Source: a virus (taxonomy: Duplodnaviria > Caudoviricetes). Taken from it: DNA of 30,264 bases. The translations under genes and the position numbers were made by a program. Positions 1-30,264 of this stretch are shown one piece after another; position 1 is the stretch's first letter, and each line of letters begins with the position of its first letter. Below the pieces are notes generated by a model, which did not search any database, was not told the origin of the DNA, and saw only the letters and a program-made list of their open reading frames with translations. The stretch lies in the IMG/VR virus record IMGVR_UViG_3300037479_000622, positions 1 to 30,264 of that record; one strand, 5' to 3'.

Positions 1-1221
1 ATGTTTCTCTCTCGCCTGTTCAAAGCCCTGCGGCCGTCGCCGCCGAAGACGCAGCCGCCGCGGGTCGCCGGCCTGTTCGCGCCGCCGTACCCGGCCGCGG
101 GCTGGTGGCACGACGACCCCGCCGAGCAACTCCGCAACTACCGCTCGTGGGTCTACGCCGCGGTCAACGCCATCGCGCAGGAGGTCGCGCGGCACCGGCC
201 GTTCTTGTACCGCAACACCGGCCAGGCGGAACACGAACAAGTTGCCCTGCCGCACACGCACGCGCTATGTCGGTTGCTCGACCGCCCGAACCCGTGGCTG
301 ACGCCGTGGGAACTCTGGTACCTCACGGTCGTCTACCTCGAACTCACCGGCAACGCGTTCTGGTACGTCGCGCCGCAGTCGGTCGGCGACACGCGGCTCG
401 GCACGCCGGGCGAAATCTGGATCATCCCGACGCCGTGGGTGCGCATCGTCCCCGATCGGACCGAGTACGTCAAAGCCTATCAGGTCGCGGCGCCCGGCGT
501 GCCGGCGGAGACGTTCGGGCCGGACGAGGTCATTCACCTGAAGTACCCGAACCCGCTCGACCCGCACTACGGCCTCTCGCCGCTCCAGGCCAACGCGCTG
601 ACGGTGGACGCGAACACCGAGCTACTCAAGTCGCGCTACCAGACGTTCCTCGCCGGCGCGAAGCCCGGCGTCGTGCTTCAGACCGAACAGACGCTGACCG
701 ACCAGACCGTGACGCGGCTCGAAGAGAAACTGATCGCGAAGTTGGGCGGTCGCGACAACTGGCACCGCCCGCTCGTGCTCGAACAGGGGTTGAAGGCCAG
801 CCCGTGGACGCTGACGCCGGCCGAGATGGACTTCCTCAACTCGTCGCGAATGACGCGGGACGAAATCCTCGCGGTGTTCCGCGTGCCGCCGCCCATCACC
901 GGGGTCGTGGAGAACATGGGCCTGGGCGCGGACATCTGGTTCGGCGCGCGGGTGATGTTCTGCGAGGGGACGATCCAGCCGAAGCTCGACCTGGTCGGCC
1001 AGGCGCTGACGCGCGACCTGGCACACCGCTACGGCCCGGACGTGGCGGTGAGCTTCCCCGACTGCTCGCCGCGGAACCTCGACCAGCGCCGCAAGGACGA
1101 CGAACTCGACGCCCGGCTCGGGCTGCGAACCTTCAACGAGATTCGGAAGAGTCGCGGCCTCGACCCGTTCCCCGACCCGCGCTTCGACAAGCCGATTCTG
1201 CCAAAGGAACTCGACGGGTGA
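1..1221 (+). CDS. Phage portal protein (HK97 family), resident host-like cluster
   Basis: 406 aa; portal motifs WVYAAVNAIAQEVA, LLDRPNPW, LELTGNAFW, EVIHLKYPNP..YGLSPL, VLEQGLK, EMDFL..R..TRDEILAVFRVPP, TFNEIR; high GC3. Confidence 0.93.
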   Translation: MFLSRLFKALRPSPPKTQPPRVAGLFAPPYPAAGWWHDDPAEQLRNYRSWVYAAVNAIAQEVARHRPFLYRNTGQAEHEQVALPHTHALCRLLDRPNPWLTPWELWYLTVVYLELTGNAFWYVAPQSVGDTRLGTPGEIWIIPTPWVRIVPDRTEYVKAYQVAAPGVPAETFGPDEVIHLKYPNPLDPHYGLSPLQANALTVDANTELLKSRYQTFLAGAKPGVVLQTEQTLTDQTVTRLEEKLIAKLGGRDNWHRPLVLEQGLKASPWTLTPAEMDFLNSSRMTRDEILAVFRVPPPITGVVENMGLGADIWFGARVMFCEGTIQPKLDLVGQALTRDLAHRYGPDVAVSFPDCSPRNLDQRRKDDELDARLGLRTFNEIRKSRGLDPFPDPRFDKPILPKELDG

Positions 1222-1262
1222 GGCGCGCACGCTTCTTCGAAGCGTCGCTAACCAGTCATGCA

Positions 1263-1317
1263 TTTCTGACTTCTGACTTCTGACTTCTGATCTCTGATCT
1301 CTGACTCCTGACCCCTG
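1263..1317 (+). repeat. Tandem heptamer repeat (TCTGACT/TCTGATC/CCTGAC variants), host-type intergenic repeat
   Basis: tttctgacttctgacttctgacttctgatctctgatctctgactcctgacccctg between portal and protease. Confidence 0.85.
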
Positions 1318-1324
1318 GTGCCCC

Positions 1325-1912
1325 ATGGTCCTCACGCGCGCCGATCCGGCTACCCGCACGCTCGCCGTCAACGCGGACAAGCTCACGGTCCGCTCGGTCA
1401 TCACCACCATCGACCCGGACCGCGCCGGCGACGTGGTGATCCCCACCGGCATTCTGAACGCCGACGACTACCTGCTGAACCCGGTCGTGCTGTGGGCGCA
1501 CAACCGCGCGCAGTTCCCGCCGATCGGGGTCTGCGAGTGGCTCGACGTGCAGCCGCGGCGGATCGTCGCCGAGACGCGGTTCGCCCGCGGGGTGCCGTTC
1601 GCCGAGGACGTGTTCCGCCTCTACGAGCAGGGCATTCTCCGCGGCTGGTCGATCGGGTTCGTGCCGAAGAAGGCCCGCCGGCTGCCGCCGACCGGTTCGC
1701 GGAGAGCGGCCGGGTTGCACGTCGAGCAGTGGGACCTGCTCGAATACTCGGCGGTGCCGATCCCGGAGAACCCCGGCGCGGTCACGGTCGCCATCGAGAA
1801 GGGACTCGTCCGCGACCCGTACTGGCGGAACTGGCTGCTCGGTTCGACCGACGGGTTCGACGTGCTGAGTGAGTTGATCGAAGTGCCGTGTGAGGTGCGG
1901 CACAGCGAGTGA
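1325..1912 (+). CDS. HK97-family prohead protease, resident cluster
   Basis: 195 aa; DRAGDVV, NPVVLWAH (catalytic His), GWSIGF (catalytic Ser), LLEYSAVPIPENPGA; lies between portal and capsid. Confidence 0.93.
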   Translation: MVLTRADPATRTLAVNADKLTVRSVITTIDPDRAGDVVIPTGILNADDYLLNPVVLWAHNRAQFPPIGVCEWLDVQPRRIVAETRFARGVPFAEDVFRLYEQGILRGWSIGFVPKKARRLPPTGSRRAAGLHVEQWDLLEYSAVPIPENPGAVTVAIEKGLVRDPYWRNWLLGSTDGFDVLSELIEVPCEVRHSE

Positions 1913-1928
1913 TTCGTTGGCGTGAACT

Positions 1929-1996
1929 CGGGGGGCTTACGCCCCCCGCTCGCCTGTCTTTTCTGTCTCCTGTTCCCTGTCTCCTGACTCCTGACC
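1929..1996 (+). repeat. REP-like palindrome (ggggggcttacgcccccc) plus CCTGTCT-type heptamer repeats
   Basis: Short GC hairpin followed by ctgtctcctgttccctgtctcctgactcctgacc upstream of the capsid start. Confidence 0.7.
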
Positions 1997-2009
1997 AAAG
2001 AGGTTTCCC

Positions 2010-2828
2010 ATGTCCACGACGATTCCGACCGACAAGTTCCAGTCTCGCGACGAGCTGGTGACGTTCATCGAGGAGCAGGCCGCGACGGCGGTCGAGAAGG
2101 CGGCGCGCGTCGAGCGGCGCGTGCCGTGGGCCACGGCCGGCCCGGTGTGTCAGGACTCGGCCGGTTACTCCGTGCTGAAGGCGGCCGCCTTCGCGCTGGG
2201 TTACGTCGGGCCGGACCAGGCGAAGGAGGAGATTCACGCGCACCAACAGTTGCGCGACCTGTACGCCGGGTACGGGTTCATGCCGCACCACGGGCAGCAG
2301 TCGTTTCTGGTACCGCTGGCCAGCGCCCACCTGCCGGCGTTCGAGCCGCACGGCCGGCGGCTGCGCGACGAGCTGCACCAGAAGATGACCGCGCACGCCG
2401 ACAAGTTCGACCCGGACGAGGCCGACTGGATCGGCCGCCGGCTCAACCCCCGGGCCAAGGCGCTCGGCACGCTCGTCGATACCGCGGGCGGGACGATGGT
2501 GCCGCTGCCGGTCCTGGGCGAACTCATCGACCTGCAGCGGAGCATGGAGGTGTTCGCCTCGGCCGGGGCGCGCGAGGTGGCGCTGCCGCCGAACGGCCGC
2601 ATCCAGTTCCCGAAGCTCACGGCCGCCTCGACCGCGTACTGGGTCGGGGAGGGCAGCCCGATCACCGAGAGCCAGCCGACGACCGGCAACCTCGACCTGC
2701 AGGCCAAGAAGCTCGGCGTGCTGGTGAAGCTGAATTGGCAGGATGATTACTTACGAACTCGACGCGCTCTAGGATGCAGTCCCGATACTTCGCCTTTTGA
2801 ACGGCGCGGTAGTGCAGCACCACCTTAG
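2010..2828 (+). pseudogene. Major capsid protein (HK97 fold), 5' part, interrupted by the prophage at codon 240
   Basis: TAGGTMVP..LGELIDL, FPKLT..STAYWVGEG.PITESQPT.GNLDLQAKKLGVLVK; after 2728 the frame runs into prophage DNA and stops at 2828. Confidence 0.92.
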
Positions 2829-4671
2829 ACAGCAGGGACCGCAGCAGTTCAGCTTTCCGCAGCTTGTTCGATCCCTTCAAGGCGTCTTCCGTCTGCTGAA
2901 GCTGCTTGCGGTAGCCGTGAAGCTTGGCACGCAGTTCCGCTAACTGGTCTTCGAGAGGCACGCACAGACCTTCCCACCGGGCTAGATCGGCTTCGATCCG
3001 TGCAAGCTGGTTGTCGGCGGTATGCAGTTCCCTTTCTGTCCGCGCCCTGCCTTTGGCGAGTAGCCATCCCTCGAACTCCTCTTGCAGCTTTTCCACCTTG
3101 GCGCGGGCAGCCTTCACCTTCTGCTCTTCGTACATGACGAACCAGCGCCGCACCATGTCCACCCCTAGCGGAGTGCCAGCGCCGATCTTCGCCAGTTCAG
3201 CAGCAAGGCGCTTGTCCCGAATGTCACCCTTGACCGTAACCAGCTTCCGGCAGAGTGCCATACCCGCAGCGTCATCGGCAGTGGTGAAGACCTCTTCAAG
3301 ATGAGCGATGTAAGCCCGGATGCCCCGCGAAATGGCTTGGTCTAAGTCAATGCTGCCTAGCGTGCAATCAATCTCGCGGATACGCAGCAGGGCAGAGTCT
3401 TCGGGGCGGTTGTTGATATCCTCTCGCATCTTGCCGACGTGTTCCAAAACCAGGGCTTCCGCCTTTTCATGGCTGATGTAGTTGCGAGTGCAGCCCGTAT
3501 CGTTCTGCGGAGAGCGATCCTGCGAGAAGCGGTAGTAAGACGCACAGATATAGCCCGCCTTGCCGCGAGCGCTGAAGCAGTGCATAGCCCGACCGCACTT
3601 CCCACAGAACAGCAGACCACGCAAGTAGGTATCTTCCCGCCGCAGTGGGGACGGACGTTCCTTCTTTGTCTTTAGCTTCTCTTGCACCAGGGCGAAGACT
3701 TCCGGGTTGATGATGCCTTCATGCACGTTCGGGGTGAGGATGACGGCTTCGCCCTTGTTGGTACGCTGCTTCCTGTCCGGGTTGGTGGTGGGAGAAATCG
3801 CTTTGCCGTTGAAGTGGGCGAACTCCCCTTGTGACGTGCGGTTGTAGCGGATGCTGCCGATGTAGACCGGGTTTGACAGGATGTATTCAACCGTAGTCCG
3901 TGACCATCCCTTGCCGTATCGGTGTTTGCCCTGTTGGTTCAGCTTGATAGCGATACCGCGCGGGCTGATGGCTTGCGTTCGGTACATCTCGAAAATCTGC
4001 TTAACCGTGGCAATCCTTTCCTTAGCCAGTGACAGGACGTAGCGGATAGTATCGGTCCTGTTCTTGCGCGGGGGCTGTTCCCTCTCGACGCGCGACCCGT
4101 CCGGCATCACTACCAGTATCTTCCCGTTGTCCTGATAGTGGACGCGCCAGAGCAGTTCTCCGCTTTCAGTCCGGTATTCCTTGTCGTAGCCGTATGGCGG
4201 AATCTTGCTCTGAGGCTGCCCGCGCTTCGCCCTGTCCACCATCTCCCGTAGGACGTTGGTTCCTAGCTTCTCTTGAAACTCCCTGCTGCCTTCCGCCTTG
4301 ACCAGCGTAGTAACGCCAGTGGCGATATCGGGGCTTGTCAGTTCCGCGCCCGTCGTGACCTCGACTATCCGGCTTCCATGCTCGCGGAAGAGGTAGCAGA
4401 TATGGAACCACTCGAAATGATCCTTCGTGCCGATGCGGTCTTGATGCCAGCAGTAAACCGTTCCGATCTTGCCTTGCTGGACAAGCCGTAGCATGCTCTG
4501 GAAGTCTTCGCGGGTCTTGCTGTGGTGTCTGCTGCCGGTGTCCGTGAACCAGTGGGACGCAGGCGGGAAGGGCAGCCGTCTGTCTGCGAGGTAGTCCCGA
4601 ACTCCCTTTTTCTGGCTTTCCTCTTCCTGCGGGTCACTGCTCTTGCGGATGTAGACGGCATCTTGACGCAT
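2662..4671 (-). CDS. Large serine recombinase (integrase); 3' end crosses attL
   Basis: 669 aa from ATG 4671 with RBS AAGGGGG; resolvase catalytic AVYIRKSS, QDRIG, recombinase domain PPYGY..ILSNPVYIG..HEGII, Zn ribbon LRGLLFCGKCG..YIC, coiled coil. Confidence 0.96.
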   Translation of the reverse strand: MRQDAVYIRKSSDPQEEESQKKGVRDYLADRRLPFPPASHWFTDTGSRHHSKTREDFQSMLRLVQQGKIGTVYCWHQDRIGTKDHFEWFHICYLFREHGSRIVEVTTGAELTSPDIATGVTTLVKAEGSREFQEKLGTNVLREMVDRAKRGQPQSKIPPYGYDKEYRTESGELLWRVHYQDNGKILVVMPDGSRVEREQPPRKNRTDTIRYVLSLAKERIATVKQIFEMYRTQAISPRGIAIKLNQQGKHRYGKGWSRTTVEYILSNPVYIGSIRYNRTSQGEFAHFNGKAISPTTNPDRKQRTNKGEAVILTPNVHEGIINPEVFALVQEKLKTKKERPSPLRREDTYLRGLLFCGKCGRAMHCFSARGKAGYICASYYRFSQDRSPQNDTGCTRNYISHEKAEALVLEHVGKMREDINNRPEDSALLRIREIDCTLGSIDLDQAISRGIRAYIAHLEEVFTTADDAAGMALCRKLVTVKGDIRDKRLAAELAKIGAGTPLGVDMVRRWFVMYEEQKVKAARAKVEKLQEEFEGWLLAKGRARTERELHTADNQLARIEADLARWEGLCVPLEDQLAELRAKLHGYRKQLQQTEDALKGSNKLRKAELLRSLLSKVVLHYRAVQKAKYRDCILERVEFVSNHPANSASPARRASWPAGRGCRSSAGSR
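2711..2752. other. attL: host half gctcggcgtgctggtg + AA (2727-2728) + attP arm gctgaattggcaggatgattactt (2729-2752)
   Basis: Arm 2729-2752 matches the reverse complement of 27171-27194 at 19/24 positions; symmetry centres on the AA dinucleotide, as typical for serine integrase sites. Confidence 0.9.
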
Positions 4672-4744
4672 GGCTATTCCCCCTTGCTTTGCTGTGCTGT
4701 ACGGACCACTTGCTAGCATAGCAACAGCAAAGCAAACAGCAAGC

Positions 4745-4778
4745 AAAAACCCCGCGCCCGGCTGCCCGGTTCGCGGGG
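4745..4778 (-). terminator. Rho-independent terminator upstream of the integrase
   Basis: Minus strand CCCCGCG..CGCGGGG stem followed by TTTTT, after the 61-aa gene. Confidence 0.7.
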
Positions 4779-4824
4779 CTGCTCTCTTGGGTATCGTGAC
4801 TCTCTCGCCATTTCCCCCTAGTTC

Positions 4825-5010
4825 TCATCCGGGGGCTTTTACCTCGACTACCCGCGCCCTGGTCGGACGCAGTTCCTTGACGACCTCGACAGGAACGCCG
4901 ATCCGCCGCAGCATCAGGACTGCCAACCTCTCGGCAAGGCACTTCCCACAGAGGAACGACAGACCGGAGTTAGCGGGCTGTCCGCAGACCCGGCACGCAT
5001 AGGTTTTCAT
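4825..5010 (-). CDS. Small Zn-finger-like hypothetical protein
   Basis: 61 aa, CRVC..CGKC; ATGA overlap with the upstream gene; RBS AAAGGTGG. Confidence 0.65.
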   Translation of the reverse strand: MKTYACRVCGQPANSGLSFLCGKCLAERLAVLMLRRIGVPVEVVKELRPTRARVVEVKAPG

Positions 5011-5399
5011 GCAGCACCACCTTTCCGAAGCCGACTTGCCCCGTCAACCTGAACCGGGATCGGCGGCACGTCCGGCAGCGCCTCGAAATCGTGTTGGTCA
5101 AAGTCGAACATCAGTTCCGCAGGTTCGGTGCGACCCCTCATCTTGCACAGCACGACAGCCCGGACGTTCACCCCGCCATTGTGGGCGAAGTTCCAGTCAT
5201 GCTTGATCCCGGCACGATTCCAGAACTGTAGGTCAGGCGAGTGATACCAGCTTGTCACGCTGATATGGAAGCCGTCCGGGTCTAAATCCCTGTCGAACCG
5301 CGAGTCAGGGACGTGAGAGAAGTTGAGCGCCCGCGACCGCTTCAGCAGCCTGCGAAGATCGTCGGTAGTGAGCAGCTTTTCGAGTCCTGTTGCTTGCAT
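5007..5399 (-). CDS. Hypothetical protein
   Basis: 130 aa; RBS AGGGGAAAAGCC-ATG resembles the integrase RBS; translationally coupled to the next gene. Confidence 0.65.
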   Translation of the reverse strand: MQATGLEKLLTTDDLRRLLKRSRALNFSHVPDSRFDRDLDPDGFHISVTSWYHSPDLQFWNRAGIKHDWNFAHNGGVNVRAVVLCKMRGRTEPAELMFDFDQHDFEALPDVPPIPVQVDGASRLRKGGAA

Positions 5400-6480
5400 G
5401 GCTTTTCCCCTGGTTTGGCGATTGGTTCCCTACCCATATGGGACACTGCGGAAGGTTCGCGTACCGCGCTGCCCCTCACTTCTATTCAAAGCATCGCTTT
5501 TCCCAAACTAAACCAGATTCCGAAAAAACTTGCTCAATATAAGCGCCTTACAAGACCTAGTAGCGAAAAGCCCCTAGCTTCGCTTCTACGGGCTTCAAAC
5601 GAGAAAGGGCAGGACAGTAGGCAGGAAGGGAGAACGTGCCTCTTATGCGATCCTAGAGCCTCAGAAGGGCATTGCTACAGTTACAGTGCTATTGCTATTG
5701 CTATTGCTACAGAAGTGGAAAAAGGCACCAATAGCTTGCGCTGCGCTTAGTAACTTTAGCTGTAAACAAATACCGGGTTTTCCCTATATCAGAAAAACTA
5801 CTAACAATAGCGTTAGCAATAGCTCTGAACAAGGGAAAACCCGTTGTATTGGCTTCTCTGTTTTGGCAGCGCTCTGAGTCAGAGGAACACACCCTTATAG
5901 CAATGAAGCTACCGTCTATGGGTTCAGGACGTTTTACCGGCTTTCTTTTGGATGATCTTTCTGGCTGCGTTTATAAGCCACGCAGCAGGCATGGACCCGG
6001 ACGTTAAACCCCAACCCATGAAAACAACAGCTTTGGTACTTTGTGCTGTTGCTGCTTGCATCAACTAGCAAGCCCGTTGCCGGGTAACAACTTCCCCAAT
6101 GTCGCAGGGAAGAGAAAGCCTTACGCAAAGGATGCTCACCAGGGACCGTATTCCGTTTCCCTGACGCTATCAAGGCGAACGCGGTACGTTGTTGCGTAGT
6201 CGCGCCAGTTATCAGTTGTGGGCTTCCCTTGTTATCGGTATGCCCTCACAGTTGCGACGTGTGACCGTCTCGCAGTTGATGATATAGTAGTCTGCTTCCT
6301 CGCATTTCTCAACTCGGCTTGCGAAATACTTTTTTTGGACGTAAATTGCTTACGCTGTCGAATGTGGGCAGCGGTCTTTGGCGGGTAGTGTAACCAACCC
6401 TGACACTACCCGCCTTCTGCATTTCTCGACTTGCTTTTTACTACCAAAATCGGCGATACTGTGCGGACCACTTAGGAGAA
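5400..6480. other. Long AT-richer non-coding region with many inverted repeats and GCTATT repeats (control region, origin or ncRNA candidate)
   Basis: No convincing ORF; inverted repeats 5774-5785/5832-5843, 5688-5706/5805-5823, 5964-5970/5980-5986, 6054-6059/6068-6073, 6091-6096/6107-6112, 6380-6391/6403-6414. Confidence 0.55.
6380..6414. terminator. Perfect 12-bp stem-loop, terminator-like
   Basis: ggcgggtagtgt-N11-acactacccgcc followed by ttctgcattt. Confidence 0.5.
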
Positions 6481-6486
6481 GCAGCA

Positions 6487-6723
6487 ATGTTAGTCACTTG
6501 TGCCGACCACAAGAAAGCGCCCGGAGTAGTTGTCTGCGTTCACTGCTTTGACCACCAAGCAAAGCTAATGTACCCGGTCAGTAGCGGACCCCCTCAAGAG
6601 GAACCCGATTGGCTTTGCGAGGAATGCGTAAAGCAGTTTCCCGACGTTCCGCTAGACCTGCTGAAAATGGTTTGTATGCACTGCGCCAGAGAACTACCCG
6701 GCAAGAGATGGCGACCTAGTTGA
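6487..6723 (+). CDS. Small Cys-rich (putative Zn-binding) hypothetical protein
   Basis: 78 aa, CADH, CVHC, CEEC, CMHC; RBS AGGAG. Confidence 0.7.
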   Translation: MLVTCADHKKAPGVVVCVHCFDHQAKLMYPVSSGPPQEEPDWLCEECVKQFPDVPLDLLKMVCMHCARELPGKRWRPS

Positions 6724-6751
6724 AAAACAAAGGCTGCTGCATTCATAGGGC

Positions 6752-7153
6752 ATGGAGAATGAACAGCAGCAGCCAAGCCCGTTCGATCTACAACGCTGGC
6801 TGCAAGAAACCACTTGGCAGCGCATCACCGAGACTGAAGAATACCGACTGACCACCGAGCTACTAGCCAGCATCGACCAAGCCTTTCCCTGGTTCTGCGA
6901 GCGACCGAAATACGCCTCTCTGCTTGACCAGCTATCCCGCAACAGCGCCTCAATCCGCCTCAACTTCTGCGAGGCACTAGGTAAGGCACGCGGGCACGTC
7001 CTTAGCTCTCTGCTCATCGCAAGAGGCGAGTGCATGGAATGCTTGGCTACGGTCACGATCCTACCCGAACGCTTTCGCAGCCAGTGGACACCACTTCTGT
7101 TGAAGATACTGGAAGCCCTCGACAAGAGAATCAGCAGGCTGCCGACGAAATGA
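6752..7153 (+). CDS. Four-helix-bundle protein (23S rRNA IVP / Avd-like family)
   Basis: 133 aa; DQLSRNSASIRLNFCEALG..SLLIARGECMEC fits the family pattern DQ.RRA..SI..N.AEG...L.IARGS..E. Confidence 0.75.
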   Translation: MENEQQQPSPFDLQRWLQETTWQRITETEEYRLTTELLASIDQAFPWFCERPKYASLLDQLSRNSASIRLNFCEALGKARGHVLSSLLIARGECMECLATVTILPERFRSQWTPLLLKILEALDKRISRLPTK

Positions 7154-7175
7154 GACGCAGCAGCATAGATAGGGC

Positions 7176-7547
7176 ATGGCAAACGAGATTAGCTACAACC
7201 TGCAAGTCAGCATCAGTAACGGCACTTACAAAGACAGCTTCACCAAGCTAGGCGCTTTCATCACGCAGAACGCACAAGGCGCAGCCGGGGGAATCCAGAC
7301 CGTAGGCACCACCGAAGAAAACCTTGTCATCACCGACAGCGTTACAACCAACGGCTGCATCGTGCTTCACAACCTCGACAGCACCAATTTCGTTGACTAT
7401 GGGCTTGACGACGCGGGCACCATGAAAGCAATTGGGCGCATCAAACCCGGCGAAGCACACTGGCTGCGTTTGAAGCCAAGCACCAACCTACGCATGAAAG
7501 CCGACACCGCAGCCGTCCGGGTTGAGTACCTTCTACTCAATGACTGA
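7176..7547 (+). CDS. Beta-rich hypothetical protein, probable virion component
   Basis: 123 aa, Thr/Gly/Asn-rich, MA start, preceded by the late-promoter-like motif CATAGATA. Confidence 0.7.
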   Translation: MANEISYNLQVSISNGTYKDSFTKLGAFITQNAQGAAGGIQTVGTTEENLVITDSVTTNGCIVLHNLDSTNFVDYGLDDAGTMKAIGRIKPGEAHWLRLKPSTNLRMKADTAAVRVEYLLLND

Positions 7548-7550
7548 AAC

Positions 7551-7579
7551 TTGCTTTTGTATGGTTGCTGCATTATCCT
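7551..7579 (+). promoter_or_regulatory. Sigma70-like promoter upstream of the HNH endonuclease gene
   Basis: TTGCTT-N17-TATCCT; the same ACTTGCTTTT occurs at 6429-6438 upstream of the 6487 gene. Confidence 0.4.
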
Positions 7580-7603
7580 CTTTCGATCCGAAAGGGGGCA
7601 GCT

Positions 7604-8164
7604 ATGGGACCACGAACAGAAAACATCAAAGGCAAGCGATATGGCAAGCTGGTAGTCAGGGAGTTTGTCGAAGTGCGGGGCGGTATGGCATGGTGGCTTT
7701 GCGATTGCGATTGCGGCAAAACCACAGTAGCACCAACCGGGCGGCTGAACATCGGGCTTACGGCAAGCTGCGGTTGTGGCATGGGCTATAAGACTCACGG
7801 ACTATCCAAGCTGCTTGCCTACAAAAGCTGGAATCAGATGATGCAGCGCTGTTACAACGAGAAGCATATCAGCTACAAGAACTACGGGGCGAGAGGCATC
7901 AAGGTATGCGAGCGCTGGCACGACTTCCCAAGCTTTCTCGCAGACATGGGCGACAGACAGCCGGGTTGGAGCATAGAGAGGCGAGATATCAGCAAGGACT
8001 ATCAGCCTGACAACTGCACTTGGCTGGAAAACTCCAAGCAAGCCCGCAACAAGCGTAATACCATCTTCGTTGCACCAGGGAAGACACTTCAAGACCACTG
8101 CAAAGAGACAGGCGAGAAATACCACACCGCCTACATGCGACGGAAAAGGTTGCTGAACGACTAA
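7604..8164 (+). CDS. Free-standing HNH homing-endonuclease-like protein
   Basis: GKRYGKLVV..WLCDCDCGK..SCGC..SWNQMMQRCYN..YKNYGARGIKVCERW..FLADMG..SIERRD..Y.PDNCTW; start set to ATG 7604 after RBS AAAGGGGG. Confidence 0.88.
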   Translation: MGPRTENIKGKRYGKLVVREFVEVRGGMAWWLCDCDCGKTTVAPTGRLNIGLTASCGCGMGYKTHGLSKLLAYKSWNQMMQRCYNEKHISYKNYGARGIKVCERWHDFPSFLADMGDRQPGWSIERRDISKDYQPDNCTWLENSKQARNKRNTIFVAPGKTLQDHCKETGEKYHTAYMRRKRLLND

Positions 8165-8206
8165 AAGCGATCTACAACAATGCGTCTAAGTTACGGCTGA
8201 TGCTTA

Positions 8207-8536
8207 CTACCAATTGTCTGCTTCTCGGTAGTGGGCATCCGCCTTTCTCTTTAGCTCTTCGTAGCGCTTGTCATCTCGACACATCGAACGCAGCATGTTG
8301 AAGCAGAGGCTAGTCAAGTAGCCAAAGATGTTTCGTGTTACTTTGATGTTGTGGTATTTCGTCAGGATCAAGACAACGAATTGCTGCCCCGCCTCTTCAG
8401 CATCAACAACAAACCGATACTTCCCCACGATCCCCCTAGCCATCTCTAGCAGCACCAGGGCGAACGCCTCTGGCATCACCCCTGTTCGCTTCAGTTCTGT
8501 TACCCATGCCCGTAATTGCTGCTTCGATGCATACAT
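8207..8536 (-). CDS. T4 gp55-like minimal (region-2 only) phage late sigma factor
   Basis: 109 aa; YASKQQL..K..G.M....L.MARGI..KYRF..D.EE..YHNI..RNIFGYLTSLCFN resembles the gp55-family pattern as I recall it; matching -10-only motifs lie before late genes. Confidence 0.7.
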   Translation of the reverse strand: MYASKQQLRAWVTELKRTGVMPEAFALVLLEMARGIVGKYRFVVDAEEAGQQFVVLILTKYHNIKVTRNIFGYLTSLCFNMLRSMCRDDKRYEELKRKADAHYREADNW

Positions 8537-8537
8537 A
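8530..8537 (+). promoter_or_regulatory. Putative late promoter CATACATA
   Basis: Same or related octamers at 6740, 7164, 11998, 13807, 15700, 17091, 18190 and 19701, each just upstream of a + strand gene. Confidence 0.65.
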
Positions 8538-8564
8538 CCGTATCAAAGCAGCAGACGGGGGAAA

Positions 8565-9308
8565 ATGATCGAACAGGCAATCAAAGACAGACTGAGCGCG
8601 GTAGCGGGATTGGCAGCCCTGGTGCAAAGCCGAATCTTCCCGACCACGCCACCAGAGAACGCACAGCTACCAATGGTCATTTACCGCGTTTCTCAGAGCG
8701 AACCAGTACGGCACCTAACCGGGGCATCCTCACTCAGCAGGCACGTTGTAGAAGCGGATTGTTGGGCGATCAACGCGGACACTGCCTTACAGGTAGCAAC
8801 CCAAGTACGGGCGGCACTGCACAGCTACCGAGGCGGCAGCATTCAAGGCAGTTTCCTGCAAACGCAGTTGACCGAGGAAGAGGAACTAGGCTACCACGCG
8901 CTTCTGACGTTTGACGTTTGGGCAGACAACACAGCTTCCGCCCTCGCAGGCACAGTAGCAGGACAGGACTATACCTTTGGCAACCTGACTGCGAACAACG
9001 CCACTGTCAACAACCAGATAACCGCCCCTACTGTCCGTGTTGGTGTAGCTGGCGATGCAAACCTAGTAGTGCGGGGTTCCCCTGGTCCCTTGCTCACTGT
9101 GCAGGCAGAGGCAGGCGACGGTATGGCGTTGGAAGTCAAAGACTCAGGGGGACCAGAGCGGACGTTTGCCGTAATGAGTACGGGGGAACTGCGGACCAAC
9201 CAGACCGACCCGGCAACCACACTAGGCAGCGTTACCAAGCGCCTGCCCATCTACAACCCTGACGGTACACTGCTTGGCTACATTCCCGTTTACAACACTA
9301 TTACATGA
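8565..9308 (+). CDS. Tail terminator/completion protein (DUF3168-like) with C-terminal beta-rich extension
   Basis: 247 aa from ATG 8565; IEQAIKDRL..LAALVQSRIFP..P.....LPMVIY.VS..P..HLTG....VEADCWA......VATQVRAAL; about 125 extra C-terminal residues. Confidence 0.8.
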   Translation: MIEQAIKDRLSAVAGLAALVQSRIFPTTPPENAQLPMVIYRVSQSEPVRHLTGASSLSRHVVEADCWAINADTALQVATQVRAALHSYRGGSIQGSFLQTQLTEEEELGYHALLTFDVWADNTASALAGTVAGQDYTFGNLTANNATVNNQITAPTVRVGVAGDANLVVRGSPGPLLTVQAEAGDGMALEVKDSGGPERTFAVMSTGELRTNQTDPATTLGSVTKRLPIYNPDGTLLGYIPVYNTIT

Positions 9309-9309
9309 T

Positions 9310-9555
9310 ATGGGCAAGAAGTACGAACAGGTTAGGCAGAAGCAGATAGAAGAGACGGCAAGGAAGGCAGTGGCGTACATCATGGACTACTGTAGGCACT
9401 GGCATTCCTCGACAGGACAGCAGCAACAGGATTACTTTGCATGGATGGGTTATGTGCATGACGTAGCGTTCCTGCTGATGCGAACTGACAACTACGAAGA
9501 GCAAATCAAGGAAGTGGTGAGCGGTTGGAGCGGAGAGAAGCGCCCCGGCAGCTAA
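9310..9555 (+). CDS. Hypothetical protein
   Basis: 81 aa from ATG 9310, directly after the previous stop codon. Confidence 0.55.
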   Translation: MGKKYEQVRQKQIEETARKAVAYIMDYCRHWHSSTGQQQQDYFAWMGYVHDVAFLLMRTDNYEEQIKEVVSGWSGEKRPGS

Positions 9556-9638
9556 CTTTTTTTGGCTACTGTCCTGACCCAACCCGCCCGCAGCATTTCG
9601 CAAACTGCAAGGTTTTGAAACTCCAGAAAGGGAGACGG

Positions 9639-9800
9639 ATGTATAAGATTGGCGACGTTGTGAGAGCTAAGGTAGGCGGACCACCGATGACTATTGACCG
9701 CATCGAAGGGCAGGAAGCGCATTGCGTTTGGTTTGACAAGCGAAAGTTGAAGCGCGGCGTATTCCCATTGGTCGCACTGGTTTTGACAGAGGCGGACTAA
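9639..9800 (+). CDS. YodC/DUF2158 family small protein
   Basis: MYKIGDVVRAKVGGPPMTI..AHCVWFD..F...AL; RBS AGGGAG; stop overlaps the terS start. Confidence 0.85.
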   Translation: MYKIGDVVRAKVGGPPMTIDRIEGQEAHCVWFDKRKLKRGVFPLVALVLTEAD

Positions 9801-10147
9801 TGGGACTACGCGGACCACAACCGACACTGAAACTTCGCAGCGAACCGCTTACCGACCTCGCAGCGCCCGAATGGTTGAGCAAAGACGCAGCAGCTTTCTA
9901 CAGCAAGCATGCGAAGCAGCTACAGGAAAACCAGCTTCTTACCGTTCAGACAGCCGACGCATTCGCGCTCGCCTGCGATCTATGGGCAAGGGTTCAGCAA
10001 TTCAAAGGCAAAGAGACAAGCCGCGCGTATCTCGACACTGTGAAAGCCTTCCTGTCCGCAGTGAAGCCCTTCCGCCTAGTGCCGAACGAAAAGCCGCATG
10101 TCAAGGAAGATCGGTTCGCAGACTTCACAGAGGTAGACATTGACTGA
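9800..10147 (+). CDS. terS: Terminase small subunit (P27-like)
   Basis: MGLRGPQP..APEWLSKDA..FY......L....LLT...ADAFALAC..W; upstream of terL. Confidence 0.8.
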   Translation: MGLRGPQPTLKLRSEPLTDLAAPEWLSKDAAAFYSKHAKQLQENQLLTVQTADAFALACDLWARVQQFKGKETSRAYLDTVKAFLSAVKPFRLVPNEKPHVKEDRFADFTEVDID

Positions 10148-10424
10148 GATACCACCAACAGCGCCAAAGCTAGCACTACACAAGCCCGAACCGGCGAGGC
10201 ACCTAACGACCTCGCAGCGCGGCTACGGAACTTCCCATCAGAAGCAAAGACTTCGCGTGATTGCCGAGCAATGCGGAATTTGCTGGCGCTGTCGGCAGGC
10301 ATGGGCAACCGATCTTCACCATAAGGACCACAACCCATTCAATCGCAGCAGGGACAATGTAGAGGCATGGTGTAAGCGCTGTCACGATGAGTACGAAGCG
10401 GCTTACAGAAAGGGCAAGTGTTAG
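10140..10424 (+). CDS. Packaging-associated HNH endonuclease (HK97 gp74-like)
   Basis: RGYG..HQK.R..VI.....C..C....ATDLHH....N....N....CKRCH; overlaps both terS and terL. Confidence 0.85.
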   Translation: MTEIPPTAPKLALHKPEPARHLTTSQRGYGTSHQKQRLRVIAEQCGICWRCRQAWATDLHHKDHNPFNRSRDNVEAWCKRCHDEYEAAYRKGKC

Positions 10425-11989
10425 TTCGGCATAAGAGCGACGAAGCCTTTCTTGACCAGGGCGGCAAATGGGATGAGGAAGCCGGACAGAAAGTAATCCG
10501 GTTCTTTGAAAGCTACCTCTGCCTTGAAGACGGAAGACCCTTCAAAGTCCTGCCCTGGATGCGGGACGTAATCCGGTCTTGGTATTGTTGGCTGACACCG
10601 GAGAACCAGAGGCGTACCCGAATCGGCTTGCTGACGTGTGGGCGCAAGAACGCCAAAAGCATCCTCACTTACGGCTTGACTGCATACCACTTGGTAGCCG
10701 ATGGCGTCCAGTCCCCTAGCTGTGCAAGCTGTGCTGTCAACCGAGAGCAGGCGGCACAGATATTCGATTGGTTCAAGTTTGCGATAGACAACAACCCGAA
10801 GCTGTCCAAAGCACTGCACGCGATCCCAAGCAAGAAAACCATTCTGTACCCTGCGAAGAATGGGAAGTACCGAAGCCTAGCAAGCGATACGCAAGGCGGT
10901 AACTTCGGGCACGGCTTTACCTTTCTGGTGCATGACGAGCTAGCTTTTCACAAGCGGGATGACCTCTATACCACGTTGAAGAACAGCACCGACGCAAGAC
11001 GCGGGTTGCAGGTAATCACGTCAACAGCCGGTTGGAACAAGAACGGGGCATTTTACAAGCTGGTGCAGTATAGCCGCAAAGTGCTGTCCGGCGAGATCAT
11101 CGACCCGACCTTTCAGCCCTGGCTATTCGAGATTCCCGAAGGGGCGGACGTTGAAGACGAAAACAACTGGCGTCTTGCTAATCCGTCAATTGGCGTGTGC
11201 CAGTCCGCAGAGGATTTCCGCAGCCAGTGGGAGCGCGAGAAGCGGGACGCAACAACCAGACTCGCATTTACCCGGCTGAAATTCAACCAGTGGACTGACG
11301 CGGAAAACGCTTGGATTCCGGTTGAGTCTTGGGACGATTGCAAGTCAAACGTCAACCTCGACGGTATCCCGGTTGTGTGTGGCGTTGATGTTGGTGCAAC
11401 CAGAGACTTAACCGCTATCACCCTGGTTGGCGTCCTGCCTGACAAGCAGTTTGCCGTCAAGACTTGGGGCTTTGTGCCAGAGGGCGCGTTCAACACCCGC
11501 GACCACTGCAACCACCTTCAGTATCAAGCGTTCGCCAAAGCCGGAAGCCTGATAGTCACCCCTGGCACCGCTACCGATGAACAGCAGCTAATTGGCTTCC
11601 TTGATGACCTCCGCGAGCGTTACAGCATCGTCGGCGTAGTCTTTGACAAGTGGCAGTCCTTGACCATCAGCAACCACTGTATGCGGCAAGGGCTTCTGAC
11701 TTACAACTTCCCGCAGACGCATTCCTATTTCAACGCGCCTTGCATCGAACTGGAAAGACTGGTCAACAACCGGAAGATAGCTCACGATGGCTGCCCGTTG
11801 CTGCGCTGGCAGATCGGACACACCTACCTAGACCGGGACCACAAGGGCTATGTCAAGCCTGTTACCGCACGTCCTGAGAACAAAAAGGACAACTTGATAG
11901 CCCTGCTGATGGCGTTGTCTATCGCGCTGCAAGTGTCACCATCCAGCAAACCAAGCATCTACCAAGACCGAGGCTTAGTAATTCTGTGA
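10418..11989 (+). CDS. terL: Terminase large subunit (HK97-like)
   Basis: 523 aa; Walker A CGRKNAKS, NREQA..IF, Walker B VHDELAF, ITSTAG, NWRLANPSIG, nuclease GVDVGATRDLTA, K.DNLIALLMA. Confidence 0.96.
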   Translation: MLVRHKSDEAFLDQGGKWDEEAGQKVIRFFESYLCLEDGRPFKVLPWMRDVIRSWYCWLTPENQRRTRIGLLTCGRKNAKSILTYGLTAYHLVADGVQSPSCASCAVNREQAAQIFDWFKFAIDNNPKLSKALHAIPSKKTILYPAKNGKYRSLASDTQGGNFGHGFTFLVHDELAFHKRDDLYTTLKNSTDARRGLQVITSTAGWNKNGAFYKLVQYSRKVLSGEIIDPTFQPWLFEIPEGADVEDENNWRLANPSIGVCQSAEDFRSQWEREKRDATTRLAFTRLKFNQWTDAENAWIPVESWDDCKSNVNLDGIPVVCGVDVGATRDLTAITLVGVLPDKQFAVKTWGFVPEGAFNTRDHCNHLQYQAFAKAGSLIVTPGTATDEQQLIGFLDDLRERYSIVGVVFDKWQSLTISNHCMRQGLLTYNFPQTHSYFNAPCIELERLVNNRKIAHDGCPLLRWQIGHTYLDRDHKGYVKPVTARPENKKDNLIALLMALSIALQVSPSSKPSIYQDRGLVIL

Positions 11990-11997
11990 GCAGGGCA

Positions 11998-12005
11998 CCT
12001 ACATA
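11998..12005 (+). promoter_or_regulatory. Putative late promoter CCTACATA, 5 nt before the portal ATG (leaderless)
   Basis: cctacata-cctgc-ATG, no SD between motif and start. Confidence 0.65.
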
Positions 12006-12010
12006 CCTGC

Positions 12011-13273
12011 ATGAAGTTACTAAGCTGGTTGTTCCCTCGCAAGCAAGAGAGCAGAGGGATTACAAGAGACATCGGGGTAAGCTACGGGCTGATTAACAAC
12101 ACTGGCACTAGCCTTGAAAGCGCCCTTGCGCTCTCGGCTGTTTGGTGTTGCGTCCGCGTGCTTGCGGAAGGCGTTGCCTCTCTCCCTTGCATCACATACA
12201 AGCGGCTACCGAGGGGCGGCAAAGAACGCGCTGCCGAGCATCCAAACTACCGGCTGCTTCGCACTGAACCCAACCCGGAAAGCACCGCCTACCAGTTTTG
12301 GGAGACTTTGATATTTCACTGGTCCCTCTACGGCAATGCATTCGCCGAAGTGGTCAGGGATGGAAGCGGCAGACCGATTGCCCTGTATCCCCTCGACAGC
12401 CGTTACATGCAGGTTGACCGGGACCAGGGCGGCAAGCTGGTCTATGTCTACCGCGACGGCAAGGGCGAAGCGGTCTTGAAGCCGGAAGACGTGTTGCACG
12501 TTGCGGGACTGTCGGCAGACGGATCGGTTGGCTACAGCCTGCTTCGCACTGCACGGAACGCGCTGAAGCTTACCGAAGCCACGGAAGAGTTTGGCAGAAG
12601 CTTCTTTGGTAACTGTAGCCGACCATCCGGGCTGCTCAAAACTGAAGGCGTGTTGAGCGATCAGGCGCGGGAGAATCTTCGCCGATCTTGGGAAGCACTT
12701 CACAGCAGCAGCAGCAACACCGGGAAAGTAGCGATCTTGGAAGAGGGGTTAGACTTCTCGCCGATCCAGCTAACGAACGAAGAGGGGCAGTACAAGGAAA
12801 CCCGTCAGTTTCAAATCTTGGAAGTCTGCCGGTTGTTCAACGTCCCCCCGCACCGCGTTCGCGCCCTCGACCGCGCCACTTGGGGAAACATCGAAGCCGA
12901 AAACATCAGCTTCGTAACGGACACGCTGCGCCCGATCTTGGTGCGCTTTGAACAGGAAGTAAACCGCAAGCTATTCCTGCCCTCAGAGCAAGACACCTAC
13001 TTTGCTGAATGGCTTGTAGATTCGCTGCTGCGAGGGGACACCGCAAGCCGGTTCAACGTCTACGCTGTCGCACTGCAAAGCAAAATCCTGTCCGTGAACG
13101 AGTGCCGAGAGATGGAAAACAGGAACCCCATCGAAGACCCCGAATTTGATAAGCCCGGCATTCCACCAGGGCAGCAGCCGGAAGCCGATCCCGCCGACGA
13201 AGGCACCGAGGGGGAGCAGCTTCCCGACGAAGACCAGGGCGACGAAGAGCAGCCCGGAGAGGAAGAGGAATGA
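12011..13273 (+). CDS. Phage portal protein, HK97 family
   Basis: 420 aa; SAVWCCVRVLAEGVASLP, EPNP..TAYQFWE, LYGNAFA, ILEEGLDF, EVCRLFNVPP, LLRGDTASR, SVNECREMEN; acidic C-terminal tail. Confidence 0.96.
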   Translation: MKLLSWLFPRKQESRGITRDIGVSYGLINNTGTSLESALALSAVWCCVRVLAEGVASLPCITYKRLPRGGKERAAEHPNYRLLRTEPNPESTAYQFWETLIFHWSLYGNAFAEVVRDGSGRPIALYPLDSRYMQVDRDQGGKLVYVYRDGKGEAVLKPEDVLHVAGLSADGSVGYSLLRTARNALKLTEATEEFGRSFFGNCSRPSGLLKTEGVLSDQARENLRRSWEALHSSSSNTGKVAILEEGLDFSPIQLTNEEGQYKETRQFQILEVCRLFNVPPHRVRALDRATWGNIEAENISFVTDTLRPILVRFEQEVNRKLFLPSEQDTYFAEWLVDSLLRGDTASRFNVYAVALQSKILSVNECREMENRNPIEDPEFDKPGIPPGQQPEADPADEGTEGEQLPDEDQGDEEQPGEEEE

Positions 13274-13797
13274 CCATCGAACAACGCAGCTTCGCAACCA
13301 GCTTCAGCACCGAGGAAGGCAAGCGGCTTGTCGGCTACGCAGCCGTTTGGGACACGCCTACCACGATCCGCGAAGCCGGACGCACCTTCACCGAGGTTAT
13401 CCGCAGAGGGGCATTCCGCAAGGCGATTGACTCCAAAGGGGACATTATCGCCACGTTCAACCACGATCCCAACCGCCTGCTTGGGCGCACGGCAAGCGGT
13501 ACGCTGTCCCTCGCAGAAGATGACCACGGCTTGCGGTTCATGTTGGAACTACCGGACACACCAACCGGGGCGGAAGTCCGCGCCCTGGTGCAAAGAGGCG
13601 ACTTGAACGGGGCATCCTTCAGCTTCGCGCCCCGCAAGGATGGGAACCGATGGCAGGGAAGCCAACGCGAACTAGTAGACCTGTTCCTTTTTGAACTCGG
13701 TCCCGTTGCGTTGCCAGCGTACAAAGCTACCTCTCTAGCACTTCGTAGCAACCTCGACTTGTGCAAGTTGAAGCTGACACTTGCTGAGAAAATATAA
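13270..13797 (+). CDS. HK97 prohead protease
   Basis: 175 aa; LVGYAAVW, FTEVIRRGAF, FNHD..LLGRT.SGTL.L.ED..GLRF, GASFSF, LFELGPV.LPAY; ATGA overlap with portal. Confidence 0.95.
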   Translation: MTIEQRSFATSFSTEEGKRLVGYAAVWDTPTTIREAGRTFTEVIRRGAFRKAIDSKGDIIATFNHDPNRLLGRTASGTLSLAEDDHGLRFMLELPDTPTGAEVRALVQRGDLNGASFSFAPRKDGNRWQGSQRELVDLFLFELGPVALPAYKATSLALRSNLDLCKLKLTLAEKI

Positions 13798-13806
13798 GGG
13801 CACGCG

Positions 13807-13846
13807 CCTACATACCTCCAGAGTTTCAATTAAAGACCTCTGGAGG
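13807..13846 (+). promoter_or_regulatory. Late promoter CCTACATA plus anti-SD hairpin over the capsid RBS
   Basis: cctccagag (13815-13823) pairs with ctctggagg (13838-13846), which contains the SD GGAGG. Confidence 0.7.
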
Positions 13847-13849
13847 GAT

Positions 13850-15109
13850 ATGAAAAGTGTTGAACTACGCGAGACACGCGCCAAGATTGTAGCAGACTCT
13901 CGCAAGCTGATTAACACTGCTGAAGCTGAGAACCGCGACCTTACCGCAGAGGAGCGTCAGCAGTTTGAAAGCATGATGGCTGACGTTGATTCGCTGGCTG
14001 TCGAGATTGAAAAGAGCGAACGTAAGGAAAAGGTTGAACTGCTTGAAGCCGAGCAGCGCAGCATTCAGCCCCGCAAGACAAACCCATCTCTTCCGCCTCA
14101 GACCGCAGACGAGTACCGCGCAGCCTTGCGTAACTGGTGCCTGTTGGGGACCGGCAAGGAAGACAGTTCCGCCGACATGCAATTCCGCATGGCTAACCAC
14201 GGCTTCACTAACGCAAGCCTTGTTTACGTCCGTGCGCTGTCGAAAGGCACGGCAACCGCTGGCGGTCACACCGTTCCGCTTGGCTTCGTCAACGAGCTAG
14301 AGAAAAAGCTGAAGTGGTATGCACCGATCCGCAACGTAGTCCGTGTCATCAAGACCGAGACGGGGCAAGACCTCGACTACCCGCGCGTTGACGACACCGC
14401 GAACAACGCTGGTATCGTTGCTGAAGCTGGTACGCTCATCAACAGCCCTGACCCGACATTCGACAAGATCACCTTCAAGGCTTACAAGTACAGCAGCCCG
14501 ATTATCAAGGTTTCCGCTGAGTTGCTGGCTGACAGTGCTTTCGACATCGAAGCCGAGCTAGCAGACCTCTTGACGCAGCGTATTGCACGCGGTCAGGAAG
14601 CCCACTTCGTAGCAGGCGACAACAGCAGCAAGCCGCAAGGTTTGACCACTGGTGCGACCTCTGGCGCACAGCTTGCGGGCGGCAACGCCTTCACTGGCGA
14701 CAAGTTGATTGACCTCTTCCACAGCGTTGACATTGCCTACCGGCAGAACGGCGCTTGGCTGATGCACGATCTTACTTTGGCTGCGATCCGCAAGGTAAAG
14801 GACACGACAAACCAATACCTTTGGCAGCCGGGCTTGACTGCTGGCGCACCGGACACCTTGCTTGGCAAGCCGGTTTATGTGTCCAACAGCTTCGCCGAGT
14901 ACGCGGGCAGCGAAGGCACCAACAAGCCTCTTGTCCTGTTCGGCGACTTCAACAAGTACGTTGTCCGTGACGTTACGGGCGCAGTCACCTTGCAGCGCTT
15001 GAACGAGTTGTACGCGGCAACCAACGAAATCGGCTTCGTCCTGCATACGCGGGCTGACGGTCGCTACGCCGGTCACTCTGGTTGCGTGAAGTCTTTGAAT
15101 AGCGCGTGA
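13850..15109 (+). CDS. Major capsid protein, HK97 family
   Basis: 419 aa from ATG 13850; N-terminal coiled-coil delta domain, TAGGHTVP, KVSAELLADSAFDIE, KPQGL, QYLWQPGLTAGAPDTLLGKPVY, FGDFNKY. Confidence 0.96.
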   Translation: MKSVELRETRAKIVADSRKLINTAEAENRDLTAEERQQFESMMADVDSLAVEIEKSERKEKVELLEAEQRSIQPRKTNPSLPPQTADEYRAALRNWCLLGTGKEDSSADMQFRMANHGFTNASLVYVRALSKGTATAGGHTVPLGFVNELEKKLKWYAPIRNVVRVIKTETGQDLDYPRVDDTANNAGIVAEAGTLINSPDPTFDKITFKAYKYSSPIIKVSAELLADSAFDIEAELADLLTQRIARGQEAHFVAGDNSSKPQGLTTGATSGAQLAGGNAFTGDKLIDLFHSVDIAYRQNGAWLMHDLTLAAIRKVKDTTNQYLWQPGLTAGAPDTLLGKPVYVSNSFAEYAGSEGTNKPLVLFGDFNKYVVRDVTGAVTLQRLNELYAATNEIGFVLHTRADGRYAGHSGCVKSLNSA

Positions 15110-15145
15110 TGAGTAGTTCTTGCCTTTCTCCTGTGGGCAAGGTTC

Positions 15146-15183
15146 ACCCCCGGCAGCTTGTCAGTTGTCCGGGGGTTTTCTTT
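15146..15183 (+). terminator. Rho-independent terminator after the capsid gene
   Basis: acccccgg..ccgggggt stem followed by tttcttt; first 12 nt (acccccggcagc) identical to the hairpin at 27083. Confidence 0.8.
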
Positions 15184-15204
15184 GCGCCCTTACTACGTTA
15201 AGGG

Positions 15205-15708
15205 ATGCCATACAAAAACCCCATTGACAGACGCAACAACTATCGCAAGTGGCGAGCAAAGAACCGCGACTATCACAAGCAATGGTTACTAGCTCACCCT
15301 GGTTATCAGCAGAAGTACAACGACCGCTATAAGGACAAGCCGAGAAAGCGAAAGCGCGGCAAGTCTAGCCCGGAAGCCCTCGCAAGGCAGGGGAAGCGAC
15401 GATACCGCAAGCGCCGCGACTTCGTAAACGCAGTCAAGGAAATGTACGGCTGCCAGAATCCCGCCTGTTGCTGGCAAGGCTACGTTCCCGCCTGTTGCCT
15501 CGACTTTCACCACCTAGACCGATCCGCAAAGCAATTCAACATAGGGGCAGCCCTCAGAGGCAAGGGAAGGCTTGCGAAGGAAATCAACCGTTGCACTGTC
15601 CTTTGTGCTATCTGCCATCGGCTCGAAACATGGGGGAAGCTAGACGCTAGCACGTTTCCGCGATGCGACATAGACGATACGGGAAAACGGCGCGACACCG
15701 CTAAATAG
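15205..15708 (+). CDS. Free-standing HNH endonuclease
   Basis: 167 aa; basic N-terminus, then GC...C....CLDFHHLD...K.FNI....EI.RCTVLCAICHR. Confidence 0.85.
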   Translation: MPYKNPIDRRNNYRKWRAKNRDYHKQWLLAHPGYQQKYNDRYKDKPRKRKRGKSSPEALARQGKRRYRKRRDFVNAVKEMYGCQNPACCWQGYVPACCLDFHHLDRSAKQFNIGAALRGKGRLAKEINRCTVLCAICHRLETWGKLDASTFPRCDIDDTGKRRDTAK

Positions 15709-15711
15709 GGC

Positions 15712-16293
15712 ATGTACACCGTTCAAGTAATCACACCGCCTGCGAGCGAACCAGTAACAACGCAGGAACTAAAAGACCATCTCCGGTTGAATGACAGCAG
15801 CGAAGACAGCTTGCTAGCGGGCTTCATCAAAACAGCACGCTTGCAATTCGAGCTAAACACCGGGGTAGCCGTCCTGCCCACTGTCTTCCGTCAGCACTTC
15901 TACGCGATTGCTGGTCCGATCTACCTCTATCGCGGGAACGTCTCGGCTATTGGAAGTGTCATGTACTGGAACACGGCGGGCAACTTTGTTAGTGACAGCA
16001 CCTACCTTAGCGACCTCATCAGCAACCCGGCTAAAGTCTGGTGGCAGGTTTACCCGGTCACGCATAGCGACAAGTCACCGAAAGGCTATGTCGAGTTTAC
16101 AGCAGGTTGGGCGAATGCAGCAGCAGTGCCGGAAGACGTAAAAACCTGCATCAAGCTGCTTGCTGCTCACTACTACGCACACCGCGAAGCCTACACCGAA
16201 GACACTGACCTAAGAAACCTGCCTCTCGGCTTCCAAAGCGTTTGCAGGGCTTACAAGACGGGGCTTGTTGGTGAGTTGGGGGTAGCACTATGA
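15712..16293 (+). CDS. Head-tail connector (gp6-like)
   Basis: ITPPASEPVTTQELKDHLR..EDSLL..FI.TAR..E....VEFTAGW....VPEDVKTCIKLLAAHYYAHREA; GCTAAATA 4 nt before the ATG. Confidence 0.92.
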   Translation: MYTVQVITPPASEPVTTQELKDHLRLNDSSEDSLLAGFIKTARLQFELNTGVAVLPTVFRQHFYAIAGPIYLYRGNVSAIGSVMYWNTAGNFVSDSTYLSDLISNPAKVWWQVYPVTHSDKSPKGYVEFTAGWANAAAVPEDVKTCIKLLAAHYYAHREAYTEDTDLRNLPLGFQSVCRAYKTGLVGELGVAL

Positions 16294-16628
16294 GCGCAGC
16301 AGGACGATACGCAGACCGCATGAAATGGCTGAAGGCAACCCGGCTACCGAACACGCTAGGGCAGCCCGAAGAGTCTTTTGCACTCAATGGCTACCTCTGG
16401 TGCCAAGTGGAGAGCAACCAGGGCAGGAAGCAGGAAGACTACGGCGCAGAGCGGACGGGCATTACCGCCACGATCCGCATTCGCAACTACCCGGAAATCA
16501 CCGCCCTGGATCGGCTCGAATCGGTCGAATGGGGCGACTTGTGGGTTATCGAGAGCATCGGCAGAGGGGACAACGAATTGATAGCAGACTGCTACCTCTT
16601 CGATGAAGACCTAGAAGGGATAGCGTGA
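16290..16628 (+). CDS. Head closure / head-tail adaptor (SPP1 gp16-like)
   Basis: 112 aa; AGRY.DR..W....N.LG......WC.V....G.....G........I.IR....I...DR; gene position. Confidence 0.8.
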   Translation: MSAAGRYADRMKWLKATRLPNTLGQPEESFALNGYLWCQVESNQGRKQEDYGAERTGITATIRIRNYPEITALDRLESVEWGDLWVIESIGRGDNELIADCYLFDEDLEGIA

Positions 16629-17080
16629 GTAGCGTTAAGTGGGAAATAGACCCTATCAAGCAGGCTAACAAACTGAAAAAAGGAACGCGGAACAAAGCCC
16701 TGCGTATCGCGGTCAACCGTTCCGCCTCTCCGGTCAAGGCTGCTGTAGCTGGCAACGCACCGAGGCGACACGGCTACCTTTCCAAGTCTATCCGTATCCG
16801 TGTCCGCAACTACAAGGGCAACGACGTTTGGCTAGCGGTAATCGGTCCTTCTAGCAAGTTCCGCAAAGCCAAAGGCAAACGCAAGCGCGGACCAAACAAG
16901 GGACAGCCGATCTACCACAACCCAAGCAAATACGCACACCTAGTTGAGAGAGGCACCAAGCGTAGCAAGGCAAGCCCTTTCTTGAAGCCTGCTTTGCAAT
17001 CGCACCAGAACACTTACCGGCAATCGCTAACCGAGAACATCCGCCGCGAAGTTGATGCCATGCTAGCCAAAGGAAATTGA
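16625..17080 (+). CDS. HK97 gp10-family neck/tail completion protein
   Basis: 151 aa basic; KALR.A......VK......AP...G.L.KSI, YAHLVE.GT....A.PFLKPAL. Confidence 0.9.
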   Translation: MSSVKWEIDPIKQANKLKKGTRNKALRIAVNRSASPVKAAVAGNAPRRHGYLSKSIRIRVRNYKGNDVWLAVIGPSSKFRKAKGKRKRGPNKGQPIYHNPSKYAHLVERGTKRSKASPFLKPALQSHQNTYRQSLTENIRREVDAMLAKGN

Positions 17081-17090
17081 ACCGCACCAG

Positions 17091-17128
17091 CATACATACC
17101 CACAGCAAGTAACTAACAAGCTGTGAGG
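17091..17128 (+). promoter_or_regulatory. Late promoter CATACATA plus hairpin over the tail-tube RBS
   Basis: cc-cacagc (17099-17106) pairs with gctgtg-a-gg (17120-17128), overlapping the SD GAGG. Confidence 0.6.
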
Positions 17129-17132
17129 AAGT

Positions 17133-17552
17133 ATGGCTGTAATCGGTTTGACCTCGAAAGTAGAGATTGACACCAACGGTTCCGGTAGCTGGTCTACCAT
17201 TAGCGAAGCGACGATGATTAACGTGCCGAGCTATGAAGTCTCGGTAGTTGACGCATCCCACCTAGCGGTTTCCAGTGCTAACAAGCTGTTTATTCCGGGT
17301 ATGAAGGATGCTGGCGTCTTGTCCTTTGAATGCAATTACACAAAGGCTACGTTGCAGTTGCTCAACACTCACCGGGGCATCATGCGAAACTGGCGCGTCA
17401 CGTTTGTAGATGACGATGGCACCGGACCAAACACGCAACTTGTAATGACTTTTGAAGGCTTCATCACCAAGACCGAAACCGCCCTCGAAATGGAAAACGT
17501 CGTTCGCATCAAGACAGACGTGAAGGTTTCTGGTGGCGTGACACTAGCTTAA
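17133..17552 (+). CDS. Major tail (tube) protein
   Basis: 139 aa; I..PS.....VD.SH......K.FIPG.KDAG.LSF..NY, FEGFIT, VKVSG; position before the chaperone and tape measure genes. Confidence 0.88.
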   Translation: MAVIGLTSKVEIDTNGSGSWSTISEATMINVPSYEVSVVDASHLAVSSANKLFIPGMKDAGVLSFECNYTKATLQLLNTHRGIMRNWRVTFVDDDGTGPNTQLVMTFEGFITKTETALEMENVVRIKTDVKVSGGVTLA

Positions 17553-17556
17553 TGTT

Positions 17557-17889
17557 ATGAGTAGAGAAATCATCCTTAGCCGAAAGCATGTAACGGTAAA
17601 GCCTGTCACCACAGAGCAGGGAACCGTCTACGTTCGCAGCCTATCCAATGCACAGCTTCGCAAGATAGCGGCACTGGAACAGGAAGCGAAGACCGAAGCC
17701 GACAAGACGCTAGCGGTACTACCCTGGTTGATCGTTTACGGCTGCTGTGACTCGCAAGGCAATCCGGTCTTTTCCGAGGCAGACATTCCGGCGATTGATG
17801 ACCTTCCCCCCGATTACCTCGCAACACTAGCGGCGGAAGTCTCAAAGCTGGTGAACGGTACGAAGCTGGAAGACGCTAAAAAAAACTAG
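17557..17889 (+). CDS. Tail assembly chaperone (gpG-like)
   Basis: 110 aa; GTVYVRSLS, GCCDSQGNPVF, ends AKKN on a slippery A-run. Confidence 0.85.
   Translation: MSREIILSRKHVTVKPVTTEQGTVYVRSLSNAQLRKIAALEQEAKTEADKTLAVLPWLIVYGCCDSQGNPVFSEADIPAIDDLPPDYLATLAAEVSKLVNGTKLEDAKKN
17878..17886 (+). other. Programmed -1 frameshift site (A AAA AAC) giving the gpGT-like fusion
   Basis: Eight A residues then C; the -1 frame is open (KKLETDSDLHFCMRL...) into ORF 17916-18185. Confidence 0.85.
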
Positions 17890-17915
17890 AGACTGACTCC
17901 GATTTACATTTCTGC

Positions 17916-18185
17916 ATGCGCCTAGCGGCTAATCTTGGGATGACGCTAGGCGATATCCTCGACCTGACACAAGACGAAATCACCTACTGGAAAGCTTACG
18001 AACTGACCTACGGGCTTCCGTTCACCCGCCTTGAATGGTCCATCGCAATCGGATCAACAGCAACCGCTAACAGCATGGGCGCGAAGCTGAAGGCGTCTGA
18101 CCTCATCCCGCGCATCGAACAGCCCATCACAGACGTAGCAACCGCACGCGCGTTCCTCGCATCTCGTTTCGGAATTGCTGACTAG
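17916..18185 (+). CDS. Tail assembly chaperone C-terminal (T) segment, expressed via frameshift
   Basis: LA..LGMT..........E...W.AY pattern, in the -1 frame relative to gpG, directly before the tape measure gene. Confidence 0.8.
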   Translation: MRLAANLGMTLGDILDLTQDEITYWKAYELTYGLPFTRLEWSIAIGSTATANSMGAKLKASDLIPRIEQPITDVATARAFLASRFGIAD

Positions 18186-18205
18186 CAGCCCTACATAGCT
18201 TTACT

Positions 18206-19669
18206 ATGGCGGGATCAATCGGAAAAGCAGCACTCATCCTGACGGCTGATGCAAGCAAGCTACACAGCGGACTAGACAAAGCGGGCAGTGAAGCCAAGTC
18301 AAAGGTTGGCAGCATTGCATCTAGCTTGAAGGGCGGTTTTGTTGCGGGCTTGGGTATCGCAGCAGCGCAAGGCGTTGTTGATATCGTCCAGTCCATCGCG
18401 GGCAAGTTCGGCGAGCTATCCGGCAAGATCGACGGGGCGAGCAAGGCGGCACGCAGCTTAGGTACCGATACCGCTACCTTCATGGGTTGGCAACACGCAG
18501 CCGACCTCTCCGGGGTATCCGTTGAACAACTCGAAACAGCGCTAGGCAAGTTCCGCCAGTCAGTCAGCGGACCTATGGATGAGGCGCTATACGCTTTCGC
18601 GGACAAGCTGCAAGGCGTCAGCGATCCGGGCGAACGCGCGAAGATGGCGGTTGAGGCGTTCGGCAAAGCTGGCGTCAAAATGCTGCCCATGCTGGAAGGC
18701 GGATCGGCGGGCATCAAGGACATGGTTGAGGAAGCCAAGCGCCTTGGCATTGCCCTGGATGACGTACAAGGGCAGAAGATCGAAGCCGCTAACGATGCCA
18801 TCACCAGGGTAAAGGCTAGTATTGCTGGCGTTATCAACCGTGTCCTAGTGGCAATGGCACCAGTGGTTGAGAAGCTAGGCGCGGCAATCGTCAACGTCAT
18901 GACAAAGCTAGCGCCCCTCTTTGACTTCCTCGCAGAAGCACTATCGACCTATTGGGAAGTGATGATTGCCTTTTGGGGCGAAGTCTTCAACGCCATTTGG
19001 GAAGTAATCAAGTCGGTAGGCGAGTTCATCTCGGAAATCTTCAACCTCAGTGGCGTTACTCTGACAGCGCGTGACGTAGTGCTAGGCGTGCTGAAGGCTA
19101 TTGGCATCGGCTTCGCCTACGTTTGGGACACCATCAAAGTAGGGGCGGGAGTCATTGCCTACGTTGCCAGCTTCCTAGTTGAAGGCTTCGGCAAAGTGGT
19201 GAAGATGCTGCGTCACGTCTTCGAGCTAGCAAAGGAATTGCCTGATGCCGTCCGCCCTAGCTGGCTGGACAAAGCAATTGATGGCGTGATCGAGTTTGAC
19301 AAGAAGACGGAAGAGACAGCAAAGAAGATGCGTTCATGGGGCGAGGGGACATGGAAGAACTTCGGCAAGAGCGCTGATGACGTGCGGAAGTGGTTCCAGC
19401 AATTCGACAAGGAAAAGGACAAGCCGAAGCCGAAGGGGGCAGCAGCAGCGCCCGCCGAAGAAAAGAAGATGGAATACAAAGCGGTTCAGGCAATGGTGCA
19501 AGGCAGCCGCGAGGCAATCAGCGTTGAAGCCCGGTTCCGCACGCAGCAAATCATTGACAAAGACAAGCTAGCCAAAGAGCAGCTTAACGAAGCCAAAAAA
19601 GCCAACGAAGAGCTAAAGAAGATTGCTGCTGCCGTTGCTGGCGGGGCTATCGTGTTTGGGGCGTTCTAA
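18206..19669 (+). CDS. Tape measure protein
   Basis: 487 aa, Ala/Gly/Lys-rich helical; IGKAALILTADASKL..GL, AVEAFGKAG..MLPML.GG; CCTACATA at 18190. Confidence 0.9.
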   Translation: MAGSIGKAALILTADASKLHSGLDKAGSEAKSKVGSIASSLKGGFVAGLGIAAAQGVVDIVQSIAGKFGELSGKIDGASKAARSLGTDTATFMGWQHAADLSGVSVEQLETALGKFRQSVSGPMDEALYAFADKLQGVSDPGERAKMAVEAFGKAGVKMLPMLEGGSAGIKDMVEEAKRLGIALDDVQGQKIEAANDAITRVKASIAGVINRVLVAMAPVVEKLGAAIVNVMTKLAPLFDFLAEALSTYWEVMIAFWGEVFNAIWEVIKSVGEFISEIFNLSGVTLTARDVVLGVLKAIGIGFAYVWDTIKVGAGVIAYVASFLVEGFGKVVKMLRHVFELAKELPDAVRPSWLDKAIDGVIEFDKKTEETAKKMRSWGEGTWKNFGKSADDVRKWFQQFDKEKDKPKPKGAAAAPAEEKKMEYKAVQAMVQGSREAISVEARFRTQQIIDKDKLAKEQLNEAKKANEELKKIAAAVAGGAIVFGAF

Positions 19670-19748
19670 ATGAGCAAGACCGAAAAGCTATTGCTACTGA
19701 CATACATACTGCGAGTTGCTAGGGTTCCGTATGTCTTGACGGAGGATC

Positions 19749-20636
19749 ATGAGTGTAATCTATGTAAGCGAGCGGAAGAGAGAGGGACGCAGAGACGAAA
19801 AGGGGATTCGGTACTACACGCGGACATTTCAGGTAGTGACCGACAACCCGCAGGACGGACCCCTTGTAGCGAGTAGCGGGGTTGGGATTCTGCTGTATTC
19901 GTCCTACATCACGCCGAATGAATCAGACCTCTTCGCAATCTGTAAGAACATCGAATGCCACCTAGAGCCGGATCAGTTGACGGTATGGGAATGCGTTTAC
20001 AGCTACGATTCCGCGCCGTTCGATCAGAAGGGCGGCGGACCACAAGGGCAAGGCAACCCGCAGCAGGGCAACAACCAACAGAACCCTACGGCACGTCCCT
20101 GGCAACTTGAGTTCGGCAGCAACAAAACAACCAAGCTACTGACTAAAGACCTCAACAACAAAGAGGTAGTCGCCAGCAACGGGCAGCCGTTTGACCCCCC
20201 GCTAGAAGTACCGGCAGCCTTCCCGACCATCACGATTACAGCTTACAAGGCGTTCGCTGTCTTCGCGGAAGTGCCGTTCTACACCAACGCCATCAACTCG
20301 GATGCATGGCAAGGCTTCGCGCCGAAAACGCTGCGATGCACGGATTACAAGCTACAGACGCAGTACGAAAACGGCGCTTACTTCTGGCAGAAGACCGTTG
20401 TTCTTGAAGTCCACCCGGACAGCACTTGGAACCCGGTCAAGATTCTGGACGCGGGCACATTCGAGAAAGTCAGCGAGAACCCGGATAAGCCGGTTCAGCC
20501 CATCGAAATCAACGGGCAGCCTGTTACCTCTCCGGTCCCTCTGAACGGCGCGGGCAAGCGGCTAGCTGCTGGCGCACAGCTTGTCTACCTCGACTTCCAA
20601 GCATACCGCGAAGTGCCGTTTGCCAACATCATCTAA
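19749..20636 (+). CDS. Putative tail-tip / distal tail protein
   Basis: 295 aa beta-rich, immediately after the tape measure gene; RBS GGAGGA; CATACATA at 19701. Confidence 0.7.
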   Translation: MSVIYVSERKREGRRDEKGIRYYTRTFQVVTDNPQDGPLVASSGVGILLYSSYITPNESDLFAICKNIECHLEPDQLTVWECVYSYDSAPFDQKGGGPQGQGNPQQGNNQQNPTARPWQLEFGSNKTTKLLTKDLNNKEVVASNGQPFDPPLEVPAAFPTITITAYKAFAVFAEVPFYTNAINSDAWQGFAPKTLRCTDYKLQTQYENGAYFWQKTVVLEVHPDSTWNPVKILDAGTFEKVSENPDKPVQPIEINGQPVTSPVPLNGAGKRLAAGAQLVYLDFQAYREVPFANII

Positions 20637-20645
20637 GGGGGGCAA

Positions 20646-21446
20646 GTGGCAGAGCAGTATTTCGTCTTAACGCAGGACACCAAGACCGAGGTAGAGCGGC
20701 TAGTTGATACCAAGCCGGGCATGACCTACGGGCACGGCAAGGGCGCGGGCAATCGTCCGGTATCGACCGTCAAGGTAACGGGCTGCTTCAACCTGACCTA
20801 TCAGGCATACCCCGGCATCATCCAGATTTGGGACGACTTTAGCGGGCAGTGGAAAGACCAAGACGCCTGTTGGATCAGCGATGTAAACAACGCCACGCTG
20901 TCAATTGACAAGCGTTACCACGCGATCAACTACGGGCGGCTTGAAGCGGACGTAGACAAGAAACCGCACCTAAAGACGGATAGCTGCTGCGTCGGTTCCG
21001 CCTCTTGCTCTTCCTCGCAGTCAAGCAGCCAGAGCAGTTCTCAGAGCAGCAGCCAACCGTCTAGCTCGCAGCCGTCATCCTCGCAGCCGTCAAGCAGCAA
21101 CCCGTCTAGCAGCACCAGCAATCCGAGCGCGTCTAGCTCATCCTCGCAGAGCGGATCAAGCAGCAGCAGCCAGTCAGGATCAAGCAGCAGTAGCCATAGC
21201 GGATCAAGTAGCAGCCAGAGCGGAAGCAGCAGCCAGTCAGGTAGCGACAGCGGAAGCAGCAGCAATCCGAGCGGTTCAAGTAGCTCTTCCGGCTGCACGG
21301 ATCAAATCTGCGTTGTGACCGATGTTGCCTGCGTCAACGGGCAGCTTGTGGTTACTAAGAAGTGTTACAGCATCGTCAACGGTCAATTCTGCGAAGTGCA
21401 GCAGAGCAGTAGCGGCGGAGGCGGCGGACCACCACCACCACCGTAA
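20646..21446 (+). CDS. Putative virion protein with long Ser-rich linker and Cys-rich domains
   Basis: 266 aa, GTG start with G-rich RBS; about 95-residue S/Q/G/P tract; CC..C and C..C..C..C..C flanks; ends GGGGGPPPPP. Confidence 0.75.
   Translation: MAEQYFVLTQDTKTEVERLVDTKPGMTYGHGKGAGNRPVSTVKVTGCFNLTYQAYPGIIQIWDDFSGQWKDQDACWISDVNNATLSIDKRYHAINYGRLEADVDKKPHLKTDSCCVGSASCSSSQSSSQSSSQSSSQPSSSQPSSSQPSSSNPSSSTSNPSASSSSSQSGSSSSSQSGSSSSSHSGSSSSQSGSSSQSGSDSGSSSNPSGSSSSSGCTDQICVVTDVACVNGQLVVTKKCYSIVNGQFCEVQQSSSGGGGGPPPPP
21001..21292 (+). repeat. Low-complexity Ser-coding repeats (SSSQ/SSSQP/SGSSS units)
   Basis: Repeated agcagc / tcctcgcag / ggatcaagcagcag units. Confidence 0.85.
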
Positions 21447-21455
21447 AGGGGAAGC

Positions 21456-21833
21456 ATGGCTATAACTTCATCGTCACTAGACGGCGGAAGCGATAGCAGT
21501 AGCTCTAGCGGTTCCTGCCAATGCTGTTGCTGTCCGTCTTCCGAATCGCTCTCCGGTCCCTCAAGCAGCGCTGTTGAAGCCACGATGGTTGAAGGCACCG
21601 GCGGCAGCGAAGAGATTCCGTCTACGTTCTATCTCAGCTTCGGCGACACTACCTTAGCAATGGCAAGCCCGCGCCCTGGTGTGTGGCAGAGCAGAGACAA
21701 CCGCTACACTTTCCACCGGAACGGGCTGCTTGACATTGCCACTATCGGCAAGGCTACCCCCTCGCAGTGGTCTACCGCGCCGTTTGAAGTGGTCTACCAG
21801 ACGCCATCAGGAGAAATCACGCTAACGCTATGA
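21456..21833 (+). CDS. Ser/Cys-rich hypothetical virion-region protein
   Basis: 125 aa; SSSSSGSCQCCCCPSS; RBS AAGGGG; ATGA overlap with the next gene. Confidence 0.7.
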   Translation: MAITSSSLDGGSDSSSSSGSCQCCCCPSSESLSGPSSSAVEATMVEGTGGSEEIPSTFYLSFGDTTLAMASPRPGVWQSRDNRYTFHRNGLLDIATIGKATPSQWSTAPFEVVYQTPSGEITLTL

Positions 21834-22093
21834 TTGAATGCGATTGCCAACAGCCCGGCTTCTGCCCTCACTACCAACGCCAGTTCACCCGGCGACAGTG
21901 GGAGATTGCGCGGGGCATCAGGATCAGTGAAGGCGAACGAAAGCTATACCTCGACAAGTGGGAGCAAGAGCTAGTCGAGAAGGGAGGTAGCCCGGACCAG
22001 GGCGGCACCTTTCACGCCAGCCCACCAACCGAAAACGGCTGCCACTGCAACCGGGGACCACGCGCCGAAGACGGACGCAGACGAGTACGCTGA
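21830..22093 (+). CDS. Small Cys-containing hypothetical protein (possibly N-terminal part of the glycosyltransferase gene)
   Basis: 87 aa; ECDC..GFCP..GCHC; stop lies where the GT frame acquires its conserved N-terminus. Confidence 0.6.
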   Translation: MIECDCQQPGFCPHYQRQFTRRQWEIARGIRISEGERKLYLDKWEQELVEKGGSPDQGGTFHASPPTENGCHCNRGPRAEDGRRRVR

Positions 22094-22094
22094 A

Positions 22095-23753
22095 AAGCTG
22101 ATTCTGCACAACAGCCAGTGTCCCGGCGATCATCTCGGCATTACGGCTGCCCTCGAATGCCTGCACCGCCTCTACCCTGGTGAGTACCTGACAGACGTTC
22201 GGACCAATCACCCGGACTGCTACGCCAACAACCCGCGCGTTACGCCGATCCCCGATGACCAGGGCAGGCGTATCGACATGCACTGTCCGCTAATCAACCG
22301 CAGCAATCAACAGCCAGTGCATTTCATGGACGCATGGACGCAGCACCTTGCCAACCAGCTTGGCAGACCTCTGCAACTGGTGGTAAACCGCCCCTACGTC
22401 TACCTGACCGAGCATGAACAGCGCTTCCGCCCGGCTGCCGCACCGCCAACCGGCAAGTACGCCGTGATTAACGCGAGCTACAAAAGCTGCTACCCTCTGA
22501 AGCATCCAGGGCACAAGCTGTATCAAGCCATCGTTGACCACTTCCGCGACCGGATTACCTTTGTGCAGACGGGGGACGCCAAAGAGCATTACCGCGAGCT
22601 ACAGGGACCGAACGTAATCAACGCCATCGGGAAGACCAGCGTTCGGGACTACATCCGGCTTTGCTATCACGCGGAATTCGGCATCGGACCAGTAACAAGC
22701 ACACTGCATATCTTCGCAGCGTTTCAGAAGCCGTATTTTTGCTTCAACACCAGGGAACCTAACTCTTGGCTGTTCTATCCCTCAGTGCAGTTCATTACCT
22801 CGAATGGCTTGCTGCCTTGCAACCGCTACGGCGCGTGCTGGCACAACAAAGCCGATCCTGCTTCCCCCGACCGCAACATTTGCGAGCGACCACACTTTAT
22901 AGATGGGGAATGGATACCGGAATGCGCCAAGATCATCAACCCGGCAAGCGTCTGCGAGCGCATCGAAGCTATGTACAACTCAGGGATGTTGACCTATGAA
23001 CCAAGAGCTATGACCGAGACACCGAAAAGCATCATTCCCGACAACCCGACCGTAGGCATTGCGATTGCAACTCACGCCTGCGTTCCTTATGTCCATATGC
23101 AGCTAGAGGCACGGAAGCGGTTCTATCCCGACGTTCCCGCCCTGGTAGTCGATGACTGCTCACCAGACTTCCGCGAGCTAGCCAACCTCTGCAAGCAGTA
23201 CGGCGCAGACTTCATCAGCAACCCTCAGAGGCTAGGGCACGTCAAGGGGGACATTGCCAGTTACCGCCACGCTATCCAGTGGGCAGCAGCCAAAGGGCTT
23301 GACCTAGTGGTGAAGGTTTCCCGCCGATGGATCATCATGAAGCCGTGGGTTGAAGACTTCAAGCGCCTTGCGATCCTGACGCAGTACCCGACCTACAGCA
23401 ACCGTTGCGATCATTACGGCTTCGGCTTTCGCAGTGAGTGTATCGGGCTTCATGTTGATAGCTGGTTGCAGACAGTCCCGACGATGTTGGAAGCGATCCA
23501 GGGACCAGACCCCGGACTAGCAGAGGCGTTCTACGATCAGCGTTGCAGCCAAGCTATTCCCCTCTGCGAGATGGCAAAAGACTATCAAGCCGAGCATCCG
23601 GGTTGGGCGACTTGGGATTTGTTGGGCACCAACCGGCATGCGGTCCCACCGTGGATACTCTGGCACAACGCGCTAACGCCAGAGGTTTATCATATGAAGG
23701 CGAAAGAATGGGGATTGCCTTACAGCGTTGAAGCGTTCCGGCAAGTACCGTGA
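22095..23753 (+). CDS. Two-domain glycosyltransferase (GT9/GT-B-like plus GT2/GT-A-like); true start unresolved
   Basis: Frame open from 21975; KLILHNSQCPGDHLGITAALECLHRLYPG..DVRT..NNPRV lies upstream of the annotated ATG 22278; IGKTSVRDYIRL.YHAEFGIGPVTSTLHIFAAF.KP; second domain VGIAIATH..ALVVDDCSP. Confidence 0.8.
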   Translation, partial: KLILHNSQCPGDHLGITAALECLHRLYPGEYLTDVRTNHPDCYANNPRVTPIPDDQGRRIDMHCPLINRSNQQPVHFMDAWTQHLANQLGRPLQLVVNRPYVYLTEHEQRFRPAAAPPTGKYAVINASYKSCYPLKHPGHKLYQAIVDHFRDRITFVQTGDAKEHYRELQGPNVINAIGKTSVRDYIRLCYHAEFGIGPVTSTLHIFAAFQKPYFCFNTREPNSWLFYPSVQFITSNGLLPCNRYGACWHNKADPASPDRNICERPHFIDGEWIPECAKIINPASVCERIEAMYNSGMLTYEPRAMTETPKSIIPDNPTVGIAIATHACVPYVHMQLEARKRFYPDVPALVVDDCSPDFRELANLCKQYGADFISNPQRLGHVKGDIASYRHAIQWAAAKGLDLVVKVSRRWIIMKPWVEDFKRLAILTQYPTYSNRCDHYGFGFRSECIGLHVDSWLQTVPTMLEAIQGPDPGLAEAFYDQRCSQAIPLCEMAKDYQAEHPGWATWDLLGTNRHAVPPWILWHNALTPEVYHMKAKEWGLPYSVEAFRQVP

Positions 23754-23785
23754 AAGGAAGCCTGCCGGGTAGTTGAAGAAGGAGA

Positions 23786-24100
23786 ATGCCGAAAACCACC
23801 TACCCGGCAGGCAGGAGAAACGAGCCACACTTATCTAGTAACCGAGGGGGGAAATTGAGAGAGAATCTTGAAAAGGCACGGCAACTGAAGCAGCAGCTAA
23901 AGCAATCCTTCAACCTCTACACCAAGACCGAGGTAGCAGAGGCAGCAGGCGTCTACCCTTGCCAGTTGAACTACTGGATTCACCGAGGCGTCATCCCTGC
24001 CCCGACCGTCTACTATCACAAGCTGTACCCCTTCTACACCGAAGAGCAGCGTAGCGCCATTGTCGAGATACTAGCCAACGTCATCAAGCGGCGGAAGTGA
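23786..24100 (+). CDS. MerR/excisionase-like HTH DNA-binding protein
   Basis: LYTKTEVAEAAGVYPCQLNYWIHRGVIPAP..YTEEQ...I; RBS AAGGAG. Confidence 0.75.
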   Translation: MPKTTYPAGRRNEPHLSSNRGGKLRENLEKARQLKQQLKQSFNLYTKTEVAEAAGVYPCQLNYWIHRGVIPAPTVYYHKLYPFYTEEQRSAIVEILANVIKRRK

Positions 24101-24102
24101 AG

Positions 24103-25113
24103 CTATTCGCAGGCTTCTGCTTCATCCTCGACACGGACGCCGAAGAGCCGACCGAAGTTGTAGCGCCATTGCAGGGCGAAACTCATCCCGATTAAGCCAT
24201 CAAGGGGGCTAGCTAGCAGGCGCGACCATTCGTTGTCGTTTGGCACCCGACCTAGTTCCTTTTGAACCTCGACTACCCAATTATCAGCAGCGTCAATGAC
24301 CCCAAGCTGAAGCGGAGCGATCTTCAGAATTGCCCGGAGCGCGTCGATATCTGAATCCGGCAGCAGGGTTTTGTCTTTCCTCAGCTTCTCTGCATTCTTC
24401 GTTTTGAAGTCGGCTTCCGCTTCAGCAATGATTGCCTTTATCTGTGTATCGTCTTGAAGGTTGTCGATCAGCTTCACCAGCTTCTTAGCGCGCCAATCAC
24501 TTTGGTTGACGAAAGCAAGGAACCGCAGAACCTTCTTTGCCCATGATTCGTTCTGCGAGAGCAGCCAATCACGCTGTTTCTTTGCTAGGCGGCATAACCC
24601 TTCGTCAGCAATCTGCGTCTTCGTCAGGTATCGCCACTTGGTTATCTGAAGACGAAGCGGGGGCTTTTTCTTCGCCTCTTGGTAGTCAGTGAGCAGGACT
24701 AGCGCATCATGTTCGCTGCCTAGCAGTCTCTCGTATGCTGAGAAAAACGGTTCGCTAGTGCAGTAGTTCTCTGAAGGCGACTTGCAGCCCATATCCAAAT
24801 CAGGCAAATCAACACCACGCGCCGGGTTGATCTTCAGGGGCGGGATTCCGAGGCTTGCGAAAGTGTCGGTTTCCAGAACGGCAACAAGGATCATCTCGAC
24901 TACGCTGCCGATAGTCTTGCCGTCCAGATTTGGCAGTGTAGCGTCTGACTTCAGCTTTTCGTACCAGTGCGGCAGGTTGCCCCCGCGACCGAGGCGCTTC
25001 AACACCGCTTCAAGGTTCGCTAGGTTCTCCCCACGGAGCGCAGCATTGACCTTCCCGATTAGGGGATCAAGATTGCTACGCACAATCTGCCGAAGTTCTT
25101 CTTTAGTAGGCAT
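24103..25113 (-). CDS. Putative Type II restriction endonuclease (PD-(D/E)XK)
   Basis: 336 aa from ATG 25113; G..VE...RGVDLPDLDMGCKSP catalytic-like motif; overlaps the end of the C5-MTase gene. Confidence 0.7.
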   Translation of the reverse strand: MPTKEELRQIVRSNLDPLIGKVNAALRGENLANLEAVLKRLGRGGNLPHWYEKLKSDATLPNLDGKTIGSVVEMILVAVLETDTFASLGIPPLKINPARGVDLPDLDMGCKSPSENYCTSEPFFSAYERLLGSEHDALVLLTDYQEAKKKPPLRLQITKWRYLTKTQIADEGLCRLAKKQRDWLLSQNESWAKKVLRFLAFVNQSDWRAKKLVKLIDNLQDDTQIKAIIAEAEADFKTKNAEKLRKDKTLLPDSDIDALRAILKIAPLQLGVIDAADNWVVEVQKELGRVPNDNEWSRLLASPLDGLIGMSFALQWRYNFGRLFGVRVEDEAEACE

Positions 25114-26263
25114 CGTCAAACAGCGTTGCGGGTTCTTTGCGGCGCGGCAAAGCACTTACCGGAATGCCTTCATCTACTAACCGCCCCATTACCCATTCGA
25201 CCAGGGGCGGGGGAACTGCGTTGCCGTACAGCGGGTATTGGTCATAGACGGACACGACGCGGCAATGATCGTCAGGAAAGCCCTGAATGCGGGCATACTC
25301 AACATTCGTCAAGCGGCGGTAGCGATCCCCAACCTTGTAGCGTTCATAGTGCCTGCTAGTAGTGGAAGTCAGGGTAGGAGCTACGCCGTTGATGCCGAAA
25401 ATGGTGTAGCCCATCCTTGCCCCGCCGCGCTGGTTGCTCAGAATCTCTACGCCGTTCACGAAGCGGTTGACCGGGCTATTGTCATGGACCCACTTCAAGG
25501 TTGCCTCTGTGAAGTCGAATTCATCGGGTACGGACGATTCTAGCACGGATGCCAGTGTCACCAGCGGGCAAGCCGCGCTGAACCTGTCCAAGTCTGCCCC
25601 GAAGAAGCGCCCTGCTGAAGCCAAACCCCAATCGGGAAACCTCGCCTTGTGGTCAGGAATCTGGTTCCAGCGGAGAGGATCGGATAGCCGGTCGCATTGC
25701 CGTCCGGTTAGGCAGCCGAAATCGTCCGGCGAAGCCAGCCTGATTCGAGTGCCGTTGGCTTGTTGCTTTGCTGACTGCCTGACACCGACGATAACCACGC
25801 GCTCGCGGTTTTGCGGCAACCCGAAATGCATCGCGTTCAGCAACCGCCATTCAAGCGAGTAGTCAAGTTCCGCCAGCGCACCGAGGATCGTAGCGAAGTG
25901 GCAGCCGTCTTCCATCGTCAGCAGCCGCTTGACGTTTTCGAGAACGAAGTAGCGGGGGCACTGTTCCTTCAGTACGTCTACGATCAACTGAAACAGCGTG
26001 CCTCTTGCGTCTCGCGTGCCTTCTTTCTTCCCCGCGCTGCTGAAGGGCTGACAAGGGAAACCGCCGGTCAAAACGTCGTGGCTTGGTACTTGTCCTTTGA
26101 GGGGTGCGAAGTCGCCTTCCTGATGCACCCCTACGCCGAACCGATCCCGGTAGACGGCTGACGCCTTCGGGCACAGATCGTTTGCCCAAACCGTTTCCCA
26201 ACCGAGGCGGTCAGCCGCAATGCGGAAACCACCGATGCCAGCGAACAGTTCAACAGTCTTCAT
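25103..26263 (-). CDS. DNA cytosine-C5 methyltransferase
   Basis: Motif I ELFAGIGG, IV GGFPCQPFS.AG, VI LENV, VIII PQNRERV, IX RRLT..E.ARIQGFPD, X GNAV; start could also be 26320 or 26350. Confidence 0.96.
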   Translation of the reverse strand: MKTVELFAGIGGFRIAADRLGWETVWANDLCPKASAVYRDRFGVGVHQEGDFAPLKGQVPSHDVLTGGFPCQPFSSAGKKEGTRDARGTLFQLIVDVLKEQCPRYFVLENVKRLLTMEDGCHFATILGALAELDYSLEWRLLNAMHFGLPQNRERVVIVGVRQSAKQQANGTRIRLASPDDFGCLTGRQCDRLSDPLRWNQIPDHKARFPDWGLASAGRFFGADLDRFSAACPLVTLASVLESSVPDEFDFTEATLKWVHDNSPVNRFVNGVEILSNQRGGARMGYTIFGINGVAPTLTSTTSRHYERYKVGDRYRRLTNVEYARIQGFPDDHCRVVSVYDQYPLYGNAVPPPLVEWVMGRLVDEGIPVSALPRRKEPATLFDDAY

Positions 26264-26488
26264 GCGGGTAGCACAGTGTCCGGCTTGTGGTGAACCCTCG
26301 ACCCGTATTCGCTTCTTCATCGGCTGTTGCCCTGGTCCGGCTTGTGCCATTTTACGGACGCGCCGCGCCTCTGGCTGCTGCCGAGAGGACTGTACCAAAC
26401 CGCCCGCCCATTTTGCTAGCGCGGATGCTGTCCCTTTGGTATACTTCCCTGGTCCGTACCTTCACCAAGCCAAGACCAGGGGAACAGC

Positions 26489-26848
26489 ATGGCAAAGAAA
26501 CCCGAACGGGGCGAAAAGGCGCGGTGGATTCGGGAAGCGCTGGTAGCGAATCCCGACTTGGGACCGACCGAGCTAGCCGAGATGCTCAACAAGAAAGCGG
26601 CGGATGCGGAAGTCAAGCTTACCTTCAAGCCGGTAGAGATCAGCGCCGCGAAGAGCCGAGAGGCAAAGAAGCAGCAGGACGGCGGGGGCGGGGGCAGGAA
26701 GGGACGGACCAGGGCGGCAGCAGGATCGGCGGCAGCCTCGACAGCAGCAACAGCAGCCGGGGCGGGGGAAGCAGTGGTCAAGCTGATGGAAGCCGCAAAA
26801 GCACTCGGCAAGGAAGAGGCAAAGAAGATTCTTGACCTGATGGGCTGA
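26489..26848 (+). CDS. Small basic Lys/Ala-rich putative DNA-binding protein
   Basis: 119 aa; KARWIREAL.ANP.LGPTELAEML HTH-like segment, G/A linker, C-terminal helices; RBS AGGGG. Confidence 0.75.
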   Translation: MAKKPERGEKARWIREALVANPDLGPTELAEMLNKKAADAEVKLTFKPVEISAAKSREAKKQQDGGGGGRKGRTRAAAGSAAASTAATAAGAGEAVVKLMEAAKALGKEEAKKILDLMG

Positions 26849-26860
26849 ACAGGGGGAACC

Positions 26861-27076
26861 ATGCCCGGAAAAACCCGCTACCTGTCCCGAATGCCAAAGA
26901 CCGTACCAGAGGGGCGAATCGTCGTTCACAGCATCGTGAAGCCCACCCATCCCGAACAAGCGCCGGGGGTAAACGGCTTCCGTTGCTGGACGCAGCAGCC
27001 GGACGATACCGTAACCATCTGCCGTTGCGGATGGGCACCGCACCTACCGCAGCACTACAAGCCGAAACCGCAGTAA
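26861..27076 (+). CDS. Small hypothetical protein
   Basis: 71 aa; RBS AGGGGG; H, C.CGW and H residues; followed by a hairpin. Confidence 0.65.
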   Translation: MPGKTRYLSRMPKTVPEGRIVVHSIVKPTHPEQAPGVNGFRCWTQQPDDTVTICRCGWAPHLPQHYKPKPQ

Positions 27077-27082
27077 ACGAAG

Positions 27083-27118
27083 ACCCCCGGCAGCGCTATC
27101 AAGCCGTCTGCCGGGGGT
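27083..27118. terminator. Probable bidirectional terminator
   Basis: acccccggcag / ctgccgggggt 11-bp stem between the + strand 71-aa gene stop and the attP-form integrase stop (27127-27129, minus strand). Confidence 0.7.
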
Positions 27119-27126
27119 TGTTGCAC

Positions 27127-27194
27127 CTACGCAGACAGCAGATTTGCCAGCATTTCCAGCAGTTCCGGCAAAGTAATCTTCTCGCCAGTTAAGC
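27127..27194 (-). other. Alternative 3' end of the integrase gene (joined only in the excised attP form)
   Basis: After circularisation the integrase frame reads ..NSA-CLTGEKITLPELLEMLANLLSA-TAG. Confidence 0.75.
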
Positions 27195-27212
27195 AAGTTG
27201 AACAACGAACTG
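27171..27212. other. attR: attP arm aagtaatcttctcgccagttaagc (27171-27194) + AA (27195-27196) + host half gttgaacaacgaactg
   Basis: Inverted partner of the attL arm; capsid reading frame resumes at AAG TTG AAC AAC GAA. Confidence 0.9.
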
Positions 27213-27851
27213 CTCCGGTTCACCAGCCCCAGCGCCGAGGGGCTGGTCCGCTACGACATGGCCCGGTCCGCGGCGCTGAAGGCGGATCTGGCGATGCTCG
27301 AAGGGACCGGCGGGACGCAAATCAAGGGGCTGATTACCTACTCGGGAATCACCCTGCACTCGGCGAGTACGCTCGGCGCCAACGGCGACACGTTCCAGCC
27401 GGCCGACGTGGCGCTCATGGACAGCAAGTTGCCGGACGCGGTGGACGCGCCGACCGCGTGGGTGATGCGCAAGGCGATGTTCGCGGCGCTCATGAACCGC
27501 CGGGCGGACGCGGTGTCCGCCAGCGACGGGAAGGGGCCGTTCCTGCTCCGCGGGCCGGAGCAGGGCCCCTCGGCGCTGCCGGCGGAACTGTACGGCACCC
27601 GCGTGGTCCGGTCGGCCCAGGTGTCGAACACGCGGGTGAAGGGCGGGGGTACGAACCTCACCTACATCCTGCTCGGGTACTTCCCGGACTGGGTGGTCGC
27701 CCGCATGGGGGTGATGGAGTTCCTCGCCAGCGGCCACGGCGACACCGCGCTCTCGAACGACCAGACCGTGCTCCGCGGCATCCAGCACATCGACGCCGGC
27801 CCGCGCCAGCCCGCCAGCTTCGTGCTGTGCGACCAGTTGATCGTCGCGTGA
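27195..27851 (+). pseudogene. Major capsid protein, 3' part (resident cluster)
   Basis: KLNNELLRFTSPSAEGLVRYDMA..DLAMLEGTG..IKGL..AWVM..ELYGTRVVRSAQV..QTVLRGI..D.GPRQPASF; in frame with 2010-2726. Confidence 0.92.
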
Positions 27852-27859
27852 CCCTTGTC

Positions 27860-27950
27860 AGAGGACAGAAGACAGAGGACAGAGGACAGAAAGAGTCGAA
27901 TTGGTCTCGTTTTCTGGTTTCTGTCCTCTGTCCTCTGTCTTCTGTCCTCT
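27860..27950. repeat. Perfect 33-bp inverted repeat built from GGACAGA heptamers
   Basis: 27860-27892 is the exact reverse complement of 27918-27950. Confidence 0.9.
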
Positions 27951-27981
27951 TCTAACCCTGACCCCCATTCCTGGAGAAACC

Positions 27982-28350
27982 ATGTCCACCGCACTGCACG
28001 ACTTCGCCTCGGCCGCGTTCGTCGCCGCCGGGCTGTTCCCCGACACGAAGACCAGTTCGCCGACCGGCCCGACCATCGACATGCTCGCGGCCGACGGGCC
28101 GTGCTTCGCCGTCCAACAGGTCGGAGACATCTCCGACGGCGGCACGCTCAGCGGCCGCATCGAACAGTCCGCCGACGGCTCCAGCTGGAGTACGCTGACG
28201 ACCTTCACCGACGTGACCGCCGACGACCAGATCCAGGTGATCCGGTTCACGCGGACCACCCGGTACGTCCGCTACGCCGCGACGCTGGCCGGGAGTTCGC
28301 CGTCGGTCAAGATCGCCGTGCTGATCGGCGAGCAGAAGAAGACGATGTGA
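27982..28350 (+). CDS. Beta-rich capsid-associated (cement/decoration-like) protein, resident cluster
   Basis: 122 aa from ATG 27982, RBS GGAG; IEQSADGSSW..RYVRY pattern seen in small phage proteins that follow capsid genes. Confidence 0.65.
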   Translation: MSTALHDFASAAFVAAGLFPDTKTSSPTGPTIDMLAADGPCFAVQQVGDISDGGTLSGRIEQSADGSSWSTLTTFTDVTADDQIQVIRFTRTTRYVRYAATLAGSSPSVKIAVLIGEQKKTM

Positions 28351-28355
28351 AACCC

Positions 28356-28432
28356 GGGGCAAGGGGCGGGGTCGAGCCGGGAGGGGAACGGGCGTTCCGG
28401 GACCGGTTCGGACGGGTCTCGCCTCTTGCCCC
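28356..28432. repeat. Intergenic imperfect inverted repeat
   Basis: ggggcaaggggcg / cgcctcttgcccc (12/13) with an inner gagccgg/ccggttc stem. Confidence 0.6.
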
Positions 28433-28471
28433 TTCGCCCTTTTACCCTCTCACTCTTTCACCCACACTCCG

Positions 28472-29071
28472 ATGGCACTCGACACACTCGCCAACGTGAA
28501 GACGTCGCTCCTGATCTCGGGCACCACCGACGACGCGGTGCTCACCCGCCTCCTCGACGCGGCGGAGGCGTTCATCGCCGAGTACACCGGGCGGGCGTTC
28601 GCCGGCGGGACGTTCACCGAGACGCACCCCGCCGGCCGCGAACTCGTCTTCCTGCGCAACTTCCCGGTCTCGTCCCTCACCAGCCTGAAGGTCGATTCGG
28701 CGCGCCTGTTCGGGGCCGAGACCGCCCGCCCCGCCGACACCTTCGTGGTCCACTCCGACCGCGGGGTGATCGAGTCGGTGACCGGGCCGTTTCTCAAGCC
28801 GCGGCGGCGCGACGACTGGCCCGGCGCGCTGCAAGTCGTCTACGCGACCGCGACGGGCGCGGTGCCCGGTGCCGTGAAGGAGGCGTTCTGTCAACTGATC
28901 GGCCACTGGTACCGGGTGGCGAAGACGGCCGCCGGCCAGAACTACGAGATGCTCGTCCGGCGGCTCGAGTCGAGCGTCGAGAAGGAATGGCCGTGGAGCG
29001 TCGCGGCCGGCGAACCGCTCCCGCCCGGCGTGCGCGAGCTGTTGCAGCCCTTCCGTGTGCCGGCCGCTTAG
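28472..29071 (+). CDS. Head-tail connector protein, resident cluster
   Basis: 199 aa; TLANVK..L.I....DDAVL..LL.AA..FI..YTGR.F, L...PV.S..S, V.Y......VP.AVKEA..QLIGHWY, LP.GV.ELL.PFR. Confidence 0.88.
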   Translation: MALDTLANVKTSLLISGTTDDAVLTRLLDAAEAFIAEYTGRAFAGGTFTETHPAGRELVFLRNFPVSSLTSLKVDSARLFGAETARPADTFVVHSDRGVIESVTGPFLKPRRRDDWPGALQVVYATATGAVPGAVKEAFCQLIGHWYRVAKTAAGQNYEMLVRRLESSVEKEWPWSVAAGEPLPPGVRELLQPFRVPAA

Positions 29072-29075
29072 TAGG

Positions 29076-29158
29076 GCAGGAGACAGGGGACAGGAGACAG
29101 TAAAGACACTGAGATCCCATTGTCTCCTGTTTCCTGTCTCCTGTCCCCTGTCTCCTGC
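29076..29158. repeat. Perfect 25-bp inverted repeat built from GAGACAG/GGGACAG heptamers
   Basis: 29076-29100 is the exact reverse complement of 29134-29158. Confidence 0.9.
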
Positions 29159-29172
29159 TCCCAGGTGCCGCC

Positions 29173-30264
29173 ATGTCACTGACTCACGCCCGCGGCGACC
29201 CGTCCGAATTCATCCGCCGGTGTCTGATCGACCCGCGCGGCAACCCCATCGACCAGGCCAAGGTTCACTTCGAGTTGCAGGATCTTCTTTCGAAGTACCG
29301 GCACGCCCTGGTGGAACTCCCCCGCGACCACGGGAAGAGTTTTCAGGTGTGCGGCCGCGTGCTGTGGGAACTCGGCCGCGATCCGGCGCTGCGGATCAAG
29401 ATCGTCTGCGCGACGGAGGCCGTCGCCGCGGAGCGCAGCCGCTTCCTCCGCGACGCCATCGCCCGCAACGACGCGCTGCACGAAGTGTTCCCCGGCCTGA
29501 GACCGGGCCGACCGTGGTCCGCGGGCGCGTTCACCGTCGCACGCCCGGCCGACGTGATCGGCCCGAGCGTCGCCGCGTTCGGCACCGGGGCCGGCAGCAC
29601 GGGGACTCGCGCCGACCTGCTCATCTGCGACGACGTGGTGGACGTTCACTCGCTCCACAGCAGGAGCGAGCGCGAACGCGTCGCCGACTACTTCAACAAC
29701 AACCTGATGAACCTGCTGGAACCGGACGGGCGGTTCTGGGGACTGTTCACGCCCTGGCACCTCGACGACCTGAACGCCCGGCTGAAGCGCGCGACGGTCT
29801 ACCCGCTCCTGCACCGCGCGGTCACGTCGGAACTCGAACCGGTGTGGGGCGAGAAGTGGTCGGCCGACACGCTGCGGGCGCGAAAAGCCGAGATCGGCTC
29901 GACCTCGTTCGCGCGCGGCTACCGGCTGGTGCCGATCGACGACGAGGAGACGCCGATCCGCGCCGCGTGGGTTCGCTACTGGACCGAGCCGGCCGCTTGC
30001 GACACGGTGATTCTGTCGGTGGACCCCGCGGTGAGCGCCGGCGCGAAGTCCGACCGGTCGGCGCTCGTGGTGCTGGGCAGGACGACCGGAAGACCCCCTC
30101 ACCCGGAACACCTCCCGCGAAGCGGGAGGTGTTCCGACCTCTCCCCCACCGTGTGGGGGAGAGGTGAAGGTGGTTCGCCCCTCGGTGAGCTAGGCGGGAG
30201 CGCCGAGGCCCCTACCTCTCCCCCACCGTGTGGGGGAGAGGTCGGCCCGCGGAACGACAGTTCC
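29173..30264 (+). CDS. terL: Terminase large subunit, resident cluster (runs off the window; absent from the ORF track)
   Basis: My translation: MSLTHARGD..LVELPRDHGKS (Walker A), GTRADLLICDDVVD (Walker B), TPWHLDDL, ILSVDPAVS..KSDRSALVVLG (RNase H-like nuclease start); no stop seen in the segments translated, including 30001-30264. Confidence 0.9.
   Translation, partial: MSLTHARGDPSEFIRRCLIDPRGNPIDQAKVHFELQDLLSKYRHALVELPRDHGKSFQVCGRVLWELGRDPALRIKIVCATEAVAAERSRFLRDAIARNDALHEVFPGLRPGRPWSAGAFTVARPADVIGPSVAAFGTGAGSTGTRADLLICDDVVDVHSLHSRSERERVADYFNNNLMNLLEPDGRFWGLFTPWHLDDLNARLKRATVYPLLHRAVTSELEPVWGEKWSADTLRARKAEIGSTSFARGYRLVPIDDEETPIRAAWVRYWTEPAACDTVILSVDPAVSAGAKSDRSALVVLGRTTGRPPHPEHLPRSGRCSDLSPTVWGRGEGGSPLGELGGSAEAPTSPPPCGGEVGPRNDSS
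30104..30242. repeat. REP-like palindromic elements inside the terL reading frame
   Basis: 15-bp stem cggaacacctcccgc-GAA-gcgggaggtgttccg (30104-30136); two identical 29-nt palindromes acctctcccccaccgtgtgggggagaggt (30137-30165, 30214-30242). Confidence 0.85.

Follow-up and report, generated by a model that had tools for sequence, protein, structure and literature searches.

The window (the whole stretch of DNA analysed, 30,264 nt) contains a head-and-packaging module of phage type, read on the plus strand, and a prophage inserted into it. The resident module comprises: (i) a portal gene (1..1221; PF04860, E 2e-54); (ii) a prohead protease gene (1325..1912; PF04586, phrog_80); (iii) a major capsid gene in two parts, the 5' part at 2010..2729 (240 codons; PF05065 positions 1-84) and the 3' part at 27195..27851 (217 aa; PF05065 positions 84-277); (iv) a gene for a 122-aa phage-type protein (27982..28350; phrog_9522, phrog_5707), with mainly viral hypothetical proteins as look-alikes and present in 33 of 55 long loci; (v) a head-tail adaptor gene (28472..29071; PF05135, phrog_442); and (vi) a large terminase gene that is open at the window end (29173..30264; phrog_38, E 4e-52). 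The prophage occupies 24,468 bp (2729..27196), and its GC content is 55.7%, whereas the two flanks have 68.4% and 68.6%.

The two capsid parts share the codon AAG (2727-2729 and 27195-27197), exactly where an earlier note on this DNA had placed the split. When rejoined in silico at this codon, they give the stop-free, HK97-type frame of 457 aa (240 + 217) that the same note had proposed. It shares 89% identity with its closest intact orthologue, the alignment having no gap at the joint. The fold is assigned here through Pfam and PHROGs, the structure model of an intact orthologue being too poor for use (mean pLDDT 44.7). Uninterrupted orthologues, which had been named as a check, do exist: 75 of 80 orthologous capsid loci read contiguously across the window's site, and the 3' part is 69-90% identical to the 80 loci. 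In the lysogen, the capsid frame extends into prophage sequence as far as a stop at 2828 (272 aa in total). With only the first 84 of 280 Pfam positions upstream of the cut, the resident capsid would be lost in lysogeny.

The left attachment junction (2703..2752) consists of a host arm, the core AA(G) at 2727-2729 and an element arm with a conserved motif at +15 to +21, while the right one (27171..27220) consists of an element arm (27171-27194), the core (27195-27197) and a host arm. Only 3 bp (AAG) are common to both as core. The inner flanks form an inverted repeat about AA matching at 19/24 positions, as had been described, and the best of 200,000 random pairs of 24-mers from the insert reached 17/24; the outer (host) arms match at just 6/24. 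An identical 7-bp motif is found at +15 to +21 in 11/11 element-side arms compared. The short core and the inverted-repeat element arms expected of a large-serine-integrase prophage are hence both present, and all nine split genes that retain both halves rejoin in silico to open frames of 449-459 aa. Junction anatomy thus supports serine-integrase integration into a virion gene that would, in principle, be restorable.

The large serine integrase (2662..4671, minus strand; 669 aa, open frame; PF00239, PF07508, PF13408; phrog_95) is located at the element end, and the 3' end of its gene extends past the left junction, where it is antisense to the capsid gene. It has resolvase, recombinase and zinc-ribbon domains, and an N-terminal serine motif and four cysteines are visible in its translation. 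Upstream of it lie two small ORFs (4825..5399, minus strand), of 61 aa (with four cysteines) and 130 aa, with no family in Pfam or Atlas; solely by its position, the 61-aa ORF is a candidate directionality factor. Non-coding short repeats with a 32-nt inverted repeat (5684..5843) are possibly an origin or operator. The prophage has head, packaging and tail genes of its own (Pfam, PHROGs), all on the plus strand: (i) an HNH endonuclease and a tail terminator (7565..9308; phrog_374, PF11367); (ii) a head module (9800..16628) with terS, HNH, terL, portal, protease, major capsid (13781-15109), HNH, adaptor and head closure; and (iii) a tail module (16625..22093) with an HK97-gp10-like protein, tail tube, chaperones, tape measure (487 aa) and unassigned distal ORFs. 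They are followed by a MerR-like helix-turn-helix protein (23786..24100, plus strand; phrog_2474), a weak match below the cut-off (PF13411, E 0.0016), and by a Type II restriction-modification pair (24103..26398, minus strand) formed by a C5 methyltransferase (PF00145; PADLOC MTase_II, E 3e-76) and a likely endonuclease (PADLOC REase_II, E 2e-5). Several ORFs are without assignment, and no repressor, replication, lysis or directionality-factor gene was recognised in the prophage with Pfam, PHROGs and Atlas; replication-like proteins of related elements gave no match when searched against the window. Relatives of the integrase in viral contigs are distant (24-34% identity). Those of the prophage terminase sit on short contigs.

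The earlier note regarded the interrupted genes as a resident phage-like cluster. The part of this claim that stands is that they are phage head and packaging genes; rather than to an active phage, they belong to a conserved chromosomal module of Gemmatales. Portal orthologues (64-91% identical) occur in 100 of 267 Gemmatales genomes and large terminase matches in 104 of 267, ranges that agree on the module being present in about 100 of the 267, while the capsid query used here was without match in 162. Across 611 pairs the median dN/dS is 0.29, and the two capsid halves in the window give 0.19-0.39 against their eight nearest relatives. A quick tree, set against genus labels, follows them roughly. 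In 55 long loci, the module keeps conserved chromosomal neighbours, among which there is neither an integrase nor a tail cluster. A search of three tail or neck families for a co-inherited tail gave patchy matches (PF05521 above the cut-off in 5/25, PF06199 in 3/25, PF10145 in 1/5), and a diverged tail locus would escape such a search. Judged by these comparisons, the target of the integration is a chromosomally kept module under purifying selection, not an active phage. It likely makes a gene-transfer-agent-like (GTA-like) particle.

This capsid gene is interrupted repeatedly. Among 100 genomes with an orthologue, 13 have a broken copy; the breaks fall at four sites, and the integrases behind them represent about five lineages and two chemistries (serine and tyrosine). 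The count leaves out (i) five genomes with distant matches only (30-44%); (ii) four frameshift-only genomes (G020, G143, G161, G192); (iii) about a dozen genomes with breaks at contig ends; and (iv) G052, where the second site coincides with a contig end, and an additional copy of the gene in G252, which is broken. The question of whether related integrases use the same site is answered in the affirmative: homologous integrases, 36-46% identical, occupy the window's exact site in G001, G002, G168 and G176, another one (P0003, 54% identity) is at the same site in apparently opposite orientation, and the site is also occupied in the metagenome loci L146 and L147. The occupants vary (phage, a small head-encoding element, restriction islands), and G168 and L147 are each split twice; in G168, which is decayed, the integrase, the portal and the middle capsid piece are eroded. 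The terS and terL of the same-site prophage in L147 are 61% and 65-70% identical, respectively, to those of the window. Since some cases share near-identical element arms (G002/G176; G120/G132/G177), independent events are fewer than 13. Insertions also occur in the portal, protease and terminase genes, so that four module genes are targeted, the capsid included. On this genomic evidence, the capsid gene is an integration hotspot, which is new.

The interpretation that we prefer, with about an even chance of being right, is that of a targeted knock-out, comparable to that of comM, by which a parasite disables a GTA-like host particle. The large serine integrase has placed the tailed prophage into a conserved site of the module's capsid gene; in the lysogen, the capsid would be interrupted at an early point of the HK97 fold, the later module genes would lie 24.5 kb further away from the start of the operon, and therefore no particle would form. 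The module may package DNA, and the elements may profit from its loss in the way proposed for competence-gene elements, which would escape removal by element-free DNA. Excision would restore the capsid gene, but on this interpretation the host does not operate a switch: that the split can be undone would simply follow from the precision of the recombination, which benefits the element. Across one set of 80 genomes, the capsid is broken at a rate comparable to that of comM (10/80 versus 15/75; Fisher test, p 0.27), and the module is maintained, as its dN/dS, synteny and tree indicate; the targeting of competence genes, in the available parts of PMC10083194, PMC12378983 and PMC12637031, offers a precedent. 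Against the knock-out, the portal, equally necessary for a particle, is far less often broken (1/78; p 0.009), independent events are fewer than cases, and sister integrases, from within this integrase clade and from next to it, occupy unrelated conserved genes, which is the pattern expected if conserved genes that can be spared are favoured in general. Nor did the three families reveal a co-inherited tail through which a particle could deliver DNA.

A further point against this interpretation concerns excision. The earlier proposal of a toggle between lysogeny and excision holds in that the split is restorable in silico, but the excised form was not seen: no empty-site or circle junction was found among the 12 loose ends listed (there were 214 others) in low-depth contigs of two runs, and pattern scans of viral contigs gave 0 circle junctions and 0 further left junctions. 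No public RNA data containing the window's DNA were found.

A broader proposal, which we hold only tentatively, is that the tail-less, GTA-like head machine of Gemmatales counteracts mobile DNA, whether through the spread of chromosomal DNA free of elements or through competition for the tails of phages. Knocking out its capsid would then have evolved at least five times among phages and islands, as with comM.

The main rival is that the capsid gene is a neutral harbour: integrases that drift onto a single-copy, highly conserved and short-term dispensable gene would spread, the function of the gene being irrelevant to the element. We consider this possible, although on balance improbable. It agrees with the many genomes in which the module is unmatched, with the frameshifted or eroded copies, with the sister integrases in other conserved genes and with the capsid being broken more often than the portal. 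But conserved rimO and hflX are broken in 0/77 genomes each (p 0.0015 for capsid versus rimO) and ychF has at most 1 internal break, although such rates blend targeting with tolerance, and the loss of these control genes may just be more costly. Furthermore, the convergence of about five lineages and two chemistries on the capsid, together with the breaks in four module genes, is not what neutral drift would suggest, nor is the grouping of the integrase at the capsid 3' site with terminase-gene integrases (SH-aLRT 95, quick tree).

Instead of disabling the module, the elements could exploit it, with excision coupled to module induction and the restored head then used, or its missing tail supplied. 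The logic is the one proposed for helper-embedded PICIs (in the accessible portion of PMC10111431), and tail-less heads that borrow tails are known (from what is available of 10.1101/2025.02.11.637232); the rejoining of 9/9 two-half genes to open frames and the lack of a capsid match in the scanned parts of the G001, G177 and G168 occupants are in agreement with it. Nevertheless, head genes are encoded by the prophages themselves in the window, in L147 and in G237, both orientations are apparent at the same site in contrast to the co-oriented helper-embedded PICIs, and double occupancy requires two excisions, all of which make exploitation rather unlikely.

Much less probable still is a host-regulated switch of the skin or SPbeta type, in which the cell retains the element and controlled excision turns particle production on. 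Both capsid halves are intact and under purifying selection, the integrase is intact, and the unrecognised repressor, replication and lysis genes could mean domestication; yet recent integration likewise leaves intact halves, 87 of 100 genomes have no such junction, and mixed occupants, two double splits and an eroded one are hard to reconcile with a switch. The regulatory option of the earlier note is thereby weakened, and its other option, in which a phage would put a capsid system of the host out of action, seems to suit these genomic data better. Finally, a misassembly that joined a prophage to capsid halves has almost no probability, for although contigs of the two runs leave the right junction uncovered (where no promoter or terminator match was found nearby), the left one is bridged without mismatch by one contig per run (X1 and X2, from two studies; one of these runs may be the window's own source), the att arms are symmetric and independent genomes have equal junction anatomy.

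It has long been asked why bacteria retain phage particles that they have domesticated. If the module is broken by mobile elements about as often as comM, the insertions hint at what it does, and a comparison of strains with a split and with an intact module constitutes a natural test. If the broader proposal were true, insertion frequency would be a genomic read-out of domesticated capsids as weapons between chromosome and mobile elements. In any case, the window supplies a fully mapped serine-integrase site pair for a phylum with few genetic tools.

The literature covered, in which few subscription papers are included, yielded nothing about this module of Gemmatales, nor about a prophage integrated into a capsid gene that has been domesticated. 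The closest known system is that of the helper-embedded PICIs, satellites of 10-20 kb that encode a tyrosine integrase, AlpA and a primase, that reside inside an inducible lambdoid helper prophage and whose excision has been shown; according to the available text, they use many sites in the major capsid and other late genes, without replacement sequence, and the target is silent until excision (Tommasini, Mageeney and Williams, 2023; PMC10111431). The element in the window likewise lies inside a late gene (capsid) without replacement sequence. However, it has a serine integrase and no AlpA or primase match (Pfam, PHROGs), it measures 24.5 kb and carries head and tail genes, and its target is a chromosomally kept module, reached by serine and tyrosine lineages, instead of a helper prophage; its excision is predicted from the sequence. 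With the present case, embedded integration in late genes is extended beyond satellites of active prophages and includes phages and islands whose target is a module owned by the host.

Elements in competence genes (comM, comK, comYC) resemble the present case in that one conserved gene is used at several sites by unrelated integrases and, in the chromosomal-curing model, they thereby escape removal by incoming element-free DNA (available parts of PMC10083194, PMC12378983 and PMC12637031). In the available main text of PMC10083194 the word 'capsid' occurs 0 times, and its target-gene tables could still include capsid targets. The difference is that the target here is a virion gene, with a putative role in DNA transfer. 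In SPbeta (SprA, in spsM) and skin (in sigK), excision serves a host developmental step; a serine integrase and a precise, restorable split of a coding frame are shared with them, whereas occupancy here is sporadic and mixed.

The cf-PICIs, mobile islands, fill their capsids with DNA of their own (10.1101/2025.02.11.637232, in the part available), and the resident module, like them, has head and packaging genes and, by the three families searched, no co-inherited tail but, unlike them, has no integrase of its own (55 long loci) and keeps its chromosomal neighbours. As regards GTAs, Rickettsiales carry scattered capsid, portal, connector and terminase genes (PMC9203015, in its accessible portion). 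The module differs in being without tail genes (families searched), in its phylum (Planctomycetota) and in that its DNA packaging and transfer are putative. It resembles GTAs in that phage-derived head genes are chromosomal, single-copy and conserved, often with the terminase at a separate locus, and the resident module combines head and packaging genes with vertical inheritance and purifying selection.

The split of the resident capsid gene is a real feature of the window and can be precisely mapped. From its start at 2010 the resident capsid frame can be read as far as the AAG of 2727-2729, and it continues from a second AAG (27195-27197). The insert of 24,468 bp has a GC content of 55.7% versus about 68.5% outside it. 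Pfam Phage_capsid positions 1-84 lie on the left capsid piece and positions 84-277 on the right one; when both halves are rejoined by a script, the frame stays open over 457 aa and aligns with an intact orthologue at 89% identity, gap-free at the joint. The inner arms of the insert form an inverted repeat about AA with 19/24 matches, more than the maximum of 17 reached among 200,000 random pairs. The anatomy described in the earlier note (AAG positions, capsid halves, 457-aa rejoin and inverted repeat) was borne out, and the contiguity of orthologues at the split, which it proposed to check, is seen in 75 of 80 loci. Two runs, one of which may be the source of the window itself, each provide a single contig that spans the left junction; the contigs of these runs do not cover the right junction.

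It is site-specific integration that splits the capsid gene. A large serine integrase with an open frame adjoins the left junction. Serine-integrase chemistry is the basis for expecting recombination between the two junctions to undo integration. Recombination of both junctions at the AA core would then restore the capsid gene. As long as the prophage is integrated, the lysogen would be expected to form no resident particle. No excised junction was found in the contigs of either run or in the viral-contig scan. Besides its integrase, the prophage carries: (i) head and packaging genes (both terminase subunits, small and large, with portal and protease, a capsid of its own and neck); (ii) tail genes (tail tube, chaperones and tape measure); and (iii) a type II restriction-modification pair plus three HNH genes. 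Genes for a repressor, for replication or for lysis were not recognised anywhere in it. The restriction-modification cargo lies at 24103-26398, and restriction-type genes are also present in the capsid-gene occupants of two Gemmatales genomes (G001, G177). The roughly 1-kb stretch 5400-6480 holds no convincing ORF; short repeated hexamers and an inverted repeat of 32 nt lie in it. A relative of this prophage is housed at the same site in locus L147 (terS 61%, terL 65-70%).

In the window (2662-2760 and 27130-27196) and in loci L114, L116, L016 and L072, the integrase frame runs across the left junction and, in consequence, its C-terminus is altered by integration. For the excised configuration, the tail predicted in the window, G001 and G002 is short and hydrophobic, and that of the window ends in a small-residue motif. 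Such a tail is possibly a degradation tag or a form of state-dependent integrase control.

From their sequences, the resident genes are read as a domesticated head-and-packaging module, by which, we infer, DNA is packaged. Of the 267 Gemmatales genomes surveyed, 105 have a capsid match, 118 a portal match and 104 a match to the resident terminase; the matches are close in 100 genomes for the capsid and likewise in 100 for the portal. Relatives of the capsid belong mostly to Gemmataceae-labelled genomes; in a quick tree they sort roughly by genus label, and the window's copy clusters with Gemmata-labelled ones. The median dN/dS is 0.29 (611 pairs). Across 55 long loci the conserved set comprises a small ORF, the portal, the protease, the capsid, a 122-aa protein and the adaptor; a methyltransferase and an ECF sigma locus lie on its flanks, and no tail or integrase cluster is present among the conserved neighbours. 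Tail and neck families are patchy (over the cut-off in 5/25, 3/25 and 1/5 genomes), and the terminase is next to the module in some genomes and separate in others.

Several further observations concern this module. In 32 of the 55 long loci (L042:6676-7008 and 31 others), a conserved family-less ORF of ~100 aa directly precedes the portal; it is a candidate for a regulator or for the small terminase. In three genomes (L199:4113-5423, L201:3009-4151, L202:12583-13767) the resident terminase is adjoined by an ABC-ATPase plus GNAT gene, which may belong to the module. Palindromic repeats lie at 30070-30264 within the resident terminase frame, which is open to the window end; its orthologues vary in length near residues 329-356, and four genomes (G004, G092, G130, G121) have 4-8 terminase matches each and a single capsid. 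Viral contigs L097 and L100-L103, some with the 122-aa gene in two copies, encode capsids 46-60% identical to the resident one and are possible free-living relatives.

The module has been targeted repeatedly. Related integrases do use the same capsid site, a point raised in the earlier note: in G001, G002, G168 and G176 the capsid is broken there with a homologous serine integrase alongside (36-46% identity). Right junctions at this site occur in L146 and L147. The junction motif is also present in G083, where no integrase is seen up to the contig end. One 7-bp motif at +15 to +21 is common to 11/11 element-side arms. A further integrase, P0003 (54%), has a tail that, read in a shifted frame, corresponds to the 3' capsid half (score 100 versus 51 elsewhere), which suggests integration the other way round. 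For P0005 and P0006 the match to the site is weak. Window-site integrases form one clade (SH-aLRT 100), which also includes three integrases located in another gene. Related serine integrases of L119, L120, L121, L122, L126, L129 and L141 occupy other conserved Gemmatales genes, the first three sharing a target; those of the remaining four are presumably, from motif-based names, ychF, a NUDIX gene, an endonuclease and comM.

Three other capsid sites can be distinguished: (i) one near residue 400, broken in G119, G120, G132, G145, G168, G177 and L147, with related tyrosine integrases adjoining five of the seven breaks; (ii) one a few codons before the window's site, where the integrase is of the tyrosine type in G003 and a distant serine one in G237; and (iii) one near the 3' end, used in G004. 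Overall, the capsid is broken in 13/100 genomes, with fewer independent events since some cases have near-identical arms. Breaks also affect the portal (G084, G149, G178, G243), protease (G066, L057) and terminase (G078, G084, G138, G168). Occupants are mixed: some are phages, one is a 14-kb element that encodes head genes, and others are islands rich in restriction genes, with no capsid match in the parts scanned. In all nine cases where both halves are present, rejoining them yields an open frame; G168, which is eroded, and L147 are split twice.

For the count of internal breaks, a rate that combines targeting and tolerance, the genomes with the capsid were taken in order of their handles and the first 80 used: capsid 10/80, comM 15/75, rimO 0/77, hflX 0/77, portal 1/78 and ychF at most 1. 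With relatedness ignored, Fisher p for the capsid is 0.0015 versus rimO, 0.27 versus comM and 0.009 versus the portal. The comM breaks (L211-L231; 15/75 genomes) often lie at a CPCG motif near residue 347.

On this analysis, there is about an even chance that the capsid gene is hit because its disruption benefits the element. This reading is favoured because a conserved gene in which insertions are tolerated about as often as in comM is akin to those competence genes that are disabled by elements; in the available text of the sources, competence genes are enriched among serine-integrase targets (PMC10083194) and the curing model is laid out (PMC12378983; PMC12637031). Against it stand the missing tail of the module, the rarely broken portal and the sister integrases in unrelated genes. 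That the capsid gene is a neutral safe harbour is rather unlikely, and embedded exploitation is improbable. A switch run by the host is very doubtful. Of the earlier note's proposal the split anatomy stood, but the switch gave way to the likelier parasite-side knock-out at a hotspot.

A literature search, with subscription papers and supplements outside its scope, returned nothing on this Gemmatales module or on prophages in a domesticated capsid gene. A capsid gene that is split and can be restored has a precedent in kind, since HE-PICIs, as presented in the available part of their description, already sit within a capsid gene and excise precisely (PMC10111431). Judged by that same part, the window case differs from them in integrase type, in satellite dependence and in that their target is a helper prophage. 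As to gene transfer agents, the resident module, known from its genes alone, resembles the head part of one, in the manner of the scattered Rickettsiales genes described in the available part of PMC9203015.

Follow-up and report, generated by a model that had tools for sequence, protein, structure and literature searches.

In SPbeta, phiC31, Bxb1 and LI, the serine integrase is identical in the free and integrated states, and direction is set by a separate directionality factor (RDF). TndX of Tn5397 reportedly undergoes a C-terminal change, a case that was set aside as unconfirmed. Integrase genes that contain their own att site are already in print for Mx8, the Streptococcus rumA ICEs, Dehalococcoides DsiB and SSV1. 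In the rumA ICEs, att lies in the 3’ end of a serine integrase gene, the target is a protein gene, and the C-terminus differs between the integrated and excised element, a functional difference between the forms being proposed only (PMC4701971). The ssrA-specific DsiB always overlaps attL, reads through into the host in antisense and has a variable tail, and its authors suggest that the full form is encoded by the circle (PMC3146451). These two papers on serine integrases overlapping their own att site propose differing forms, and the passages concerned report no test (PMC4701971, PMC3146451). In the temperate myxophages Mx8 and Mx9, attP lies in int and integration swaps the C-terminus and lowers or changes activity (PMC6070905, PMC4701971), the prophage form of the Mx8 integrase being the less active one (PMC4701971). 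SSV-type archaeal integrases also carry att in the integrase gene (PMC5861418). In phage BPs, a C-terminal segment whose codons span attP is lost on integration; it is a tag with two terminal alanines and has been shown to trigger proteolysis (PMC4557955, PMC9934374). Finally, the direction of SPbeta recombination is decided by a short helix of the RDF that packs against DBD2 (PMC11722253).

At the locus analysed here, in a window of 30,264 nucleotides (the whole stretch of DNA under study), a tailed-phage prophage encodes a large serine integrase whose gene contains attP. In domain order and, judged from a relative, in fold it agrees with SPbeta, phiC31, Bxb1 and LI, as it does in having a short attP that is symmetric about a 2-bp centre and carries outer motifs (PMC11722253). 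The rumA elements, by contrast, are ICEs and not tailed phages, and they swap 3’ ends with rumA reciprocally, the two genes here being antiparallel; the passages describing them leave a conserved tail helix or HTH unmentioned (PMC4701971). DsiB differs in being a CcrB-like enzyme with a tmRNA target and a second recombinase, and its free-form tail is left unanalysed in the account cited (PMC3146451). The Mx8/Mx9 enzymes are tyrosine integrases in which 112 residues are replaced by 13, as against 22 by 21 here (PMC6070905, PMC4701971), and the SSV-type enzymes, also of the tyrosine family, have an interrupted gene whereas the folded core remains whole in the present serine integrase (PMC5861418). 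In BPs, attP lies in the repressor gene instead of the integrase gene, and its alanine end has no conserved counterpart here. The mycobacteriophage repressor that the preliminary description invoked as precedent is a valid parallel, not the closest one, attP inside the integrase gene itself being in print. What appears to be new is family-wide sequence evidence for a putative conserved free-form helix in Planctomycete integrases with protein-gene targets; in our literature search, neither a conserved free-form helix nor an HTH was found described for this integrase family.

The prophage is 24,468 bp long and interrupts a resident capsid gene (Table 1). Joining its ends at an offset of 24,468, where both share AAG, restores an intact 457-aa capsid ORF, while an offset of 24,467 shifts the capsid frame. 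Because attP is symmetric about AA 2727-2728 / 27195-27196 (8-mer, 13 nt, AA, 13 nt, inverse 8-mer), a geometry shared by the related elements G001 and G051, we infer that the crossover occurs at this dinucleotide. All three have the short att sites, 2-bp crossover and symmetric attP of large serine recombinases. The P’ arm doubles as coding DNA for the integrase residues directly past the last strand. An alternative shared word, TGAA (2731-2734), would alter one residue only and is slightly favoured by host codon use (AAG CTG in 6 and AAG TTG in 1 of 29 intact host genes). A crossover 9 nt earlier was considered for G001 and rejected, the symmetric motif placing it at the same AA.

Table 1 Features of the window (coordinates are positions in the window).
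Feature	Coordinates	Strand	Details
Resident (host-side) capsid gene, codons 1-239	2010..2726	plus	Pfam Phage_capsid profile 1-84; in frame with the right piece
Large serine integrase	2662..4671	minus	669 aa in the prophage form, from ATG; PF00239, PF07508, PF13408 above cut-off
Prophage-form tail	2662..2727	minus	21 codons + stop (2662-2664); antisense read-through of capsid gene across attL
attL central dinucleotide AA (putative crossover)	2727..2728		Shared AAG at offset 24,468; attP symmetry
P’ arm of attP	2729..2749		13-nt spacer + outer 8-mer 2742-2749, inverse of 27174-27181; kept in G001, G051, G175
Prophage packaging, head and tail genes	9800..19669	plus	Pfam, PHROGs
Last phage ORF, convergent on hairpin	26861..27076	plus	ORF list; no family in Pfam or PHROGs
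11-bp GC-rich hairpin between convergent stops	27083..27118		z -2.9 on minus strand, -3.2 on plus strand
Free-form tail	27127..27195	minus	22 codons + TAG; hydrophobic and amphipathic; reconstructed circle
P arm of attP + attR central AA	27174..27196		Outer 8-mer 27174-27181, AA 27195-27196; spacing identical in G001, G051, L084
Resident capsid gene, second half	27197..27851	plus	Pfam Phage_capsid profile 84-277

End-joining, the restored capsid ORF and both tails read in frame bear out the central claim of the preliminary description, that attP lies inside the integrase gene. The 21 residues and the stop it gave for the prophage form were found as described, and so was the 22-residue tail of the circle: all crossovers from 2722 to 2737 at this offset give a circular integrase that is one residue longer and has the same phage-coded tail, ending in TAG at 27127-27129. 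The frame is kept throughout this interval, and homologues extend past att. On paper, two integrase isoforms therefore exist, and from their sequences the free and the inserted phage are likely to be supplied with differently behaving enzyme forms. An integrase ORF that spans the crossover and ends differently in each state was found here and in nine more elements. In two DNA sequencing runs, no free circle was seen among the contigs; attL was bridged, with no joint there among those listed, prophage contigs were no deeper than their flanks, and attR had no coverage.

The swap falls just outside the folded part of the enzyme. Pfam identifies Resolvase, Recombinase and Zn-ribbon domains, the arrangement of large serine recombinases (resolvase, recombinase, and zinc ribbon with inserted coiled coil), all retained in the prophage form, and 648 aa are common to both forms. 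The AlphaFold model places long helices at 401-613, the last strand at 631-641 and an unstructured segment at 644-669, so that the exchanged tail begins about 7 residues beyond the last predicted strand. Conservation across 150 family proteins likewise ends at the last strand (aa 639), most tails past that point being variable read-through. One relative, P0007, resembles solved serine integrases (best Foldseek E 2e-17). Neither of the two RDF candidates (5007-5399 and 26489-26848) had a named match; ORFs near both prophage ends fell into no family in Pfam, PHROGs and further searches, and no RDF was recognised among them.

Judged by its sequence, the prophage-form tail is accidental in nature. 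Intact host capsid genes yield a read-through of the same 21-residue length in 21 of 24 cases and none in the other 3, and prophage tails at the window’s capsid target site range from 0 to 27 residues. AlphaFold predicts no structure for this tail (pLDDT <50).

The preliminary description had proposed aligning homologues to see which tail is conserved; the alignment gives a variable read-through on the prophage side and a conserved hydrophobic stretch on the phage side. Free-form tails could be reconstructed for 10 elements (the window, G001, G051, L084, G057, G117, G190, G197, G372 and G236), 4 of the 10 pairs lying on separate contigs of one assembly and L084 being represented by attR only; at least 16 further elements could not be paired. 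The window’s tail has 5 hydrophobic residues in positions 8-17, where the remaining five frames have 1-3, and is borderline on its own (shuffle p 0.04; 0.086 by the measure used for database tails). All 10 tails carry 4-8 hydrophobic residues in these positions, and the integrase frame is the best of six in 9 of them. The combined shuffle p is 2e-7 (7e-7 without the window), values that are overstated, as the tested positions were picked after inspection and the elements are related to one another. The stretch sits at the same place in relatives using four target sites, and its greater part falls outside the att arm. The tails have a common hydrophobic pattern and little common sequence, with lengths of 18 to 80 residues and variable ends. 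In 4 of the 10, the tail runs on for about 50 more residues into an HTH-like region, so the hydrophobic stretch is not always terminal; three of these regions were scanned and gave weak PF13384 matches below cut-off (E 0.004-0.05), and that of G190 was judged by eye only. Together, these comparisons support a phage-side tail that is a conserved hydrophobic stretch, predicted to be helical, and the tail looks selected.

Among 141 database relatives, 20 have a helix-like tail. Those included in the tree (44 rows, comprising 8 loci and at most 38 database proteins) intermingle with read-through forms, as would be expected for two states of one gene. In the AlphaFold model of the helix-tailed P0007, whose alignment held few rows with a true free-form tail, a helix is predicted at 685-695, with tail pLDDT <50 and no confident packing. 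Pairing the tail peptide with integrase residues 335-645 gave a score of 0.02 and no verdict.

Pairing the relatives was difficult. A blind symmetric-att search over 14 elements was noisy, G057 alone emerging directly; G117 and G190 were paired via the host gene, and 11 of the 14 remained unpaired. An attR for the vWA-like target and the second half of the G175 capsid gene were sought and not found, the G082 terminase pair was searched for and not settled, and the G167 capsid element was discarded as degenerate. A protein-pattern search of viral contigs returned no integrase relative, and of three DNA pattern matches in viral contigs only L084 was real. GenBank phages contained no close relative (52 records, all <60%; best among the matches listed 20-25%).

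From the sequences, the structure models and the analogy with described systems, we propose that the phage-coded tail, detachable because attP lies in the last codons of the integrase gene, is a helix that tunes the free form, a reading to which we assign a probability of about 0.4. The free phage would make an integrase with the phage-coded hydrophobic tail, and the prophage one with a disordered read-through instead. The stretch would fold as a tethered helix acting as a protein-contact element, its partner being either the integrase or the directionality factor, and would make the free form favour integration or disfavour excision. The prophage form, lacking the helix, may be less active or need an excision factor, in the manner reported for Mx8, and the integrase would thereby record its own integration state.

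The main rival, which we consider rather doubtful, has the free-form tail serving as a degradation tag: rapid turnover of the free enzyme would restrict lysogeny and renewed integration, and the enzyme would be stabilised once integration has occurred. BPs carries such tags on both repressor and integrase (PMC4557955), the tail here is predicted to be flexibly tethered, and the window’s tail ends in SA and that of G197 in RA. An alanine end occurs in 9 of the 20 helix-like database tails versus 8 of the 121 others (Fisher p 5e-5; p 2.5e-4 with a base rate of 12%), in a test chosen post hoc on database proteins that may stem from free or integrated elements. Such an enrichment would be expected of a degron more than of a contact helix. 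Against this, only 2 of the 10 reconstructed tails and none of the 3 closest same-site relatives end in alanine, about 50 more residues follow the stretch in 4 of the 10, and the window lacks the two terminal alanines described for BPs tags (PMC9934374). The degron suggested in the preliminary description therefore finds an echo in the database tails and not in the reconstructed ones, and the LLSA end on which it was based is not conserved in close relatives. On an account that we consider unlikely, the overlap arose neutrally because attP is kept beside the integrase, and the tail would just supply a stop, both forms being equal. McMurdie et al. give a trivial reading of this kind for DsiB (PMC3146451), the swap falls outside the folded core, and tails of both forms vary in length; this account is weakened because all 10 tails, over four target sites, have a run of hydrophobic residues in the frame of the integrase, and some have an HTH-like extension, neither of which would be expected of unselected DNA.

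The conservation that speaks for a contact helix would serve equally if the tail were required for full activity, the prophage form being largely disabled and locked in until rare excision by an SSV1-like positive feedback. Precedents are the SSV-type att sites interrupting the integrase gene (PMC5861418) and DsiB, suggested to be fully functional only on the circle (PMC3146451), but the prophage form here keeps three Pfam domains and the last strand, unlike a split gene, and the tail is predicted to lie outside the fold, making this improbable. Least credible, and very improbable, is a transcriptional role in which terminator loss would produce antisense RNA silencing the resident capsid cluster. 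The hairpin of the preliminary description is present, 8 nt after the free-form stop, and the prophage stop is followed by no such structure (z 0.0); the hairpin is equally well placed for the convergent ORF 26861-27076, however, lying 7 nt after its stop. It lacks a proper U tract, a terminator scan found none and did not call it, and z < -2 was reached in the window and in none of 6 relatives tested, so a conserved terminator swap is not supported; the hairpin is possibly a two-way terminator that is not conserved. No sigma-70-like promoter was found near either prophage end. The capsid gene is moreover already split, and of the closest homologues (P0002 and P0003, 55%), P0002 and probably P0003 are inserted at this dinucleotide in the opposite orientation, so that their read-through of the capsid gene is in sense. 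A selected antisense role is not supported by this, and antisense orientation is not obligatory.

Should a detachable contact helix set direction or turnover, serine integrases would have a second control besides RDFs. A broader possibility, which we hold to be unlikely, is a widespread Planctomycete serine integrase family with a built-in state switch, in which excision would add the helix (in some members with an HTH domain) and integration remove it, so that direction would be set by gene rearrangement instead of, or besides, an RDF. The family lends itself to a sharp test, since the putative helix is conserved, can be detached, lies immediately beyond the folded core and comes in versions that carry or lack an HTH. 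Most database copies have read-through tails, a helix-like tail being absent from 121 of 141, so that enzymes taken from genomes for engineering would often be cloned in a form that lacks the native end.

In the literature searched, we found no account of the resident head cluster, a Zavarzinella prophage merely being listed in the passage concerned. The prophage’s own genes at 9800..19669 encode terminase, portal, protease, capsid, connectors, tail tube, chaperone and tape measure. Of 252 genomes in the G001 family, 97 have a match to the second half of the resident capsid gene, at 67-95% identity with one exception.

The window, a single virus record of 30,264 bases, contains an insert (GC ~55%) between flanks of ~68% GC, which interrupts the resident capsid gene at codon 240 (the rejoined ORF encodes 457 aa). 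The large serine integrase of the insert spans attL, the left insert-host junction, and terminates in antisense capsid DNA. AAG and TGAA are common to both junctions, and attP, the joined site on the free circle, is symmetric with the cut at AA (8-mer, 13 nt, AA, 13 nt, inverse 8-mer); genomes G001 and G051 share this geometry with a different inner sequence. Both forms of the enzyme have 648 aa in common, followed by 21 residues in the prophage and 22 in the circle. The preliminary description, which placed attP within the integrase gene and proposed a tail swap on integration, is thus upheld, as the ORF passes attL and two different ends are reconstructed. A change of frame had been named beforehand as a possible refutation; every crossover in the 24,468 register preserves the integrase frame. 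In the AlphaFold model (7-row alignment, mean pLDDT 70), the last strand stops at 641 and residues 644-669 are unstructured. Neither a free circle nor RNA was seen, and no excision directionality factor (RDF) was found. Of 20 prophage proteins tested, the G001 element at this site (L001, L078-L080) has none in common with the window within the fetched stretches, and therefore one integrase clade and site serves different elements.

Judged from the host genes, the prophage-form tail is a chance product of the codons in the host gene. Among 30 host capsid loci examined, 24 fitted the pattern used for backward reading; read backwards from AA, 21 of these intact genes yield 21 residues and three stop at once. 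G051 is a zero-tail case of this kind.

The free-form tail looks to be under selection. Ten such tails were reconstructed, from elements with both ends on a single contig (window, G057, G117, G236, G372), with the ends split over two contigs of the same assembly (G001, G051, G190, G197) or with the right junction, attR, only (L084); for at least 16 others the ends were not pairable. Their targets are the window's capsid site, a second capsid site ~10 nt from it, nfo (identified by TIGR00587) and a gene which, from its motifs, we take to be comM; the second capsid site is the one used by G236, its exact dinucleotide being unsure. All ten carry 4-8 hydrophobic residues at tail positions 8-17, and the integrase frame is the best of six in nine. 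A shuffle test, in which two of the tails started one codon too late, gave single p values of 0.003-0.16 and a combined value of 2e-7, for positions picked post hoc in related elements. The att 8-mer partly fixes the residue preceding the hydrophobic stretch, which itself lies mostly beyond the 8-mer. An HTH-like region follows the stretch in four tails (G057, G117, G190, G236; 71-80 aa), with weak PF13384 matches, under cut-off, in each of the three scanned.

Of 141 family proteins whose tails have at least 7 residues (drawn from 150, after removal of 10 distant ones and those <430 aa), 20 also have a helix-like tail. Those of the 20 that were placed on a 44-row tree sit among read-through forms; their free or integrated state is what we infer from protein sequence. 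AlphaFold places a terminal helix in one of the 20, P0007 (pLDDT <50). A sister clade (L007, L008, L010) terminates in the antisense 3' end of a presumably vWA-like gene; its site sequence resembles the capsid attB, which suggests a target shift. A search for attR in this clade found none.

In the free phage, the integrase would carry a tethered helix, which integration would strip off. We rank first, at a probability of roughly 0.4, a protein-contact role for this helix, since the helix is retained but not its end, and a further domain sometimes follows it. In the accessible part of a study of SPbeta, direction is decided by a short RDF helix on DBD2 (PMC11722253); a tethered helix could therefore block or mimic such a contact. 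That the tail is a degron, as its Ala end had suggested, ranks second and is rather unlikely: Ala ends are enriched in helix-like database tails (9/20 vs 8/121 others; p 5e-5, post hoc), but among the ten reconstructed tails only those of the window and G197 have one.

Less probable again is a neutral overlap of attP and the integrase gene, and a prophage form that is simply a disabled integrase, ranked fourth, is improbable. Antisense control of the capsid gene comes last, with very little probability, and is rejected because of element orientation: the relative P0002 (55% identical) ends, from its protein sequence, in the second half of the capsid gene read through in the sense +1 frame and is therefore inserted at the same place in opposite orientation, as P0003 probably is. 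The predicted hairpin is present, but a terminator swap is not borne out, since the hairpin is flanked by two convergent stops and carries no U tract, and none of six relatives has a counterpart (approximate shuffle).

The swap is real, and the attP-in-integrase layout is already known: the accessible text of the sources describes it for Mx8 and Mx9 (PMC6070905), Streptococcus serine integrases at rumA (PMC4701971), DsiB (PMC3146451) and SSV viruses (PMC5861418), and names a magnesium chelatase-like gene as a frequent target of such integrases (PMC10083194). BPs differs from the window in that, as far as those excerpts go, its case involves the repressor (PMC4557955, PMC9934374). The literature searched, with subscription papers mostly outside its reach, contained no description of a free-form helix or HTH conserved in this integrase family. 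What is new and testable is a detachable helix across the whole family, joined in some members by an HTH, on integrases targeting protein genes.

Features of the window and of related loci
Feature	Position	Remarks
Resident phage-like head cluster	1-2726 and 27197-30264	both flanks; portal, protease, capsid, head-tail connector, terminase
Insert	between 2727 and 27196	24,468 bp; own terminase, portal, protease, capsid, tail genes, C5 methylase
Integrase ORF	4671..2662	minus strand
Hairpin	27083-27118	
HNH endonuclease-like genes	7565-8164, 10140-10424, 15205-15708	three, within the 24-kb prophage
Imperfect Ser-rich repeats	21117-21290	in ORF 20646-21446
AT-rich region	5684-5843	short repeats, both tandem and inverted; may be an origin or control region
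119-aa ORF	26489-26848	near attR; unnamed, mostly Planctomycetota family (feature score 0.93)
Intergenic 7-mer-like repeats and palindromes	1264-1313, 1955-1996, 27859-27950, 29074-29164, 30134-30245	host flanks
Orphan helix-plus-HTH frames	L105:4506-4748, L111:5776-5991, L070:601-816, L136	at attR; would join the integrase only upon excision

The host is probably a member of the Gemmataceae, a placement based on the names of homologues (two integrase homologues, 43-44%, are so labelled) and on capsid matches in that family, where the split capsid is found in 97 of 252 genomes, nearly always as a single match. The resident head cluster (also L037-L066) resembles a conserved host locus in behaviour and may be a domesticated, GTA-like system; the literature search gave no description of it. 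Splitting of the capsid could keep the cluster off until excision. The cluster is also an insertion hotspot (L001/L005, L014/L067, L015, L076, L084, L070, L081, L013, L023): several elements sit at capsid codon 240, G236 and probably G243 use a second capsid site ~10 nt from the first, G160 lies at the 3' end of the capsid gene, and G082 is in the terminase. Flank repeats near 1200-1600 are high-copy in both sequencing runs.
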